Part shown: positions 1-64,000 of the stretch, piece by piece
Numbering within the stretch: the stretch's first letter is position 1
How the letters are laid out: each line of letters starts with the position of its first letter
Source: Polyangia bacterium
GTDB lineage: Bacteria > Myxococcota_A > Polyangia > Fen-1088
Reading direction: 5' to 3'
Length of the DNA stretch: 64,000 nt
Assembly (NCBI GenBank): GCA_038257535.1
Contig: JBBSJE010000005.1
Location: 1,383 to 65,382, forward strand
Notes under the pieces: generated by a model
Databases searched by the model: none
Seen by the model: the letters and a program-made list of their open reading frames with translations, nothing else
What the model was told of the DNA's origin: nothing
Program-made: the position numbers and the translations under genes

Positions 1-1
1 C

Positions 2-214
2 GTGGGGGTTGTGAGCATGGATCAATCGCTTGACCAGGTGCTCTCCATCATGGCCATGCGCTCGATCCGAGCCGTACCTGTAATTGATGGCGGGGGTGTG
101 TTTTTAGGTGTTGTTTCCTACACCGCGGTCTTCCGCTGCGCCAAGAACGACCCGCTTTTGCATGGGGCCCTACAGCGCTTCGAAACACCGCCGCTGGCCC
201 CGCAACTCTCGTAG
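2..214 (+). CDS. C-terminal fragment of a CBS-domain protein (5' end lies outside the window)
   Basis: The frame is open from the window edge to a stop at 212-214. 'SIMAMRSIRAVPVIDGGGVFLGVVSYTAV' looks like a CBS-domain core. Confidence 0.45.
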   Translation: MGVVSMDQSLDQVLSIMAMRSIRAVPVIDGGGVFLGVVSYTAVFRCAKNDPLLHGALQRFETPPLAPQLS

Positions 215-262
215 TCTTCTCCCAGCGACAAGCGCGAGGGACTGTTGCGGCGCGCCTGCGGA

Positions 263-841
263 CTAACGGGCCAACGATCGCCCGTTGATCCGAATGAGCT
301 GCTGCGCCAAAAGTTCTATCGGGCCTTCAACGTCCGGTTTGAGAACCATTTTGACGGCCTTTGGGGCCACGGGGCTTTCTGCGGTTGCGGGATCTTGAAC
401 GTAGACCAAGCCGCCTTGCCGCTTCACAGCCAGTGCGCCTTGCGCCCCATCGTCGCTGGCACACGTCATCACCACGGCAATGACAGATGTGCCATGTGAG
501 GCCGCCGCGGACTCGAACAGCACGTCGATGGAAGGGCGGGCGTAGCGTACCGGGGCATCCAAAGACAACACAAAGCGATCGCCATCCACCAAGCAGTGAT
601 AGCCGGCGGGCGCCAGATAAACTTGCCCGTTCTCGATGGGATCTTTGTCGTTGGGCTCCATCAGGGTGCGGGAGGTCGCTGGCTTAAGCAGCGCCAACAA
701 AGGGCCCTCCGGCGAATCGTGCCGCCGATGTTGAACGATGACCAAAGGCGCTTGCACGGCGTCTGGAACCGCGCGCAAAAAACGTGTCATGGCGGAAAGT
801 CCACCCAACGACACCCCAACAACAACAACCGGCATGCTCAC
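263..841 (-). CDS. cheB: Protein-glutamate methylesterase, CheB catalytic domain only (no N-terminal receiver)
   Basis: 192 aa. The CheB triad contexts are present: 'VVGVSLGGLSAM' (Ser), 'LVIVQHRRH' (His) and 'PSIDVLFESAA' (Asp). The start overlaps the cheR stop (ATGA at 838-841). Confidence 0.85.
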   Translation of the reverse strand: MSMPVVVVGVSLGGLSAMTRFLRAVPDAVQAPLVIVQHRRHDSPEGPLLALLKPATSRTLMEPNDKDPIENGQVYLAPAGYHCLVDGDRFVLSLDAPVRYARPSIDVLFESAAASHGTSVIAVVMTCASDDGAQGALAVKRQGGLVYVQDPATAESPVAPKAVKMVLKPDVEGPIELLAQQLIRINGRSLAR

Positions 842-1688
842 GACCGTGTCTTCCGAAAAACCCTCAAGCCTGGCTCGATCTCTTCATAAACATCCGCGTG
901 GGGATTGCCTCTGAGGCTTTCCTTCTTGCCAATTCCTAAGATGCCGAAGGGCGTTAGGCTTCCGTTGATCAAATCAAAAACCCGCGTTTGTAGCGTTACA
1001 TTAAAGTAGATGTTCACATTGCGACAGAAGATGAGATGAAACTCGTTGAAAATCTCATCAGTTGCCAGATTGTGCTGTGAAAATATAACGTTCTTCCGCA
1101 AGTTTGCTCTGACGATGGCGTGTGCATTGTCAGTCAGATAGTAGGAGGAAAAATCCTCTCGGCCCCCGGCCTGCTGGTACGCCAGGGTGTAGTCACGCAT
1201 CGTGCTGATGGGCAAGATCCCCCTGCGGGCACGATCAAGAACCGCGTCGCTCATGTCGGTGGCATAGATTCGGCAGCGATCGTACAGCCCCTCTTCCTTG
1301 AGCAAGATGGCCAGGGAATACACTTCCTCACCCGTGGAGCAGCCTGCCACCCAGATCCGCAAAAACGGGTACGTTCGCAGGTGTGCCACCACCTTTTTGC
1401 GTACCAACATGTACACATCCGGATCTCGAAACATCGAGGTGGTGTGCACCGCCAAGCTTTCCACAAAGCGGCCCATCGCGGCGGGATCATGCAAAATTCG
1501 GTCGAGCAAAGTCGTGATGCGGGAGATCCCCTCCATGTCCTGGATCTTCTGCAATCGTCGAAGCAGGGAGGCGCGAGCGTAGTTGCGAAAATCGTACCCA
1601 TAGCGACGAAAGATGCCTTCAAGCAGAAGGTCAACTTCCAGGTCTTTTAAACCCTGTTCGCTACTTGGGGCCATAGGCGGTGAGTTTT

Positions 1689-1704
<16 letters not shown>
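838..1704 (-). CDS. cheR: Chemotaxis-type protein-glutamate O-methyltransferase CheR
   Basis: 288 aa. The N-terminal helical domain reads '[27 protein letters not shown]'. 'TSMFRDP' and the SAM-binding '[20 protein letters not shown]' are present. The called start is TTG at 1704; an alternative ATG at 1674 lies downstream of the kinase stop. Confidence 0.9.
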
Positions 1705-7498
<5,794 letters not shown>

Positions 7499-7502
<4 letters not shown>

Positions 7503-7858
7503 GGCACTGGCGGCTGCTTGGGGGAGGGGAGAAACTTGATGATGTCGTCGAGATCGATAGGTTTAACCAGATAAGCGTCGAAGCCGGCCTCGTCGGCGGC
7601 CAGATGGTCGCTCTGTCGGCCAAAGCCTGTCATTGCCACGAGCTTTGGCTTTGCGCCCAAACGTTTGCGAATCGTTCGGGCCACTTCATGGCCATCGACG
7701 CGGGGCATGCCCACATCAACGAAGGCGACGCTGGGCATGTGGTCACAAATGACTTTGATGCCTTCTTCACCATCGCGCGCGGACCGAACGTCGTAGCCCC
7801 ACGACTCAAAGAGATCGCAGAGCGTTTCACGAATGTCGATGTTGTCGTCCACCACCAC
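7499..7858 (-). CDS. Single-domain response regulator (receiver), or the receiver of a frameshifted hybrid kinase
   Basis: 119 aa. '[12 protein letters not shown]...[16 protein letters not shown]...LVAMTGFG...GFDAYLVKP' is a canonical CheY-like fold. GTG start at 7858, with 'AGAGGGG' about 9 nt upstream. The stop shares ATGA with the poly-HAMP kinase start. Confidence 0.8.
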
Positions 7859-9291
7859 AACACGAAACCCCTCTGGGGCGACGTGCTCAAGCTGGGGGGG
7901 GGTGTGGCCATGGGCGACCGCGCCGAGGGGGCGTCAGTTGAACGAGACCGTTCGACCAAAGGCAGCGTGACCGTAAAGCTGCTTCCCCGATCGATGCCTT
8001 CACTCTGTGCGGTCACGGTGCCGCCATGCAGTTCAACCAGCCGGCGCACAAGGGTAAGCCCGAGGCCCAGTCCGCCATTGGCGTTGGGTCGCCGTTGTAC
8101 AAAGATGTCAAAGATTGTGGGCATCAACGCGGGGTCAATGCCCGTGCCATTGTCGCGAACCGTAACAGAGGCCTCGCCTGCGCTGTGGGAGGAGGAAAGT
8201 GAGATTTGGCCCCCCGGATTGGTGTACCGAGCGGCGTTGTGAAGCAGGTTGGAGACGATTTGAATCATCCGGACCGGATCCGCCATCAACGTCAATGGCT
8301 CAGGCGCCAGGTCGACCTTCAAAATGTGCCCCCGCTCGTCCAAGGCGGGCTTTGCTGTGACGATGGCTTGTTCGATGATGGCGTTCAGTGAGATTGGCTC
8401 GGTCTCGATTTGGATCTTGCCGCAGTTGATGCGTGAGATGTCGAGCAAATCATCGACCAAACGACGCAAATGCCGCACTTGCCGATCAACGGTGGCGAAC
8501 GCGCGGGCTTCGGTCCCATCTGCATTCACATTCGCTAGCAGCGGCCCCTGGATGAGTCTTAAGCCGGTCACGATGGGGGCCAAAGGGTTGCGCAGTTCGT
8601 GGCCTAACATGGCCAAGAATTCATCTTTTCGTTGGTCGGCTTGTGCCAGCTCCTCAAGCCGCTTCCGCATCGCTGCCTCGTCCCAGCGCCGCTTTTCCTC
8701 CTCAAGCACGCGTTCGTGTTCACGCCGCTGATGTTCGCGCAACTGTTCAGCCTGCAAACGCAACTCTTCCGCGCGCCGACGCAGCTCTATGAAGACGGAC
8801 ACCTTGGCGCGCAACACCTCTGAGGTGATCGGCTTGAACAAAAAATCCACCGCGCCCATCTTGTACGCCTCGAGCACTTGCGTGTCGTCGCGGGAATAGG
8901 CGGTGGCAAAAATGATGGGCGTGTGTTGCGTGCGTGATCGGGCGCGGATGATCTTGGCGGTCTCAAAACCGTCGAGGTCGGGCATTTTCACATCAAGCAC
9001 CACCACGGCAAATTCTCGTTCGAGCAGGCAGCGCAAGGCTTGCTGACCGGAACTGGCGCGCACCACATCAGCCGCGATCCCGTCCAGGGACGCCTCGAAA
9101 GCAGACAGGTTGTGGGGGTTGTCGTCAACGATAAGAATCGCCGACCGCGTGACATCTACCAACGGGGCCTCGGTGCGTTCAGGGGGATAAGAAGACTCGA
9201 TCCAAGTCAAAGCAATGTTCAGGCCACTGCTAAAGCCTTGATTCCAAGGTGCATTCTCTCTGCGCGTTACGATACGGAAACCGTGTTCCAC
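7630..9291 (-). CDS. REC - coiled coil - HisKA - HATPase sensor kinase; the 3' end is unreliable (out-of-frame tail after a C9 run)
   Basis: Receiver: 'ILIVDDNPHNL...VVLDVKMPDLDGFE'. H-box: 'FLAMLGHELRNPLAPI'. HATPase: 'VRDNGTGI' and 'GGLGLGLTLVRRLVELHGG'. The start is uncertain: GTG at 9291 or TTG at 9162. The 666-aa ORF in the track extends over cobW and is not credible. After 'TVTLPL...MATPPP' the frame runs out of phase across the next gene to 7630. Confidence 0.7.
   Translation of the reverse strand: MEHGFRIVTRRENAPWNQGFSSGLNIALTWIESSYPPERTEAPLVDVTRSAILIVDDNPHNLSAFEASLDGIAADVVRASSGQQALRCLLEREFAVVVLDVKMPDLDGFETAKIIRARSRTQHTPIIFATAYSRDDTQVLEAYKMGAVDFLFKPITSEVLRAKVSVFIELRRRAEELRLQAEQLREHQRREHERVLEEEKRRWDEAAMRKRLEELAQADQRKDEFLAMLGHELRNPLAPIVTGLRLIQGPLLANVNADGTEARAFATVDRQVRHLRRLVDDLLDISRINCGKIQIETEPISLNAIIEQAIVTAKPALDERGHILKVDLAPEPLTLMADPVRMIQIVSNLLHNAARYTNPGGQISLSSSHSAGEASVTVRDNGTGIDPALMPTIFDIFVQRRPNANGGLGLGLTLVRRLVELHGGTVTAQSEGIDRGSSFTVTLPLVERSRSTDAPSARSPMATPPPSLSTSPQRGFVLWWWTTTSTFVKRSAISLSRGATTFGPRAMVKKASKSFVTTCPASPSLMWACPASMAMKWPERFANVWAQSQSSWQ
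7894..7902. repeat. G9 (coding-strand C9) homopolymer at the kinase/receiver junction
   Basis: Read directly from 'gct ggggggggg tgtgg'. See the finding for the three reading-frame outcomes. Confidence 0.95.
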
Positions 9292-9366
9292 AAACGTTAC
9301 AGGCACGGGCGCGGTTGGGAAAGCGGCGGTTGACGTTGCCCCCCGCGGCCGTAGGCTCACGGCAAA

Positions 9367-10308
9367 ATGAGTGTCCCCGTTTCGCAAACGCCCCTTGTTT
9401 TGTTGGTTGGGTTTTTGGGAGCGGGCAAAACCACTCTGCTGCGCCGGCTGATCGGGGAGGCGCGGGCGCAGTGGCTGACGCCGCATGTGATCCTCAATGA
9501 CTATGCCAACGCGCAGGTCGATGCAGACGATTTGCGCGCCGAACTTGCCTCGGTGATCCCGATAACCGGAAGCTGCGTGTGCTGCAGCTCGCAATATGAA
9601 TTGTTGGCGGCCTTGGCCCAACACAAGCACCAGGCGCGCGATGTGTTCATCGTTGAAACCAACGGCACCACCGATGCGGCCAGTTTGCTAGCCATGCTGG
9701 CAGCCTCTGTACGGCTTGAGGGGTTCTCAGCGCCGGTGCACTTTTCGGTGGTGGATGCCAAGCGCTGGGGGCGGCGCTGGGGCGGCAATCAGCTTGAAAC
9801 GCATCAGCTGCGGACCGCCAGCCACGTTTACTTCTCGCGCACCGATCAGGTGTCGAAGTCTCGCCTGCAAGCGGTGCGGGCGTCGGTTGCGAATGTGAAC
9901 CCGGCGGCCGAAGAGGTGCTGCCAGATGCCTTCTTGAAACAGATGGTGCAGGTGGCCACAGGCGCGTTGGCTGCCGCCGCGGCACTCGGTGAGGTCCCGA
10001 CGCCTGCGGAGCATCACACCCATCACTTTGCGGCTTTGTCTTTGCCCATTGAAGGCCCCGTTCCGAAGGCGGCATTCCTAGCGTTTCTAAACGCTCTTCC
10101 GCGGCAGGTGGTGCGGGCCAAAGGGGTGATTGAATTGGTGGAAGCGCCCGGCGAACGTCGGATGTTTCAAAAGGTGGAAGACGAGGCCGAACTGTCGCCG
10201 AATCCGCTGAAACAGACCGGCGCGCCTGCCGTTTTGGTGTTGGTGGGGCCCCGATTGGACGAGGGAGCGCTTCGCGCTCAACTGCGGGGTTTGACGCGCT
10301 CACCGTAG
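9367..10308 (+). CDS. COG0523-family (CobW/YjiA/ZigA-like) metallochaperone GTPase
   Basis: 313 aa. P-loop 'LVGFLGAGKTTLL', CxCC metal motif 'GSCVCCS', 'IVETNGTTD', and a CobW_C-like C-terminal region. Confidence 0.85.
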   Translation: MSVPVSQTPLVLLVGFLGAGKTTLLRRLIGEARAQWLTPHVILNDYANAQVDADDLRAELASVIPITGSCVCCSSQYELLAALAQHKHQARDVFIVETNGTTDAASLLAMLAASVRLEGFSAPVHFSVVDAKRWGRRWGGNQLETHQLRTASHVYFSRTDQVSKSRLQAVRASVANVNPAAEEVLPDAFLKQMVQVATGALAAAAALGEVPTPAEHHTHHFAALSLPIEGPVPKAAFLAFLNALPRQVVRAKGVIELVEAPGERRMFQKVEDEAELSPNPLKQTGAPAVLVLVGPRLDEGALRAQLRGLTRSP

Positions 10309-10360
10309 ACGCTACCGCCCAACCCGCTTTCACGCTTGCGCTTCTGTGGGAACAGATTAC

Positions 10361-10385
10361 ATTTGAACAAATATTCAAATGTTCA
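10361..10385 (+). promoter_or_regulatory. SmtB/CzrA-type operator (imperfect 12-2-12-like palindrome) overlapping the arsR-family start codon
   Basis: The site reads 'ATTTGAACAAATATTCAAATGTTCA'. It has a TGAACA-AA-TATTCA core, plus TGAACA (10364-10369) and TGTTCA (10380-10385) as a perfect 6-bp inverted repeat. It is the only AT-rich patch in this GC-rich spacer. Confidence 0.5.
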
Positions 10386-10768
10386 ATCCTGTTCCGCCCA
10401 CTGATGGACCCCGACTCCTAGATCACCGCCATGGCGGTTTCGCGTACCCGCCTATCAACGACGCCGCGGTTGAGCGAGCGGCTGGGTTGCTACGCGCCGC
10501 GGGTGAGCCGGGGCGGTTTCGGCTTCTGGTCCGATTGTTGGAGGGCGAGATGTGCGTGACAGAGCTGGCCGAAGAAAGCGGCGACGAGATCTCGTTGGTG
10601 TCGCAGCGACTGCGAACCTTACGGGCCGAAAAGCTGGTCACACGTCGACGCGAGGGCAAGCACATTTATTACGGATTGAGTGATTCCCACGTGGCCGCCT
10701 TGGTGAAAACCACTTTGGCGCATGCCCAAGAAGACAACACCCACTTGCAACACGAAAGCGAGAGCTAA
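10379..10768 (+). CDS. ArsR/SmtB-family metalloregulator with an intact alpha5 (DxHx10Hx2E) Zn-type sensing site
   Basis: 129 aa. The winged HTH is 'RLLVRLLEGEMCVTELAEESGDEISLVSQRLRTLRAEKLVTRRREGKHIYYGL'. The C-terminal 'DSHVAALVKTTLAHAQE' reproduces the SmtB/CzrA alpha5 ligand spacing. There is no CxC alpha3 site. Confidence 0.85.
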   Translation: MFNPVPPTDGPRLLDHRHGGFAYPPINDAAVERAAGLLRAAGEPGRFRLLVRLLEGEMCVTELAEESGDEISLVSQRLRTLRAEKLVTRRREGKHIYYGLSDSHVAALVKTTLAHAQEDNTHLQHESES

Positions 10769-10771
10769 ACC

Positions 10772-11110
10772 ATGAGCTGCAACCAACACGACGGTCACGC
10801 ACACGTTCACGGGGCCGGCTGTGGCCATAAGGCCGTCACTCACGACGGTCACACCGATTACCTTCACGACGGACACCTGCATCACATGCACGGCGACCAT
10901 TGCGATGACCACGCCATCGCTGTTTCTGCGTCCAACCCGGCCGACTGTACGCCGGGGCACGGGTGCGGCAGCCACGACAGTGGCCACCAACACGGCACCG
11001 GCTGTGGCCATGAGGTCGTGCCCCATGGCGATCACCTGGATTATCTAGTGAACGGGCACCTGCATCACATGCACGGCGACCACTGTGACGATCACGGGCC
11101 TTTGGCCTAA
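10772..11110 (+). CDS. His/Cys-rich metal-binding protein made of two ~34-aa repeats
   Basis: 112 aa with 27 His and 7 Cys (hand count). Residues 14-47 'GAGCGHKAVTHDGHTDYLHDGHLHHMHGDHCDDH' and 75-108 'GTGCGHEVVPHGDHLDYLVNGHLHHMHGDHCDDH' are repeats, with a 26-nt identical DNA core. The gene starts 3 nt after the arsR-family stop. Confidence 0.7.
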   Translation: MSCNQHDGHAHVHGAGCGHKAVTHDGHTDYLHDGHLHHMHGDHCDDHAIAVSASNPADCTPGHGCGSHDSGHQHGTGCGHEVVPHGDHLDYLVNGHLHHMHGDHCDDHGPLA

Positions 11111-11131
11111 CGCACGCGAACGCCGTGAGCC

Positions 11132-12154
11132 TTAGCCGCGCGCCTTGGCAATGGCGGCGCGTGCGGCTTCGGGGTTTTGCTTACACTCAAGTAGCGCGTT
11201 CAACATCAGCGGCACCACAATGGTGGCGTCCGATTCGATAACGAACATAGGGGTTTCTTCGGTGAGTTTGTCCCAGGTGATCTTCTCGTTGGGCGTGGCG
11301 CCCGAGTAGGAACCATAGGACGTGGTGGAGTCGGAGATCTGGCAGAAGTACGCCCAGGGTTTGACTGATTGTTCGAGGTCGTACTTGATCGAGGGCACCA
11401 CGCAAATCGGGAAGTCGCCCGCGATCCCGCCTCCAATTTGAAAGAAGCCCACACCGGCGCCCGACGACAGCTCTTTGTACTGGTCGTAAAACGCGCCCAT
11501 GTACTCGATGCCCGATTTGGCCACGCCGGCGCTGCATTCGCCCAATTTCACATGCGAGGCGAAGATGTTGCCGAAGGTGGAGTCTTCGTATCCGGGCACC
11601 ACAATGGGCAAGTTCGCGCGTGCGGCAGCAAGTAGCCAGCATTCCTCAGGGTTGCCTTCGTGCTGTTCGGCACCCACAAGCTGCACCATTTCGTAGAAGT
11701 ACTCGTGCCAGAAGCGACGCTTGTTTGATTCCGTGGCCTGCTTCCACATAGGCACGATGAACTTTTCAACCGCGCGGAACGCCTCATCTTCGGGGATGCT
11801 GGTGTCGGTGACCCGGCGCATGCGGTCATTGAGAATCTTCGTATCGTCTTGCTTCGTAAAGTAACGGTATTCTGGAAAGTCTTTGTAGCTGTGATGGGCA
11901 ACCAGGCGGAACAAGGATTCTTCCAAGTTGGCGCCGGTGACCGACAAGCCGTGAATCAGGCCCGCCCGAATGGCAGGGGCCAAGGTGATGCCAAGCTGCG
12001 CTGATGACATGGCGCCCGCCACCGACCAAAACATTTTTCCGCCGCGCTCCATATGGTCCCAGTACGCCAACAGGGCGTCCCGCGTCGCGCGCGCGTTAAA
12101 GTTCTTGTAGTTTTTCAGCACAAAGTCGAGGAGGGGCAGGCCGGAGGTCGTCAT
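11132..12154 (-). CDS. Deoxyhypusine synthase-like (DHS family) protein
   Basis: 340 aa. 'MFWSVAGAMSSAQLG...GLIHGLSVTGANLEESLF' and the overall length fit bacterial DHS-like proteins. Confidence 0.75.
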   Translation of the reverse strand: MTTSGLPLLDFVLKNYKNFNARATRDALLAYWDHMERGGKMFWSVAGAMSSAQLGITLAPAIRAGLIHGLSVTGANLEESLFRLVAHHSYKDFPEYRYFTKQDDTKILNDRMRRVTDTSIPEDEAFRAVEKFIVPMWKQATESNKRRFWHEYFYEMVQLVGAEQHEGNPEECWLLAAARANLPIVVPGYEDSTFGNIFASHVKLGECSAGVAKSGIEYMGAFYDQYKELSSGAGVGFFQIGGGIAGDFPICVVPSIKYDLEQSVKPWAYFCQISDSTTSYGSYSGATPNEKITWDKLTEETPMFVIESDATIVVPLMLNALLECKQNPEAARAAIAKARG

Positions 12155-12745
12155 GGGGCGCGTTTTACCAGGCGCGGGGGCGAAGCGGGAGGGGCAAGTG
12201 CATCTCGGGCAATTTCACTGCCAAGACCTTCCCGGGAGCTTCATTTATGATTTTGGGATTCGCTTTGAGATTGTGGTTGGCTTCGTCTTTATCTCGAACA
12301 GCGATGAGTGCCTATTCCCCGTTGGGGTGAACCGCTACGCCCGTAAACTCACCGGCGGTGGAATTGGCCGGAAGGTTGGCGGTGGGTAGAGTGAGCGTGG
12401 CTTGCGCTGTTCGCGTTGAAAGAAACAAACGCGCGAACAATCCCCAACAACACGGGCGCGAATGCGCAGTTACACTGCCGCTTCAGCTCGGTGACGACTC
12501 GGCTTCAGCGAACGAAAGCATTTGCCCAGGGGCAACACAGTTTGCGCCGAGAATGGCAAGATCATAACGAGCTGGGGTAGGCATAGGGCGAGGCGAGCAT
12601 GACGCTTATGCAAGCAGATTGCAAAGGATGAGCGTTTGCGCCTTCAGGCCTACTTGCGACTTCGTTTGAGCCTATGGGTGAGCCAGGCTTTATCTAAGGG
12701 CGATGCTAGCAACACGTACCCATACTTGGATCAGGAGGTAAGCCA

Positions 12746-12970
12746 ATGGGGAAGTTTTGGGCAAATAACAAGATTGTTCAGTCCTGGGATAGGGCTGTTA
12801 TAGCCGTGGGTGGCTTAGGGGTGGGGGCCTTCATGGCGTTCTCAGTGATCTGGGGCGACCCCACAGCGCCAACCATTGACATGGAAGCTTTGAATGAGGC
12901 TGAACTGCAAATGCAGTGCGTGCCGGATCAGGAGCGTTCGGACTTGGTTTCCTCGCCCGAGCATTGCTGA
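12746..12970 (+). CDS. Small hypothetical membrane protein (74 aa)
   Basis: A canonical SD ('cAGGAGGtaagccaATG') sits 7 nt upstream. One hydrophobic segment is present: 'AVIAVGGLGVGAFMAFSVIW'. Confidence 0.45.
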   Translation: MGKFWANNKIVQSWDRAVIAVGGLGVGAFMAFSVIWGDPTAPTIDMEALNEAELQMQCVPDQERSDLVSSPEHC

Positions 12971-13054
12971 AACATCCAATGTGAGGCTTCGCACCCTCGA
13001 CGCATCTAGATGAAAAATGCTAGGTGCGCCTTGGGTTAGCTTTGTGGCAATGTC

Positions 13055-14494
13055 GTGCGCAAGATGTCGACGCGCCTCAAAGAAGCCGGAATTTTGCTTG
13101 CAGGCCTGTTGCTTGCCGTCAACGCGGCTGCAGCCGAACATCCGTTAAGGGTGTCCAAAGACGGCCGACGCCTGGTGCAAGCAAACGGCAAGCCGTTTTT
13201 GTATTTGGCCGACACTGCCTGGGAGCTGTTCCATCGGCTGAATCGGGAGCAGGCGGAGCTATACCTTAGGAACCGCGCTGACAAAGAGTTTACCGTCATT
13301 CAGGCGGTTTTGTTAGCAGAACTCGAAGGGATTCGGGAGCCAAACGCCTATGGTGATGTGCCGCTGATCGATGGCGATCCTGGAAAACCCAACCCGAAGT
13401 ATTTTGAGCATGTTGATTGGGTTGTCGCGAAAGCGGAAAGCCTTGGTTTAACGATTGGCATGTTGCCAACGTGGGGCGACAAATGGCATGGCCGTCACAA
13501 CCAGCCGGGGCCCAGTGTTTTCAAAGACGATCGGTCCGCGTACGAGTACGGGCGTTATGTGGGCAATCGCTACAAGAGCCGCGACGTGATTTTCATCTTG
13601 GGTGGCGATCGCAATGTGGACTCGAAACAGGACCTGTCGTTTACGCGCGCCTTTGCCAAAGGCCTCAAGGAGGCGGCGCCGAAGATCTTGATTTCCTATC
13701 ATCCCCGGGGCCCCGGGCGTTCGTCGGACGCGCTTCACAAAGAGGCTTGGCTCGACTTCAACATGGTGCAGTCGTCGCACACCGGTCGCGATTACGATAG
13801 CGCCATTCACATCGAACACGATCGGAAGCTCAAGCCCACCAAGCCCACCTTGGACGCCGAACCACGCTACGAGGACATCGTGGTGGATTTTTATTACGCC
13901 AGCGCCAACAGCGCCGTGCGCTTCGATGACACAGACGTTCGTTTGGCGGCCTATGCCTCGCTGCTTGCGGGTGCGGCAGGGCACACCTATGGCAACGGGA
14001 ACATTTGGCAGATGTGGTCCCCACCGCACAAACCCGTGTTGGGGGCTCATGCGCCCTGGTTTGAGGCCATTGATCATCCAGGGGCCTTTCAGATGCGTCA
14101 CGTGCGTCGGCTGTTCGATTCGCGCGCTTGGGAAAAGCTGCAGCCGCAAGACGGGTTGCAAGACGGATTGATCGTTAGCCCCAATCCAGGAGCTTCCGGC
14201 TTGCGCGCGCGCGCCGCATTGGCCAGCGACAACAGCTTTGCGTTTGTTTACCTGCCCCGAGGGGAACCTGTGGCCGTTGACTTGGGCCGCTTGGGGCCCG
14301 GCCGGCTGACCGCTTGGTGGTTCAACCCCAGGTATGGCCACGCTCACGAGATCTATCGTGGTGATGCAGCGGCGTTTCAAGCCTTTACGCCACCCTCATC
14401 GGGGCGCGGACAAGATTGGGTTTTGGTGCTTGACCAGGGGGACGCAAAAAAGCCGGCTCCAGGATCTAGCGGCGCGCCCCCGCAGGGAAAATAG
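13055..14494 (+). CDS. Secreted glycoside hydrolase family 140 / DUF4038-like protein
   Basis: 479 aa. Signal peptide 'AGILLAGLLLAVNAAAAE'. 'NGKPFLYLADTAWELFHRLNREQAELYLRNRADKEFTVIQAVLLAELEG' and 'GMLPTWGDKW' match what I recall of DUF4038/GH140. Confidence 0.65.
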   Translation: MRKMSTRLKEAGILLAGLLLAVNAAAAEHPLRVSKDGRRLVQANGKPFLYLADTAWELFHRLNREQAELYLRNRADKEFTVIQAVLLAELEGIREPNAYGDVPLIDGDPGKPNPKYFEHVDWVVAKAESLGLTIGMLPTWGDKWHGRHNQPGPSVFKDDRSAYEYGRYVGNRYKSRDVIFILGGDRNVDSKQDLSFTRAFAKGLKEAAPKILISYHPRGPGRSSDALHKEAWLDFNMVQSSHTGRDYDSAIHIEHDRKLKPTKPTLDAEPRYEDIVVDFYYASANSAVRFDDTDVRLAAYASLLAGAAGHTYGNGNIWQMWSPPHKPVLGAHAPWFEAIDHPGAFQMRHVRRLFDSRAWEKLQPQDGLQDGLIVSPNPGASGLRARAALASDNSFAFVYLPRGEPVAVDLGRLGPGRLTAWWFNPRYGHAHEIYRGDAAAFQAFTPPSSGRGQDWVLVLDQGDAKKPAPGSSGAPPQGK

Positions 14495-14538
14495 GCGTAA
14501 GGGTTGCTTGCGCGGCCAACGTTAGGAATGCTGCGCCT

Positions 14539-14661
14539 GTGTCACTGTTATCGAAATTCGTAGCTTTGAGCTTGCTGGCCCTGTCGGGGTTTGCTTTAGG
14601 GTGTGATGACACGGGAGACGAAACACAGAAGGCCGACGCATCTGCCCGCAACCGCGGTTGA
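14539..14661 (+). CDS. Candidate 40-aa mini-lipoprotein, or the 5' part of a frame-broken lipoprotein gene; below the ORF-track cutoff
   Basis: GTG start with 'AGGAA' about 10 nt upstream. 'VSLLSKFVALSLLALSGFALGC|DDTGDE...' is a lipoprotein-type signal peptide with a Cys. A second coding-like frame continues from 14661 to 14834. Confidence 0.3.
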   Translation: MSLLSKFVALSLLALSGFALGCDDTGDETQKADASARNRG

Positions 14662-14955
14662 TTATCACAGCGGACCCGGCATTGAGCACGAAGGTGGCCG
14701 CCGCCGCGTGGGGCGCCACGTTCACCGCCAATTGTTTGGATGCGCCTGCTTTGCGAACGCTTGAGGGCTTCGCGCGCGACCGCTACAACCGTGCCCCGCA
14801 AGACGTGTGCTCCAGCGGTAGGGTGGCGCCGTAATCGCGCCTGCGCGGCAGCAGGTCTGCGTTTGGATATAGCCAATCTGCCTCCTCGGGGGCGGCGCCT
14901 GGTTTCGCTCCAAAGGTGCCAATCGAGTATTCTAGGCCTTAAACGCGGGCGTTTT

Positions 14956-15022
14956 TCGCCAAAAACTCGCCAAAGACTCGCCAAAAACTCGCCAAAGACT
15001 CGCCAAAAACTCGCCAAAGACT
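14956..15022. repeat. Six tandem 11-bp units (three 22-bp units), alternating TCGCCAAAAAC / TCGCCAAAGAC
   Basis: Read directly at 14956-15021. It is intergenic, about 90 bp upstream of the 15111 start. Confidence 0.95.
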
Positions 15023-15110
15023 AAAAAGTCGTGGTGGCTGCGGAATTTTTCCCACCCGTCGGCAGACAACAGGCGTACACTGTCCCGAATTACTTGCGAT
15101 CTGTCTGTAG

Positions 15111-16613
15111 GTGTCTGCGATGACGCCACAAGACCGAAGGGGAGTGGCCATGTATCCGCAGTTGAAGCAGTCGGGGTACGATCGGGATGTTGCGCCTGAG
15201 TGGGATCAGGTGCCGCAGTGGCAACAAGCTCAGGCGCACGGCCAGGCTCAGTCGCATCAGTACAGCGGCTACCGCGATGGGTGGTCTGTTGAACCGGGTT
15301 ACCATGACAGCTTTCCGGCCGCCTACGCCGACCCCCGGCAAAGCATGCCCCAGCAGCCCGAGGTGATGTGGCCCCCTCCCTCCCAACATGGTGCGTACGG
15401 TCACCAGCATTACGAGCCGCTCGTGAATGCGGCGCCCGCCAAAGGGCGTCCTTGGCGACGAGCGCTGTTGGCATTGGCGTTCACCTTCGCGGGTGGGGTT
15501 TACGCGCGCCCACTTTTGGAGCACCACGCGCGAGAGTTGCCAGGGGACGCGCGCGTGGTGGGGTACCATGTGCTGGGCATGTTGCCGGCTTGGTTGCCAA
15601 CGACGCTAACGCCGTCGGTGGCGCCGGCCGCCACCAAGACGCAGGCCTTTGCGGGCATCGTTACAACCCCATTGCCCAGCCCGCGTGCGGCTGTAGCGCC
15701 CAAGCCCGCAGCGGCACCGGTTGCGGCCGCGCCCGCTGCGATTGCCCCGGCGCCACCTGCGATTGAGGTTGCGGAGGCGGCCCCGGCGCCCGAGGTGGAA
15801 CCAGAAGTGGCTCCGGTGCTGCAACGGCAGGCGACTGTGGAACGTCGGCGCCATGGCGGTCGCGACAAGAAACATTCTCATCGCAAAGTGGCTGTGGCAC
15901 TGCCCGTTGCAGCCAAGACGCCGCCGGCGCCCAGTGCAAGACCTGAGGCAAAACCTGAGGCCGCGGCCCCTCCCGCCGTGGTTGCTACCGCGGCCCCCAG
16001 GGTGGCCGCCGCACGAAAAGCGCCAGCTGATTCGTTGGACAGCCTGATGGCGCGGGCGATGGTAGAGGCGGACCCGTCGGAGGCTAAGCCGGCGGCAACC
16101 GCAGCGCTTTCCGACGAGAAGCGGTCGACGCTCAGCCGCAATCAAATTGTTGACGTGATGAAGGCGCTCACCGCGGACGTCAACGCTTGCGGCACCGATC
16201 TGGTTCGCCCCACGAATGCCGATCTCACGTTAACCGTGGGCGCGGGAGGCGACGTTTCCGGGGTTAAGGTGACGGGGCCCTTGTTTGCCACCATGACGGC
16301 GGGGTGCATAGTTCGTGCGGTGAAGACCGCCAGCTTTCCAGTCTCCAAGGGCATGTCGTTTTCGTACCGATACACATTGCGTCCTACGGCCCGTGCGGCC
16401 TCCACCGCGATGGCGGCCCCGATAAAACCTGAGCGCATCACAGGCTCGGCACCCACAGCGGGGGCGCAGACGGCACCTAGCGCAGCGTCGCTGGACAAGT
16501 CGGTGCTGCCGAAATTGCCGTCAAAGGTGAAGCTAAGCGACGATCCCTTGTCTGGCCTCAACGGGCGCACCTTTGAGGGCCAAGCAGAGCGCCGAGGCCG
16601 TTCGCGCAAATAA
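15111..16613 (+). CDS. Pro/Ala-rich membrane-anchored protein with an AgmX/PglI (TonB-C-like) C-terminal domain
   Basis: 500 aa. The N-terminus is Q/Y/P-rich and the TM segment is 'ALLALAFTFAGGVYA'. A long P/A-rich spacer follows. The C-terminal region is 'SRNQIVDVMKALTADVNACG...VSGVKVTG...TAGCIVRAVKTASFPVSKG'. The start is uncertain (15111 or the ATG at 15141). Confidence 0.6.
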   Translation: MSAMTPQDRRGVAMYPQLKQSGYDRDVAPEWDQVPQWQQAQAHGQAQSHQYSGYRDGWSVEPGYHDSFPAAYADPRQSMPQQPEVMWPPPSQHGAYGHQHYEPLVNAAPAKGRPWRRALLALAFTFAGGVYARPLLEHHARELPGDARVVGYHVLGMLPAWLPTTLTPSVAPAATKTQAFAGIVTTPLPSPRAAVAPKPAAAPVAAAPAAIAPAPPAIEVAEAAPAPEVEPEVAPVLQRQATVERRRHGGRDKKHSHRKVAVALPVAAKTPPAPSARPEAKPEAAAPPAVVATAAPRVAAARKAPADSLDSLMARAMVEADPSEAKPAATAALSDEKRSTLSRNQIVDVMKALTADVNACGTDLVRPTNADLTLTVGAGGDVSGVKVTGPLFATMTAGCIVRAVKTASFPVSKGMSFSYRYTLRPTARAASTAMAAPIKPERITGSAPTAGAQTAPSAASLDKSVLPKLPSKVKLSDDPLSGLNGRTFEGQAERRGRSRK

Positions 16614-16668
16614 CAAAAGCCGCGTAACGCGCATGGACGAGCCCGGCGTTGGGCTGCACAATGAATGA

Positions 16669-18009
16669 ATGCGTCGAACCGCGGCCTTCGCCTGGGCTCT
16701 TTTCCTGTGGGGGTGGCAATCGGCGCTCCCCGCGCACGCCTGGACATTTCGAGAGCACGAGGAAGTTGGATCGCTGGCGTTCGTTCAGGCGTGCAAAGAA
16801 TTGCGCGCGCGTTTTGTTGAAGATGAAGATGCTGGGCGCGTCGAACGCCTACGTGTGGCCTGCGACAACGTTGATGTGAACGCTTTGCTGTATGGCAAAG
16901 CCAATGGCACCGCAGGCGACCGCATTTCGGATCCCGAGGAATTCATGTCGTCGATGGGCGGCTTTCGGGCGACAAGCCGGTTTCATTATCTGCGGCTGAA
17001 GCTTGTGAACAGCACGCACTTTCATCCGCAAACGGCGCGACAGTGGCAAAAGTTTCATCGCAACGCCATTGCCAAAGCCATCGCAGCGTCAAAAGTCCAA
17101 GGCGTGGACCAAGTGGCGGCGCTTGAAGCAGCGGTTTACGAAAACGCTTTTGCCGATCACTTTCTGCAAGACGCATTTTGTTCGGGGCATATGGGCTTTA
17201 ACCGTTCGGCCAGCAGCGTTGCGGCGTCATTGGTGTTTCATGACACGTGGAATGAGCGGGGGCGGGTGGTGCGGAATCGCAATGGCAATTCGTGGAAAAC
17301 CTATGGTGATTCACGTCTGCGCATTTCGGAAAACAGCGAAGCGCGTAGACGCATCATTGAAGCCACACGAAAGTCTGTGTTCGGCGTGCTGCTTGCTTTT
17401 GTTGGCGGGGAACGCGATCCCGACAACGAGGTTCAGATTTGGCGTTCGCTGCCGTTCACGATTGAAGCGCCTGAAGTGCGGTCCCCGTTGGAACAGCTGT
17501 TGGCAGACCTGGCAGATCGGCCTACGTCTACGGGCCTTGAGCCGTTGGCGGCCATCAACCAGCCCGCACGCAAAGGCCTGTCGCTGGAAGCTTGGTCATT
17601 TGCGGCGGGGTCTCGCGTTGATGATCGCCCCGCCATGGGTGTGTTGGCGGGCGTTTCCAATCCAGTGCCATTTTTGGCACCGATGGTTTACGGCGCGGTG
17701 GGCGCCTCGCGCGCGGGCGACAGCGATCTGACCCGGCTGACGCTTGAAGTGGGTGGTTTTCGGCCCGTGGCTTTAACCCTCGACGGCATCATGTCGCATG
17801 ACGTGTTGGTGGGCGTCAATTGGCAAGTGGGTTTGCAAAAGCTGCGCGGCTCTGTTCACGCCACCTACCGCGCCACCTTCGAGTTGGGACGCACGTTGGT
17901 GCGCTTGCAGATTGGTCCCGCCTATCACATCGACACGGGACGCATAGGCGCTTATTTGGGTGTGGGCTTCGGCTATGCCGTTAACGCCCGCGGGGGCGGA
18001 AGCATCTAG
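16669..18009 (+). CDS. Secreted protein: zinc-dependent phospholipase C / S1-P1 nuclease-like N-domain plus a beta-strand-rich C-domain
   Basis: Signal peptide 'AFAWALFLWGWQSALPAHA|W'. The mature N-terminus 'WTFREH' matches the W1...H6 of P1 nuclease. 'HFLQDAFCSGH' matches the H-x3-D-x5-H zinc motif. The C-terminal ~150 aa alternate hydrophobic and polar residues ('SVHATYRATFEL', 'IGAYLGVGFGYAV'). Confidence 0.55.
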   Translation: MRRTAAFAWALFLWGWQSALPAHAWTFREHEEVGSLAFVQACKELRARFVEDEDAGRVERLRVACDNVDVNALLYGKANGTAGDRISDPEEFMSSMGGFRATSRFHYLRLKLVNSTHFHPQTARQWQKFHRNAIAKAIAASKVQGVDQVAALEAAVYENAFADHFLQDAFCSGHMGFNRSASSVAASLVFHDTWNERGRVVRNRNGNSWKTYGDSRLRISENSEARRRIIEATRKSVFGVLLAFVGGERDPDNEVQIWRSLPFTIEAPEVRSPLEQLLADLADRPTSTGLEPLAAINQPARKGLSLEAWSFAAGSRVDDRPAMGVLAGVSNPVPFLAPMVYGAVGASRAGDSDLTRLTLEVGGFRPVALTLDGIMSHDVLVGVNWQVGLQKLRGSVHATYRATFELGRTLVRLQIGPAYHIDTGRIGAYLGVGFGYAVNARGGGSI

Positions 18010-18020
18010 ATCTGCAGCGT

Positions 18021-18860
18021 CTAGGGCCACACCCAGGCCACCACCCCAGCACCGATCAAGCCCGCCGCCGCGGCGCCCCACGTGGCACGGGCGCGCGCGA
18101 GTTCCGGCTGCCCCGACGCGGCCCAGAAGCCGCTGCCTATCGCGAGGGCGGTGGCAACGGCCATTGAACTGGCCCAAACCACGCGCTCGACCGTGGGGTT
18201 GCTGCGTCGTCCTAACCAGCCGGCGGCCATCACGCCCGCTTCCATGGACAAAGCGGCCCCCAGCAACCCGCGCCGCTGGGCGGTGTTCGCGCTGCCCAAA
18301 CTCGCGGCCAGCAGACCCGTGGCGGTGGCGGTCCACAAAGCCGCAGCGCTGGTGAAGGCGGCCCGGCCGGGGGTGGTTCCGCCCCGCGCAGACAAGGCGC
18401 CGATGCCAGCGCCGACCGTTGCACCCGCCCAAAGCAAGCTGCTGGCCGTGCGATCGGACCAGGGAGAAGATCCGGCGCGGTTGTAGAGCATCCATGTTGT
18501 GCCAATGGCCAAGCCCACCGCGGCTCCCGAGGTGACGTTGGCAATCGTTCCCGAGGCAAACGGATGTTTTTGGTCGTAAGCCGCAAGCGCCCATGCCCCC
18601 ACGGCCCCCAGCGCGAGCGCGGGCACCAAACGATGCTCGAAGCGGGCCTCGGTGAGCAGTGACGCCACCCACAGCGTGGTGGCGGCGGTGTAAGCGCCCG
18701 TGGCCACGACGCCAAGCGCGGCCTCGGGCGTGGAGCGCTTTATGAAGCTGGGTTTATCGTCTGCGTTTGCGTTTGCGTTTGACGGCTTGATTGCGATCGA
18801 GGCGGCGATGGCGATCGCGAGCGCGACACAACAAAACCATGGCGTCTTGCTGTCCCTCAT
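18021..18860 (-). CDS. Hypothetical polytopic membrane protein (Ala/Gly-rich)
   Basis: 279 aa with several hydrophobic stretches. It lies co-directionally downstream of ctaA. Confidence 0.5.
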   Translation of the reverse strand: MRDSKTPWFCCVALAIAIAASIAIKPSNANANADDKPSFIKRSTPEAALGVVATGAYTAATTLWVASLLTEARFEHRLVPALALGAVGAWALAAYDQKHPFASGTIANVTSGAAVGLAIGTTWMLYNRAGSSPWSDRTASSLLWAGATVGAGIGALSARGGTTPGRAAFTSAAALWTATATGLLAASLGSANTAQRRGLLGAALSMEAGVMAAGWLGRRSNPTVERVVWASSMAVATALAIGSGFWAASGQPELARARATWGAAAAGLIGAGVVAWVWP

Positions 18861-18878
18861 CGTTGATCCGGACGGCCG

Positions 18879-19874
18879 CTAAGCCGCCGCTGCGTGGGCA
18901 TCGGCCCCCGGCTGCGGTGCGCCTGCGATCTGCATTGCTTCATGCGAAAACTGCGCGCGCAACACCACCAGAGAAATCCACAACACATCTGCCATCAACA
19001 AGTGCACCACCTGCATCGCAATGGGCGCAAGCAGAAGCAGGTTGATCAATCCCACCATGACTTGCGCAACCACAAGGGCGGCGACCAATGTGGCGCTGCC
19101 TCGCATCGCCTCGAAGCCTTGTTTCGCCAACATCCGGCCGATAAGCACCAGCAAGTAACCGGCTACGGCCACCGCCAAGAAGGGGTGCCACAGACGCAGC
19201 CGCACAAACGCATGCGCGGTGGCGGAAACATCGGCTTGGAGCCCGGACCTGAGACTGGTGGCCGGGAACAAGGTGTCGCCCAAAGCTGCGATCGCACCTG
19301 AGAGAGCCACAATCGCCACAGCGAACAAAGCGGCGGTGAGGCCCGGGGCGAAGAGATTTCGGGGCAGGGTGATTCGCTTTCGCGGTTTGGCCAGCCACCA
19401 GGTGAGCGTGAGCGTGGCAACCAACGCAAATGTGTTCAACAGATGGCCGGTCATCCACCATGCGCGGGCGATGGATTTGTTGCCCGCGACCATCTCGAAC
19501 AAAACCAAGCCACCGCCCACCAACGCCTCGGTGATCATGAAGAACAGCGAAGCCCCTGCGGCCTTGCGTGCGGCTTGCGTCTTGGCGAACACGCGCCGCG
19601 CCCATACGTATTGCGCAAGCACCAACAAGAACGCCACGCCCGACGTGATCCGATGCGTGAATTCCACGATGGTTTTCATGGTGGGGGCCCGCGGGATCAC
19701 TTCGCCATTGCAGGTGGGCCAATGGTTGCCGCAGCCTGCGCCTGAGCCCGACGCGCGTACGTACGCGCCCCACAGGATCACCACCAGCGTGGCGCCAATC
19801 ACCACCAAGCTAAATGAGCGAAACCGGGATGCGGACACAGCCGCGGTCATAGCGCCACCCGTGCGCCAACGCAA
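18879..19874 (-). CDS. ctaA: Heme A synthase (COX15/CtaA family)
   Basis: 331 aa, multi-TM. 'GSGAGCGNHWPTCNGEVIP' is the CtaA/COX15 N-terminal signature, and conserved His residues lie in TM helices. An alternative start is at 19850. Confidence 0.8.
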   Translation of the reverse strand: MRWRTGGAMTAAVSASRFRSFSLVVIGATLVVILWGAYVRASGSGAGCGNHWPTCNGEVIPRAPTMKTIVEFTHRITSGVAFLLVLAQYVWARRVFAKTQAARKAAGASLFFMITEALVGGGLVLFEMVAGNKSIARAWWMTGHLLNTFALVATLTLTWWLAKPRKRITLPRNLFAPGLTAALFAVAIVALSGAIAALGDTLFPATSLRSGLQADVSATAHAFVRLRLWHPFLAVAVAGYLLVLIGRMLAKQGFEAMRGSATLVAALVVAQVMVGLINLLLLAPIAMQVVHLLMADVLWISLVVLRAQFSHEAMQIAGAPQPGADAHAAAA

Positions 19875-19880
19875 AGGGCA

Positions 19881-21794
19881 TCAAGGCAGGGCCGCAATGC
19901 GATCGCCACGCACCTCGTAAATCAAGGCGGTGTCCTGACGTCCATGATCGCCCCCAAAACGAATGTTTCCTGTGACGCCGCGAAATTCCGCGCCGCTGCC
20001 CAGCAGGCGCAGCACATCGTTGCGGGTGCGGGCCCCGCGGTCAACGCAGGCCCGCAAGAGGTGAACACCGTCGAAGCCGTAGGCGTCACTGGCGCCTGGA
20101 TCGCGGCCATACAGCGTGCGGAATTCGGCCACGAAGCGCGCCGACGTCGCTTGTTCCGGGTCGGCGTGAAAGCCTGGCGCCAGCAGCGCCCCTTGCACGT
20201 AACGACCCGCGCGCTCAATCAGACGTTGCGACGTGCCCGGTGCCGTAGCCAACAGCAAGATGTTGCGCCGGGGCGGCCCGGAGGACTTGGGCTTCGTCTC
20301 TCCCACGGGGGTGATTGCTTGCGTGGCCGGTTGCGGCCACAGATCGGCCACCGCCAGCGCGGGCGCGATCAGTTCCAGTTTTTCCGCCGTGTCGGGCACA
20401 AACAAAGCTTCCCAGCGCTGCTTTTTGATAGCCTCCACCTCTTTGGTGAAGCCCGTGGCGGTGGGCGCATAGGTGGCTTGCACCACCACTTGGCCGCCGT
20501 CGGCCACCACAGCTTGCCGAAACGCTTCGGCGGTGCGACGGGCGGCGTCGGTGCTGGGCGCCAGGATGGCAAAGTTGCGGGCTCCCTTGGCACGGGCCAG
20601 CCGCGCCAACGCTTGCGCGCGTGATTCGGTGTCGTGCACCAGCTGAAACGCTGACGTTTGTGGCCCTGGGTTGGGTCCGCCCAAAACCAGGTAGGGCACA
20701 CCGTCGCGGCTCATTTGCTCGATCGTGGGCGCATCGGCCAAGCCCACGATCCCCAACACGGCCTCTTCGCGGGACAGTTCGCTGGCGGCGGTTATGGCGC
20801 CCCCACGTCCCATGGCATCGCGCACCATCACCTGCACCGGACCCACGTCCTGCGCCGATCCCGGAGCGCCCAGGGCAACCATGGCGCCGCGGGTGAGCGC
20901 CACACCCAACTGTTGCCCAGCGCCTGTGAGCGGAACAGCCAATCCCAGGCGGCCCGGATCGCCGGTGCCCACCCAAGCCGTGGTTGCGTTTGCGCCTGCA
21001 TCGAACTGTTTGCGCAACTCCATCGCCTCGTCACTGGCGCGGCGGGCTTGGTCCGCTTGCCCTTGAGCGGCCAAAGCCAGTCCCGCCTTGGGGCCTAAAA
21101 CTGCACGGGCCAGCTTTTCGCGGGCGGAGTTCCACAGGGCAAGGGCGTCTTCCAGCGACAGGTGCCCGATGGCTGCGTCTGCGCGTCGCAGAGCGAAGGC
21201 CTTTTCATGCGGCTGCGCGCGATCGGTGTAGCGCTGCCAAGCTTGCAACGCTTCCTTCACGCGGCCTGTGTTGCTGGCGCTTTCGGCCACAGCCACATCA
21301 AACAACATGGCAAGGCGATCGGGCTGCGCGCCCAACACGCCCGGCGGCGCGCCGGCTTTAATGAACGGCGCAAGCCGCGCCCAAGCGTCCACACTTTTGC
21401 CCAGGCGCGCTTCGGCCACGGCGGCCAAAAAGTTCACCTCGGCAGACGCGGTGGGGCCGGGCGTCAGCTGGGCAAGCGCGTCCGCAAAGTCACCCTGCTG
21501 CACAAGAATCAAAGCGGATAAAGTGGCGGCGCGGGTGCGCACGGAATCCGAGTTCGCCGCGCGCAGCCCTTTGGCAATTGCCAACGCGGCTTTGGGGTCG
21601 CCCGCCAAATTTTTTGCCACGGCCTGCTGCAGATCAGCTTCGGCGCCCTGGGTTGCGCCCGAAAGGCTGCCGTCGCGGCCGGCGTCGATGGCCGCGTCGC
21701 TTGGCGGCGCGCCCGAATTTCCACCTTGCGCGCGGGCGCCTGTGGCACAGGCGGCCAAAATCGAAAACAGCGCCAACAGCGCAGGTACCCGCAT
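19881..21794 (-). CDS. Lipoprotein with an N-terminal TPR-like region and a C-terminal LivK/Peripla_BP_6-type binding domain (LpoA-like architecture)
   Basis: The start was moved to 'MRVPALLALFSILAAC' (lipobox). The C-terminal half, 'GIVGLADAPT...FAILAPSTDAARRTAEAFRQAVVADGG...YAPTATGF', resembles branched-chain amino-acid binding proteins. Confidence 0.6.
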   Translation of the reverse strand: MRVPALLALFSILAACATGARAQGGNSGAPPSDAAIDAGRDGSLSGATQGAEADLQQAVAKNLAGDPKAALAIAKGLRAANSDSVRTRAATLSALILVQQGDFADALAQLTPGPTASAEVNFLAAVAEARLGKSVDAWARLAPFIKAGAPPGVLGAQPDRLAMLFDVAVAESASNTGRVKEALQAWQRYTDRAQPHEKAFALRRADAAIGHLSLEDALALWNSAREKLARAVLGPKAGLALAAQGQADQARRASDEAMELRKQFDAGANATTAWVGTGDPGRLGLAVPLTGAGQQLGVALTRGAMVALGAPGSAQDVGPVQVMVRDAMGRGGAITAASELSREEAVLGIVGLADAPTIEQMSRDGVPYLVLGGPNPGPQTSAFQLVHDTESRAQALARLARAKGARNFAILAPSTDAARRTAEAFRQAVVADGGQVVVQATYAPTATGFTKEVEAIKKQRWEALFVPDTAEKLELIAPALAVADLWPQPATQAITPVGETKPKSSGPPRRNILLLATAPGTSQRLIERAGRYVQGALLAPGFHADPEQATSARFVAEFRTLYGRDPGASDAYGFDGVHLLRACVDRGARTRNDVLRLLGSGAEFRGVTGNIRFGGDHGRQDTALIYEVRGDRIAALP

Positions 21795-21837
21795 GGCTTT
21801 GGGTTTTACCAGGCCCCCGGCGCCAACGCAGCATTCC

Positions 21838-21867
21838 AAATAACAAACGGCCGGCTTTGCCCCGGCC
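21838..21867 (-). terminator. Rho-independent terminator after the small ORF
   Basis: The minus strand reads 'GGCCGGggcaaagCCGGCC' followed by 'GTTTGTTATTT'. Confidence 0.5.
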
Positions 21868-21876
21868 AGCGGGCGC

Positions 21877-22083
21877 CTAGACGGCGGTGCGGCTGGTTGT
21901 GGCCCAGGGCGATGGCATGCCCATCAAAGCCTGTTCCATCGCAAGAATCTGACGCAACTTGTAAAGATCTTCTGCGTTTAATCCCGGGTGTCCCAAAAAG
22001 CCCTCTTCCGCAATCCCTTTGCCTGCCGGTGCCAGGGCGTCTTGCCACTCTGGTGTTCTTGGCTTGATGTGTCTCAAAGTCAT
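21877..22083 (-). CDS. Small hypothetical protein (68 aa)
   Basis: A strong SD 'AAAGGAGGatggggaATG' precedes the ATG. A hairpin plus T-tract terminator lies 10 nt past the stop. Confidence 0.5.
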   Translation of the reverse strand: MTLRHIKPRTPEWQDALAPAGKGIAEEGFLGHPGLNAEDLYKLRQILAMEQALMGMPSPWATTSRTAV

Positions 22084-22251
22084 TCCCCATCCTCCTTTTT
22101 GCGCGGGACATTTGGTGCCTGCGCTATTGGATTGTGCACCGAGGGCTGTTTCGGATGCATGAACGTCAGGGAACAGTTCTGCAAAACCCTTGAGCGAATC
22201 GCTTCACGCCCGCAGACCCAAAACCCCAAAGGCGTGATATGACCCCGCCCC

Positions 22252-23985
22252 ATGAAAGTCTCGCAAACCCTGATCCCCACGCTGAAAGAGGCGCCTGCTG
22301 AGGCGGAGATCCCCTCGCACATCTTGATGGTTCGCGGTGGCTACCTTCGGAAGGTTGCGGCGGGGGTGTATTCGTTTTTGCCCTTGGGCTTGCGGGTCAT
22401 TCAAAAGATTTCGCGCATCGTGCGCGAGGAGATGAACCGGGCGGGCGCCGCCGAGGTGTTTTTGCCAGCCGTGATTCCCGCGGAGTTGTGGAAAGAATCA
22501 GGCCGCTGGGATCACTACGGCGCGCAACTGCTGCGGTTCAAAGACCGCAAGGGCGGCGAGTTCGTCATTGGGCCGACCCACGAAGAGGTAATTGTGGACT
22601 TGGTGCGCGGTGACGTACGCAGCTACCGGCAACTGCCGCTCAATCTCTATCAAATTCAAACCAAGTTCCGGGATGAATTGCGGCCCCGCGCAGGCCTCAT
22701 GCGCGGCCGTGAATTCATCATGAAGGACGCATATTCGTTTCACAGCACCGAAGAGGATGCCAAACGCGAATACCGCAACATGTTCGACACCTACTGCCGC
22801 ATCTTCGCGCGCTGCGGTTTGGCGTTTCGGCCTGTAGAAGCGGACACCGGCGCCATTGGGGGATCGCTGTCCCACGAGTTTCAGGTGCTGGCCGAGACCG
22901 GTGAAGACGCCATTGTGGCGTGCGACCAGTGTGACTACGCCGCCAACGTCGAAGAGGCTTTGACGCGCAAACCCGAGGCCGCGGCGCCTTCCGAGGCAGT
23001 TTTGCAAGAGGTGGCGACGCCCGGTGCGCGCACCATCGAAGAGGTAGTTGCGTTTTTGGGTGTGCCCGCTTCGCAACTGGCCAAGACGCTCATCTGTTTG
23101 TTGGATGGCAAGCCCGTGGCCGTGCTGGTGCGTGGCGACCGCGACATGAACGAGATCAAAGTGAAGCGGCACCTGGGCGGGCAAGAGATCGTGTTGGCCA
23201 ACGACCGTGCCGTGGAAGATGTGACCAAAGCCCCCGTAGGCTTTGCGGGCCCCGTGGGGCTACAGATCCCCGTTTACGTTGACCATGAGGTGGCCGCGAT
23301 GCCCGCGTTCGCGGCGGGCGCAAACAAGGCTGACGCGCACGTGTTGAACGTGGTGATGGGGCGTGATTTCAAACCGGCGGCGGTGGGTGATTTTCGGCAA
23401 GCGGCGGCGGGTGATGCGTGCCCACGCTGCGACGGAGGACACTTCAATGGCTTCAAAGGCATAGAGGTGGGTCACGTGTTCTTCTTGGGCACAAAGTATT
23501 CCTCGGCCATGAAGTGCAACTTCTTGGATGCCGATGGAAAAGAGAAGCCGGCGATCATGGGCTGCTACGGCATTGGTGTGACCCGCATCGCCGCGGCCGC
23601 CATTGAGCAGCATCACGACGCCGATGGCATCACGTGGCCGGTGCCTCTGGCGCCTTTCGAGGTGCATCTACTTTCGCTGCAGGCGAACGACGCCGCGGTG
23701 GCTCAGGGCTGCGATGAGCTTTACCGCAGCTTGGGCGAAGCGGGCATCGAAGTGCTTTACGACGATCGCGATGAGCGGCCGGGGGTAAAGTTCAAAGACG
23801 CAGACTTGATGGGCATGCCGTATCGTTTGGCCTTAGGCAAGAAAGGGCTTGCCGAGGGCATTGTTGAGATCAAAGCGCGTCGCGCGCCTGAGGTGCACAA
23901 GGTGCCTTTGACCGAAGCGGTGTCATGGATCCGTGCCCGCGTGGAAACCGAACGCGCGGGTTTGAGCGCAGGAGCGGCAAAGTGA
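22252..23985 (+). CDS. proS: Prolyl-tRNA synthetase (bacterial type with an editing insertion)
   Basis: 577 aa. 'TLKEAPAEAEIPSHILMVRGGYLRKVAAGVYSFLPLG' and 'FRDELRPRAGLMRGREFIMKDAYSF' are class II motifs. Confidence 0.95.
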   Translation: MKVSQTLIPTLKEAPAEAEIPSHILMVRGGYLRKVAAGVYSFLPLGLRVIQKISRIVREEMNRAGAAEVFLPAVIPAELWKESGRWDHYGAQLLRFKDRKGGEFVIGPTHEEVIVDLVRGDVRSYRQLPLNLYQIQTKFRDELRPRAGLMRGREFIMKDAYSFHSTEEDAKREYRNMFDTYCRIFARCGLAFRPVEADTGAIGGSLSHEFQVLAETGEDAIVACDQCDYAANVEEALTRKPEAAAPSEAVLQEVATPGARTIEEVVAFLGVPASQLAKTLICLLDGKPVAVLVRGDRDMNEIKVKRHLGGQEIVLANDRAVEDVTKAPVGFAGPVGLQIPVYVDHEVAAMPAFAAGANKADAHVLNVVMGRDFKPAAVGDFRQAAAGDACPRCDGGHFNGFKGIEVGHVFFLGTKYSSAMKCNFLDADGKEKPAIMGCYGIGVTRIAAAAIEQHHDADGITWPVPLAPFEVHLLSLQANDAAVAQGCDELYRSLGEAGIEVLYDDRDERPGVKFKDADLMGMPYRLALGKKGLAEGIVEIKARRAPEVHKVPLTEAVSWIRARVETERAGLSAGAAK

Positions 23986-24698
23986 ATCCATTGTTGGATG
24001 CCAACGGCCGCGAACGCATCATTGTGGCCCTTGATGTGCCTGACATCGCGCGCCTAGAAGCGTTTTTGGATCGGCTTGAGGGCAAACCGGTTTGGTACAA
24101 GATCGGGCTTGAGCTGTTCATCGCGGAAGGTGTGCGTGCGATTGAGGCGGTGAAGCGGCGCGGGGGAAAGCTGTTTTTGGACCTGAAGCTGCACGACATT
24201 CCCGAAACCGTGGCGCGCTCTGTGACGGCGGCGCGGCGCTTGGGTGCAGAGCTGCTGACGGTGCACGCAGGCGGCGGCACGGAGATGGTGGGCCGGGCTG
24301 TGGCCGCTGCGGAAGGGCAGTTGAACATTTTGGCGGTCACCGTGCTGACAAGCCAGACGCAGGCTGATTTGGTGGCTGACGGCATCGCTGGCGATGTTTC
24401 TGCGGCGGTGGCGCGCCGGGCGCAGGTGGCACGCGACGCAGGGGCGGGCGGCTTGGTGTGTTCGCCCCAGGAAGTGGCTCTGGCGCGGGCCCAGGGCCAA
24501 AACTTGTTGCTGGTGGTGCCCGGCATTCGACCTACGGGCTCTGCGATGGGCGATCAAAAGCGCGTGGGCACGCCCGCTGAAGCCATCGCCGGCGGCGCCG
24601 ATTATTTGGTGGTGGGCCGCCCGCTGCGAGACGCGCAAAGCCCCTCCAAGGCGTTTGACGCTTTGGCAGAAGAGATTGACCAGGCGTTGAAGGCCTAA
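23982..24698 (+). CDS. pyrF: Orotidine-5'-phosphate decarboxylase
   Basis: 'IIVALDVPD', 'WYKIGLELF' and 'LFLDLKLHDIPETV' are present. The GTG start overlaps the proS TGA (GTGA at 23982-23985). The track ORF start at 23925 lies inside proS. Confidence 0.9.
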   Translation: MNPLLDANGRERIIVALDVPDIARLEAFLDRLEGKPVWYKIGLELFIAEGVRAIEAVKRRGGKLFLDLKLHDIPETVARSVTAARRLGAELLTVHAGGGTEMVGRAVAAAEGQLNILAVTVLTSQTQADLVADGIAGDVSAAVARRAQVARDAGAGGLVCSPQEVALARAQGQNLLLVVPGIRPTGSAMGDQKRVGTPAEAIAGGADYLVVGRPLRDAQSPSKAFDALAEEIDQALKA

Positions 24699-24701
24699 CG
24701 T

Positions 24702-25475
24702 ATGTCTGAAACAGAAAACGAAGATCAGGGCCGCATCATCTTTGGTTTGCGCCCTGTAGAAGAGCTGTGTCGCGCACATCCCAAAGATGTATCGGTGATT
24801 TATGTGGCCGAGGGCTTGCGTACGCCCGACGTGGCGCGCGTGATTGCCGTTGCCAAAGACCGAGGCATCGCCGTGCAATGGCGCCCCCGCGCCCTGGTGG
24901 CCGACTTGGCGGGCAAAGGCGCGCATCAAGGCATTGTGGCTGTGGCGGGGGCTTACCGCTACGTGCCGGTGCCCACGATGTTGGAAGCCGCCGCGGCGCA
25001 GGGCCAAGCGCCCCTGTTGGTGTTGTTGGATGGGCTTACGGATCCGCAAAATTTGGGCGCAATTGTGCGCAGTGCAGAAGTGTTTGGCGCCCACGGCGTG
25101 GCCATTCCCGATCACAAGGCGGCGCCCATCACCGCAGGTGCCATCAAGGCGTCTGCGGGTGCCACCGAGCGCGTGCGCATCGCCCGCGTGCACAACTTTT
25201 TGGGCAGCATCGACAAGCTTCGCGAAAGCGGTGTGAAGGTTTGGGGCACCGGCGCCGACGAAGCGGGCGTGAGCGTGTTTGATGCGGATTTGACGGTACC
25301 CACGGCATTTGTGGTGGGCTCTGAAGGGCGCGGCATGCGCGAAGCGGTTTCGCGGCGCTGTGACGGCACGCTACGCATACCGATGGCGGGGCAAATTGCG
25401 TCGCTGAATGCTTCAGCGGCTGCCGCCATCGTGCTTTACGAGGCCATGCGCCAGCGTTTGCGCGGCGCTACTTAA
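24702..25475 (+). CDS. rlmB: TrmH/SpoU-family RNA 2'-O-methyltransferase, RlmB-like
   Basis: 257 aa. A substrate-binding N-domain is followed by 'LDGLTDPQNLGAIVRSAEVFGAHGV', 'VVGSEGRGM' and 'IPMAGQIASLNASAAAAIVLYE'. Confidence 0.8.
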   Translation: MSETENEDQGRIIFGLRPVEELCRAHPKDVSVIYVAEGLRTPDVARVIAVAKDRGIAVQWRPRALVADLAGKGAHQGIVAVAGAYRYVPVPTMLEAAAAQGQAPLLVLLDGLTDPQNLGAIVRSAEVFGAHGVAIPDHKAAPITAGAIKASAGATERVRIARVHNFLGSIDKLRESGVKVWGTGADEAGVSVFDADLTVPTAFVVGSEGRGMREAVSRRCDGTLRIPMAGQIASLNASAAAAIVLYEAMRQRLRGAT

Positions 25476-26391
25476 CGCAGTTGCGGCCAGCGCCCTTGGC
25501 GGCGTAAAGCAACTCGTCGGCGCGCGAGATGGCCACGACGACATCTTCGGCACGCCCCACCTCGGAAACGCCAGCGGAGATGGTGACCGCCAAACCGCCC
25601 GGAAACACAATGTGTTGCACGGCATCGCGCAGGCGTTCGGCGCACAAACGCGCGCCTTCCAGATTGGTGTTGGGCAGCACCACCAAAAACTCTTCACCGC
25701 CCCAACGGGCCGCAAAGTCGCATACCCGTATCACATCGGCGATTGTGGCCCCAACGGCGCGCAGCACCTGATCGCCCACGTTGTGCCCGTAGGTGTCGTT
25801 GACCTTCTTGAAATGATCAACGTCAAGCAGCACCAAGGACATGCTGCCCCCGTAGCGCCGAAACTTTGATGACTCTCGACGGACGAATTGCTCCGCGCCG
25901 CGGCGGTTGGAAAGGCCGGTTAGCCGATCGGTCATCGAGAGCCGCTCGTAGGCGGCCACCAAATCAACTTCGGCCGTGATGTCCGTGCACACCACGATGA
26001 TGGCTTCCTTGGGCATTGCAACCCGGCGCGCCACCCAGCGCACGATAGAGCGGTTGGGGCGCGACAGCTCGAATTCTTCGCAGGTGATGCGGCTTTCGAA
26101 GGGTAGCAAGAGGCCATCGCGAATGACCGGCGGTGGATCATCAACCAACGAAGCCACAAAACTCATCAGCGCCGCGGGCGACATATCAAGAATGCTCTCG
26201 ACAGGCACACCGAAAATTGCTGCCAGAGGGCGGCTGCACAGCGCCACTTTGCCTTGCTCGTCGATGACGAGAATGCCCGACTCAAGGCTGTTGGCCATTG
26301 CGTCCAGGAAGGGAAGCGCCACGCTCCAATCCCTTGCGATCTGATCCGCAAGGGTTTCATGAGCCGGGCTTTCTTTTGCCGTTGATTTCAC
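25468..26391 (-). CDS. PAS-GGDEF diguanylate cyclase (active-site GGEEF, intact RxxD I-site)
   Basis: 'RVCDFAARWGGEEFLVVL' and 'DVDHFKKVNDTYGH' are present. I prefer the GTG start at 26391, which overlaps the upstream stop as GTGA. Confidence 0.85.
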   Translation of the reverse strand: MKSTAKESPAHETLADQIARDWSVALPFLDAMANSLESGILVIDEQGKVALCSRPLAAIFGVPVESILDMSPAALMSFVASLVDDPPPVIRDGLLLPFESRITCEEFELSRPNRSIVRWVARRVAMPKEAIIVVCTDITAEVDLVAAYERLSMTDRLTGLSNRRGAEQFVRRESSKFRRYGGSMSLVLLDVDHFKKVNDTYGHNVGDQVLRAVGATIADVIRVCDFAARWGGEEFLVVLPNTNLEGARLCAERLRDAVQHIVFPGGLAVTISAGVSEVGRAEDVVVAISRADELLYAAKGAGRNCVK

Positions 26392-26768
26392 GTTTGAATG
26401 CTGACGAGGTCGTTGGCAAAGCACGAAAGCGCATGCAAGCTGCGTCGCTGCCAGTGTAGGCGTGGGCTGGATAAGAACACGATGCGGTACTGCTTCTCGG
26501 TTGGCTGTGCTTGAACCGAGCTTATCCAGGTGACGAACGCTTTTAAGCAGGATGAATTGATGAATTCTAGATTGCGCACATCCACCGTCACTTCTCCGAT
26601 GGAGTTTGTGACCGCGTGGTGGTGAATCGAAAGCAGAAATTCATCAAGCCTTTCTTTCACATTGAGGTCGGCGTTGCCCGTGATTGCGGTTTGCAAACTG
26701 GCACCATCAACTTGGGCAGATGCCGAGAAGTCGCTTTCGCGGACCGGAGAAATTGCAAGCTGGCTCAT
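26388..26768 (-). CDS. STAS-domain (anti-sigma-antagonist-like) protein
   Basis: 126 aa. 'EVTVDVRNLEFINSSCLKAFVTWI' resembles the STAS 'DLS-V-FIDSSGL' segment. The start shares ATGA with the upstream kinase-like gene. Confidence 0.55.
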   Translation of the reverse strand: MSQLAISPVRESDFSASAQVDGASLQTAITGNADLNVKERLDEFLLSIHHHAVTNSIGEVTVDVRNLEFINSSCLKAFVTWISSVQAQPTEKQYRIVFLSSPRLHWQRRSLHALSCFANDLVSIQT

Positions 26769-27364
26769 GGCACCCTCCGTTCGGGAATCCGCGCGGTGGC
26801 GCGAATGAAAACTTGCGTGCCCTTGGAGTCAAACGCCAAAGTCATTTCGCCTTCGGCGCGTATTCTCGCAAGACCAAGCCCCGACACCGACACATCGGCG
26901 GCGTTGCGCCGCATCAACTCGAAGTAATAATCGTAGGGATCGTCGCGAGTGTTCATCTCAGCAAAGTTTTGCTTGAGGCGCTCTATGTGGCTAGGGCTCG
27001 TTTGGTTCATCATGGTTAAAACGGCCTGTCGCCCTCCTTCTTCATCGGGCCCCAGGCGCAAAGCCAGACAGGCTTGCCTGTTCTCGGCGTATTTCGCCGC
27101 ATTCTCCAAAAGCTCGTGCGCAGCCATAGCGACACGGAAAACCGCGTCGGCGTCGTCTACCAGCTTTTCCATGGCCTGCTCAACAAACCTTCGTGTGATC
27201 GACACGATCCGGGGATCCGTGTCCAAGGTCAGTTCGAGGCTGAGTCCCTCGTTTGTCATCTGCACCGGGGGACATCGGCTGGCAGTCATCAAAACTTTCA
27301 TGTTGCTTGCAATATTCGGCACGCCGCGCTGCGTTTTCACCTTTGCACCCTCCGAATCGTTCAT
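26765..27364 (-). CDS. RsbW/SpoIIAB-like serine kinase (HATPase_c_2-type)
   Basis: N-box 'AAHELLENAAKYA' and G-box 'VSGLGLARIRAEG'. The start is uncertain (ATG at 27364, 27301 or 27259). The 262-aa track ORF is over-extended. Confidence 0.6.
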   Translation of the reverse strand: MNDSEGAKVKTQRGVPNIASNMKVLMTASRCPPVQMTNEGLSLELTLDTDPRIVSITRRFVEQAMEKLVDDADAVFRVAMAAHELLENAAKYAENRQACLALRLGPDEEGGRQAVLTMMNQTSPSHIERLKQNFAEMNTRDDPYDYYFELMRRNAADVSVSGLGLARIRAEGEMTLAFDSKGTQVFIRATARIPERRVP

Positions 27365-27393
27365 TGTCTCAAGGATGTCGGCAACTCGCCGAA

Positions 27394-28914
27394 ATGTCTC
27401 GAGGAGGAATTTTGGCCGAAAAACCGCCCATCCAGCCCAGCGTTGCCCATGACGCACGCCGGGGCATGCTGCTGACGACCGATTCGCCGGCGGTTCGGTT
27501 CGGGTCACCGCCGCCAGAGGGCCCAGGCGCCTGCAAGGCTCCGGTACCGCCATCGCAAAAAGATCCCAAAACGGTCAGATTGCTTTCGGGGCTGCGCTTG
27601 AAAGTTACCTTGACGCTGTTTATCACAGTGTTGTTAGTGGCCTTGTCAGGCCTGATCTTCGGCCTGGTGTCTCGCATCTTCGCCGAGTTAACCCCTTCAA
27701 TGCGGGCGGAGCTTGAGTGGAAAACCCAACGCGGCGCCAAGGAGTTGGCGCAAGCCGCCGACTTTGCCATCGTGGTTGGTGACGCCACTCTCATTAGAGA
27801 GGCGTGTGGGCCTTATATCGGCGGCGCGGATGTTTTGGCCATTGTGGCCACGGATCCAGAAGGCAATGTGCTGCTAGAGCACGGCAAGTCGCCGCAGCCG
27901 GTCCAACGTTTGTTTGTTGGGCCGCCGGGGAGCGTCCACGAAGGCAAAGGTCACTTCGTGTCGTGGGCGGAGTCGAAGATCGAGGGCCGGACCGTGGGAC
28001 AACTGGCGTTGGTGATCTCTACGGCCAAGTTGGTGGCGGGGGAGAACCTGCGCAACAACATTTTGGGCGCTGCGGGGCTGGGCTGTGTGGCGGCGTTGCT
28101 GCTCAGTTTGTTCTTCGTGAATTTCTATTTGGGCCCCGTGATTAGCCTGACACACAAGGCCTTGCGGACGGCGCGTGAGCTTGAGATTGCTCAGCGGATT
28201 CAAACCTCCATTTTGCCTCGCAACCTTTCCGTTGAAGGGCTTACGATCTCCGCCGCCATGGTTCCTGCAGAAGATGTTGGCGGTGATTACTACGATGTGG
28301 TGCCAACGCAGGGCGGGGCATGGATCGGGGTGGGCGACGTGGCGGGGCATGGCCTTAAAGCGGGCCTCATTATGCTGATGGTGCAAAGCGTGGTTGCCGC
28401 TCTCACCCGGCAGCGGGCCCGCACGAGTCCAAAAGAGATCTTGGAAATTTTGAACCGCGTGCTGTTCGACAACGTTCGTCAGCGCTTGGGAAGCGACGAG
28501 CACGTCACGTTTACGCTGATGCGCTACGAGGCTGATGGCAGCTTGGTTTATGCGGGCGCCCATGAAGACATCCTGATTTGCCGGGCAAAAGACGGAAAAT
28601 GCGAGATCGTTCCCACCCCGGGCACCTGGATGGGGGCCATCGCCAATGTGTCGCGTTCCATCACCGATTCCACCGCCAAACTGGAACCGGGCGATCTCAT
28701 GGTGTTGTACACCGATGGGGTTATAGAGGCCCACAACCCGCAAGGCGAGCAGTTTGGCCTGGATCGCGTGATCGAACTGGTCGAAAAGCATCACGCGGAC
28801 GAGCCAGAACTGGTGGTTCAGACCATCGTTCAGGCTGCGTTGCAGTGGGGGCCCGTGCAGGACGACGACGTCACCCTGTTGGCCATACGCTATCAAGGCA
28901 ACGGAGGCGCTTAG
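27394..28914 (+). CDS. Membrane-bound PP2C/SpoIIE-family phosphatase (RsbU-like) with an extracytoplasmic loop
   Basis: Two TM segments are present: 'VTLTLFITVLLVALSGLIFGLV' and 'AAGLGCVAALLLSLFFVNFYL'. The PP2C motifs are 'AEDVGGDYYDVV', 'GVGDVAGHGLKAG' and 'LYTDGVIEA'. The start is ATG at 27394 or 27466. Confidence 0.8.
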   Translation: MSRGGILAEKPPIQPSVAHDARRGMLLTTDSPAVRFGSPPPEGPGACKAPVPPSQKDPKTVRLLSGLRLKVTLTLFITVLLVALSGLIFGLVSRIFAELTPSMRAELEWKTQRGAKELAQAADFAIVVGDATLIREACGPYIGGADVLAIVATDPEGNVLLEHGKSPQPVQRLFVGPPGSVHEGKGHFVSWAESKIEGRTVGQLALVISTAKLVAGENLRNNILGAAGLGCVAALLLSLFFVNFYLGPVISLTHKALRTARELEIAQRIQTSILPRNLSVEGLTISAAMVPAEDVGGDYYDVVPTQGGAWIGVGDVAGHGLKAGLIMLMVQSVVAALTRQRARTSPKEILEILNRVLFDNVRQRLGSDEHVTFTLMRYEADGSLVYAGAHEDILICRAKDGKCEIVPTPGTWMGAIANVSRSITDSTAKLEPGDLMVLYTDGVIEAHNPQGEQFGLDRVIELVEKHHADEPELVVQTIVQAALQWGPVQDDDVTLLAIRYQGNGGA

Positions 28915-28928
28915 GCATACGCTTAGGC

Positions 28929-30104
28929 CTATTTGGCCACCGGCAATCGCAGGCGCGCCTGGGTGCCATCGCTGGGCGACGACGCAAGCACCAACTCGGC
29001 GCGGTGTTCGGACAAGATGCGCTCGGCCACCGCCAGCCCCAAACCCAAACCACCGCGGGCGCGTTTTGTGCTGAAAAAGGGCGTTCGAATCCTCTCGGCG
29101 ATTTCCGGGGAGATGCCGGGCCCCTGGTCTCGCACGGTAAGCTCCACACACTGTTCTTCGGGCACATAGCGAGTTGCCAGATCAACCCGTTGTGATCGAT
29201 CTGTGAGCGCTTCGAGGGCGTTGAGCAAAACATTGACCACAGCTTGAACCAACCTGGGCGCATCGCCTTCAACAGGCGGCAGATCCGCCGCCAGGCTCTG
29301 GCTGAAATGATCTGTGGTGCGTCTTATGCGTCCTTCAAGCAGTGTCACAGCCGATGCCACCACATCGTTAAGCGCGAGGGCGCGTAGGGGGCCCGGGGCG
29401 TCCGTGTTTACGTAAGCCCGAAGTTCGGAGACGATGTGGCGAATGCGGTCTGCGCCCGAGAGGATTTGTTCAAGCATGCGAGGCGTTTCAATCCGCATTT
29501 CTTCGTAGGGCAATCCCGCCAACGTCAATTCCGGAGGAAGAGGGCGTTGTTCGAGAGCGGCCAACATATCGTGAAACACGCGTTTCAAGAGCGAAGCGTT
29601 CAAGGTAATGAAGTGGTTGGGATTGTTGATCTCATGGATCACCCCCGCAACCAGCGCGCTCAGTGAAATCATTTTGTCTAAACGAACCACCTCTTGCTCG
29701 CGCAGCCTTTGTTCTTCAGCGGCGTTCAAGCGGCTGGTCTCGTCGCTGACGAAAGCCAGAGCTCCCACGAAAGACCCCGCTGGGTCGTAAAGCGGGCTTG
29801 CGACCATGCTGGTCCACAGCGTGTGCCCTTGTTTGTGCATGAGGCGAAACGCGTGGCGTTCGCGAAGACCTGCGCGACGGCGGCTCATGTTGGTTCGCGC
29901 CTCGATTTTGGCGGCCTCGTCCATGAAATCGTACATGGAATGGCCCAACATTTCGGCGCGTTCGTACCCCAACATGTCAGCCATGGCCGCGTTGACAAAC
30001 GTCGTTATGCTTTCTTGGTCTATGGTCCAAATGCCCTCCGCCGCGCTTTCAACAATAATCCGGTAAAGATCGCTGGGGAGCGTTTCGGCGTCATTGGCGG
30101 TCAT
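28929..30104 (-). CDS. Cytoplasmic PAS sensor histidine kinase
   Basis: 391 aa. The PAS region is 'IVESAAEGIWTIDQES'. H-box 'GVIHEINNPNHFI'. HATPase 'VRDQGPGI' and 'GGLGLGLAVAERI'. The start shares ATGA with the upstream gene. Confidence 0.85.
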   Translation of the reverse strand: MTANDAETLPSDLYRIIVESAAEGIWTIDQESITTFVNAAMADMLGYERAEMLGHSMYDFMDEAAKIEARTNMSRRRAGLRERHAFRLMHKQGHTLWTSMVASPLYDPAGSFVGALAFVSDETSRLNAAEEQRLREQEVVRLDKMISLSALVAGVIHEINNPNHFITLNASLLKRVFHDMLAALEQRPLPPELTLAGLPYEEMRIETPRMLEQILSGADRIRHIVSELRAYVNTDAPGPLRALALNDVVASAVTLLEGRIRRTTDHFSQSLAADLPPVEGDAPRLVQAVVNVLLNALEALTDRSQRVDLATRYVPEEQCVELTVRDQGPGISPEIAERIRTPFFSTKRARGGLGLGLAVAERILSEHRAELVLASSPSDGTQARLRLPVAK

Positions 30105-30928
30105 GGTGAAAACACATCCAGTTTGCGAAGCAAGTCAGATAGCGCTTGTCGAAGGCGCGCAAAGCCCGGCTCAACTTTTGTGAAAGTGGCTTCGTTCATG
30201 TACAGATCGCGGCGCATCTCGATCTGAATGGCGTGAACGTTGTCCGCGGGGCGGCCATGATGGCTGGTGATGAAGCCGCCTTGATAGGGTTCGTTGAACT
30301 TCACGCGAAAACCGTTGTCGCCAAAATGTTGGTTCACCGCTGCCGACAGTGTGGGGCCGCAGCTGGTTCCCATACGATTGCCAGGAACAATGTCGGCGCG
30401 CGCAGCACCGGGATCGCTGTGCCCTGCGCGCCCTTGCGACGGCATAGAGTGTCCATCGACCAAAATCGCGAAACCAAACTTCGCTTGAGCCCGTTGTAAT
30501 CCGGTGCGCAGGGCCCCGTGGTAGGCCGCGTGAATCTGTTGCCGCTGCTGCCATTCCTGCCACGACAACGGTCGCGCCAGGGCGGGCGCCTCGGTGGTGG
30601 TGACCTCCCACACAAAGCCGCGCCCATTGCTGTTGAGGGGGTGCGGATGGGCGGGGACAGCGCGTGCGGAGACATCGTCAGGGTGCCGGTTCAAGTCGCA
30701 GACAAAGCGTGACAACTGGGCGCGCACAAACGCCCCCTGCGGCAGATCCACGTAAAGCTCGTCTACAAAAAGGTCTGCATCTTGGCGCACGTCAAGGCTA
30801 GGCGCGAGCGCATCGCCAAAGGGGCCCGTCGCAATGCCAGCGTGGGGAACGGAGACGACAACCGGCGTGGCCGGCGATTGTGGCAACAAGGCCCAAAAAC
30901 TGTCCCAAGGCCCCGAGATGACATCCAT
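30101..30928 (-). CDS. N-formylglutamate amidohydrolase (FGase) family protein
   Basis: 'VVSVPHAG', 'SRFVCDLNRHPDD', 'ILVDGHSMPS' and 'NEPYQGGFITSHHGRP...HAIQIEMRRDLYM' are present. The start was moved to 'MDVISGPW' at 30928 to avoid overlap with the upstream gene. Confidence 0.75.
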   Translation of the reverse strand: MDVISGPWDSFWALLPQSPATPVVVSVPHAGIATGPFGDALAPSLDVRQDADLFVDELYVDLPQGAFVRAQLSRFVCDLNRHPDDVSARAVPAHPHPLNSNGRGFVWEVTTTEAPALARPLSWQEWQQRQQIHAAYHGALRTGLQRAQAKFGFAILVDGHSMPSQGRAGHSDPGAARADIVPGNRMGTSCGPTLSAAVNQHFGDNGFRVKFNEPYQGGFITSHHGRPADNVHAIQIEMRRDLYMNEATFTKVEPGFARLRQALSDLLRKLDVFSP

Positions 30929-30953
30929 AGACCCGAATCTAACGCATAAAGCG

Positions 30954-32711
30954 CTACCAGCGCTGCCGAACGCCCAGCGTCGCGGCGGCGCCGCCCAAAT
31001 TGCCGCGCACCACATCGCCGGAACCGAGCTTGCCACCTGGAATGTCCGAAAAGCTTGCCCCCACGGCGAGTTGTGTCTGGCCGGTGCCAAAAACCACGTC
31101 GACCGACAGCCGCAAGGCGCCGGTCCAGGCGGCGCCGTTGACCTGGGCGCCGAGGGTGCTGTTTTGCACCCACAAACGGGCGGGTCCAGCCTGAATCCCT
31201 AAAAACACGCTGACAGAGCGAAGCGGACGCACCCGCCACGCCGCCCCCAACAGCAGCGGCATCGCGTGGGCTCGCAGACGTGACAGCCCAGTGTTGGAAT
31301 CGATGTTGCGCTGATGTGTGACATAGCCCAGCGAACTTTGCAGAAACAGACCTTGGGGCCATCTGATCCATCGGCCGAGCTGTGCCTGGGCTTCTGCGGT
31401 GATGCCGAGTCCCCACCCGGTGTCAGCGCCGAACAGGGGCCCAACGCGGCCGAGCGCGGCCCAACTGTATTCGGGGCTGGGCGGCACAGGTAGGGCGGGC
31501 GCTTGCCGGGCAGTGACCTCCAAGCTGACTTCATGACGTGCATAAGCATTGCCATCAATGGCTTCAACAACAAGCTTGGCGTCTGCAAGCGCCTGCTTGG
31601 GAGCTGGCACCGTGACGCGAAGGCGCCCCTCGCTGCGGGTGGCATTGGCCACCGGTGCGCCGTTGATGTACAGCCGCGTGTTGGCGGTGCTGGTGGCCTC
31701 TCCCCACATGTCCTCCGCGCGCACAACAAGCGCCAAACGTTGGGTGGAGCCCACGGCCAAAGCCACGCGGTTGGGAATCATCATGAGCCTAGCTGCGGGC
31801 CCCGCCAGCAAGGCCACCTCAGCGTGGGCGGAAACGTCGGTGGTTGCAGGCGACGGTTCTGATGGCGCGGCCCCGGGCGCAGTTTCATAGGCGCGTAGCT
31901 GCATGCGGGGATGCGCGCTGAGCAAAGGCGCCGTTGCCAAAAACCGCGTCCAACCGGGCCCGCCATGCAGAGGGTGCGCGCGCCGACCATTGGCCTGTAA
32001 GGCAAAGGCAGTTTGGGGCGCTGGATTTGCGTGCGCGTCCATACCGAACACCAAGACCTCGGTGGGACGACCGTGCGTGGCGGTCTCAGGCGCCAGCACC
32101 AACAAACGCGAAAATGGGGGCACGCCCAAATCCAAAATTTCCTCCGCCATCTTTCCCACCGCGTTTGTCGTCCGCGCAACCGCCATAGACACCCCCGGAG
32201 GCACGACGACGGGCACACGCACGTCGCCCGTGGCACTGGCGCGCTTGGGGCCGAAAACGCGACCCGCCACCGTGAGCGTGACTTCTGCGCGCGGATCCGT
32301 TTGGAAAGCGGGGGAGGCCACGGCAGGCAGGGGGACAAACAGTGCCCCTGCCACATCAATGTCCGCACTTCGCATTTGGGCCGCGACGATCAAGCCTTGG
32401 GGCGCGCGCCGTGTGGGCAACACCAAGCGTCCACTCCAAGCCGCGGGGCCGCTTGGCGTAAGATCTTGAACTTCACCCGCGCTGGTGAGCATGCGCAGTG
32501 ATGCCCACGCGCTGGGCGGCAAGGGTCCGATTGATGATGTGACGGTAACGCTGACTTCCTGGTTGACGCCAAGTACGGGATCAGGCGGTGTGATCGACAG
32601 TTGCAGTCCCAGGTCTATCGGCGTAGTGCGGGCGGCTGCCTGCTGATCTCGGACGCTTTCGGCAGCGCCCGCGGCAAGCAAAGCAGCGAAGGCGAGAGTG
32701 GCCGCCATCAT
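30954..32711 (-). CDS. Secreted multi-Ig-like-domain protein with a C-terminal outer-membrane beta-barrel-like region
   Basis: Signal peptide 'AATLAFAALLAAGAAES'. The last ~170 aa alternate residues in a beta-strand pattern and end in '...ATLGVRQRW' (C-terminal aromatic). The ATG at 32711 shares ATGA with the upstream stop. Confidence 0.5.
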   Translation of the reverse strand: MMAATLAFAALLAAGAAESVRDQQAAARTTPIDLGLQLSITPPDPVLGVNQEVSVTVTSSIGPLPPSAWASLRMLTSAGEVQDLTPSGPAAWSGRLVLPTRRAPQGLIVAAQMRSADIDVAGALFVPLPAVASPAFQTDPRAEVTLTVAGRVFGPKRASATGDVRVPVVVPPGVSMAVARTTNAVGKMAEEILDLGVPPFSRLLVLAPETATHGRPTEVLVFGMDAHANPAPQTAFALQANGRRAHPLHGGPGWTRFLATAPLLSAHPRMQLRAYETAPGAAPSEPSPATTDVSAHAEVALLAGPAARLMMIPNRVALAVGSTQRLALVVRAEDMWGEATSTANTRLYINGAPVANATRSEGRLRVTVPAPKQALADAKLVVEAIDGNAYARHEVSLEVTARQAPALPVPPSPEYSWAALGRVGPLFGADTGWGLGITAEAQAQLGRWIRWPQGLFLQSSLGYVTHQRNIDSNTGLSRLRAHAMPLLLGAAWRVRPLRSVSVFLGIQAGPARLWVQNSTLGAQVNGAAWTGALRLSVDVVFGTGQTQLAVGASFSDIPGGKLGSGDVVRGNLGGAAATLGVRQRW

Positions 32712-33661
32712 GGCGCCCAAAGTTCCTCCTTTTTTACCTCCAAAGCTGGCGCGGAGGCTTCACGCTTCACCGTGCCTGTCACAGCCTTGTGCCGCCCTTG
32801 GATGTCCTGCTCTCGCACGTGCACGGCGTTGGCGCCGAGCTTCAGGGGGATTTCGGCCGAAAACGTGCCATCGGCGTTCACCTCAACTTTGCGACCATTG
32901 ATCACCACCTGTGACGAGGGCCTGGCGGTCCCTTGAATTTTCGCCGTGTCTTTTGTGGGCGGGGTTTCGGGCCAAATGACGGAGAGCAAGAGATCGTCTG
33001 GGAATTCTCGCGGCGGGCTGGGCGGCCGTCCCGGCGCCGCAACGCTTTCGGTTCCCGGCTCAATCGTGACGGCTTGTCCTTGGGCCTTGAAGTGCACCTG
33101 ACCTTCGGACACCGCCACCGCCACTTGGCCTGAAGGAGCGCGCGCCACCACCCAGCGCGATGGGCCCACGTTGACCGACTCCGTGGCGTCGGCGGCAATC
33201 GCAAGCGTTTCTTCGTTGCCCTCTACGGAGGCTGACACGTTGCCGTCGCCAGACAAGACGGAGAATTTTGCCGTCTGTTCTGCGAGCGCCTCCACGCGGA
33301 TTTCAAGATTCTGAAGCACCTCGATTTCGGTGCCTCCGCGGCGCACCAAAACCCGCGCCTGCGCAGCGGTGCGAATGATGTCCTGCAAGGACAAAAAGTC
33401 TCCTGGCTGTAAGGCGTAAGTGCGGCCATCTTGAACGCATTCCACAACGCCTTGCACGCCGGTCACGCGGAAGCGTCCGGGATCGGCTTTCGGAAACAAC
33501 GCGCGGCTCACCCGTGCCGGGCCTGGCACGCGTGGGGTGGACTTGGTCTCGAACAGCTTGCGAGATCCGATGCCTGCCAAAATGAGAACTGCGGCCATGG
33601 CCACGGCGGCACCAAGAGCCAAAACAACGGAACGCAGCCGTGGACGCGCCATGGAGGCCAT
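32708..33661 (-). CDS. Membrane-anchored FecR-domain-like protein
   Basis: 317 aa. The N-terminal TM is 'VVLALGAAVAMAAVLILAGI'. 'VTGVQGVVECVQDGRTYALQPGDFLSLQDIIRT' is FecR-like beta structure. Confidence 0.45.
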   Translation of the reverse strand: MASMARPRLRSVVLALGAAVAMAAVLILAGIGSRKLFETKSTPRVPGPARVSRALFPKADPGRFRVTGVQGVVECVQDGRTYALQPGDFLSLQDIIRTAAQARVLVRRGGTEIEVLQNLEIRVEALAEQTAKFSVLSGDGNVSASVEGNEETLAIAADATESVNVGPSRWVVARAPSGQVAVAVSEGQVHFKAQGQAVTIEPGTESVAAPGRPPSPPREFPDDLLLSVIWPETPPTKDTAKIQGTARPSSQVVINGRKVEVNADGTFSAEIPLKLGANAVHVREQDIQGRHKAVTGTVKREASAPALEVKKEELWAP

Positions 33662-35575
33662 CTACGAAAGGGGCGCGGGCCCCGCATCGATCGGGAAGGT
33701 TAGAAAAAAGCTCGTGCCGTGACCAACCTGGCTTTCAGCTCGAATTTGCCCACCATGATCCTCCACAATTTTGTGAACCACCGCCAAGCCCATTCCGGTT
33801 TCATCCCATTTTTGTTTTGTGGTGAAGAAAGGATCAAAGATGCGAGACAAATTTTCAGGTTTGATGCCGCGCCCCGTGTCGGTGATGCGCAGTTGCAACA
33901 ACTTGTGCCCTGGCATTGAGGTCTCAAGCGTAAGCACACCTCCTGCCGGTTCCATGGCGGCGCGCGCGTTTTTGATGATGTGTATGATCGCGGCCTGCAG
34001 CTGAAACCCGCTGCCGCGAATGGGGGCGCTGGGGCTAACAATGCGTTTGTCGATGCGGATGCCAACGTCAAGCAGCGAAGACGGGCCACACAGTTCAAGC
34101 GCGTCGTCCACCACGCGCGACAGATCCACGTTACGATAATCTTCTCCAGCTTGACGTTGCGACAAGCGCAGCAAGTTTGAGACGATGTGGCGAATGCGCA
34201 GCGCTTGGTCTTCAATGTCTTGGGCCATGGGACGCCAAGGGTGATCTTCGGGCATGTCGCTGAGCATCAGCTGCGCCAAGCCCAGAACCCCTGATAGCGG
34301 GTTGTTGATCTCGTGAGCAACCCCTGAACCCAAAACGCCGATGGCGGCCAAGGCGCGCGACCTTAGCAACATGTCTTGCGCCTGCTGTAGCTGTTGGGTT
34401 TTGTCGTCAACGCGCTCCTCGAGTTTGCGGTTCCAGTTTTTGATTTCACGCGTTTGGCGCAGAATTTCGGCGCGTGCGGCGTCAAGCGAGGTTGTCATGG
34501 CATTGAAGGCTTTGGCCAAATCGCCCAATTCGTCGCGCGCCCGAACTTGCAACTGGGTGTCAAGCTTGCCTTGCGACACGCTTCGTGCCGCTTGCGCCAG
34601 ATCTGCAATTCTGCGCGACAAAATGCGCCCCAAACCTGCGGCCACCAGCGCCGCCAGAAGGCCCGAGATCGACACCCAGTAAACGGTGGCGAATCCCATG
34701 CGCGCCACGGGTTCAAGCGCTTGCTTGAGCGGCCGCTCACTGGTGATGCCCAAATGAAACGGGTGCGCCGGCGCAAACGCGCCTACCACGCGGTGTCCTT
34801 GCTCGGCACGAAACTCCGCCACGAAAGGCTGATCGGGTAACGTACCCGGCAAGCTGTTGGGCAGAGTTTTCGGGCGCAAAGCCACGCCCACCTCTTGCGA
34901 CGATGTGGCCACCACGCGGCAGGCCCGGTCGAGCAACACCAAAGTTCGATCTTGCGCTTCCATCTCGCGCAGATAGCGTGCCAAAGGCCGCAGCGACACT
35001 TGTGCCAGAATTACGCGAGAGGGTTCATCAGGAACGGGATCGTAGCGAAGCGCCACGATCATCTGGGGCAGCTTTTGCGGACCAGCCAAAAACACTTCGC
35101 TTGTGGCAATGTCTTTGGCCAGAGCTTCGGCGATGGGGGCGCGCTTGGGCATCTCGGCAGCGTCGTCGGCCGTCATCGGATCGTGGGTTCCCAGCGCGGC
35201 GTTGTCACGCGGTCGTTCTTGGAATGCGGGCGGCGCAATCGCCGCGCCGCTTTGGGAGTAAACCCCCACGATGCTGAACACTTCTTTTTGGTGATAAATG
35301 AATTGCAGGAACTTTTGCAGCCGCTCGGCAGAGGGCACTTCGGTTCCACGTTGCGTGAGATCGAGCACGCGCGCCTGAATGCGCAACATTTCCACGATCG
35401 ACGCCATTTCGCCCGCCACATAGTCGGCCACTTGAATGGCCACGGTTTGTTCTTGCGCTTCAATGGCGTCACGAATCGCCGCTTGGCCAATGCGGCCCGC
35501 GAAGTATCCGGCGATGGCCATGGGGATCGCACACACGGCCACCGCGGTGATCACAAACTTGGCGCGCAATTTCAT
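33662..35575 (-). CDS. Transmembrane sensor histidine kinase (Cache-like periplasmic domain, HAMP, HisKA, HATPase)
   Basis: 637 aa with two TM segments. HAMP: 'RRIADLAQAARSVSQGKLDTQLQVRARDELGDLAKAFNAM'. H-box: 'GVAHEINNPLSGV'. HATPase: 'DTGRGI' and 'GMGLAVVHKIVEDHGG'. Confidence 0.85.
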   Translation of the reverse strand: MKLRAKFVITAVAVCAIPMAIAGYFAGRIGQAAIRDAIEAQEQTVAIQVADYVAGEMASIVEMLRIQARVLDLTQRGTEVPSAERLQKFLQFIYHQKEVFSIVGVYSQSGAAIAPPAFQERPRDNAALGTHDPMTADDAAEMPKRAPIAEALAKDIATSEVFLAGPQKLPQMIVALRYDPVPDEPSRVILAQVSLRPLARYLREMEAQDRTLVLLDRACRVVATSSQEVGVALRPKTLPNSLPGTLPDQPFVAEFRAEQGHRVVGAFAPAHPFHLGITSERPLKQALEPVARMGFATVYWVSISGLLAALVAAGLGRILSRRIADLAQAARSVSQGKLDTQLQVRARDELGDLAKAFNAMTTSLDAARAEILRQTREIKNWNRKLEERVDDKTQQLQQAQDMLLRSRALAAIGVLGSGVAHEINNPLSGVLGLAQLMLSDMPEDHPWRPMAQDIEDQALRIRHIVSNLLRLSQRQAGEDYRNVDLSRVVDDALELCGPSSLLDVGIRIDKRIVSPSAPIRGSGFQLQAAIIHIIKNARAAMEPAGGVLTLETSMPGHKLLQLRITDTGRGIKPENLSRIFDPFFTTKQKWDETGMGLAVVHKIVEDHGGQIRAESQVGHGTSFFLTFPIDAGPAPLS

Positions 35576-36936
35576 GGCGTCACCGCCGGCGGGGAGGCGC
35601 TAATCCACCGAAACACGCCGGCCCATCGTGTTCGCCCCAACAAAGGATCGATGGCCCAGACAAAGGCAGCCCCGACGCCCGGAGGCGCCAACCCGCGAAT
35701 CTCTGCGGGGTTGACCCAATCGGGGTTGAGCAATGGCGAGGCGCTCGTGGGCCGATCGCCGAACACGATGATGGTGTCGCGGTTGAACGAGACGCCACGA
35801 ACGGAGATGGGGACGCGTCCGGCCGCAGGTGCGGTTTCGGGAATCACGGCTGTTATCAAGGGCTCTGCCAAATAAGTGAAGCCGCGCCGTTCGCCCAAAT
35901 TTGCGCCCCCCGTGAAGCTCTGCAATTCAACAGAAGCGAGGCCGGGCGGGCCTGCAGGCGTGCGCCCCGCGATGGTTTGGGCGTCTATCCAGCGTCCACC
36001 GTTGGGGGCCAGCAACTGCCCTCCGATCAGAATCTGGGTGCTGGGGTCAAAGTGGCTGCCTTGTACAATAAAGTCGGTTCCACCGGCGCTGCTCCCCAGC
36101 TGGGGCGTAATGGCCGAAATCATTGGATTGGGTTTCAGCTCGAACTCGAGGATTTGGGAGGTGGCATTGGCCACCCGGGCGCCATCGAGGGCCGTGAGGG
36201 TGATCTGAAAAACATCCTTCGCCAGCGCTTCGCGGGGAACCATGGCAGCAAATGCGCAGGTGGTGGCGGTCGGCTGCGGGGCCACCTCACAGCGACCGTC
36301 CACAAGCAGCTGTTCGCGCCACTTTATTTTGTACTGCATTGCAACCAGTCGGCCGGGCGCTTGGTCTTCGGCGCTGAAAACAACGGGCAGAAGCACGCCG
36401 GGCGCCAGTGGCCGCGCCGTTGCTGGCTCTTTTACGACCAATCTGGGCGGCACGGCGTCGGGGCCCAACGAAATGAACCCTGGGGTCAGTTGAGATTGTT
36501 GACCGCGTGGATCCTGAACGGTCACGCCCACGGCGCCTGAAAACCCAGCTACGTCGGTGGGCGGCAGATCCGCTTCGAGCAGCTGCGGCGATCGCCACAC
36601 AACGTTTGTCAGCTGCACCGAGCTGGCGGGCGCTTGCAAGAAGGCCTCAAAGCCTTGTGCCGACGTCAAGCGCAGTCCTTGTTCCAGATCCAGCGTAACT
36701 CTGGGAATGAAGTTGGCTCCCTGCAATTGCACACGCGTGGGCTGGTCGTTATAGGCGGCGGGCGGCTGCACGCTTAGCAATTGAGGCTCGGGATTGCTGG
36801 CCTCGCAGGCACCCATCAAGAAGCTGGCGGTGATCCAAAACCTTGCGGTTTGCCGTTTGCGCCGGCGCGGGAAACGCCAGCTGGCCGCTGTGCCGCCTTC
36901 GAGGTGGCGGCCGTGTATGGAACCGGGGCTGCCCAT
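35572..36936 (-). CDS. Lipoprotein with repeated IPT/TIG (Ig-like) domains
   Basis: 'FLMGAC' is lipobox-like. 'LLSVQPPAAYNDQPTRVQLQGANF', 'ISAITPQLGSSAGGTDFIVQGSHF' and 'ITAVIPETAPAAGRVPISVRGVSF' are IPT/TIG signatures. The stop shares ATGA with the kinase start. Confidence 0.65.
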   Translation of the reverse strand: MGSPGSIHGRHLEGGTAASWRFPRRRKRQTARFWITASFLMGACEASNPEPQLLSVQPPAAYNDQPTRVQLQGANFIPRVTLDLEQGLRLTSAQGFEAFLQAPASSVQLTNVVWRSPQLLEADLPPTDVAGFSGAVGVTVQDPRGQQSQLTPGFISLGPDAVPPRLVVKEPATARPLAPGVLLPVVFSAEDQAPGRLVAMQYKIKWREQLLVDGRCEVAPQPTATTCAFAAMVPREALAKDVFQITLTALDGARVANATSQILEFELKPNPMISAITPQLGSSAGGTDFIVQGSHFDPSTQILIGGQLLAPNGGRWIDAQTIAGRTPAGPPGLASVELQSFTGGANLGERRGFTYLAEPLITAVIPETAPAAGRVPISVRGVSFNRDTIIVFGDRPTSASPLLNPDWVNPAEIRGLAPPGVGAAFVWAIDPLLGRTRWAGVFRWISASPPAVTP

Positions 36937-36992
36937 TGGCGTTCGATTGTATCCTGGATGCAGCGTGGGCGGGCGCTTCGTGATGCCACCGG

Positions 36993-37709
36993 TCAGTCGA
37001 AAAACGCTTCGGTGCGGATGTGTTTTTTGCGGTTGATTCCGGCGTCGATGAGACGCTGCTTCAGTTCGCGAATCATGGCGCCATTGCCTACGACGTAGAA
37101 GGTGGGGTTGTGTAGGTTGGGAAGCTGGGCCATGACGGGGTCATTGATGCGTCCCCGGTGCTGCTGCCAAGTGGCCTCAGGCTGCGACAGATAGATGCGC
37201 AGGTCGGTGTGAGCCGCCTTGCAGAGGGCGAGCAGCTCCGCTTCCAAAAACAGATCCCTTTCGCTGCGCAGGCCCCAGAAAAGATAGCGTTGGCCGCCCT
37301 GGGACCTGTGGGCCAGCTCATCCAGCATGGGCAGAATCGGCGCAAGACCTGTGCCTGTGGCGGCGAACACCACATCGCCTTCATGATGGGCGTCCAGCAC
37401 AAAAAATCCGTGCGGCCCCGTCATGTCCACGTGCTGCCCGGGCGTAAGGCTGCCGAAAAAGTTGTGAGCGGCGCCATCGGGAAGCAACTTGATCAGCAAA
37501 CGCAGCTCATGGCCGTTGCGAGACGACGATGCCAGCGAATAACTGCGCCGGATGGGCTGGGCGTGGGCGTCCAGCCCAATCGCAAAGGTGACAAATTGCC
37601 CGGGCAAGAAGCTTAACGTGGTCGGCGCTTCCAGCACGAAGCGCAGGTCAGTGACATCGGAGGAGATCAGTGTGGAGGAGGCGAGGCGGGCGCGTAGGGG
37701 GCCTGACAT
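36993..37709 (-). CDS. Ferredoxin-NADP reductase-type FAD/NAD(P)-binding oxidoreductase
   Basis: 238 aa from 'MSGPLRARL'. 'RRSYSLAS' is the RxYS FAD motif, and 'FAATGTGLAPILPML' is the NAD(P) motif. The 387-aa track ORF extension overlaps the divergent gene and is low-complexity. Confidence 0.8.
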   Translation of the reverse strand: MSGPLRARLASSTLISSDVTDLRFVLEAPTTLSFLPGQFVTFAIGLDAHAQPIRRSYSLASSSRNGHELRLLIKLLPDGAAHNFFGSLTPGQHVDMTGPHGFFVLDAHHEGDVVFAATGTGLAPILPMLDELAHRSQGGQRYLFWGLRSERDLFLEAELLALCKAAHTDLRIYLSQPEATWQQHRGRINDPVMAQLPNLHNPTFYVVGNGAMIRELKQRLIDAGINRKKHIRTEAFFD

Positions 37710-37836
37710 GGGAGCAACTTTTATAGCAGGCGGGGCGCCAGGATTGCGTGGCCAAGCCGGCATCGCCCCCAAGATGATCTTTTGACACCGCGGCGCCGGG
37801 ACTGACAAAGCCTCGGGCTTGCTGTAGTTTGCCAGC

Positions 37837-38481
37837 ATGCGCGCATCTTGGGCCCCGTTCCTGATGTTGGCTGGCGTTTGCATCGTCGGCTGTAAGTCTG
37901 AAGACTCGTCACCCAAGCCAGCGGCCTTGCCGCCTGCGCCGGCGGCCACGGTGGGCCAGCCAGAGCCCGCCAAGGCGCCTGAGCCTGTGCCCCAGCCAGC
38001 CGAGGCGGCCAGCGAGGCCGTTCCCGATGAGCCCAAGGCCGAGGACACCGTGGCTGGCTCGATCGTGCTGCCCAAAGCGCGCAAGAAAGACGTAAAAAAA
38101 GGCGACACAATGTTTCTCATCGTTCGCCGCGGGGGCGGGGGGCCCGGGCCGGGCATGATGCTGGCGGTTCAGAAGCTGACGGTTGAAGACTTCCCTATGC
38201 CCTTCGTTTTGAGCGAGCGTGACGCCATGATTCCCGGCACCAAGTTCTCGGGCGAACTAAACCTTTCGGTGCGGGTGGACAAAGACGGCGACCCCATGAC
38301 CCGCCGCAAGGGCGACGTGTTTGGCGAGCTTATCGGCGTGAAGGTGGGAGCGAAGGACGTCTCGTTGCCGCTCGACACTCTTCAGAAGGAAGACCAGGTT
38401 TTGGGAGGTGGGGGGCCCGCAGGGGCAGCGCCCCATGGCGGTATGCCGCCGCACGGGGGCATGCCACCGGGACATCCGTAG
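37837..38481 (+). CDS. Lipoprotein with a CcmI/CycH C-terminal-like domain and a Gly/Met/Pro/His tail
   Basis: Lipobox 'CIVGC', followed by a P/A-rich linker. 'KKGDTMFLIVRRGG...MMLAVQKLTVEDFPMPFVLSERDAMIPGTKFSGELNLSVRVDKDGDPMTRRKGDVFG' is present. The tail is 'HGGMPPHGGMPPGHP'. Confidence 0.55.
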   Translation: MRASWAPFLMLAGVCIVGCKSEDSSPKPAALPPAPAATVGQPEPAKAPEPVPQPAEAASEAVPDEPKAEDTVAGSIVLPKARKKDVKKGDTMFLIVRRGGGGPGPGMMLAVQKLTVEDFPMPFVLSERDAMIPGTKFSGELNLSVRVDKDGDPMTRRKGDVFGELIGVKVGAKDVSLPLDTLQKEDQVLGGGGPAGAAPHGGMPPHGGMPPGHP

Positions 38482-38513
38482 CGCGCCCGCGCGCCGCTGT
38501 GTGAAAGAGCGCC

Positions 38514-38756
38514 ATGCCCGATTACCGACAGCTGCGAGATATGGTGAGTCATCGCATCACGCTGGAATACGATACGGGCGTGCGCGTGGTGGGGTACCTC
38601 AACAGCGTTGAGCCCGCAGAAGGCCCCGTTTGCTACGCGGTGCTTGCGCCCGCTGAACTTCAAGACGCCAGCTTTCGTGTGCTGGCGCGGTTTTCCGAAT
38701 GGCCTTTGGTGCCCAACAACCTTGTGGGCATTCGCATCAGCGAAGGAGCCAGTTAA
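38514..38756 (+). CDS. Hypothetical 80-aa protein
   Basis: The ORF abuts the next gene (TAA then ATG). No motif was recognised. Confidence 0.4.
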   Translation: MPDYRQLRDMVSHRITLEYDTGVRVVGYLNSVEPAEGPVCYAVLAPAELQDASFRVLARFSEWPLVPNNLVGIRISEGAS

Positions 38757-40241
38757 ATGCGCGCGTGGATGTGGCTTGTGGTTGGGGCGGCGATGGCAAC
38801 GGCCTGTGCCCACGAATCGCCATTCGAGATCGTGGGTGTGGCGCAGGTCCGGGAGCTGGCAGAGGCCACGCATGCCCCCGAGATCGCAGACGTAATTGAT
38901 TTGGGTGGTGTTGACGTGCCCGCGCGCGGGCGGATTCGCCCCAGCGGCCGCGACGGGGTGGCTGTGGTGGGCGAGGGGCTGTGGGTGCGCGGGCAGGGTT
39001 TTGGCAGGCAACCCACGGTGTACGTGGCGGGTGCCGTGGCTTTGGTGCTGGCGCGGACCGCTGATGGCGGCATTGTTGTGCGTGTGCCCCCGGGGACGTT
39101 GGCGGGCAAGCAGACGCTGCGCGTGCGAACTTTGGCTGGGCAAGCGCAGGTGCCCCTCAATGTTCGTCGCTACGCGGTGGCGTGGAACAATTTGGGACAA
39201 AGCCGTTGGCTAGATGCCAGTGATGAGGGCCGAGGCCCCAGCGCCCTGGCACAAAGGCATTCTGTCACGCTGCCCGCCATTTCGCGCTTGGCGTTTTCCT
39301 CCGACGCCCGTGCCGCCTACGTTCTGGGATCCGATGCGCGTGAATTGTCGGTGATCGATGTTGCCGCCGATGGCGGGCCCGACAAAGTGTTCGCGCTGGA
39401 ACTTGAGGGCAAGCCCGTGTGGGCTTTGAAAGCCGCTGCGCTGGCGCCGGTGCTGGTGGTGTTGCGGCAGGACGACGTGATGGTGCTTAGCACCGTGCAG
39501 GCCGCGCGCCCGCCGCGCAGCCGGCCGCGGCCGCTACCCGCCGAGGTGCAGAAGCGGCAGCCCATTGCGGCTGCGGTAAGCCCCGATGGTCGCCACTTGG
39601 CCGTTGCGGTGGCGCAAGGCAATCAAGTGGCCTTGTTGTCGTTGAGCGAGCGGTCGGCGTTGCCGATCGAGGCTTGGCTAACCATTGACGACGGCATGCG
39701 GGCGCCGCCGATTCGTGATTTGGGCTTTGCCATGGAAGGCAACGTGTTGTGGGTGTTGTCGGGCCCCTTGATCAACGAACCTAACAGCGGCGCTATGCCC
39801 ACGACCTTGAGCCGGCTGACGGTGCAACACAGCGGCGCGCGGCCAACGCTTAAATTGCATGAAACGCATCAACTTGCCGATGCAGGCGTGCCCACAGCCT
39901 TGGGTGTGTCGCGCACACGCCCCTTGCCCAGCGGCGCGGCCATTCGCCGCCCGCCCTCGTTGGCGCGCGTGCTTGTGGGCGCGCAAACGCGTGAAGGCAA
40001 AGCGGGTGGTTTGTTTGCCATAGGCGAGTCTGGCGCCATGTTGGTGACGCCGGTGGAAGGCAGGGCGACGGATCTTCTGATCGAACCCCAAGGTCATTGG
40101 GCGTTTTCGGCTGTTGTTTCCAGCACGGGCGCTTCGCATTTGTTGTGGCTGCGTGCGGACGGTCGCGAGGCAACACCGCAAACGCTGGCCTTGTGGGATG
40201 AGAGCACGGTGACAACCTGCTGGGTTGAGGTTCAGCCGTGA
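38757..40241 (+). CDS. Lipoprotein with an IPT-like domain and beta-propeller-type repeats
   Basis: Lipobox 'MATAC'. 'VAVVGEGLWVRGQGFGRQPTVYVAG' is IPT-like. The repeats 'SSDARAAYVLGSDARELSVIDV' and 'VSPDGRHLAVAVAQGNQVALLSL' are present. Confidence 0.55.
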   Translation: MRAWMWLVVGAAMATACAHESPFEIVGVAQVRELAEATHAPEIADVIDLGGVDVPARGRIRPSGRDGVAVVGEGLWVRGQGFGRQPTVYVAGAVALVLARTADGGIVVRVPPGTLAGKQTLRVRTLAGQAQVPLNVRRYAVAWNNLGQSRWLDASDEGRGPSALAQRHSVTLPAISRLAFSSDARAAYVLGSDARELSVIDVAADGGPDKVFALELEGKPVWALKAAALAPVLVVLRQDDVMVLSTVQAARPPRSRPRPLPAEVQKRQPIAAAVSPDGRHLAVAVAQGNQVALLSLSERSALPIEAWLTIDDGMRAPPIRDLGFAMEGNVLWVLSGPLINEPNSGAMPTTLSRLTVQHSGARPTLKLHETHQLADAGVPTALGVSRTRPLPSGAAIRRPPSLARVLVGAQTREGKAGGLFAIGESGAMLVTPVEGRATDLLIEPQGHWAFSAVVSSTGASHLLWLRADGREATPQTLALWDESTVTTCWVEVQP

Positions 40242-40534
40242 CAGCTCAGCCAGGCGCCGTGCGCTTGCACGCGATCGTGACTGGACGCGTGCAGGGCGTT
40301 GGGTTTCGGGCCACGACGCACCAGGTGGCCAGCAAGCTAGGCCTGGCGGGGTGGGTTAGGAATTTGCAGTCGGGCGGCGTTGAGGTGGTGGCTGAGGGCG
40401 AGACAGACAGTTTGCAAGCGCTGGAAACGTTTTTACATCAAGGGCCTGGGGCTGCACGTGTGGCCCACGTGAATGTTCAATGGACCGCGGCTGTTGGGGA
40501 ATCTTTGCCGTTTGCCGTGAAGCCGACCATGTGA
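40238..40534 (+). CDS. acyP: Acylphosphatase
   Basis: 98 aa. 'VTGRVQGVGFRATT' and 'LAGWVRNLQSGGVEVVAEGE' are present. GTGA overlap with the upstream stop. Confidence 0.85.
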   Translation: MTAQPGAVRLHAIVTGRVQGVGFRATTHQVASKLGLAGWVRNLQSGGVEVVAEGETDSLQALETFLHQGPGAARVAHVNVQWTAAVGESLPFAVKPTM

Positions 40535-40537
40535 GGA

Positions 40538-42517
40538 ATGACTATGAGCGACAAGACATCTGAGACAGGAAGCATCGAATCCAGTTCGCAAGAGAGCCGG
40601 CTGTTCCCACCATCTGAAGAGTTTGTGCAAAAGGCGCGTTTGCGCAGCCAGGAAGACTACCAGAAGCTGTACCAACGCTCGATCCAAGATCCGGAAGGGT
40701 TTTGGGCGCAAACCGCGCGCGACGAGCTGACATGGCAAGTGCCTTTCCACAAAACCCTCACGGGGCAGATGCCGTTTGTGCGTTGGTTTGAAGACGGCGA
40801 GATCAACGTCTCAGTCAATTGTTTGGACCGTCATCTGGCCAGCCGGGGCGACAAGCCCGCCATCATTTGGGAAGGCGAGCCGGGCGATGAAAAGGTGCTC
40901 ACGTACAAGCAACTTCACGCGCAAGTGTGCCAGTTTGCTTCGGCCTTGAAGGCGCAAGGGGTGGGGCGAGGCGACAAGGTGGCGATCTACATGCCGCTGA
41001 TTCCTGAAGCCGCGGTGGCCATGCTGGCGTGTACGCGCATTGGCGCCGCCCACACCGTGGTGTTCGGCGGCTTTTCTTCAGAATCCCTGCGCGATCGCAT
41101 CAACGACTGCGGTGCCAAATTGGTGGTGACGGCCGATGGCGGTTACCGACGTGGCAAAGTGATCCCGCTGAAAGCCAACGTTGACCGCGCGGTGGCGCAA
41201 ACCCCCAGCGTGAGCAAGGTCATCGTTGTCAAGCGCACCGACAACGACGTCATCATGCAAGCGGGCCGCGATGTGTGGTGGAGCGACGTGATGGCGGGGC
41301 AACCCACAACGCTGCCCGCCGAAAGCCTTCCGTCCGAGCACCTGCTGTTTATTCTCTATACCTCGGGCACCACCGGCAAACCCAAGGGCATTGAGCATAC
41401 CACCGCGGGATATCTTTTGGGTGTGCACCTCACGTCCAAATACGTTTTCGATTTGCAAGAAAACGATGTGTATTGGTGCACCGCCGACATTGGGTGGATC
41501 ACGGGGCACAGCTACATGGTGTACGGGCCGCTGTCCAACGGCGCCACCATGCTTATGTACGAAGGGGCGCCTGATGCGCCCGACAAAGATCGCTTTTGGT
41601 CGATCATCGAGCGGCGCAAAGTGACTGTGTTCTATACCGCGCCCACCGCGATTCGCGCGTTCATCCGCTGGGGGGACGAGTTTGTGAACAAACACGATTT
41701 GTCATCCTTGCGCTTGCTGGGCAGCGTGGGTGAACCCATCAACCCCGAGGCGTGGATGTGGTACCACCGCACTGTGGGCAAACAGCGGTGCCCGATCGTG
41801 GACACTTGGTGGCAAACCGAAACCGGCGCCATCATGATGACGCCGTTGCCGGGCGTGACGGCCACCAAACCAGGCAGCTGCACGATTCCGTTTTTCGGTG
41901 TTGAGCCGCAGGTCGTGCACAAAGATGGCACCGCATGCAGGCCCAATGAAGGCGGCTTTCTGGTGCTGAAAAAGCCCTGGCCTAGCATGTTGCGCGGGAT
42001 TCACGGCGACAAAGAGCGCTTCGTGAGCACGTACTGGTCCGAAATGCCTGGCGTGTATTTCACCGGCGACGGCGCCCGCCAGGACAGCGATGGATATTTC
42101 TGGGTGATGGGGCGCGTGGATGACGTTTTGAACGTGTCAGGGCATCGTTTGGGTACAGCCGAAATTGAAAGCGCGCTGGTGGCCTGCGAGGAGGTGGCCG
42201 AAGCTGCCGTGGTGGGACCGCCGCATGAGATCAAGGGACAAGCGATCTGTGCGTTTGTGACCTTGAAAGCCGGGCAAACGCCGTCAGACGCGCTGAAGAA
42301 GAAACTGTCGGATCAAGTGGTGCGCGAGATCGGGGCTTTGGCGCGGCCCGATGACATTCGCTTTGCCGATGCGTTGCCGAAAACCCGTTCGGGGAAAATT
42401 ATGCGGCGTTTGTTGCGGGAAATTGCCACCAGCGGTTCGGCGGTGGGCGACACCACCACGCTGGAGGACGTGAACGTGCTTGCGTCCTTGGCGGCCGCGC
42501 GATCTGACGAAGAATAG
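40538..42517 (+). CDS. acs: Acetyl-CoA synthetase (acetate-CoA ligase)
   Basis: 659 aa. '[16 protein letters not shown]', '[11 protein letters not shown]', 'WWQTETG' and '[15 protein letters not shown]' are present. Confidence 0.95.
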
Positions 42518-42537
42518 AGCTGCGCGCAGAAACAACG

Positions 42538-42575
42538 AAGCCCCCGCACAGTTGGTGTGTCGGGGGCTTTGTTGC
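42538..42575. terminator. Hairpin terminator between convergent genes (probably bidirectional)
   Basis: 'AAGCCCCCGcacagttggtgtgtCGGGGGCTT' has a 9-bp stem. It is flanked by 'TGTTG' on the plus strand and 'CGTTGTTTC' on the minus strand. Confidence 0.55.
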
Positions 42576-42587
42576 GTGCGAACGACG

Positions 42588-43307
42588 CTAGCTTGTGCTC
42601 GCCACGCCGTAGATGCGCTTGTAGAGCACGCCCATCACGGCCACCGCCCACGGCGCCGTCCAAATCAATCCGATGCCCAGCGGCAGCATCGACACCATCG
42701 CGATCAACCCCACCACAAAGAACAACCCGGCCACAGCGAACCATTGCTTCGAGACGGCTTTGCGTGAGGCTTCCAGCGCCTGCCACGCGCTTAGGTTTCG
42801 ATCGCCCAATAGCGGCAATGTCATGTAATAAGCCACGCCCAAATAGATGCCCGGGATGATAAGCAGCAACAACCCGAGGTACATGAGCACTGTGGCCAGC
42901 AGCCCCGCCAGCAAGGCGCTGCCCATGCGATCGAAGTAATTGAAAGCGGTGGAAAACGACACCGGCAGGCCGGCCGCTCGCCGAACACCCATCATCATGA
43001 TGCCCACACCCAGGGGATAAAACGCCACACCAATGGCGAGGCTTACCAAGAACTGAGAGGCCGAACCAAGGATCTTGGCCAACACCAAAGTGTTGATGAG
43101 GCTCAAGACGATCAGCAAGCCCCACGCAACCACCATGGCGCCCCACACTGGCGCTTTGAAGCCTTTGGTGATTTGCCACGCTTCGCGCATGACCTCACCC
43201 ATTTCAAAGTGGTACTTGCCCGCGATGGCATCTTCGAGGCCGCCGCCGCTGGGTGCAGGTTGGTCCAAGACGGCGGCTGGCGCTGCATATGGATTCATTT
43301 CGGTCAT
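42588..43307 (-). CDS. Hypothetical polytopic membrane protein
   Basis: 239 aa. The N-terminus is 'MNPYAAPAAVLDQ', and about 5 hydrophobic helices follow. Confidence 0.55.
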   Translation of the reverse strand: MTEMNPYAAPAAVLDQPAPSGGGLEDAIAGKYHFEMGEVMREAWQITKGFKAPVWGAMVVAWGLLIVLSLINTLVLAKILGSASQFLVSLAIGVAFYPLGVGIMMMGVRRAAGLPVSFSTAFNYFDRMGSALLAGLLATVLMYLGLLLLIIPGIYLGVAYYMTLPLLGDRNLSAWQALEASRKAVSKQWFAVAGLFFVVGLIAMVSMLPLGIGLIWTAPWAVAVMGVLYKRIYGVASTS

Positions 43308-43495
43308 GACGTGCTCTCCCCCCGGAATCGTTGTGGCGCATCCGCGCTAGCGAAATGCCGATTCAAGGTATCACGAAGGGCGTAGGTTACGGAGGGGATG
43401 GCCGAGCCTGAAAGGTCGATTTGACCCGGCTTCGGACCTGTGTCCACGGCAAATCGGGGTCGCCAAGCACACAATCAGAGCTATTCTGCGCGGGT

Positions 43496-44305
43496 ATGCT
43501 TTCTCCCGACCGCCGCCGCCGGCTTTTGTCGCTGATCCGTAGCCAGGGTTCCGTCCAGATCACCGGACTTGAAAAGACCTTGGACGTGAGCCGGATGACG
43601 CTTTACCGCGACCTGGAGGCGCTGGTGGCGGAGGGGTTGGTGCAGCGGGTGCACGGCGGCGTGATTGCGCTTGAGGGCGGCGCGGTAGAATTGTTCGTGG
43701 ATCCACGCGCGCACCCGCTGGAGGAGCGAATCACCGTGGCGCGCCTCGAAAAAGAGGCCATCGCCCGGCATTTGGTCACCGTTTTGTCCACAGTGCGAAC
43801 GGCTGTGGTTGATAACAGTTCCACAATTTTCATGCTGTCGCAGGTGCTGCCGGGCAGTCCGCACGAGCTGTTTTTGGTGACAGGAGGGGTCTCGCTTTAC
43901 GTTGAGCTGCAGCGTCGGGCTGTTGAAAACATACGTGTGGCGATACATGGAGGCGAACCTCACCCGCGCACGGGCTCGTTGGTTGGGCCCATGGCGCAAG
44001 GAGGGCTCAACGAGATGCGGTTTGATATGGCCGCCATGTCGTGTTTGGGCGTGGTGCCCGACGAAGACGCGGTGTTCGTTTCGAACGCAGAAGAGGCTGA
44101 GGTCAAGCGCACGTATATGGCGCGCGCCCGGCGCAAGGTGCTGGCCATTGATGGCGGCAAACTTGGCAGGTCGGGTCCCTACCGGTTGTGCAAACTAAGC
44201 GAATTTGACTTGGTGATCACTGAGTCGGGCCCTAAGCCTCCTGCCGCTTTGATTGCGGCCGCAAAACAAGTTCTGCAAAACCCATCCCCCCTTGAGCAGC
44301 CTTAG
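43496..44305 (+). CDS. DeoR-family transcriptional regulator
   Basis: 'RRRRLLSLIRSQGSVQITGLEKTLDVSRMTLYRDLEALVAEGLVQRVHGG' is a DeoR HTH, followed by a DeoR_C-like sensor domain. The start was moved to ATG 43496. Confidence 0.8.
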   Translation: MLSPDRRRRLLSLIRSQGSVQITGLEKTLDVSRMTLYRDLEALVAEGLVQRVHGGVIALEGGAVELFVDPRAHPLEERITVARLEKEAIARHLVTVLSTVRTAVVDNSSTIFMLSQVLPGSPHELFLVTGGVSLYVELQRRAVENIRVAIHGGEPHPRTGSLVGPMAQGGLNEMRFDMAAMSCLGVVPDEDAVFVSNAEEAEVKRTYMARARRKVLAIDGGKLGRSGPYRLCKLSEFDLVITESGPKPPAALIAAAKQVLQNPSPLEQP

Positions 44306-44345
44306 CGGCCGGCCTGTCGCCCACCTGCTAAAGTGCCCGCCATTC

Positions 44346-45362
44346 ATGCGCTTCGAGGGCGTTAACATTCTGGGCGTGGCGCACGTGGACGCCCCCCACC
44401 GCGTCACCACCCAGGAGATCGATTCCGCGATGGCTGACACCTACGGTCGCCTGGGCCTACCCGCGCGCCTGCTGGAAAGCCTGACTGGTGTGCGTGCGCG
44501 AAGGTTTTGGGATCCCGGTATGCAACCCAGCGCAGCCGCCAGCTTGGCAGGGCGCTTGGTGCTGGAGCAAACGGGGATCGATGCTGCGCGCGTGGGGGTT
44601 TTGATCAGCACCTCGGTGAGCCGCGATTGGATCGAACCCGCCGTGGCATGCTTTGTTCACGCCAATCTGGGACTGCCAGAAACCTGCATCAACTTCGACA
44701 TTGCCAACGCGTGCCTTGGTTTCATCGACGGCATGACGGTGGTGGCCAACATGATTGAACGTGGCCAAGTTGATTATGGGTTGGTTGTAGACGGTGAGAG
44801 CAGCCGCTTTGTGGTGGAGCAAACTTTGGCGCGCCTGCGTGGGCCAGGCTGCGACGAAACGATGTTGAAGCAGCAATTGGCCACGCTCACCTTGGGCTCG
44901 GGTGCCGCCGCAATGGTGCTGGCCAGCGCGCGTGTGGCCCCGCAAGGACATAAATTTGTTGGCACCATGAGCCTGGCGGCCACCGAGCACAATCAACTGT
45001 GCCTTGGCCAAGTGGACGTGGGCGTGACCGACACACGTGGTTTGCTAACCCACGGTTTGGCACTGGCCGCCCGCACGTGGGCGCGCGCTCAGACAGACTT
45101 TGGCTGGAGCGCAGACATGGTTGATCTGTTTGCTTTGCATCAAGTCAGCGAACTTCATACGCAAGAGTTGGCGCGGGCCTTGGGCGTAAATTTAAACAAG
45201 GCGCATTTGCTTTATGCTGAGCTTGGCAATGTGGGGCCGGCCTCGGTTCCCATGGCTTTAGCCAAGGCCAACGAAGCCGAAAAACTTTCGTCCGGCGATC
45301 GTGTGATCCTGGCGGGCATTGGCAGTGGCATCAATTGCACAGCCGCGGCGGTGGTGTGGTGA
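44346..45362 (+). CDS. oleA: OleA (FabH-like thiolase for head-to-head Claisen condensation)
   Basis: 338 aa from 'MRFEGVNILG'. 'FDIANACLGF' carries the active Cys. 'HQVSELH' and 'GNVGPASVP' are present. The call is supported by the oleBCD genes immediately downstream. Confidence 0.8.
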   Translation: MRFEGVNILGVAHVDAPHRVTTQEIDSAMADTYGRLGLPARLLESLTGVRARRFWDPGMQPSAAASLAGRLVLEQTGIDAARVGVLISTSVSRDWIEPAVACFVHANLGLPETCINFDIANACLGFIDGMTVVANMIERGQVDYGLVVDGESSRFVVEQTLARLRGPGCDETMLKQQLATLTLGSGAAAMVLASARVAPQGHKFVGTMSLAATEHNQLCLGQVDVGVTDTRGLLTHGLALAARTWARAQTDFGWSADMVDLFALHQVSELHTQELARALGVNLNKAHLLYAELGNVGPASVPMALAKANEAEKLSSGDRVILAGIGSGINCTAAAVVW

Positions 45363-46300
45363 TGCAAAACGCCGTGGTTTTGCCTTCCCAGGTGCCCAGA
45401 GCGCTTTACCCCTTTGACTCCCATGTGTTGATGCGGGGTGATTTGCGTTATCATTACCTCGACGAAGGCCAAGGCGATCCCGTGGTGATGTTGCACGGGA
45501 ACCCAAGCTGGTCGTTTTATTACCGCGGCTTGGTGCAGGCGCTTTGCGACCGCCACCGCACGATTGTGCCCGATCACATAGGCATGGGCCTTTCGGACAA
45601 GCCCGGCGTAAATCAATACGATTACCAACTGGCCTCGCGCGTGAATGACCTCGAAGCGCTGTTGGCGCATCTGGGGCTTGATATGGGCCCCAAGATCACC
45701 TTGGTGATGCACGACTGGGGCGGCATGATCGGCATGACCTACGCCAGCCGCCACCCTGATCGCATTGCGCGGCTGGTGTTGATGAACACTGCGGCTTTCC
45801 ATTTGCCAGCCGACATGCGTTTGCCGCTGGCTTTGCGTTTGGTGCGTGCTGGCCCCCTGGGTGCCATGGCGGTGCAAGGCTTCAACGCTTTTAGCCGCGC
45901 CGCCGCGCACGTGGGCACCAAGCGAACAAAAATGTCAGCGGCTTTGCGCAACGCTTACTGCGCGCCTTACGATACCTGGTGCAACCGCATTGGCACGTAT
46001 CGATTTGTCAAAGACATTCCGCTCGCGCCTGCAGACCCAAGCTACGATGTGGTTAGCGGCACCGAAGCCAGCTTGCCTCTGTTTCGCAACACGCCGGCGA
46101 TGTTCGCCTGGGGCATGCAAGACTTCGTGTTCACGCCGCAAGTGCTGAAGCGATGGCAGGCCCTGTGGCCCCAAGCGGCCGTTCACACTTTCGACGACTG
46201 TGGCCACTATGTGCTTGAAGACGCCACAGCCCAGGTGTGTACGTTGGTACGGGATTTTCTGAAGCAACATCCGTTGGAGGCCGCGGAGACTGGGGCGTGA
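45362..46300 (+). CDS. oleB: OleB (alpha/beta-hydrolase, haloalkane-dehalogenase-like beta-lactone decarboxylase)
   Basis: 'HYLDEGQGDPVVMLHGNPSWSFYYR' and 'VMHDWGGMIG' are present. TGATG overlap with oleA. Confidence 0.8.
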   Translation: MQNAVVLPSQVPRALYPFDSHVLMRGDLRYHYLDEGQGDPVVMLHGNPSWSFYYRGLVQALCDRHRTIVPDHIGMGLSDKPGVNQYDYQLASRVNDLEALLAHLGLDMGPKITLVMHDWGGMIGMTYASRHPDRIARLVLMNTAAFHLPADMRLPLALRLVRAGPLGAMAVQGFNAFSRAAAHVGTKRTKMSAALRNAYCAPYDTWCNRIGTYRFVKDIPLAPADPSYDVVSGTEASLPLFRNTPAMFAWGMQDFVFTPQVLKRWQALWPQAAVHTFDDCGHYVLEDATAQVCTLVRDFLKQHPLEAAETGA

Positions 46301-48009
46301 TGGCGCTGCCCGATCCTTTGCGCGTGGGTGAAGACGGTGTGGTGAACATTGCGGCGTGTTTGCCTGCGATGGCCGCACAGCAACCGGAGGCCGTGGCGAT
46401 CTGTCAGCCTGTGGGGCGCGCGAGAGGCGGTGCGGTTCGATATCAACGCGTGACGTATGCGGAGTTGAACGCGCAAAGCGATCAAGTGGCCCGAGGCTTG
46501 GCGGCTGTGGGCATTGGTCAAGGGGTGCGGGCCGTGCTGATGGTGCCGCCGGGCCCGCAATTTTTTGCTCTGACCTTTGGCATGGCCAAAGCCGGCGTGG
46601 TGCCGGTGATGGTGGATCCCGGGTTGCCCTTGTCGCATCTGAAAACCTGCTTGGCCGAGGCCGAACCCCAAGCGTTCATTGGTTCGCCCAAAGCTCACGT
46701 GGCACGTCGTTTGTTTGGATGGGCGCGTGCGACGCTGCGTACGCACTTGGTGGTTGGTGGTCCCGCATGGTTGGCCGGTCTGCACGGGCTTGGTTGGAAC
46801 CTGCTATTGCGTGCGGGCGCGCGAAGCCAAGCGTCCGCTTTGGCACCCACGCGCGCCGAAGATGTGGCGGCGATTCTCTTCACCAGTGGCAGCACGGGCG
46901 TGCCCAAAGGGGCCGTGTACACGCACGGCAACTTTGCTGCACAGGTGGCGATGCTTAAGCACATGTCGCAGGTGCAACCTGGGGAAGTGGACCTGCCCAC
47001 GTTTCCCTTGTTTGCGCTTTTTGACCCGGCGTTGGGCATGACCACGGTGGTGCCTCAGATGGATTTTACCCGCCCCGCATCGGCCGATCCGCAGCGTTTG
47101 GTGCGCGCCTTGATTGATGAACGCGTCACCAACATGTTCGCTTCGCCGGCGTTGTTGGCAGCGCTTGGGCGTTGGGCGGCGCCGCAACAGATCAAACTTG
47201 GTGGCCTGCGACGAATCGTTTCGGCTGGGGCGCCGGTGCCACCGCAGGTGGTGAAACAGATCGTCGACTTGATGCCTGCTGGTGGCAAGGTGTTTACGCC
47301 CTATGGCGCGACCGAAGCGCTGCCGGTATGCGGAATCAACAGCGACGAAATCTTGCAGCACGCGGGGCGCACCGCTTTGGGCGCTGGTGTGTGTGTGGGG
47401 CGACCGGTGGCGGGCGTCTCGGTGAAGATCATCGCGATCTCGGATGATCCTGTCGGCGTATGGCGCGATGAGATGGCGTTGCCGCAGGGGCAAACGGGGG
47501 AAATCGTGGTGCAAGGCGCGCAGGTGACGTCGCGCTACTGGGCACGCCCCGAGGCCACACAGCTTGCGAAGATTGCTATGCCTGTGGGCAACGGGTTTTG
47601 GCATCGTATGGGTGATCTTGGGTACTTCGATGCCGAGGGACGATTGTGGTTTTGCGGACGCAAATCGCACCGGGTGGTGTTGAATGCGCAGCGCACGTTG
47701 CTCACGATTCCCTGCGAGGGTGTGTTCAATGCGCATCCCGCTGTGCGCAGAACGGCGCTGGTGGGCGTGCGAGGGGGCGCACAAACGCAGCCCGTGATTT
47801 GCGTGGAAATGGAGCCGGGCCATCCGGGCACAGCGGAGTTGATCGAAGAGTTGAAGCGTTTGGGGCAAGCTCACCCGCATACAGCGGACATTGAGCACTT
47901 CTTGTTTCACCCTGGATTTCCTGTAGACATTCGCCACAACGCCAAGATTGGCCGCGAAAAGCTGGCCGTGTGGGCCGCCAAGCGGGTGGTACAGACGCGG
48001 GCGCTATGA
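46300..48009 (+). CDS. oleC: OleC (AMP-dependent synthetase family, beta-lactone synthetase)
   Basis: 'ILFTSGSTGVPKG', 'TPYGATE' and 'HRMGDLGYFD' are present. TGATG overlap with oleB. Confidence 0.8.
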   Translation: MALPDPLRVGEDGVVNIAACLPAMAAQQPEAVAICQPVGRARGGAVRYQRVTYAELNAQSDQVARGLAAVGIGQGVRAVLMVPPGPQFFALTFGMAKAGVVPVMVDPGLPLSHLKTCLAEAEPQAFIGSPKAHVARRLFGWARATLRTHLVVGGPAWLAGLHGLGWNLLLRAGARSQASALAPTRAEDVAAILFTSGSTGVPKGAVYTHGNFAAQVAMLKHMSQVQPGEVDLPTFPLFALFDPALGMTTVVPQMDFTRPASADPQRLVRALIDERVTNMFASPALLAALGRWAAPQQIKLGGLRRIVSAGAPVPPQVVKQIVDLMPAGGKVFTPYGATEALPVCGINSDEILQHAGRTALGAGVCVGRPVAGVSVKIIAISDDPVGVWRDEMALPQGQTGEIVVQGAQVTSRYWARPEATQLAKIAMPVGNGFWHRMGDLGYFDAEGRLWFCGRKSHRVVLNAQRTLLTIPCEGVFNAHPAVRRTALVGVRGGAQTQPVICVEMEPGHPGTAELIEELKRLGQAHPHTADIEHFLFHPGFPVDIRHNAKIGREKLAVWAAKRVVQTRAL

Positions 48010-49007
48010 AAGTTCTGGTGACGGGGGGAGGCGGCTTTCTGGGTCGCGCGTTGGTACAGCGTTTGCTTCAACGGGGCGACAGTGTGGCTGTGTTGGGCCG
48101 CCGCGATCAGCCCGCGTTACGTGCGCACGGGGTGCGCGTGTGGCAAGGCGACGTTGCCAACTTCGCGATGGTGCACGAGGCGGTGGCTGGCTGCGATGGC
48201 GTGATTCATACGGCCGCGCACGTGGGTAGTTGGGGGCGCGCGGAAGACTTCGATCGCATCAACGTTGATGGCACGAAGCATGTGATCTCGGCTTGCCAAC
48301 ACCACGGCGTGAGTAAGCTGGTCTACACAAGCTCACCCTCGGTGGCCCATGGTGACGGTGACGCGGAGGGCATCAACGAAGATCACCCTTACCCCACCAC
48401 ATTCGACGCCCATTACCCCCGCACCAAAGCGCTGGCCGAGCAAGCCGTGCTTGCGGCGTCGAACGCCACGCTTTACACCGTGGCGTTGCGGCCGCATCTG
48501 ATGTGGGGGCCCGGCGACACGCAGCTTGTGCCGCGGGCGGTGCAGTTGGCACGCGCTGGAAAACTGAAGCTGCCGGGGGGGGCCGCCAAAAAGGTTGATT
48601 GCACCTACATCGACAACGCGGTGGACGCCCACATCTTGGCGTTGGATCGCTTGGCGCCGGGCGCTGCCTGTGTGGGTCGGGCGTACTTCATCAGCCAAGG
48701 TGAACCCATGCCTCAACCTGAACTCATTACCAGAGTTCTGGCCGCGGTGGGGGTTTCGGGCCCGTTCCCGAAGGTGTCTCCCGCGGCTCTGCTGATGGCG
48801 GGGGCGGCTGCCGAAGCTTGGTATCGATGGCGCGGCATCTGGGATCACGAGCCCCCGATCACGCGGTTCGTGGCTCGGCAATTAACCACCGCGCATTGGT
48901 TCGACATTACCGCCGCGCGCCGCGATTTAGGATACGTTCCCCGGGTCTCATTTGCCGAAGGGCTTCGTCGGCTTTCTGCCGCCACGGCGGAGATCGCAAA
49001 AAGCTAG
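48006..49007 (+). CDS. oleD: OleD (NAD(P)-dependent 3-beta-HSD/epimerase-family reductase)
   Basis: 'KVLVTGGGGFLG' and 'HYPRTKALAE' (YxxxK) are present. ATGA overlap with oleC. Confidence 0.8.
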   Translation: MKVLVTGGGGFLGRALVQRLLQRGDSVAVLGRRDQPALRAHGVRVWQGDVANFAMVHEAVAGCDGVIHTAAHVGSWGRAEDFDRINVDGTKHVISACQHHGVSKLVYTSSPSVAHGDGDAEGINEDHPYPTTFDAHYPRTKALAEQAVLAASNATLYTVALRPHLMWGPGDTQLVPRAVQLARAGKLKLPGGAAKKVDCTYIDNAVDAHILALDRLAPGAACVGRAYFISQGEPMPQPELITRVLAAVGVSGPFPKVSPAALLMAGAAAEAWYRWRGIWDHEPPITRFVARQLTTAHWFDITAARRDLGYVPRVSFAEGLRRLSAATAEIAKS

Positions 49008-49061
49008 GAGGCAAAAGGTGGTGGGCGCTCGCGGGGCGCGTTAACATCAGCTTCAAACCCG

Positions 49062-49985
49062 TTGAATTTTCACCAGCGCATACATCTGATCACCGGGAAG
49101 GGTGGGGTGGGACGCACCGTCGCCGCCGTGGCCCTGGCCAAGTCCCTCGCACAAGCGGGGCGCCGGGTGCTTTTGGTCGAAACGGGACAGCCCGACGAAG
49201 GTTTTTCGCCCTTGGGGCAATATTTCAAGGGCGTGCGCTTAAGCGACGAGCCGCAGCCGGTGCAAACGCAGCTAGAGGCTTGTCAGCTGTGGGCAAGAAC
49301 GGGGCACGAACTTTTTGCGCGTGCGGTGATTCCCGCGGGGCCATTGGTCACCGCGGCCTTGCGTTCGAAACCTTTGCAGCGGTTCATGCAGGCCGCGCCT
49401 TCATTTTACGAGCTGGGCATTCTTTATCACTTCCTGCATCTGCTTCAGCTCGAAAACAAAGCCGGGCAGGCGCGGTACGACGCGGTGGTGGTGGACATGC
49501 CCGCTACAGGCCACACCTTGGCGCTCACCACGCTGCCTGAGGTGGCGTTGCGGGTGGTGCCGAAGGGGCCGTTGGCCACAGCGATGCGGCGAGGCCAAGG
49601 CTTCATTTACGACGCGCGAATGACGGCGGCCTGGGTTGTGACCTTGCCCGAAACCTTGCCGGTCAGTGAAGCCATTGAACTTGTCGAAGGTTTGCGGCAA
49701 TCAAAAGTGCCGCTGGGTGGAGTGCTTCTGAATCGCTTCTTGCCCGATCCGTTTACGTCCGAAGAGCGCGCGCGGGTGCAAGTGTGGATGGACCAGCACC
49801 GCTTGCGGGGACGATTCGCGTTCGAGCGGATCGTGATGGCGGCCGAATCGGTGCAAAGGCTGTCGGAGGCCACCCACTTACCTTTGCTGCGCCTGCTGGA
49901 GGTCCCGCGCGATCTTGGCGACGCGTGTGAGGGCTTGGCGACACAGTTCACGGCGTTGCGGGCCAACAGCGGAGCGTCGCTATGA
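49062..49985 (+). CDS. ArsA/Get3-family P-loop ATPase-like protein with a degenerate Walker A (GKGGVGRT)
   Basis: 307 aa. 'ITGKGGVGRTVAAVALA' has CGC (Arg) at 49113-49115 where the P-loop Lys is expected. 'DMPATGHTLAL' is an ArsA-type switch II. TTG start. Confidence 0.7.
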   Translation: MNFHQRIHLITGKGGVGRTVAAVALAKSLAQAGRRVLLVETGQPDEGFSPLGQYFKGVRLSDEPQPVQTQLEACQLWARTGHELFARAVIPAGPLVTAALRSKPLQRFMQAAPSFYELGILYHFLHLLQLENKAGQARYDAVVVDMPATGHTLALTTLPEVALRVVPKGPLATAMRRGQGFIYDARMTAAWVVTLPETLPVSEAIELVEGLRQSKVPLGGVLLNRFLPDPFTSEERARVQVWMDQHRLRGRFAFERIVMAAESVQRLSEATHLPLLRLLEVPRDLGDACEGLATQFTALRANSGASL

Positions 49986-51127
49986 GCCGCAGTGTGATCC
50001 CTCCCGCGCCCACAGTGGCCGAACTTGTGGCGAACCGCCGCGTGATCGTGTGCTGTGGCGCCGGAGGCGTTGGCAAAACCACCGTGTCCGCGTCGATTGC
50101 GTTAAGCGCCGCCCGTCAAGGCCGTCGCGTGCTGGCGATCACCGTGGATCCCAGCAAGCGTTTGGCCGAAGCGCTGGGGGTAACCGAACACCAACGTGAA
50201 CCCACCTTGTTGCCGGCTGAGCGACTGCGCGCGGTGGGCGTGAATCCGCCGGGTTCGCTTTCGGCGTGGATGTTGGATCCGCAGCTCGTGTGTGATCGCG
50301 TGGTTGCACAAGTGAGCGAAGATCCCCAAGTGCAAGAGCGGATGCGGCGCAACCGGCTGTATCAAAATGTCAGCACGCTGGTTGCGGGCATGCATGAGTA
50401 CACCGCGGTCGAGGCCTTGCACGAATTCATTCGCGATGACCACTATGATCTGGTGGTGTTGGACACCCCGCCTTCGCGGGATGCCATTCGGTTTTTGGAT
50501 ACACCCGAACGCGCGAATGCGTTTTTGAACCCGCGCATTTTTAGCTTTTTCCTGCCTGGCAACCACGGCTTCTTTCAACGCGCGGGCACGGCGCTGGTGA
50601 ACAAGATTCTGGATTTGGGTTTGGGCAAAGAATCGCGGCTCGAGCTACAGGAGTTCTTGTCGCTGTTTCAGGTGATTTTGCGGCACTTGAATCGCAATCA
50701 AGAAAGCATGCAAAAGTTTTTCGCCAGCAAGGAGGTTTCGTTCTTGTTGGTCACTTCACCCGCACAGGCGGCCGTGGATGAAGCGGCGCACTTCGCTGCC
50801 CGCACGCGCGAGTTGGGCGTACGCATTGGCGGCACCATCTTGAACCAAAGTTTGGCCACCGCGGCGGGATTGCCGTTTCCCGATGCCAGCTTGCTGGTGG
50901 GCGATTCGTCAGAGGTGTCTGCGCAAGCGCTGGAAAAGCTGCGCGCGTTGGCGCATGTGGAAAGCGCCGCGGTGGAACGCGACGCTGCGCTGGCTTCTCA
51001 ATTGGCGCAAAAGTACGCGGGAAAGACGCCGCTGTGGGTGTTGCCCCGGTTTACGCGCGAGCAGAGCGCGTTCGGCGCGCTCACCAAGGTGGCGGACCTG
51101 TTGATGGGCGACGGGGCCGAGTTTTAG
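49982..51127 (+). CDS. ArsA/Get3-family P-loop ATPase (GAGGVGKTT; lacks the signature Lys)
   Basis: 381 aa. 'VCCGAGGVGKTTVSASIA', 'AITVDPSKRLAEALG' and 'VVLDTPPS' are present. ATGA overlap with the upstream paralogue. Confidence 0.75.
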   Translation: MSRSVIPPAPTVAELVANRRVIVCCGAGGVGKTTVSASIALSAARQGRRVLAITVDPSKRLAEALGVTEHQREPTLLPAERLRAVGVNPPGSLSAWMLDPQLVCDRVVAQVSEDPQVQERMRRNRLYQNVSTLVAGMHEYTAVEALHEFIRDDHYDLVVLDTPPSRDAIRFLDTPERANAFLNPRIFSFFLPGNHGFFQRAGTALVNKILDLGLGKESRLELQEFLSLFQVILRHLNRNQESMQKFFASKEVSFLLVTSPAQAAVDEAAHFAARTRELGVRIGGTILNQSLATAAGLPFPDASLLVGDSSEVSAQALEKLRALAHVESAAVERDAALASQLAQKYAGKTPLWVLPRFTREQSAFGALTKVADLLMGDGAEF

Positions 51128-51139
51128 GGGCTGAAGCGT

Positions 51140-51754
51140 TCAGCTTCCCCGGGGAATGCGGGCCGCCCGGTGAAACGCATGCACGGCCGCGCTCACATCA
51201 AAGCGGCGGCCCCAAGCGGCTTTGCCGTGCGAGGATAGAAACGATTCTACGTGGCGTCGGAACTGAAATTGGCTACTCGAAGGCGGACTGGCGCGCAAAG
51301 CCCGCCCCCAAAGGCGAACCGCTGGAAGCGGCAGTAGCTTCTGTCGACGAAACACAGTCACCAGATCCGATATATCGGATTCTATGTACCTTGTGAGCTT
51401 GCCTATGGCCCAATGGGCGGGACTAAGAAGACGCAGATCCAATCGTCCGATCCGGGAGTGTCTGTGTGAACGCTTCTGATAGTCAAGCAGTGTGATCATG
51501 CCCCAGCGATCAATGTCCTCAGCCACACTGGCAGCAATACCCGTTATTCTTGACGACATCACCACACAGGCATGAACCTGGTCCCAGGTGACGCGCGATC
51601 GAGCGGGCAGACGCAGCCCGAAATCAATATCCTGACTTGGACGCACGCCCCCCCACAATGCTGCGGCACAAGCCCCGGTGAGATAAATTGTAGCTGGGGC
51701 CTGTAGCTGGTCCGACAAGACCTCGAAAAAATGCTTAATTTGCTTTGGCTTCAC
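51140..51754 (-). CDS. Minimal nucleotidyltransferase-fold protein (MNT/AbiEii-like candidate toxin)
   Basis: 204 aa. 'IYLTGACAAALWGGVRPSQDIDFGL' fits the G-x(9-14)-D-x-D NTase motif. The GTG start shares GTGA with the XRE gene stop. Confidence 0.5.
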   Translation of the reverse strand: MKPKQIKHFFEVLSDQLQAPATIYLTGACAAALWGGVRPSQDIDFGLRLPARSRVTWDQVHACVVMSSRITGIAASVAEDIDRWGMITLLDYQKRSHRHSRIGRLDLRLLSPAHWAIGKLTRYIESDISDLVTVFRRQKLLPLPAVRLWGRALRASPPSSSQFQFRRHVESFLSSHGKAAWGRRFDVSAAVHAFHRAARIPRGS

Positions 51755-52224
51755 GTTTGACCTGCGTAAGGACTAAGGCGCGACAATAGACTTTCTATGG
51801 TGTCAGCACTCACCATGGCCTTGAGCATTAGGTGTGCGTGCAAAGTCGCCCGGCGGCTTTCAGGCTTTGGCTTGCTGCTGCCATTGATGGCCCTGCGGGA
51901 CACGCTTAGGGTACGCAGGCAGCTGACCAGTTGCTCCCACTTTGGCTCGCGCAAATCCAACGCTGCGGCGCGGGCCACCCGCTCCATCTCGTCGCGCGAC
52001 AGCGACAAAGGCTCACCGAAAGGAGAGCGACCATCCGCAAGTACGCCGGGTGTGACGTTCAGCGCGCAAGCCAGTGCGCGCAGCGTTGGCAGCGTAACTT
52101 CGCGGGTGCCGTTTTCGATCGCGCAGAGGTTGGGACGGGAAATGCCCGCGGAGTTCGCCAAGTCCGCCTGCGTTAGGCCGCGATGAAGGCGCCACAACAA
52201 AACCGTTTCCGCAAAAGGCCACAT
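51751..52224 (-). CDS. XRE-family helix-turn-helix regulator (candidate antitoxin)
   Basis: 157 aa. 'LRLHRGLTQADLANSAGISRPNLCAIENGTREVTLPTLRALACAL' is a classical HTH_XRE. Confidence 0.75.
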   Translation of the reverse strand: MWPFAETVLLWRLHRGLTQADLANSAGISRPNLCAIENGTREVTLPTLRALACALNVTPGVLADGRSPFGEPLSLSRDEMERVARAAALDLREPKWEQLVSCLRTLSVSRRAINGSSKPKPESRRATLHAHLMLKAMVSADTIESLLSRLSPYAGQT

Positions 52225-52226
52225 CC

Positions 52227-52256
52227 AACAAATGTATCAAATTTAATACATTTGTT
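52227..52256. promoter_or_regulatory. Perfect 11-bp inverted repeat (AACAAATGTAT-N8-ATACATTTGTT), a candidate XRE operator
   Basis: Read directly. It ends 2 nt from the XRE ATG and is the most AT-rich spot of the spacer between pfa3 and the XRE gene. Confidence 0.6.
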
Positions 52257-52276
52257 CCAGGGGCAACGGGCGACAG

Positions 52277-55200
52277 CTAGGGCGTCCCATGGGGAACTCG
52301 CAACGTGTGCGAGGTCCCCAGTAAACGCTTGCCCAATTCCGCCAACCATCGTGATTCCGGGGTGTCAGGCAGTTCAACGATTTCGCCTCGCCCCGCTTTG
52401 AGCAAAAGCTGCAGGGCTTCGCATGGCTCGGGCATCTGCTCAAGCAAGCGATAGATCACAGCGTGTCCAAAACTAGCGCCCGTGGAGTGGGACCATGCTT
52501 GCGCCTGGGCCTGCAGGTCGGGGTCGGGCGCAAACGGCTGTTCGTGGTCGGCGCTGGGACCCAGGTCGTTGATGGCGCGCAACACATGCGTGCGGCGCTC
52601 TCCATAGTTCATGCCGCGCAGCTCGTTGGCAAGCAAGGGCGTGCCGAGGTAGATGGCCTGCTGACCCAGGCCCACAGGAAAGTCGGTGCGCTCTTGCAGG
52701 GGCGCGCGGGGAAGGCCGCCCACCAAGCGCACGGGCACAATGGGGCAATCGACCGAAAGCGCCATGTCGATGAAGGTGCCGCTTAAAGTGCGCACAGGAT
52801 CGGCACAGCTCAGGGCGCGCGTGCCCTCAACGTACACCATCACGCTTCGACGATTGTCGCGCATCTGCTGCGCCATCTCCGCGATGATTCCCGGCAAGGT
52901 GTCGGCGTGGTTGTTGTCAAACACTTGGGCCATCTGTGGACGCTTCAATCCCGGGTAGCTGAAACTGTGTCGCATCAACAGCTCGATCCAATGCTGCTGT
53001 GTTTCGGGCTTGGCCAGCGTTAGCACGGGCGCGTTTACAAACGCGGATGCCACAATCGCAAACAAGGTGGATTCGATTGACGTTTGATGATTGGCCAAAA
53101 ACAAAACGCCGCGGGGCGCGTTCGCCATGGTGCGCTCTGTGGTCTCGCCGGCGATGTGAATGTTGGCCACGAAGCGTGACACCAAGATTGAAAAGATCTG
53201 ATCCACGGGCGGTGGCAGCGTACCCAAGTGGTGACGCCAAAACGCCCGGACTTGAGGCAAAACCTCGACCGCTTCTAGTTTGCGAAGTGCGTTCTGCGCG
53301 GGGATGTCTTCGGACTCTGCCGCCGGTGGCGCGTCGTCCACGATGCGCATGCCCAAGTTGCTGGCATGGTAAATGCGCTTGCCATCCACCCACAAGCTCG
53401 CTTCCGCGATCACCAGCTGCCCTCTGTCGTCCTGGCTGCGGCTTGTGACTTCCAAAGTCGTGGTGATGGTGTGATTGCGGGGCACCACTTGCCCGCGGTA
53501 CTTCCACGTCATTTCGTGGTTCAGCGCCACCGCTTCGAAGCGAGGGGCCCGCATACCCTCATGAAGGCCTTTATGCAGCATTACAAACTGCAGAAGCTGC
53601 AGCATGGCTTCAATGCCCAAGGAGCCAGGTTGCACAGGATCTTGGAAAAAATGTGCTTTGAAGAACCACTCAGCGGGGTTCACAGCTTTTTCGGCGCGTG
53701 CGAAGCCCAAACCCGCATGCCCACCCGCGGGGTCATAGGCCGTGATCCGATCCAGCATCAGCAGCATCGGCCGGGGCATGCGTAAGTGGCCTTGGCAATA
53801 GCGCGCTGGGCGCGAGATGAGATCTACGGAGAATTCCGATGGCGCGGCAAACAGCGCCCGCTGCGCTTCGGGCGTGGGAAGGCCCACCTGATTTTCAAGC
53901 GCCGCTTTGGGGAAGAAGCCAAAGCCGGTTTGCAGGTCGTAAACCAAGGTTTGGCCCATGAAGCACTTCACATCGAAGGTCTGCAGAATCATGCCGCCCG
54001 AACGCGACACCCCGGTGATGGTGGTTCGTGTGCGTAGGCTGCCGGAGCTGGGAAACACCTCCGCGCAAACGCGGCCTGTGCCGTCGAGGTTGCGAAAACA
54101 GAGATCCTCATCGCTCAACAAGGCGCTGCCCACGAAGCTGGCCAACCAGCCACAAGGTTGCAACACAGCCTCAAGCAACACACAAAACGGCATCACCTTT
54201 TGGCCGCTTTCGTCGAAGTACCAAGCCTGCGGGGGCACATCGTATTCGATCTCAATGGTTGCGCCGGGCTTGCATGCCCCCAACTCACCGTCGATGCGCG
54301 TGACACGGCTCATGAAGTGATAGGGCGGACCCGGCAGGCGGGCCACGCGGCGCGTGTCATCAAACACGCGGTACATGGGGCCAAACGCGTCGGAAGGGCG
54401 GCCCCACGCGCAGGCCAACAGCGATGCGTAATCGAAGTGGAAGCCGCCAATCTCAGGCGGCGATGTTTGCGGCGTTGGTGTGGGCGGGGCCGCAATGCTG
54501 GTGAGCGGCCAATCGGGCACCAAGCGCAAGCCCACCCGGCGCGCGTGAAAGGCCTTGAGTCCATCGACGGTTCCCAACAGATCCGCATAGAGCGTGGGGT
54601 AGGGGCCGTCATGCACCTCTTCCACAAACAGTTCACACACAAGCTGTTTGGAGCCAGGCAACACCTGCCCGCGACACTGCAGTTTGTAGCTTTCTTCGGG
54701 AACCGGTTCAAACCGCCAGCCGTCGCGACTGAGCGTATATCCCATGGCCGCGAGGTAAAACGCCATGGCTTGCAAGCAGCCCTCAAACATCAAGGTGCCG
54801 GGCATGCAGGGGTCATTCTTGAAATGCCCTTGGAAGAACCAGTCGGTGGGTGAGATGGCCGTGATGGCCTTGAGGTAACCGCGCTTCCACGGGCCACCTT
54901 GCGGATCTAGCGCCGCTATCTCGTCCACCAACAGCATGCGGCCGGTTTGAATGGCGGGCGATCGCGTGTGGGTTTGCGCCAGCTCAAAGCCTTTGCCAAA
55001 GCACGTATACGAATCGCCCGCTGCAAACGCGCGCACCTGTTCGGGTGAAAAGTTTTGCGTCGTACATGGCACCGCGGGCCGATCAAGCCGTGGCTGGGGC
55101 GTGATGTCTTGATCCTCAGGGGACCACAACACGCCGGCAGAATCGTCCAACTCTTGCTTGCTGAAGAACCCTGCTTGCCCCTGGCGCACGGTGAGCGCCT

Positions 55201-58200
55201 TGCGATCGCCCACGATGCAATCGTAGTGAAAGAAGAACAACCGAACGTCACCCTGGCGCGCGTGGGCGTCGATGGAGATCGCGTAGCGGAGCGTGTCGCC
55301 CGGCTTAGGCAGCGAACCATGGTAGGTGAGCTCACAACCCAACAGGCGATAGGCCCGCTGGCCCCGATTGAACGCGTCGACGCCCAAGTACGAGATTAAG
55401 AACAGATCGGCTTGCCCCGCTTCGATCATAATCCCGGCGGGCATGTAACCGCGGTTGAGGAACCAGCTGTCGGGGCGCACGTCGGTTTCTGTCCACACGG
55501 TGCCTAAGCCCATCGAGCCCGCTTCAGCTTGCAAGCCCACCACGCGATCCGCGAGCAACAGGGGCGGCTCGGGCATGCGGACGACTATGGCGTGTTGGTC
55601 TTGATCCGCGAATGCGGGACCGAAGATTTGGGAGATGGGGCCTGAGGCGTGGACTTCGAGATCTGCGCGGGAGAAGCTGGGGCCCTTCGGGTCTTGCGGC
55701 AACGAAGCCTTTGACACGGCTGGGGCCGCTGGCGTCGCCTGCGGGGCCACCGGTGGCGGTGGCTCTGGGAGCGTCGTTGCCGCTTGGAGGGGCGTGGGGC
55801 CTTTGAGCAAAAGGCTTAAGCCCGCTTGTCGCAAATGCAAGAACCGCGTGTGCAGGGCTGCTTGCGTGGCCACAAAGCCTTGATGCATCTGTGAGAGGTG
55901 CCGGCGGTAAGCGAAGTGCTGCGCGAAACCGGGCAACTGCGTTTCGACAACGGGCGGCGGAGACGCTACTCCCGCCATAGGCGGTGCTGGTTGAGAATGA
56001 CCACCGTGGGTGGTGTGCGCTGTCGCAAGCAGTGAGCTTGTGGCTGATGGCAGCGTGGGCGCCATCGGCATCACTTGTGGTGGCGCTTTCATTGCAACCG
56101 CGACCGGCGTTGTTGTGGCTGTGGGGGCGGGCGCGGCCAGCAGCTGTGGCATGTGCGGCGCCGCCCGGTGGGCAGCGAAGGCCAACACGGGGGTTTGCAA
56201 GCGCTCGCAGCTCGCCCGCAGCTGGGCAAGCCAGCTTGGCATCTCGCTGGCCGTTGGCGCTGCGACGGACGTGGGTTGCGCCGCCGCCACATGAACCCGC
56301 GCGCTTTGTTCGCCCAACGCTGTGATGAAAACCTCAGCGTGGCGATTGCCCTCGGCCGGCCAGGGCAGGGGCGGCGTGGGCGTTTTTACCCGGCCTGAAA
56401 ACGCATGCGCCGGGCCTGGCCGCAGTCCGTACGCACAACACAATCCCGCAGCCGCCACATGCAACAAGCCATTGGCTGCGTGGGCGTGTCCGAACAAAGC
56501 TTGTAGTGAAACGGCCTGGGCTTCGTCGCCCCATCGTAAGCTGTCAGCCGGCGAAGCGTCTTCGTTTGCAAATGCGTCCACCACAAACAGAATCTCGTCG
56601 TTGGCCCCACGCGCGTCTTGCAGGCGTTTGAGCACCAACACCACCGCAGCGTCACCACCCACTTGGCGTTTGGGAGAAAGCACTTTCGCCGCGGCCAGAT
56701 GCACGGGCTCAGCGCACAGATCCACCGCGCCCACCAAAGCGGCATCGATCTCGCCTGCGGCTAGCGCCCGTTGCGCCAGCTGCAGCGCTCGCACGCCCGA
56801 AAGCTCTTCGGCGGCAAGCGTGAAGCTGGGGCCTTGCAGATCCAACTGACTGCTCAAACGATTCGCGACAACGTTGGGCATCGCACCCAAGACGCCGGCT
56901 GCCCCTAACAAGGGAACAAAGCCGTCTCGCGTAGCGGACAGCCAGCCTTCGGGCGCGTGCAAACGTTCGGCCCATTCGGCCGCACGCCACCGCGCCCCGT
57001 GGCGTGCAATTTCCGCATCGCACTGCATGCCCACAAACACCCCGGTGCTTGCGCTTCGAAGATCGTTGACCTTCGCCATCGCTTCGCGCGCCGCCGCCAG
57101 CACCATCAGTTGCTGTGGCAGCGTTTCTTCCAAATCCTTGGGCGGAAACCGCAGCCCTTGCATCGACAGCGCCACTTCGTACGCGCGAGCCGCGCCTTGA
57201 GTCACGCGTGAGTTGCCGGTGAACAGCGCCTCGGCAAAATCGGCCACGTTTTGACCATCCGCCACGCGCGCGCCCATCGCCACCACGGCCACGGGGCCAG
57301 GGGCCGCAGCACGAAAGCTTGCGGGCACAGCGATGGACACAGGCCGCCCTGGGGAGGGTGGCTCTTGCACGATGACGTGCGCGTTGTTGCCGCCAAAGCC
57401 AAACGCGCTGACCGCGGCGATGCGGGGGCCGTGCAGATCAGGCCAGGGTTCAGGCGCATTGAGCGCCCGCAGGCTGGTGTGGTCCAGCGCCGATGAAGGC
57501 TCATCCAATGACGGCGTGGCGGGGCGGATGCCCGCTTCAAAAGCGGACAGCACCTTGAGCAGGCCCGCCGCTCCCGCCGCGGTGATCAAGTGTCCCATGT
57601 TCGCCTTCAGCGACCCGATGGCCAAAGGCTGAGACGCTTCCCCGAAGACTTCGCCCAAAGTGGCGATCTCAACGGCGTCCCCCACGGTGGTGCCGGTGGC
57701 GTGACATTCAACGTAAGAAATCCAAGAGGGGTCGATGCCCGCAGCGTTGTAAGCCGCGCGCAGCGCGCGCACTTGTCCGGTTTGCGTGGGCACCAGCAAT
57801 CCGCGCCCGCGGCCATCGTTGCTAAGCCCAATGCCGCGAATCACGCCCAATATGGGCAAACCATCGGCAAGCGCATCATCAAGCCGTGCCAAGGCCACCA
57901 GCGCGGCGCCTTCGGCGGGCACAAGGCCATCGGCCTGCGCGTGGAAGGGGCGGGTGCGGCCGCTGGGGCTCATGGCGCCCAATGCCGTAAAGCCTGCGTG
58001 GATAAACAAATCGTCGGCGCGATTCACCGCACCGGCCAACATGAGATCGGCGCGGCCGTCAGAAAGGGCATCGCAGGCGTACTTGATGGCGTACAGCGAC
58101 GAAGCGCACGCGGCATCCAAAGCAAAGGCGCCTGCCCCTAATCCCAGCGCTTGCGCTAGAAAGTGGGCGGGCAAGCCCGACATGAAGCGGTTGTGGGGAT

Positions 58201-58705
58201 CGATGTGCGAGACACCAAGTTCTTTCAGCAGCCCGCTGGAGGGCGCCTGAAGGCCCGTCCGAGGATCCCGCTGCCCTTCCAACCAAATGCGCTCGGCAAA
58301 CTGAGACAAGGCTTGCGATGGATAAGACAAATTGCCCACCACGGCGCCCACGCGATCCAAACTGCGGCGGTACTGGGATGCTTGCAACGCCTCGCGCCCC
58401 GTGTGAAACAGCCACTGAAACAAGGGATCCAGCGATTGCACAAACTCAGCGGGTAGGTGAAAGCCATGCGGAACAAACGCCTCCTCAAACCCCGCGACAT
58501 ATCCACCCACGTTGCTGATGGCTTTGTCGCTGGTGTCGTGTTTGTCGTGCGACAACATCAACCCGCTGCGAATGCCCCAACGCTCCGCCGGTGCGGCGCT
58601 GGTGACCACGCGGCCCGCCAGCACCAAGTCCCACAAGGAAGAGGGCGTAAGCGCGCCGGGCAACACACAGGCGCGGCCCACAATGGCGATTGGACAAAAC
58701 GACAT
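52277..58705 (-). CDS. pfa3: PUFA-synthase subunit, Pfa3/PfaC-like: KS - CLF - 2x FabA-type DH - C-terminal PlsC/AGPAT acyltransferase (2142 aa)
   Basis: KS: 'LDAACASSLYA', 'ECHATGT' and 'KANMGHL'. CLF: 'LAAEELSG' in place of the Cys. DH: 'DWFFQGHFKNDPCMPG' and 'EWFFKAHFFQDPVQPG'. Acyltransferase: 'FLANHQTSIES' and 'YVEGTR'. Confidence 0.9.
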   Translation of the reverse strand: MSFCPIAIVGRACVLPGALTPSSLWDLVLAGRVVTSAAPAERWGIRSGLMLSHDKHDTSDKAISNVGGYVAGFEEAFVPHGFHLPAEFVQSLDPLFQWLFHTGREALQASQYRRSLDRVGAVVGNLSYPSQALSQFAERIWLEGQRDPRTGLQAPSSGLLKELGVSHIDPHNRFMSGLPAHFLAQALGLGAGAFALDAACASSLYAIKYACDALSDGRADLMLAGAVNRADDLFIHAGFTALGAMSPSGRTRPFHAQADGLVPAEGAALVALARLDDALADGLPILGVIRGIGLSNDGRGRGLLVPTQTGQVRALRAAYNAAGIDPSWISYVECHATGTTVGDAVEIATLGEVFGEASQPLAIGSLKANMGHLITAAGAAGLLKVLSAFEAGIRPATPSLDEPSSALDHTSLRALNAPEPWPDLHGPRIAAVSAFGFGGNNAHVIVQEPPSPGRPVSIAVPASFRAAAPGPVAVVAMGARVADGQNVADFAEALFTGNSRVTQGAARAYEVALSMQGLRFPPKDLEETLPQQLMVLAAAREAMAKVNDLRSASTGVFVGMQCDAEIARHGARWRAAEWAERLHAPEGWLSATRDGFVPLLGAAGVLGAMPNVVANRLSSQLDLQGPSFTLAAEELSGVRALQLAQRALAAGEIDAALVGAVDLCAEPVHLAAAKVLSPKRQVGGDAAVVLVLKRLQDARGANDEILFVVDAFANEDASPADSLRWGDEAQAVSLQALFGHAHAANGLLHVAAAGLCCAYGLRPGPAHAFSGRVKTPTPPLPWPAEGNRHAEVFITALGEQSARVHVAAAQPTSVAAPTASEMPSWLAQLRASCERLQTPVLAFAAHRAAPHMPQLLAAPAPTATTTPVAVAMKAPPQVMPMAPTLPSATSSLLATAHTTHGGHSQPAPPMAGVASPPPVVETQLPGFAQHFAYRRHLSQMHQGFVATQAALHTRFLHLRQAGLSLLLKGPTPLQAATTLPEPPPPVAPQATPAAPAVSKASLPQDPKGPSFSRADLEVHASGPISQIFGPAFADQDQHAIVVRMPEPPLLLADRVVGLQAEAGSMGLGTVWTETDVRPDSWFLNRGYMPAGIMIEAGQADLFLISYLGVDAFNRGQRAYRLLGCELTYHGSLPKPGDTLRYAISIDAHARQGDVRLFFFHYDCIVGDRKALTVRQGQAGFFSKQELDDSAGVLWSPEDQDITPQPRLDRPAVPCTTQNFSPEQVRAFAAGDSYTCFGKGFELAQTHTRSPAIQTGRMLLVDEIAALDPQGGPWKRGYLKAITAISPTDWFFQGHFKNDPCMPGTLMFEGCLQAMAFYLAAMGYTLSRDGWRFEPVPEESYKLQCRGQVLPGSKQLVCELFVEEVHDGPYPTLYADLLGTVDGLKAFHARRVGLRLVPDWPLTSIAAPPTPTPQTSPPEIGGFHFDYASLLACAWGRPSDAFGPMYRVFDDTRRVARLPGPPYHFMSRVTRIDGELGACKPGATIEIEYDVPPQAWYFDESGQKVMPFCVLLEAVLQPCGWLASFVGSALLSDEDLCFRNLDGTGRVCAEVFPSSGSLRTRTTITGVSRSGGMILQTFDVKCFMGQTLVYDLQTGFGFFPKAALENQVGLPTPEAQRALFAAPSEFSVDLISRPARYCQGHLRMPRPMLLMLDRITAYDPAGGHAGLGFARAEKAVNPAEWFFKAHFFQDPVQPGSLGIEAMLQLLQFVMLHKGLHEGMRAPRFEAVALNHEMTWKYRGQVVPRNHTITTTLEVTSRSQDDRGQLVIAEASLWVDGKRIYHASNLGMRIVDDAPPAAESEDIPAQNALRKLEAVEVLPQVRAFWRHHLGTLPPPVDQIFSILVSRFVANIHIAGETTERTMANAPRGVLFLANHQTSIESTLFAIVASAFVNAPVLTLAKPETQQHWIELLMRHSFSYPGLKRPQMAQVFDNNHADTLPGIIAEMAQQMRDNRRSVMVYVEGTRALSCADPVRTLSGTFIDMALSVDCPIVPVRLVGGLPRAPLQERTDFPVGLGQQAIYLGTPLLANELRGMNYGERRTHVLRAINDLGPSADHEQPFAPDPDLQAQAQAWSHSTGASFGHAVIYRLLEQMPEPCEALQLLLKAGRGEIVELPDTPESRWLAELGKRLLGTSHTLRVPHGTP

Positions 58706-58718
58706 AGGTAAAGTGGCC

Positions 58719-61040
58719 TTAAGTTATCAGGGCTGGGGGGGCGGTCGGCTCCGCCGCAGCAATCACATGTGTTTCCACACCTCGCAGCTCCATCACCAGC
58801 GTGCCGGTGGCGTCAAGGAACGCCACATCCGCCACGCAGCGGGCGCCGCGGCCTTCGCGCGCGTGCAACACCGCACGCAAGCGGCCTTGCGCAGGGCCAG
58901 GAGCGTACACGCACAACGCTTCTAGGCCTGTGGGCAACGAGACACCGCCCAAGCTCTCATGCGTCCACAACAGCGCCAGCTGCAAGGCCGCATCAACCAG
59001 CGCCGCATCGATGTGCCAGCTGGCATGCTCAAGCGGAAACGCCGCTGGCCATTGTTTGTCGTGCACCCCCACAACGGTGGCAACAAGGCCGTTGGCGCCT
59101 TTGCCATCAAGCGATTGCAGCATATGAAAACTGGGTCCGTGAAACAGCGGCGCTTGGCCGTAGATCTCCCGCTGGTGCGGGGCCAGATCCGTGGGTAGCG
59201 CCGCCATGTGATCGGGCGTGTGGGCGTGGTCGCGGAGGTCGCAGGTGGCGGCATACAGCTTTGCGCCATCGCTGGCCAAGAGCTCAAGCGACACGCTGGT
59301 TTGCCCACCGTTTGAAAGCTGCCGTACGACAACGCTGACCCGCTCGGCGTGGCCTTGGTCGAACCTTGGCAAGCGCAGCCCCCGAAGCACCTTTACGTTT
59401 CGCAGCGCCCAAACCTGCAAGTTAGGTTTGAACGCCATCGCCGTTCGCGCAAACCATTCCAGCACCAAGGCCATGGGCACGACAGGCACGCCTTTGATGC
59501 GATGGCCATCAAGGTAGCCGTGCGTTTGCGGCCCCACCAGCAATTCGCAGGCAAATGTGCGACCACTTTCCGGCCCCGCCAAGCCGTGACCTGAAACGTC
59601 GTTGCCTAAGATCACTTCAGGGTTTCGGGTGACGCTTGTGCATTCGTCACAGAAGGCTTGAGCCCCGGCACCTACGTTGATAAGTCCCACGCCCATCGCT
59701 GCAAAACGAGCGCGCAAGCCATCGTCCACCATGCCGCCATCCCAAGGTCCCCAACCCAACGCGCGCACGATGGCATTGCCGCCGCGCCGGTTTTGTTCAA
59801 ACGCGGCCACTTTGTTCAGCACCTCATTGGCCATGGCGTAATCGCATTGGCCCAAGTTGCCGGATCGCGCGGCCACCGACGAAAACAACAACAGCAGTCG
59901 CAGCGGATCAGCTTGCGTGGCCGCCAGCAGGGCGCGCAACCCGGCCACCTTTGTGGCCATCACGCGCGCAAATTGCGCATCGGTTTTGGCGGCGATCAAC
60001 TTGTCGGCCAGCACACCCGCGCCATGCACCACAGCTGTGACGGGACCCCAATGCAAACGCCGTTCGGCCACGGCGTCCCGCACGGCTTCATTGTTGGTGG
60101 CATCCACGACGGCGTAGTGAACTTCACTGCCGGTTGCGTGTAGCTGGTTAATGTTGGCGTTAATTTCACGCACCGCCAAGATTTGGTTCGCTTGCCGGCC
60201 AATGCTGGCCAGATCAATGTTTTGGCCCGCTTGTTTGGCGGCGAGCGCAAGCGCGCGCTTGAGGTCCGTTTCAGTCTTTGCTTGCGCACACGCGTCCGGC
60301 TCGTGCTGCAACGGTGTACGGCCCAAAAGCAGAATGCGTGCAGGCGCAGTGTGCGCCAGTTGTAGCAAGCAGGCGGCGGTGACTCCACGTGCGCCACCGG
60401 TGGCAACCACGAAGGCCACATCATCTCTATTGAGAGGCCGCGTTGCCTCGGCGGCAAACGGCGCAGATTCCAGAGCAACACGCACGCGACCGGCCGTGGG
60501 CGAAAGGCCCACCTCGCGTTCAGGGGCGCCCCACAACAGTTCGTGCGCCAGCGCCTCGGCCATCTGTTCAGAAGAGCGTGCGCCCCAGGGCAGATCGATG
60601 GCGCGAACACATGCCTGTGGCCATTCAACCGCTGCTGTGCGCACCAACGCTGCGGGGCCCGCCGCCCACGCGCGGGGCGATCCCGAAAGCCCAAAATCGC
60701 CGCCCGTGTCTTGCACCGTGATGAAGGTGCCGCCTTCAGCCGCAAAACGTGTGGCCACCGCGCGCGCCACGGCAAACACGTTGAAGTTGATCTGTTCAGC
60801 TTGGGCGGCCGACGCCCCCACGTCGCTTGACAATGGGGACAAGCCTTCAAGACAGATCACAGCTTGGGCCATGTGAGCGTGCTGGTCGATCAGCCCCACC
60901 ACAACGTGGGCGCCTTGTTGCCGAAGCCTTTTTGCCAGCGCGTCGGCCACGCCGGCGTTGTCGTTGGTGATCACCACCAGGCCGCCACCCAAAAGTCCTG
61001 GCGTGGCCAATCCCCGAGCAGGCGAGGGCACCGCGCGCAC
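58719..61040 (-). CDS. pfa2: PUFA-synthase KR - PKS-type DH module (the C-terminal half of a Pfa2/PfaA-type protein, here a separate ORF)
   Basis: KR: 'VVATGGARGVTAA' and 'SSVAARSGNLGQCDYAMAN'. DH: 'HGYLDGHRIKGVPVVP'. GTG start with no obvious SD. Confidence 0.85.
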   Translation of the reverse strand: MRAVPSPARGLATPGLLGGGLVVITNDNAGVADALAKRLRQQGAHVVVGLIDQHAHMAQAVICLEGLSPLSSDVGASAAQAEQINFNVFAVARAVATRFAAEGGTFITVQDTGGDFGLSGSPRAWAAGPAALVRTAAVEWPQACVRAIDLPWGARSSEQMAEALAHELLWGAPEREVGLSPTAGRVRVALESAPFAAEATRPLNRDDVAFVVATGGARGVTAACLLQLAHTAPARILLLGRTPLQHEPDACAQAKTETDLKRALALAAKQAGQNIDLASIGRQANQILAVREINANINQLHATGSEVHYAVVDATNNEAVRDAVAERRLHWGPVTAVVHGAGVLADKLIAAKTDAQFARVMATKVAGLRALLAATQADPLRLLLLFSSVAARSGNLGQCDYAMANEVLNKVAAFEQNRRGGNAIVRALGWGPWDGGMVDDGLRARFAAMGVGLINVGAGAQAFCDECTSVTRNPEVILGNDVSGHGLAGPESGRTFACELLVGPQTHGYLDGHRIKGVPVVPMALVLEWFARTAMAFKPNLQVWALRNVKVLRGLRLPRFDQGHAERVSVVVRQLSNGGQTSVSLELLASDGAKLYAATCDLRDHAHTPDHMAALPTDLAPHQREIYGQAPLFHGPSFHMLQSLDGKGANGLVATVVGVHDKQWPAAFPLEHASWHIDAALVDAALQLALLWTHESLGGVSLPTGLEALCVYAPGPAQGRLRAVLHAREGRGARCVADVAFLDATGTLVMELRGVETHVIAAAEPTAPPALIT

Positions 61041-61069
61041 AGCCCAGCGGGCCAGCGGTGCGCCAGCGC

Positions 61070-64000
61070 TTACGGGGCCTTCTGTGCTAAAGGGCGGGGG
61101 GCGCCCTCCGTGGCACCGTTCGAGGTCGCTTGGTGCGCGCCGTTGCTGCCAGCGCCGGTGGCGCCAAGTCCACCTTCTTGCCCCAGATGGTTCACGATTT
61201 CACGCAAGGTGCGCATCGACGCCAGTTTGGCCGTGTTCACGTCGGGCAGGCCGGGTGCACGTTCCATGACGGCCGACAAGATCTCCACGCGTTTGATGGA
61301 GTCCACGCCGAGATCCGCTTCCAGGTCCATGTCCAAGCCCAGCATCTCTTCGGGGTAACCCGTGCGTGCGGCCACCACGTTCAACATCAACGCCTGCAAA
61401 CCATCCAGCGTCAACGACGCCGTTGCCGGTTGGGTATGCCCGTTGCCGTTCGATGCCGAAGTGGCCTGGGCGGGCGCGGCCTGCGGCGGTGGTGCCGCGG
61501 CAAATGAAGGTGCTGGCTGGGCGGGCGCAAGCGATGGCGCCGCTGAATAAACCGGCGGTTGCGGCACAGGTGCTGCGGCTGGTGCATACGTGGGTGCTGG
61601 CGGGGCCGCTGCGTACACCGGTGCGGGTGGCGCAGGCGGCATGAACGCGGGTGGTGCATATAGAGCTGTTGGCGCCGGCACATACTGAGCGATAGGCGGC
61701 GCAGCGAACGCGTGATACGCAGGTGCCGCATACGCCTGCCCCCCCAGCGCATGCGTAAGCCCCATCAAAGACGACTCAGCGGCGCGCAAAAACGCCGTGT
61801 GAGACTCTGCCATGGCCCTTTGAAACGCGGCGTGCGCTTCAGCGGTTTGGCGTTGGCTTTCCGAGATGGCCATCACCCATGCGTATTGCACTTGTGGATC
61901 CATTCCCGCGCTCACGGGCGCTTGAGTGGGCGCAGGGGCAACGGGCGCAGGCGCAACGGGCGCAGGGGCAACGGTGGGCTGTTCAGGATTGGGCTTAGGC
62001 AAAGCGGCGGCTCCTCCGGGTGGCGGATAAGGCTTTCCGTAGCCGGCGCCGTTGACCTTCAACGTGAGCGCGGGCTTGGTTTTCAAACGTGGATCGGCAG
62101 GCACCGCGAACGGCACCCACAAAGCTGCAAAATCAAGTGACACCCCTGCGGCAGCCAACGCCCCCAACCCTTGCCACAACATAGCCACACCGGATCGGCC
62201 CTTGCGATTGAGCGCAATTGCACGGTGAGGCTTGTCTTTCAAAATGTGGCCCACCAACGCCGTGAGAACATGCCCCGGCCCCACCTCAACGAAGGTGCGC
62301 ACGCCTTGCGCGTACATGGCTTCGATTTGTTCAACGAAGCGTACGGAACTTGCGAGCTGATCAGCCAGCAGGGTCCGCATCGCTTCGGGCTCGTTGGGGT
62401 AGGGCGCGGCGGTGGCGTTTGCGTAAACAGGACAAGCCGCAGGTGAAAAGGTGATCGACCCCAACGCTTGCGAGAACGGCACCCGTGCCGCGCTGACGAC
62501 GGGCGAATGAAAGGCGGTGGCCACGTCCAACCGTGTGGCGGAAACGCCTTGCGAGGAAAGCTGGGTTTCAAGTTCGGTGATGGCTTGCGTTTGCCCCGAC
62601 ACCACGACCTGTCGGGGGCTGTTGTGGTTGGCCACCACCACAGCGGCTTCGGGGCCCTGATGCCCAGCCGTCTGCAAGTGCGCTTGCACCTCGGCAAGCG
62701 GTGCCGCCACAGACAGCATCGCGCCCGGTGCTTGCGCGGCCTGAGCCATCACCTGGCCGCGTTGACGGGCGGCTGCAACGAAGTCGGCTTCGCTCAGCAC
62801 CCCCGCGGCAAACAGCGCCGTCACTTCGCCAAAACTGTGCCCTGCCACCGCAGTAGGCATTAGCCCCAACGTGCGCAGCACATTCAAGTACGCCCAACTG
62901 GTCACGCCAAGGGCAGGCTGCGCCCATTGCGTGGCCAACAGGCGTTCGCGTTGCGCTTGTGTTTGCGTTTCATCGAAGGCCGGCCGCGGAAACACCACGC
63001 GATCCAACCGCTCATCGCAGGTCGACGGTGTGTTCAGTTCGCGTTCAAGCGATGCGGCCGCGTCCCAAGCTTGTTGTGCGGGCGCAAACGCCATCACCAC
63101 GTCGGCCGCCATGTTCAGATATTGGCTGCCTTGACCGGGAAACAAAAACGCCACGTCGCCAGCTGCCTGCCCCATGGCAAATTCAAGGCCACCAGGAACG
63201 CTTACGCTGCGCTCTTGCCGTGCCACCGTTGCGGCTTGAGCGAGCTTGCTTTGCAGCTCGCTCAAGTTGGTCGCGAACACGGCCAAGCGCGCGCTGGGAT
63301 TCGGCTCGAAGTTCGTTTGTGAGTCGTGCGCCCAGAAGGCCAGCAACGCATGCTGCGCTTCGGGGTCAGGCGTATGGCTTGCAAACTCACGCGCTTGCGA
63401 AGCCAGTTCGTCGCATCGAGCGGCCACCGCTTGGCCTGAACCGCCTGCAAGCAACAGCAAGTGGCCGTCAGGTGGCAGATCGCGCGCGGCCAATTGTGCA
63501 GGCCCTTGATACTCTTCAAGCGCAACGTGAAAGTTTGAACCGCCAAAGCCAAATGAACTCACAGCCGCGCGGCGGGGATGATCATTGCCGCGCACCCAGG
63601 GGCGGGCAACGGTATTCAAATAGAAAGGGGTGCTGTCGATCTGCAGTTTGGGATCGGGCTTCTGCACCTTGATCGTGGGCGGCAGCACTTTGTGGTGCAG
63701 CGCCATCACCGCCTTGAACAAACCGGCAGCGCCTGCGGCCGCCTTGGTATGCCCCACCTGCGATTTGACCGAACCCAAGGCACACCAACCGGTGTCGGTG
63801 CTGCCCGATTCTTCAAACACCATGCGCAGCCCGCCAAATTCGGCAGCGTCGCCGGCTTTGGTGCCCGTGCCGTGGGCTTCCATCAATTCAATGGTGTGAG
63901 CGCCAAACCCCGCTTGTTCATAAGCTCGCCGCAAGGCCACCGCTTGGCCTGCCGACACGGGGGCGTATACGCTTTTGGATCGCCCATCCGACGAACTGCC
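61070..64000 (-). CDS. pfa2: PUFA-synthase KS (partial) - MAT - Pro/Ala-rich linker - single ACP (N-terminal part of Pfa2/PfaA; 5' end outside the window)
   Basis: The frame stays open to the window edge ('GSSSDGRSKSVYAPVSAGQA...'). KS: 'EAHGTGT' and 'KSQVGHT'. MAT: 'FPGQGSQY' and 'GHSFGE'. There is one ACP, 'LGVDSIKRVEI' (Ser codon at about 61298-61300). Confidence 0.9.
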   Translation of the reverse strand, partial: GSSSDGRSKSVYAPVSAGQAVALRRAYEQAGFGAHTIELMEAHGTGTKAGDAAEFGGLRMVFEESGSTDTGWCALGSVKSQVGHTKAAAGAAGLFKAVMALHHKVLPPTIKVQKPDPKLQIDSTPFYLNTVARPWVRGNDHPRRAAVSSFGFGGSNFHVALEEYQGPAQLAARDLPPDGHLLLLAGGSGQAVAARCDELASQAREFASHTPDPEAQHALLAFWAHDSQTNFEPNPSARLAVFATNLSELQSKLAQAATVARQERSVSVPGGLEFAMGQAAGDVAFLFPGQGSQYLNMAADVVMAFAPAQQAWDAAASLERELNTPSTCDERLDRVVFPRPAFDETQTQAQRERLLATQWAQPALGVTSWAYLNVLRTLGLMPTAVAGHSFGEVTALFAAGVLSEADFVAAARQRGQVMAQAAQAPGAMLSVAAPLAEVQAHLQTAGHQGPEAAVVVANHNSPRQVVVSGQTQAITELETQLSSQGVSATRLDVATAFHSPVVSAARVPFSQALGSITFSPAACPVYANATAAPYPNEPEAMRTLLADQLASSVRFVEQIEAMYAQGVRTFVEVGPGHVLTALVGHILKDKPHRAIALNRKGRSGVAMLWQGLGALAAAGVSLDFAALWVPFAVPADPRLKTKPALTLKVNGAGYGKPYPPPGGAAALPKPNPEQPTVAPAPVAPAPVAPAPTQAPVSAGMDPQVQYAWVMAISESQRQTAEAHAAFQRAMAESHTAFLRAAESSLMGLTHALGGQAYAAPAYHAFAAPPIAQYVPAPTALYAPPAFMPPAPPAPVYAAAPPAPTYAPAAAPVPQPPVYSAAPSLAPAQPAPSFAAAPPPQAAPAQATSASNGNGHTQPATASLTLDGLQALMLNVVAARTGYPEEMLGLDMDLEADLGVDSIKRVEILSAVMERAPGLPDVNTAKLASMRTLREIVNHLGQEGGLGATGAGSNGAHQATSNGATEGAPRPLAQKAP
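61928..61972 (-). repeat. Three tandem 15-bp units encoding (PVAPA)3 in the MAT-ACP linker
   Basis: The plus strand reads gggcgcaggggcaac / gggcgcaggcgcaac / gggcgcaggggcaac. Confidence 0.9.

What the first reader, a model, noticed from the sequence alone, without database searches (positions are those of the whole stretch)
44346..64000. Physical linkage of an ole olefin operon with a PUFA-type (pfa) megasynthase: candidate dedicated polyunsaturated-hydrocarbon/lipid supercluster
Within 20 kb lie oleABCD, two ArsA/Get3-like ATPases, and, on the opposite strand facing them, pfa3 plus a pfa2 that runs off the edge. In Shewanella the Pfa synthase is known to feed OleABCD to make a C31 polyene, but there the two loci are far apart. 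Here they are neighbours. The synthase is also atypical: it has a single ACP, no AT in Pfa3, and a C-terminal AGPAT domain of the kind reported for terrestrial myxobacterial Pfa3. This raises two possibilities: a dedicated polyolefin route, or a branch point between acylating phospholipid (AGPAT) and head-to-head condensation (OleA). The enoyl reductase (pfa1) and the rest of the KS would lie beyond 64000, so I cannot see them. I also cannot tell from here whether this linkage has been reported.
Basis: partly seen in the sequence, partly recalled or inferred. Interest (0 to 1): 0.7.

Follow-up and report, generated by a model that had tools for sequence, protein, structure and literature searches.

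The report
Olefin operon beside PUFA synthase genes
An uncultured myxobacterium carries a complete olefin (oleABCD) operon end-to-end with a PUFA-type fatty-acid megasynthase, a kind of linkage already known in other bacteria, but here the olefin operon also includes a conserved, previously unremarked pair of Get3/ArsA-like ATPases.

Summary
On the + strand, oleA-oleB-oleC-oleD and two ArsA/Get3-fold ATPase genes form one tightly packed operon (44346-51127). It converges on a minus-strand operon: KS-AT-ACP (cut by the window edge), KR-DH (a separate ORF, so "pfa2" is split), Pfa3 (KS-CLF-DH-DH-AGPAT, no AT), then two small inserted genes.

The adjacency is not a one-off. 18 of 160 Pfa-anchored loci from genomes and metagenomes carry ole genes, in at least three arrangements.

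The linkage is not new as a kind. Geobacter bemidjiensis has pfa and ole in tandem and makes C31:9. Photobacterium profundum has them adjacent. Shulse & Allen (2011) wrote that ole genes are "often linked" to such clusters and speculated that the AGPAT-bearing Type L feeds olefins.

The single ACP and the AT-less Pfa3 are normal for this clade.

The apparently unreported part is the ATPase pair. Its best solved matches are M. tuberculosis Rv3679/Rv3680 (BagAB). It recurs as oleABCD-bagAB, as bagAB converging on pfa3, or as bagAB-ER-pfa2-pfa3.

Most likely function: the Pfa synthase feeds OleABCD to make a polyunsaturated long-chain hydrocarbon, with AGPAT as a phospholipid branch. The product is inferred, not shown.

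The parts
44346..45362 (+). oleA: thiolase that joins two acyl chains head-to-head (acyl-CoA:acyl-CoA alkyltransferase)
   Evidence: NCBIfam PRK09258 at 422 bits against a cut-off of 285. Best PDB hits are the Xanthomonas OleA structures (3fk5, 3row, 4ku5) at E 1e-102, against about 1e-20 for FabH. Cys (ANAC), His (HQVS), Asn (GNVGP) and the Glu117 equivalent (IEP) are all conserved in the alignment. The 338-aa product is on record as a called gene (P0121).
45335..46300 (+). oleB: alpha/beta hydrolase, the predicted beta-lactone decarboxylase. Coordinates give the longest ORF; the true start is probably a little downstream.
   Evidence: Abhydrolase_1 at E 4.6e-36. Best NCBIfam hits are haloalkane-dehalogenase models at E 1e-44, all below their cut-offs. 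It always follows oleA in relatives. Catalytic residues were not checked.
46237..48009 (+). oleC: AMP-dependent olefin beta-lactone synthetase. Coordinates give the longest ORF; homology begins near residue 35.
   Evidence: PRK09274 at 715 bits against a cut-off of 478. OlefBLtnSynXan gives 668 bits (cut-off 900) and OlefBLtnSynShew gives 613 bits (cut-off 850).
47970..49007 (+). oleD: NAD(P)H-dependent 2-alkyl-3-oxoalkanoate reductase. Homology begins at residue 13, so the start probably overlaps the oleC stop.
   Evidence: NF042422 oxyalk_red_OleD at E 1.8e-120, 402 bits, below the cut-off of 580. 3Beta_HSD at E 1e-54.
49062..49985 (+). bagA-like ArsA/Get3-fold ATPase subunit with a variant P-loop, GKGGVGRT
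   Evidence: ArsA_ATPase at E 1e-20. Best PDB hit is M. tuberculosis Rv3679 (6bs3_A) at E 1.3e-19. The P-loop Lys-to-Arg change is conserved in all homologues examined. It starts 55 nt after the oleD stop.
49982..51127 (+). bagB-like ArsA/Get3-fold ATPase subunit with a canonical P-loop, GAGGVGKTT
   Evidence: ArsA_ATPase at E 1.6e-27. NCBIfam BagB model at E 2e-58, 198 bits against a cut-off of 521. Best PDB hit is Rv3680 (6bs3_B) at E 4.9e-48. Its start overlaps the bagA stop by 4 nt (ATGA). The pair recurs next to ole and/or pfa in L001, L002, L011, L113, L161-L164, L167 and L169.
51140..51754 (-). 204-aa ORF of unknown family, last gene of the minus-strand operon; probably an insertion
   Evidence: No Pfam or NCBIfam hit. 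It is absent from the closest relative with this junction: in L161 (BagB 82% identical) pfa3 abuts bagB directly.
51751..52224 (-). XRE-type HTH_3 DNA-binding protein (157 aa), paired with the 204-aa ORF
   Evidence: HTH_3 at E 1.3e-12. Its stop overlaps the start of the 204-aa ORF by 4 nt. An 11-bp perfect inverted repeat at 52227-52256 lies just upstream.
52277..58705 (-). pfa3 (PfaC-like): KS-CLF-DH(FabA)-DH(FabA)-AGPAT, no AT domain
   Evidence: Pfam hits: ketoacyl-synt in 2 stretches, FabA in 4 stretches, Acyltransferase PF01553 at residues 1862-1994. Best PDB hit is the Moritella PfaC KS-CLF didomain (6riw) at E 1e-100. KS has Cys200, His335 and His372. CLF has no Cys at the equivalent position 634. 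FabA-type His at 1294 and 1685. No GHSxG motif. AGPAT motifs are NHQTSIES and EGTR.
58719..61040 (-). pfa2b: KR plus PKS-type dehydratase, as a separate ORF (longest-ORF coordinates)
   Evidence: KR at E 2e-32, PS-DH at E 1.6e-16, PKS_DH_N. The same split into KS-AT-ACP and KR-DH genes occurs in isolate genomes of Paenibacillus and Cohnella (L030, L032, L033, L036) and in L006, L012 and L016, so it is probably genuine and not an error.
61070..64000 (-). pfa2a: KS(C-terminal part)-AT-long Ala/Pro linker-single ACP; the 5' end lies beyond the window
   Evidence: The frame is open from 64000 to the stop at 61070-61072. Ketoacyl-synt_C, Acyl_transf_1 at E 6e-40, one PP-binding hit. GHSFG at residue 387 and a single LGVDS at residue 898 of the visible part.

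Best explanation
This is a two-operon lipid supercluster of an uncultured Myxococcota bacterium.

1. The minus-strand operon encodes an iterative PUFA-type synthase of the myxobacterial 'Type L' kind. Its proteins are KS-AT-ACP, KR-DH and KS-CLF-DH-DH-AGPAT. The enoyl reductase is presumably upstream, beyond the window. The synthase builds a polyunsaturated acyl chain on its single ACP.
2. The chain has two exits. The C-terminal AGPAT domain can transfer it onto lysophosphatidic acid, giving a membrane phospholipid. Alternatively OleA takes two such chains and joins them head-to-head.
3. OleD then reduces the beta-keto acid, OleC closes the beta-lactone, and OleB decarboxylates it. The result is a very long polyunsaturated olefin that partitions into the membrane.
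4. The two co-transcribed BagAB-like Get3/ArsA-fold ATPases form a heterodimer with one canonical and one Lys-to-Arg P-loop. They act as an ATP-driven accessory. They either handle the very hydrophobic intermediates or product, or they bring the Ole/Pfa machinery or a client protein to the membrane.

What is shown: gene content, domain order, catalytic motifs, operon packing and conserved synteny. What is inferred: the flux from Pfa to OleA, the nature of the product and the role of the ATPases.
For: - All four Ole enzymes are present. OleA keeps its catalytic Cys, His and Asn plus the OleA-specific Glu.
- The Pfa domains keep their catalytic residues, and the AGPAT keeps the family-wide NHx4E and EGTR motifs.
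- The genes are tightly packed: bagA follows oleD by 55 nt, and bagB overlaps bagA by 4 nt.
- Ole genes are next to pfa in 18 of 160 Pfa-anchored loci, in three arrangements:
  - convergent after pfa3: window, L113, L161, L007, L016, L002/L011 and the L003 type;
  - oleABCD-ER-pfa2-pfa3, co-directional: L102, L137, L152;
  - pfa3-oleAB(C), co-directional: L156, L158.
- OleA-anchored look-ups also find pfa3/pfa2 (L168). ATPase-anchored look-ups find oleABCD-bagAB converging on pfa3 at 59% identity.
- Precedent: Pfa is required for the Ole product in Shewanella, and G. bemidjiensis, with tandem pfa-ole, makes C31:9. OleA made its condensation product without acyl-CoA synthetase activity, which the authors take as consistent with acyl-ACP use.
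- The ATPase pair is linked in four ways:
  - to both ole and pfa: window, L113, L161, and the JGI contig;
  - to ole alone: L169; in L167 the contig ends right after bagB, so pfa cannot be judged there;
  - to pfa alone: L001, L162/L163;
  - at the head of the pfa operon: L002, L011.
Against: - There is no product data for any member of this clade.
- No thioesterase or PfaT homologue and no PPTase were found among the window genes scanned (not every ORF was scanned).
- The ER gene is not visible. It is absent within about 4 kb upstream of pfa2 in L001 and the L003-type relatives.
- The characterised AT-less relative (Sorangium) makes only linoleic acid, so the chain may be far less unsaturated than in the C31:9 systems.
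- Many Pfa3-AGPAT loci have no ole gene within 10 kb, for example Paenibacillus, Cohnella and Plesiocystis. Some oleABCD operons of this clade have no pfa nearby (L169, L170).
- BagAB-like pairs also occur in unrelated contexts in Myxococcota (L165, L166), so part of their linkage could be inherited synteny.
- OleC and OleD score below NCBIfam's equivalog cut-offs.
Confidence: 0.6

Rival explanations
1. The two systems are neighbours but chemically independent. The Pfa synthase only makes PUFA for phospholipids through its own AGPAT domain. OleABCD condenses ordinary FAS-II acyl-CoAs, as in Xanthomonas. The genes cluster because both remodel the membrane and are co-regulated or co-inherited.
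For: - The window's OleC and OleD score slightly higher against the Xanthomonas-type NCBIfam models than against the Shewanella-type models: 668 against 613 bits, and 402 against 340 bits.
- The AGPAT domain gives the synthase a self-sufficient exit.
- oleABCD(-bagAB) operons of the same clade exist without adjacent pfa (L169, L170).
- No thioesterase was found to release chains for OleA.
Against: - Linkage recurs in three different gene orders, including direct co-directional fusions into one apparent operon (L102, L137, L156, L158). That is hard to explain without a shared pathway.
- In every case tested experimentally so far (Shewanella; Geobacter by product), ole in a pfa-bearing genome uses Pfa-derived chains exclusively.
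Confidence: 0.2
2. The Ole-type enzymes work on Pfa products, but the end product is not a simple olefin. It could be a polyunsaturated ketone, a 2-alkyl-3-hydroxy acid or a beta-lactone lipid. The core unit would be OleA plus OleB next to Pfa3, with OleC and OleD as optional additions.
For: - Many close relatives carry only oleA-oleB (L003, L004, L012, L013, L015, L053, L168) or oleA-oleB-oleD (L002, L011) next to pfa3. They give no OleC hit even at E 1e-4.
- OleA alone is known to yield ketones: the 31:8 ketone in E. coli.
Against: - The window itself has a complete, tightly packed oleABCD. All four genes give their best matches to the olefin-pathway families.
- oleC could lie elsewhere in the genomes of those relatives.
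Confidence: 0.12
3. The ArsA/Get3-like pair is a housekeeping module unrelated to lipid synthesis, for example stress protection as proposed for M. tuberculosis BagAB. On this view it merely sits next to ole and pfa through shared ancestry.
For: - Homologues 53-57% identical lie in unrelated neighbourhoods (L165, L166).
- The pfa-head copies in L002 and L011 are only 43-46% identical to the window's pair, more distant than those unlinked copies.
Against: - The pair keeps company with ole and/or pfa through several rearrangements: after oleD; directly abutting pfa3 with ole 8 kb away or absent; and in front of ER-pfa2-pfa3.
- It has operon-type spacing or overlap in all of these.
Confidence: 0.4

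Closest known systems
Geobacter bemidjiensis pfaD-A-B-C / oleA-B-C-D / pfaE tandem cluster (Shulse & Allen Type I), a C31:9 hentriacontanonaene producer. Also the adjacent pfa and ole operons of Photobacterium profundum SS9.
   Same: A PUFA-type iterative synthase sits physically next to a complete oleABCD set. The published interpretation is that the synthase supplies the polyunsaturated acyl chains that OleA condenses.
   Different: - Here the synthase is the myxobacterial type: a fused KS-CLF-DH-DH with a C-terminal AGPAT, no PfaB-type AT, one ACP, and pfa2 split in two.
- The operons are convergent, not tandem.
- No pfaE or pfaT was found in the window.
- Two Get3/ArsA-like ATPase genes are appended to oleD.
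Myxobacterial Pfa1-Pfa2-Pfa3 PUFA synthases (Sorangium cellulosum linoleic-acid type; Aetherobacter and Minicystis EPA/DHA/AA types). This is Shulse & Allen 'Type L'.
   Same: - Pfa2 is KS-AT-ACP-KR-DH and Pfa3 is KS-CLF-(AT)-DH-DH-AGPAT.
- The AGPAT domain is the signature feature of the family.
- The window's AT-less Pfa3 matches the Sorangium variant.
   Different: - The papers on these synthases that were read here do not mention ole genes.
- Here pfa2 is split and has a single ACP.
- Identity to the nearest genome sequence found is only 65-66% (L001 and L006, uncultured Myxococcota).
- ER is not visible in the window.
Xanthomonas campestris / Stenotrophomonas OleABCD olefin pathway
   Same: Same four enzyme families in the same order. 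OleA catalytic residues, including the Glu117 equivalent, are conserved. The Xanthomonas OleA structures are the best solved match.
   Different: Xanthomonas uses FAS-II acyl-CoAs and has no pfa. Published ole gene contexts (0-3 intervening genes, oleBC fusions, oleACD without oleB) do not include ArsA/Get3-like genes.
Mycobacterium tuberculosis Rv3679/Rv3680 (BagAB) Get3-like heterodimeric ATPase, PDB 6BS3-6BS5
   Same: - Two adjacent genes in the same order.
- Each window protein matches its cognate subunit best: E 1.3e-19 and E 4.9e-48.
- Both have the ArsA/Get3 fold.
   Different: - Scores are well below NCBIfam's equivalog cut-offs: 92 against 400 and 198 against 521.
- The A subunit has GKGGVGRT where Rv3679 has GKGGTGKS.
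- The mycobacterial pair is not known to be linked to ole or pfa. From my own knowledge, its proposed role is protection from glycerol and nitric oxide toxicity, and its molecular function is unknown.

Membership tests
OleABCD head-to-head olefin pathway | OleA thiolase with Cys143, His285 and Asn315, plus the OleA-specific Glu117 base (X. campestris numbering) | tested here: met
   In the alignment to X. oryzae OleA (3fk5), ANAC, HQVS, GN(V/I)GPAS and (L/I)EP are all conserved. E 1e-102, against about 1e-20 for FabH. NCBIfam PRK09258 is above its cut-off.
OleABCD head-to-head olefin pathway | OleC, OleD and OleB homologues encoded with oleA | tested here: met
   All three follow oleA with overlapping or near-overlapping ORFs. 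OleC passes PRK09274 but not the Xanthomonas or Shewanella olefin beta-lactone synthetase cut-offs. OleD is the best hit to the OleD model but scores 402 against a cut-off of 580. OleB catalytic residues were not checked.
OleABCD head-to-head olefin pathway | Production of a long-chain internal olefin | not testable with these tools
   Needs GC-MS of the organism or of a heterologous host.
PUFA (Pfa) synthase, myxobacterial Type L | PfaC/Pfa3-like protein with KS-CLF followed by two FabA-type DH domains | tested here: met
   Pfam hits. Moritella PfaC KS-CLF (6riw) at E 1e-100. KS Cys200 is present, the CLF lacks the Cys, and two FabA His motifs are present.
PUFA (Pfa) synthase, myxobacterial Type L | [quoted passage not shown] | tested here: met
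   PF01553 at residues 1862-1994, E 1.7e-8. Motifs are NHQTSIES and EGTR. The Hx4E form (not Hx4D) is shared by 75 of 75 Pfa3 relatives examined. Activity is not testable here.
PUFA (Pfa) synthase, myxobacterial Type L | Pfa2/PfaA-like KS-AT-ACPn-KR-DH with multiple tandem ACPs, the hallmark Shulse & Allen used to find such clusters | tested here: not met
   The domain order is present, but there is only one ACP and the protein is split into two ORFs. One ACP is common among relatives (32 of 80), so this is a clade trait, not a defect.
PUFA (Pfa) synthase, myxobacterial Type L | PfaD/Pfa1 enoyl reductase in the cluster, and a PPTase somewhere in the genome | not testable with these tools
   The 5' side lies beyond base 64000, and the source contig could not be retrieved. 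ER is directly upstream of pfa2 in L006, L002, L011 and L016, but not in L001 or the L003 type. No PPTase was found among the window ORFs scanned.
BagAB (Rv3679/Rv3680) Get3-like ATPase pair | Two adjacent ArsA-fold genes, each matching its cognate subunit | tested here: met
   6bs3_A is the best hit for the first gene and 6bs3_B for the second.
BagAB (Rv3679/Rv3680) Get3-like ATPase pair | Scores above the curated equivalog cut-offs (same function implied) | tested here: not met
   BagA model 92 bits against a cut-off of 400. BagB model 198 bits against a cut-off of 521. Treat these as distant relatives, not equivalogs.

The most novel reading that the evidence does not exclude
The BagAB-like Get3/ArsA-fold ATPase heterodimer is a dedicated, ATP-driven component of the PUFA-to-olefin pathway in Myxococcota. 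It might be a chaperone or hand-off device for extremely hydrophobic acyl, beta-lactone or olefin species. It might instead be a targeting factor that places the Ole/Pfa assembly, or a tail-anchored partner, at the membrane. That would give a first biochemical context for a bacterial Get3-like family whose function is still unknown, and it would add a fifth and sixth gene to the ole pathway.
Probability: 0.35. Interest if true: 0.65.

Novelty: new variant of a known kind. Interest (0 to 1): 0.42.

Why it matters
Ole-pfa coupling is already an accepted idea, so this window does not open a new field. It does add three things.

1. It extends the coupling to the AGPAT-bearing myxobacterial synthases. 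Their only known fate so far is phospholipid PUFA. One synthase may therefore serve two lipid classes, membrane PUFA and a neutral polyene.
2. It shows the coupling is widespread in uncultured soil and sediment Myxococcota, and that it was rebuilt in several gene orders.
3. It supplies a testable genomic context for BagAB-type bacterial Get3-like ATPases. Their mechanism is unknown, and their M. tuberculosis members matter for stress survival.

The compact region of about 20-23 kb is also a ready-made candidate for heterologous production of polyunsaturated hydrocarbons.

Tried and rejected
- **Extending the contig past 64000.** Exact-product look-ups for Pfa3, KR-DH and the window's own BagB (P0001) all returned nothing. 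The protein index shows a 73,442-bp source contig. ER and the KS N-terminus therefore remain unseen.
- **Finding the source genome.** The genome scan gave at best 65-66% identity on Pfa3 (L001 and L006). The metagenome scan gave at best 59% on KR-DH. The organism can only be placed as Myxococcota-like, from its nearest neighbours.
- **A frame error of my own.** My first KS-AT-ACP query was cut one base out of frame, which gave spurious 34% hits and no ACP motif. This was corrected.
- **Is the pfa2 split a sequencing frameshift?** Rejected as the default, because the same split occurs in isolate genomes (Paenibacillus, Cohnella) and in several MAGs. It cannot be excluded for this contig.
- **Is the AGPAT inactive because it has Hx4E and not Hx4D?** Rejected, because the Glu is invariant in 75 of 75 relatives.
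- **Searches that found nothing.** Rfam over the whole window gave no match. Promoter and terminator consensus scans across 43-53 kb found no more sites than shuffled sequence.
- **Other lipid genes in the window.** No PPTase, thioesterase or desaturase was found among the ORFs scanned in the other 44 kb. The upstream DeoR regulator and acetyl-CoA-synthetase-like gene were not found next to ole in the relatives whose flanks reach that far.
- **Literature.** Sukovich et al. 2010 (PMC2893475) is not held in the library. A search for BagAB papers returned nothing useful.

Full report
**1. What is in the sequence**

On the + strand there is a tightly packed six-gene operon:

| Gene | Coordinates | Main evidence |
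|---|---|---|
| oleA | 44346-45362 | 338 aa, also called as a gene in a public collection (P0121) |
| oleB | 45335-46300 | alpha/beta hydrolase |
| oleC | 46237-48009 | AMP-binding; PRK09274 715 bits, cut-off 478; olefin beta-lactone synthetase models E 7e-201 and 5e-184 |
| oleD | 47970-49007 | OleD model E 1.8e-120 |
| ATPase 1 | 49062-49985 | ArsA/Get3 fold |
| ATPase 2 | 49982-51127 | ArsA/Get3 fold |

The first ATPase gene starts 55 nt after the oleD stop. The second overlaps the first by 4 nt.

On the minus strand, converging on this operon and ending 13 nt from it, are five genes:

- KS-AT-ACP, from beyond 64000 to the stop at 61070-61072. The frame is open to the window edge.
- KR plus PKS-type DH, 58719-61040.
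- Pfa3, 52277-58705, 2142 aa.
- An HTH_3 protein, 51751-52224.
- A 204-aa ORF with no family hit, 51140-51754.

So 'pfa2' is split into two genes, and two small genes were overlooked.

**2. Are these the enzymes they look like?**

*OleA.* Its best solved relatives are the Xanthomonas OleA structures at E 1e-102, against about 1e-20 for FabH. The alignment keeps the catalytic Cys, His and Asn, and the Glu that distinguishes OleA. The role of Glu117 is cited in PMC7064751.

*Pfa3.*
- The best solved relative is the Moritella PfaC KS-CLF didomain at E 1e-100.
- The KS has Cys200, His335 and His372. The CLF has no Cys at the equivalent position.
- Two FabA-type His motifs are present (1294 and 1685).
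- There is no AT motif and no AT Pfam hit.
- The C-terminal PF01553 domain has NHQTSIES and EGTR. The Hx4E form, in place of the textbook Hx4D, is invariant in 75 of 75 relatives. It is a family trait, not a sign of decay.

*KS-AT-ACP.* The visible part has GHSFG, a linker of about 250 aa rich in Ala and Pro, and exactly one ACP motif.

**3. Is the arrangement conserved?**

The source contig could not be retrieved. The nearest sequences are uncultured Myxococcota at no more than 66% identity on Pfa3.

tblastn of the window's proteins against 160 Pfa-anchored loci found ole genes next to pfa in 18 of them. There are three architectures:

- (a) **ole converging on the 3' end of pfa3**: the window, L113, L161, L007, L016, L002/L011, and L003, L004, L012, L013, L015, L053.
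- (b) **oleABCD-ER-pfa2-pfa3, co-directional**: L102, L137, L152.
- (c) **pfa3-oleAB(C), co-directional**: L156, L158.

Two other anchors give the same picture. An OleA-anchored look-up (L168, OleA 67% identical) shows oleA-oleB facing pfa3-pfa2. An ATPase-anchored look-up at 59% identity shows mlaEFD-oleABCD-bagAB facing pfa3-pfa2.

ole operons are rare, and 10 kb is a tiny fraction of a genome. This recurrence in different gene orders is therefore strong evidence for a shared pathway. The linkage is not universal. Paenibacillus, Cohnella, Plesiocystis and many other Pfa3-AGPAT loci have no ole gene within 10 kb. L169 and L170 have ole without pfa nearby.

**4. What is already known**

[quoted passage not shown] They define Type L by a fused KS-CLF-DH2-acyltransferase with ER at the 5' end. 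They also suggest that Type L may contribute to olefins.
- The Mar Drugs review (PMC4882568) shows that G. bemidjiensis has pfaDABC-oleABCD-pfaE in tandem and makes C31:9. It notes that S. cellulosum Pfa3 lacks the AT and that the organism makes only linoleic acid.
- Allemann et al. (PMC6463001) describe adjacent pfa and ole operons in P. profundum SS9. They also found the OleA condensation product in a strain lacking acyl-CoA synthetase activity.

The features called 'atypical' are typical of this clade: one ACP in 32 of 80 relatives and two in 28 of 80, the AT-less Pfa3 as in Sorangium, and a pfa2 split that also occurs in isolate genomes.

**5. What seems new: the ATPase pair**

Each protein matches its cognate subunit of M. 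tuberculosis Rv3679/Rv3680 (BagAB, PDB 6BS3) best, at E 1.3e-19 and 4.9e-48, and the genes are in the same order. Scores are far below NCBIfam's equivalog cut-offs. The B subunit has a canonical GAGGVGKTT P-loop. The A subunit has GKGGVGRT, and this Lys-to-Arg change is conserved in every homologue examined.

The pair occurs in five kinds of context:

| Context | Loci |
|---|---|
| oleABCD-bagAB converging on pfa3 | window; L161 (82% identical); L113; JGI contig (59%) |
| oleABCD-bagAB without pfa within 4 kb | L169; in L167 the contig ends right after bagB, so pfa cannot be judged |
| bagAB abutting pfa3, with ole 8 kb away or absent | L001, L162/L163 |
| bagAB-ER-pfa2-pfa3, co-directional | L002, L011 |
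| Unrelated neighbourhoods, 53-57% identical | L165, L166 |

No paper in the searchable library mentions ole genes or PUFA synthases together with ArsA or Get3. Published surveys of ole gene contexts list no such genes. I rate a dedicated role as plausible but unproven, at about 0.35-0.4.

**6. Mechanism**

*Shown:* an intact domain set for an iterative PUFA-type synthase with a built-in lysophosphatidate acyltransferase; an intact OleABCD set; operon-level packing; and conserved linkage.

*Inferred:* the synthase makes a polyunsaturated acyl-ACP. The AGPAT domain sends part of it to phospholipid, as proposed for myxobacterial Pfa3. OleA condenses two chains. OleD, OleC and OleB then convert the product to a long polyene hydrocarbon. 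The BagAB-like heterodimer supplies an ATP-driven step that handles hydrophobic clients or targets components to the membrane.

The chain length and the degree of unsaturation cannot be predicted. The nearest characterised AT-less synthase makes 18:2, so the product could be much less unsaturated than C31:9.

*Rivals:*
- Independent pathways that are merely co-located (0.2).
- A non-olefin Ole product such as a ketone, a hydroxy acid or a beta-lactone (0.12). This is suggested by relatives that carry only oleA-oleB or oleA-oleB-oleD beside pfa3.
- For the ATPases alone, a housekeeping role unrelated to lipids (0.4).

**7. Verdict**

The finding is real, conserved and biologically coherent. Its headline claim is already in the literature for other Pfa types, and was anticipated for this one. 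I classify it as a new variant of a known kind: an AGPAT-type, single-ACP, split-Pfa2 synthase, coupled to an ole operon extended by a Get3-like ATPase pair. Interest is moderate, at 0.42.

Noticed in passing
window 51140-52256 (-): A two-gene module (XRE-type HTH_3 protein, then an overlapping 204-aa ORF with no family hit) sits between pfa3 and bagB. It is absent from the 82%-identical relative L161, where pfa3 abuts bagB. A perfect 11-bp inverted repeat, AACAAATGTAT-N8-ATACATTTGTT, lies in an AT-rich patch at 52227-52256, 2 nt before the HTH start codon. The module looks like an inserted regulator/toxin-antitoxin-like cassette with its own operator or hairpin.
   Followed up: partly
L002, L011 (16.4-19.4 kb); L003, L004, L012, L013, L015, L053; L168: Close relatives carry only oleA-oleB-oleD, or only oleA-oleB, next to pfa3. 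They give no OleC hit even at E 1e-4. In L004 and L012 the ORF upstream of oleA is a PMT_2-type glycosyltransferase-like membrane protein; L003, L015 and L053 have a similar-sized ORF there that was not scanned. In the oleA-oleB-only loci, AGPAT motif III reads EGAM, not EGTR. This may point to a different end product in those lineages.
   Followed up: partly
window 49062-49985; homologues in L001, L113, L161-L167: The BagA-like subunit has Arg in place of the P-loop Lys (GKGGVGRT) in every Myxococcota homologue seen, whatever its gene context. The BagB-like subunit is canonical. This suggests an asymmetric heterodimer with one catalytically unusual site.
   Followed up: partly
window 52277-58705 (Pfa3 residues about 1870-1965) and 75 related loci: The AGPAT domain of Pfa3 proteins uses NHQxxxES (Hx4E), not the canonical acyltransferase Hx4D. 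This holds in 75 of 75 relatives, from Myxococcota to Paenibacillus.
   Followed up: yes
JGI 3300050046 contig (no DNA held): An MlaE-MlaF-MlaD-auxiliary lipid-transport operon lies immediately upstream of oleABCD-bagAB in one relative. This hints at a further link between the pathway and lipid trafficking.
   Followed up: no
L001 1-3843; L003, L004, L010, L012, L039, L053 upstream of pfa2: Several of the closest pfa2-pfa3 clusters have no enoyl-reductase gene within about 4 kb upstream. In L001 a GH106 rhamnosidase occupies that position. L006, L002, L011 and L016 have ER directly upstream, and L021 has it divergent. Either ER is encoded elsewhere or these synthases work without it.
   Followed up: partly
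window 61800-62550 (-), between AT and ACP: An unusually long (about 250 aa), highly Ala/Pro-rich, repeat-like linker separates the AT domain from the single ACP. It occupies the space where other PUFA synthases carry tandem ACPs.
   Followed up: no
window 1689-7502 (-): A 1937-aa hybrid histidine kinase with about 7-8 tandem HAMP domains, a GAF domain, HisKA/HATPase and three receiver domains.
   Followed up: no
window 40538-44305: An acetyl-CoA-synthetase-like gene (ACAS_N + AMP-binding), a 239-aa multi-pass membrane protein of unknown family (minus strand) and a DeoR-family regulator lie directly upstream of oleA. The regulator ends 41 nt before the oleA start. None of them was seen next to ole in the relatives whose flanks reach that far.
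   Followed up: partly

Follow-up and report, generated by a model that had tools for sequence, protein, structure and literature searches.

The intradimeric Walker A ATPases (Mrp/MinD branch, SIMIBI) are described by the P-loop motif xKGGxxGK[ST], in which each protomer carries both lysines. The signature Lys acts in trans, and replacement of the Walker A Lys by Arg, the classic "ATP-trap" mutation of ParA-type ATPases, allows nucleotide binding and dimerisation and blocks hydrolysis. In ArsA and Get3 the intradimeric Lys lies ~3 Å from the oxygen that bridges the beta and gamma phosphates of the ATP bound by the partner (PMC12415280, PMC10248533), and the two sites of ArsA differ in hydrolytic competence (PMC12415280). 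P1 ParA K122R (a name not to be confused with protein P1 below) has been reported to bind ATP, to form the dimer and to bind its partners with no hydrolysis, and McdA K15R behaves alike (PMC8684754), while the trans Lys of McdA is Lys151, outside the P-loop (PMC6582323). A 2025 paper on ArsA names functional asymmetry in intradimeric Walker A ATPases as an open question and describes ArsA as the only pseudodimeric member of the class (PMC12415280). The system closest to the locus described here is BagA/BagB of Mycobacterium tuberculosis, the "bacterial Get3-like A and B" of the structures PDB 6BS3/6BS4/6BS5. BagAB is a widespread bacterial two-subunit ATPase of solved structure whose mechanism and client are not established.

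The gene pair between ole and pfa genes

The window analysed here, a stretch of 64,000 nucleotides of contig JBBSJE010000005.1 from a Polyangia bacterium (assembly GCA_038257535.1), carries two adjacent genes for ArsA/Get3-like ATPases, P1 and P2 (Table 1). The first-pass annotation had given coordinates for both genes, for both P-loop motifs and for the ATGA overlap, all of which were confirmed from the sequence, as was its placement of the pair 54 bp behind oleD and between ole and pfa genes. A terminator scan of this 54-bp gap, which begins behind the end of oleD at 49007, found no terminator-like site. Among the upstream genes, NCBIfam recognises OleC (olefin beta-lactone synthetase) with 668 bits and OleD (2-alkyl-3-oxoalkanoate reductase) with 402 bits. 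The TTG at 49062 is the first start codon of the P1 frame and agrees with the N-termini of homologues (MxFxxRIxLITGKGGVGRT). The source's own gene call makes P1 a protein of 292 aa (P0001) that starts with MGRTVAAV at the GTG of Val16, so that the P-loop is lost from the public annotation; some gene callers cut the A subunit within its P-loop.

Table 1. Features of the P1/P2 locus and its surroundings (positions in the window).
Feature	Position	Strand	Remarks
oleA, oleB, oleC, oleD	44253..49007	+	directly upstream of P1, same strand
P1 (BagA-like A subunit)	49062..49985	+	ORF, TTG start, 307 aa
P1 P-loop GKGGVGRT, G12-T19	49095..49118	+	Arg18 = CGC at 49113-49115; signature Lys13 kept
P1 Walker B / switch II DMPATGHT, D145-T152	49494..49517	+	resembles DTAPTGHT of Get3/ArsA
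ATGA overlap, P1 stop / P2 start	49982..49985	+	translational coupling
P2 (BagB-like B subunit)	49982..51127	+	ORF, ATG start, 381 aa
P2 P-loop GAGGVGKTT, G26-T34	50057..50083	+	Ala27 = GCC at 50060-50062; Lys32 kept
P2 switch I TVDPSKRL, T54-L61	50141..50164	+	Asp56 at position of Get3/ArsA catalytic Asp
P2 Walker B / switch II DTPPSR, D161-R166	50462..50479	+	without TGH; Arg166 conserved
Two-gene XRE/unknown islet	51140-52224		between P1/P2 pair and pfa genes
pfa genes (PUFA-synthase-type)	52277..63958	-	PfaA-type matches; converging on P1/P2 pair

Both proteins match Pfam ArsA_ATPase, and their best NCBIfam models are BagA for P1 (92 bits) and BagB for P2 (198 bits), where the equivalog cut-offs of 400 bits (NF053622) and 521 bits (NF053621) are not reached. 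By these scores, P1 and P2 are a distant BagAB subfamily and no equivalogs of the mycobacterial proteins. The best solved relatives are chain 6bs3_A for P1 (E=1.3e-19) and chain 6bs3_B for P2 (E=4.9e-48, residues 17-374), and the same chains are the top fold matches of AlphaFold2 monomers of P1 (pLDDT 88.8) and P2 (pLDDT 82.1). Similarity is reciprocally best between P1 and BagA and between P2 and BagB, in sequence as in predicted fold, and on these two measures the pair is a myxobacterial version of M. tuberculosis BagA/BagB (Rv3679/Rv3680, PDB 6BS3). This direct homologue is what the first-pass annotation had mentioned as a paired ArsA-like ATPase complex in mycobacteria. Another NCBIfam family, the "KGGVGR-motif variant AAA ATPase" (NF047398), aligned with residues 5-39 of P1 only and scored 35 bits, where 90 are required, and P1 is no member of it; a literature search on the KGGVGR motif gave nothing relevant. 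Fold and all other motifs place P1 and P2 in the intradimeric Walker A class, and the class motif with both lysines is absent from both, each having one Lys.

Walker A residues of the two subunits

The P-loop of P2 follows the BagB pattern G[ASP]GGVGKTT, which has no signature Lys and keeps the cis Lys-Thr, and the form GAGGVGKT occurs in all of the 120 closest P2 homologues (120/120). Across P2-type B subunits, K32, T33, T54, D56, P57, L61, D161-P164 and N288 are invariant, and Arg60 and Arg166 of P2 are invariant or nearly so in all groups of B subunits. As far as the aligned homologues tell, the signature Lys is missing from B throughout the family, in M. tuberculosis BagB as well, and because B never has this Lys, asymmetry is built into the whole BagAB family. 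The absence of the canonical signature Lys does not, in itself, prove that a trans-acting residue is absent, because McdA uses Lys151, and the conserved Arg60 and Arg166 of P2 could act as such a residue.

The change in the A subunit has a narrower distribution. The BagA pattern GKGGxGK[ST], with both lysines, is not found in P1, which reads GKGGVGRT; GKGGVGR[TS] is present in 108 of the 120 closest P1 homologues, and Arg occupies P-loop position 18 in 42 of 49 P1 orthologues, which were sampled across 401 genomes of the phylum on homology and without use of the motif. With such frequencies in A, and with that of GAGGVGKT in B, neither motif is a product of chance. A tree built from 136 A subunits puts the Arg forms in one group (49 Arg and 1 Lys), nested in a subfamily with an SH-aLRT support of 100. 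Judged from this tree, the Lys-to-Arg change in A is a clade trait with its origin near the base of a Myxococcota subfamily. The Arg18 codon varies among loci (CGC 29, CGG 12, CGA 8, CGT 2), while the pocket around it does not: in the Arg clade K13, G12/14/15/17, T/S19 and N224 vary little or not at all, just as among the Lys forms, D145, P147, A148 and G150 of A are invariant, and H151 is nearly so (at least 90%; 48/49 in the Arg clade). Decay or pseudogenisation of site A was rejected on the fully conserved pocket and the synonymous turnover of the Arg codon. Because Arg is conserved in the clade and written with four synonymous codons in an invariant pocket, the A:B asymmetry is selected, and Arg18 of P1 looks like a built-in ATP-trap and not a broken site. 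The complementary Walker A defects that had been noticed in P1 and P2 are real at the level of residues (R18 and A27 were both read), but they are not special to this locus, Ala27 being family-wide and Arg18 clade-wide.

A proposed single hydrolytic site and its rivals

We favour, with moderate confidence, a BagAB-type heterodimer in which site B is the single hydrolytic site and site A a natural ATP trap. P1 and P2 would be made 1:1 from their overlapping genes and would come together as a heterodimer that sandwiches ATP at two composite sites. Site B, with its nucleotide in the P2 P-loop, would bring together cis Lys32/Thr33, Asp56 and Walker B Asp161 with Lys13 of P1 in trans, and would be the only site to hydrolyse ATP; the earlier proposal that only the P2 P-loop together with the P1 signature Lys yields a full canonical residue set is supported by the motifs. 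Site A, with its nucleotide in the P1 P-loop, would have Arg18 instead of the catalytic Lys and would receive no incoming signature Lys, because P2 has Ala27 there. Since the P1 pocket is otherwise strictly conserved, site A most likely binds ATP without turnover, and the trap would hold the dimer in a competent state, with site B hydrolysis as the single timer. Only one of the two ATP sites, then, can probably fire; which site this is, and any cellular role, we infer. An objection comes from Whitaker et al. 2020, where the ATP-binding motifs of BagA and BagB reportedly must both be intact in M. tuberculosis; this need for the BagA motif would mean that site A matters in Lys-type relatives.

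Pairing of the two proteins is suggested by their genes. A B gene lies directly downstream in 49 of 49 sampled P1 orthologues, and the A stop overlaps the B start in 96 of 114 loci (84%), with a 4-nt overlap in 80 and a 1-nt overlap in 16 more; the window has the adjacent, same-strand and translationally coupled A-B arrangement of BagAB as well (ATGA, 49982-49985). In a natural A-B fusion of 710 aa (P0253), residues 8-306 match P1 and residues 336-704 match P2 in alignments, and at another locus (L072) A and B are fused in frame. Adjacency, overlaps and fusions support the obligate P1:P2 heterodimer that the first-pass annotation had predicted, and they count against each protein being a homodimer or having its partner encoded elsewhere, with adjacency reflecting co-regulation only. 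Such an arrangement would agree with the fact that most intradimeric Walker A ATPases are homodimers (PMC12415280), and the source genome does hold an orphan A-like gene (contig C161) and an orphan B-like gene (contig C37), while A-like genes without a nearby B also occur in Polyangia, so that an adjacent partner is not required by every family member. However, both sites of an A:A dimer would carry Arg in cis and both sites of a B:B dimer would lack a signature Lys, leaving none complete, and the M. tuberculosis homologues crystallise as A with B, as the title of entry 6BS3 states; we consider homodimers very improbable. Within a heterodimer, both sites might be catalytic if Arg18 replaced Lys in cis and, for example, Arg166 or Arg60 of P2 acted in trans. 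Some P-loop enzymes tolerate Arg, which counts against a single site, McdA takes its surrogate signature Lys from elsewhere in the fold, the two arginines of B are retained in all groups, and the A pocket has undergone no relaxation. Residue 58 of B hints at mutual adjustment of the subunits: next to Arg-type A it is Ser in 50 of 51 B subunits, and next to Lys-type A it is Ala in 54 of 59, but this covariation rests on about two independent events for (L031 for) and one against (L057). Moreover, Lys-to-Arg at the exact position abolishes hydrolysis in the tested ParA-type relatives, and Arg60 and Arg166 are equally conserved where A is of the Lys type, which speaks against any specific compensation for Arg18. 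Two catalytic sites are in our estimate fairly unlikely, and the heterodimer with one hydrolytic site remains the preferred reading.

Two further proposals concern what the pair does. Homologues carry public names such as "arsenic transporter" and "arsenite-transporting ATPase", which, together with the Pfam ArsA_ATPase match, would make P1/P2 the arsenite-pump ATPase ArsA. The ArsA equivalog model gives 57-58 bits against a cut-off of 650, the two domains lie unfused on separate ORFs in different frames, ArsA Cys113 aligns with Ala112 of P1, no Cys was seen in P1 near the expected Cys172 position or after switch II, and P1 and P2 have a total of five Cys. The neighbours are ole and pfa genes without ars operon context, and the genome has two acr3 genes on other contigs (C63, C158), with no arsB found in it. 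An arsenic pump was rejected on the low equivalog score, the Ala112 at the Cys113 position and the lack of ars neighbours, its chance being close to negligible, and public names like "arsenic transporter" for such genes are wrong. The pair might instead be a dedicated accessory of Ole/Pfa polyolefin synthesis within the ole operon, chaperoning hydrophobic intermediates or products or assembling or localising Ole enzymes, and not a housekeeping ATPase. Consistent with this are the shared strand and the terminator-free gap after oleD, and the finding that oleABCD adjoins the pair in 9 of about 60 close loci from three subclades, in three arrangements; the window, L005, L088, L090, L085, L006, L007 and L009 are among them. 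BLAST clustering of flanking ORFs makes ole genes the most frequent recurrent neighbour of the pair. Of the 42 Arg-type genomes, 30 have an OleC-like gene, compared with 126 of 351 other genomes of the phylum, a comparison made by hand among related, non-independent genomes; independent Lys/Arg transitions are too few for a phylogeny-aware test of whether the Arg state goes with ole genes to have any power. On the other side, where a genome has both the pair and an OleC-like gene, the two are adjacent in 3 cases and in most others lie clearly apart on different stretches; in 12 of the 42 genomes with the Arg type there is no OleC-like gene, and even the commonest Pfam family reaches no more than 4 of the 101 immediate neighbours. 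In other phyla, as far as we know, ole clusters function with no such pair. An ole accessory is, on this balance, unlikely.

The Pfam scan of these 101 neighbours revealed no universal conserved neighbour, a negative of limited sensitivity because the high-GC gene caller was noisy and picked some antisense ORFs, and the other flanking ORFs of the BLAST clustering, including a thioredoxin-like protein, are subclade-specific only. Among these subclade-specific neighbours there is a small protein that we take to be exonuclease-like and another that is presumably diiron-like. The linkage to ole genes raised by the first-pass annotation holds as a recurrent feature of three subclades, but not as a general one. 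The recurrent site behind oleABCD suggests that in some lineages the pair's work is tied to very hydrophobic lipids or to the enzymes that make them, and hints, from an independent lineage, that BagAB-type pairs work near lipid metabolism, while a role of the pair with ole/pfa products is conjecture. A bolder version, which we rate as quite unlikely, is that Arg-type BagAB is a one-stroke ATPase whose A subunit is permanently ATP-locked and which in ole-linked lineages serves as a dedicated Ole/Pfa handler; it would escort very hydrophobic 2-alkyl-3-hydroxy acid, beta-lactone or olefin products, or organise OleBCD at the membrane. Mycobacterial BagA is said, after Whitaker et al. 2020, to contact FAS-II and mycolic-acid enzymes, whose product motif is a 2-alkyl-3-hydroxy acid, as in the Ole pathway. 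If true, the handler role would be the first concrete biochemical job for the long-unexplained BagAB family.

Comparison with known ATPases

We know of no GET partners in bacteria. Get3/TRC40 shares its fold with both proteins, with query-normalised TM-scores of 0.58-0.70 for P1 and 0.47-0.58 for P2, and its ATP-driven open/closed dimer logic with the P1/P2 family; unlike P1/P2, Get3 pairs two identical subunits symmetrically, each with GKGGVGKT, and has an interfacial CxxC zinc site, and no CxxC motif was read in the P1 or P2 sequence. ArsA (PDB 1F48, 9NBL) resembles the pair in having two homologous intradimeric-Walker-A domains that form one asymmetric nucleotide-sandwich unit, and P1 keeps the DTAPTGHT-like switch II of ArsA. 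In contrast to P1/P2, ArsA is a single chain with both lysines in both halves, has a three-Cys metalloid site (Cys113, Cys172 and Cys422, E. coli numbering) and works with ArsD and ArsB as partners; of these contrasts, the separate chains, Ala112 at the Cys113 position and the lack of ars neighbours were established at the locus. The fused A-B proteins P0253 and L072, verified through alignment or reading frame, are built as pseudodimers in the manner of ArsA, and since such natural fusions exist, ArsA is probably not the sole pseudodimeric member of its class.

Among ParA-type ATPases, McdA, which positions carboxysomes, is like P2 in being naturally without the canonical signature Lys (Ser or Thr is found there), but unlike P1/P2 it is a homodimer and takes its surrogate Lys151 from another helix. 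P1 ParA K122R and McdA K15R, which belong to one ATPase superfamily with P1 of the locus, carry the identical substitution at this Walker A position; they are, however, deleterious laboratory mutations of homodimers, whereas Arg18 is natural, ancient, conserved and confined to one subunit of a heterodimer. A textbook ATP-trap substitution is fixed here in the A subunit of a large Myxococcota clade, on top of the family-wide asymmetry of B, which makes the Arg-type pair a natural experiment on functional asymmetry of intradimeric Walker A ATPases.

BagA/BagB of M. tuberculosis share with P1/P2 the adjacent same-strand genes, A first and a longer B second, the Get3/ArsA fold and the signature Lys in A, and BagB, like P2, has GAGGVGKTT without the signature Lys, a DPxKRL switch I and a DTPPSR switch II. 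Identity in the fold alignments is 26% for A and 29% for B. The M. tuberculosis A subunit has GKGGTGKS, with the catalytic Lys where P1 has Arg, and DAPPTGR as against DMPATGHT in switch II, while switch I of B reads DPA there and DPS in P2. P1/P2 differ from the mycobacterial pair also in their Myxococcota host and in their site between ole and pfa genes.

Identity and extent of the gene pair

Both proteins, P1 (subunit A) and P2 (subunit B), match the Pfam family ArsA_ATPase, and their top NCBIfam models are ATPase BagA for P1 (92 bits) and ATPase BagB for P2 (198 bits, almost full length), the subunits of a Get3-like ATPase of Mycobacterium tuberculosis; neither protein reaches the equivalog cut-off of these models, and the scores lie far below it. 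The closest solved structures are chain A of 6bs3 for P1 (E=1.3e-19) and chain B for P2 (E=4.9e-48, residues 17-374), the entry being titled [quoted passage not shown]. Alignment-based AlphaFold2 models were confident (pLDDT 88.8 for P1 and 82.1 for P2), and Foldseek searches with them again returned 6bs3_A for P1 and 6bs3_B for P2 at the top, followed by archaeal and eukaryotic Get3/TRC40. By sequence and fold, therefore, P1-P2 is a distant relative of BagA/BagB (Rv3679/Rv3680), and the mycobacterial paired complex invoked in the first-pass annotation is the right comparison. A reading as an arsenic pump (ArsA) was rejected: the scores were 57-58 bits against an ArsA cut-off of 650 bits, an Ala of P1 aligns with ArsA Cys113, both acr3 genes of the genome are located on other contigs, and arsB was not found in the genome.

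The ORF list and raw sequence bear out the coordinates, P-loop substitutions and ATGA overlap first reported for the pair. The public gene model of P1 (P0001, 292 aa) initiates at the GTG of Val16, within the P-loop, and the same truncation is present in the gene models of the homologues P0008 and P0105; initiation at the Val of GGVG costs these models 15 N-terminal residues and half the P-loop (window 49062-49106). The TTG at 49062 is the earliest start codon in frame and agrees with the N-termini of homologues, and it is the true start.

Features of the gene pair, its surroundings and related copies
Feature	Position	Strand	Remarks
oleD end	49007		54 bp before P1
P1 (A subunit)	49062-49985	+	TTG start, 307 aa, N-terminus MNFHQRIHLITGKGGVGRT; ORF list and raw sequence
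Arg18 codon of P1	49113-49115	+	CGC; raw sequence
P1/P2 overlap	49982-49985	+	ATGA; raw sequence
P2 (B subunit)	49982-51127	+	381 aa, includes VIVCCGAGGVGKTTV; ORF list and raw sequence
Ala27 codon of P2	50060-50062	+	GCC; raw sequence
Two-gene islet beyond P2	51140-52224	-	XRE-type HTH protein and a 204-aa protein without NCBIfam match
PUFA-synthase-type (pfa) genes	52277-63958	-	match PfaA (NCBIfam)
Second A-like gene	contig C161 37-705	-	GKGGVGRTT; 113 bits to BagA; cut by contig end
Orphan B-like gene	contig C37 3758-4861 (locus L001 1453-2700)	-	GPGGVGKTT
P1-like remnant	contig C167 about 874-1062	-	63 codons; 62% identity to P1 N-terminus
Predicted two-P-loop single-chain proteins			P0253, P0279, P0308, P0309, P0317, P0327, P0341, P0378, P0384

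The A-like gene on C161 and the B-like gene on C37, whose neighbour we take to be a PP2C-type phosphatase, mean that each subunit type has more than one member in the source genome. In the remnant on C167 the Arg position itself is taken by a stop codon (GKGGVG*T) and similarity is lost after ~63 residues; this is either a pseudogene fragment or part of a foreign contig.

Linkage to olefin and PUFA-synthase-type genes

In the window, OleC matches olefin beta-lactone synthetase with 668 bits, OleD matches 2-alkyl-3-oxoalkanoate reductase with 402 bits, and OleA scores above the cut-off of a FabH-like model (all NCBIfam); a terminator scan found no terminator-like site between oleD and P1. Across the tree of A subunits, three subclades have oleABCD next to the pair. 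In the window, L005 (77% identical) and L088, A and B follow oleD after a gap of <100 bp and a pfa gene converges on them, and L090 and L085 share the gene order of the window; in L006 and L007, pfa and oleABCD come first and A and B follow after ~900 bp; in L009, oleABC comes ~2 kb after A and B. In genomes of several Mb, two loci would by chance fall within a few kb of each other in about one genome of several hundred, and given three subclades with three arrangements the recurrent adjacency, which is new, is therefore not accidental. The otherwise collinear L005 lacks the islet beyond P2 and has its pfa gene ~20 bp after P2. Directly upstream of oleA lies a DeoR-family regulator (43421-44305, +) whose best match is to GlpR-type repressors of the glycerol regulon (109 bits, below cut-off), a curious neighbour because the mycobacterial BagAB phenotype is reportedly glycerol toxicity.

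Even so, the linkage belongs to a minority of loci, about 9 of 60 close ones. At E<=1e-90, 158 of 401 genomes carry an OleC-like gene. In a hand comparison of tables, such a gene is present in 30 of the 42 genomes whose A subunit has Arg in the P-loop (Arg-type) as against 126 of 351 others, an enrichment that is inflated by relatedness; at the same threshold none was found in 12 Arg-type genomes, and where a genome has both, pair and OleC-like gene are mostly on separate stretches. Apart from ole, no neighbour recurred outside single subclades when loci were compared. The pair is therefore a self-contained module of general role, recruited to or placed beside the olefin cluster in some lineages; gene context lends modest support to the conjecture of a role with hydrophobic clients. 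Three loci, L085, L086 and L090 (genomes G345, G338 and G358), carry almost identical pairs on short contigs, with A-tree branch lengths of 0.004-0.025 for L085 and L086. The genomes concerned are assigned to different families and their congeners have the distant pair type only, a pattern indicative of recent transfer of an ole-plus-pair block or of contaminated genome bins.

Two P-loop departures

Lys is absent from the signature position of subunit B well beyond the window: M. tuberculosis BagB shares GAGGVGKTT with P2 in the alignment, all 120 closest P2 homologues have GAGGVGKT, T[IV]DPS[RK]RL and LDTPPS-, and the B partners at 80 loci (Myxococcota, Actinomycetota, Gammaproteobacteria, Binatia and others) almost always have G[SAPT]GGVGKT. 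Absence of the signature Lys therefore defines B everywhere, a family-wide mark that is not new. The P-loop of M. tuberculosis BagA is GKGGTGKS, and among the 120 closest P1 homologues GKGGVGR[TS] occurs in 108 and Lys in 5. For an unbiased sample, 401 genomes of the phylum were searched by homology and the DNA around the 49 closest orthologues was examined; the A subunit has Arg in 42 and Lys in 7. A tree of 136 A subunits separates a Myxococcota-type subfamily (59 rows, SH-aLRT 100) from a BagA-like remainder, and within this subfamily one group unites 49 Arg forms with a single Lys form, 9 of its 10 Lys forms, including that of Myxococcus xanthus, falling outside; four more isolated Arg forms occur elsewhere in the tree. 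In a 50%-identity representative library, Arg is found in 42 of 76 clusters at E<=1e-30. The two departures differ in history, and “defects”, as they had been called, is the wrong word for what are conserved, selected states.

The Arg is encoded by CGC in 29 loci, CGG in 12, CGA in 8 and CGT in 2, and across these four synonymous codons the amino acid itself is maintained. In a column-by-column comparison, the A subunits of the Arg clade retain G12, K13, G14, G15, V16, G17, T/S19, D145, P147, A148, T149, G150, E203, N224 and the nearly invariant H151, all as conserved as in Lys forms, while B retains K32, T33, T34, T54, D56, P57, R60, D161-P164, R166 and N288 in all groups. Decay of the nucleotide site of A was rejected on the synonymous codon turnover and these conserved columns, and the pocket is fully constrained with Arg in place. 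At residue 58 of switch I in B (window 50153-50155), Arg-type A goes with DPS in 50 of 51 partners and Lys-type A with DPA, the Get3 form, in 54 of 59; of the independent Arg-type cases L031 has DPS and L057 DPA. Residue 58 of P2 and residue 18 of P1 may be co-adapted, with very few independent events behind the pattern.

Replacement of the catalytic Lys by Arg in P1 ParA (K122R) keeps ATP, DNA and ParB binding as well as dimerisation and abolishes hydrolysis, and McdA K15R behaves likewise (PMC8684754). By this analogy, and with its pocket conserved, the A subunit of the Arg clade looks like a natural ATP trap, which would be new as a clade-wide state. In ArsA/Get3 a distance of ~3 A separates the intradimeric Lys from the beta-gamma bridging oxygen of the ATP bound by the partner (PMC12415280; PMC10248533), and Lys13 of A would still be donated to the sole complete site, in B. 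Alternatively, a residue of P2 such as Arg60 or Arg166 may be a surrogate for the signature Lys, for which McdA, with Lys151 from another helix in place of a canonical signature Lys, is a precedent (PMC6582323).

The probable A:B unit and its single-chain forms

Neither a P1 nor a P2 homodimer would hold a complete site. The M. tuberculosis homologues A and B were found in one crystal; a B gene, with Ala, Ser, Thr or Gly at its signature position, lies directly downstream in 49 of 49 orthologues; and at the junctions of 114 two-gene loci the start of B and the stop of A share 4 nt in 80 loci and 1 nt in a further 16. Natural fusions, which are new, extend the series. In the predicted single-chain P0253 (710 aa), residues 8-306 match P1 with 41% identity and GKGGVGRT, and residues 336-704 match P2 with 47% identity and GAGGVGKTT. 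About nine more predicted representatives of 647-742 aa have two P-loop motifs, mostly in A-then-B order, and at locus L072 the in-frame fusion was read from the DNA, the others being predicted proteins. Co-crystal, adjacency, overlaps and fusions together support a probable obligate A:B unit, so that comparative evidence gives good support to the proposed heterodimer with one complete site. ArsA has been termed the sole known pseudodimeric member of its ATPase class (PMC12415280); if the gene models are correct, natural A-B chains would be further pseudodimeric members beyond ArsA.
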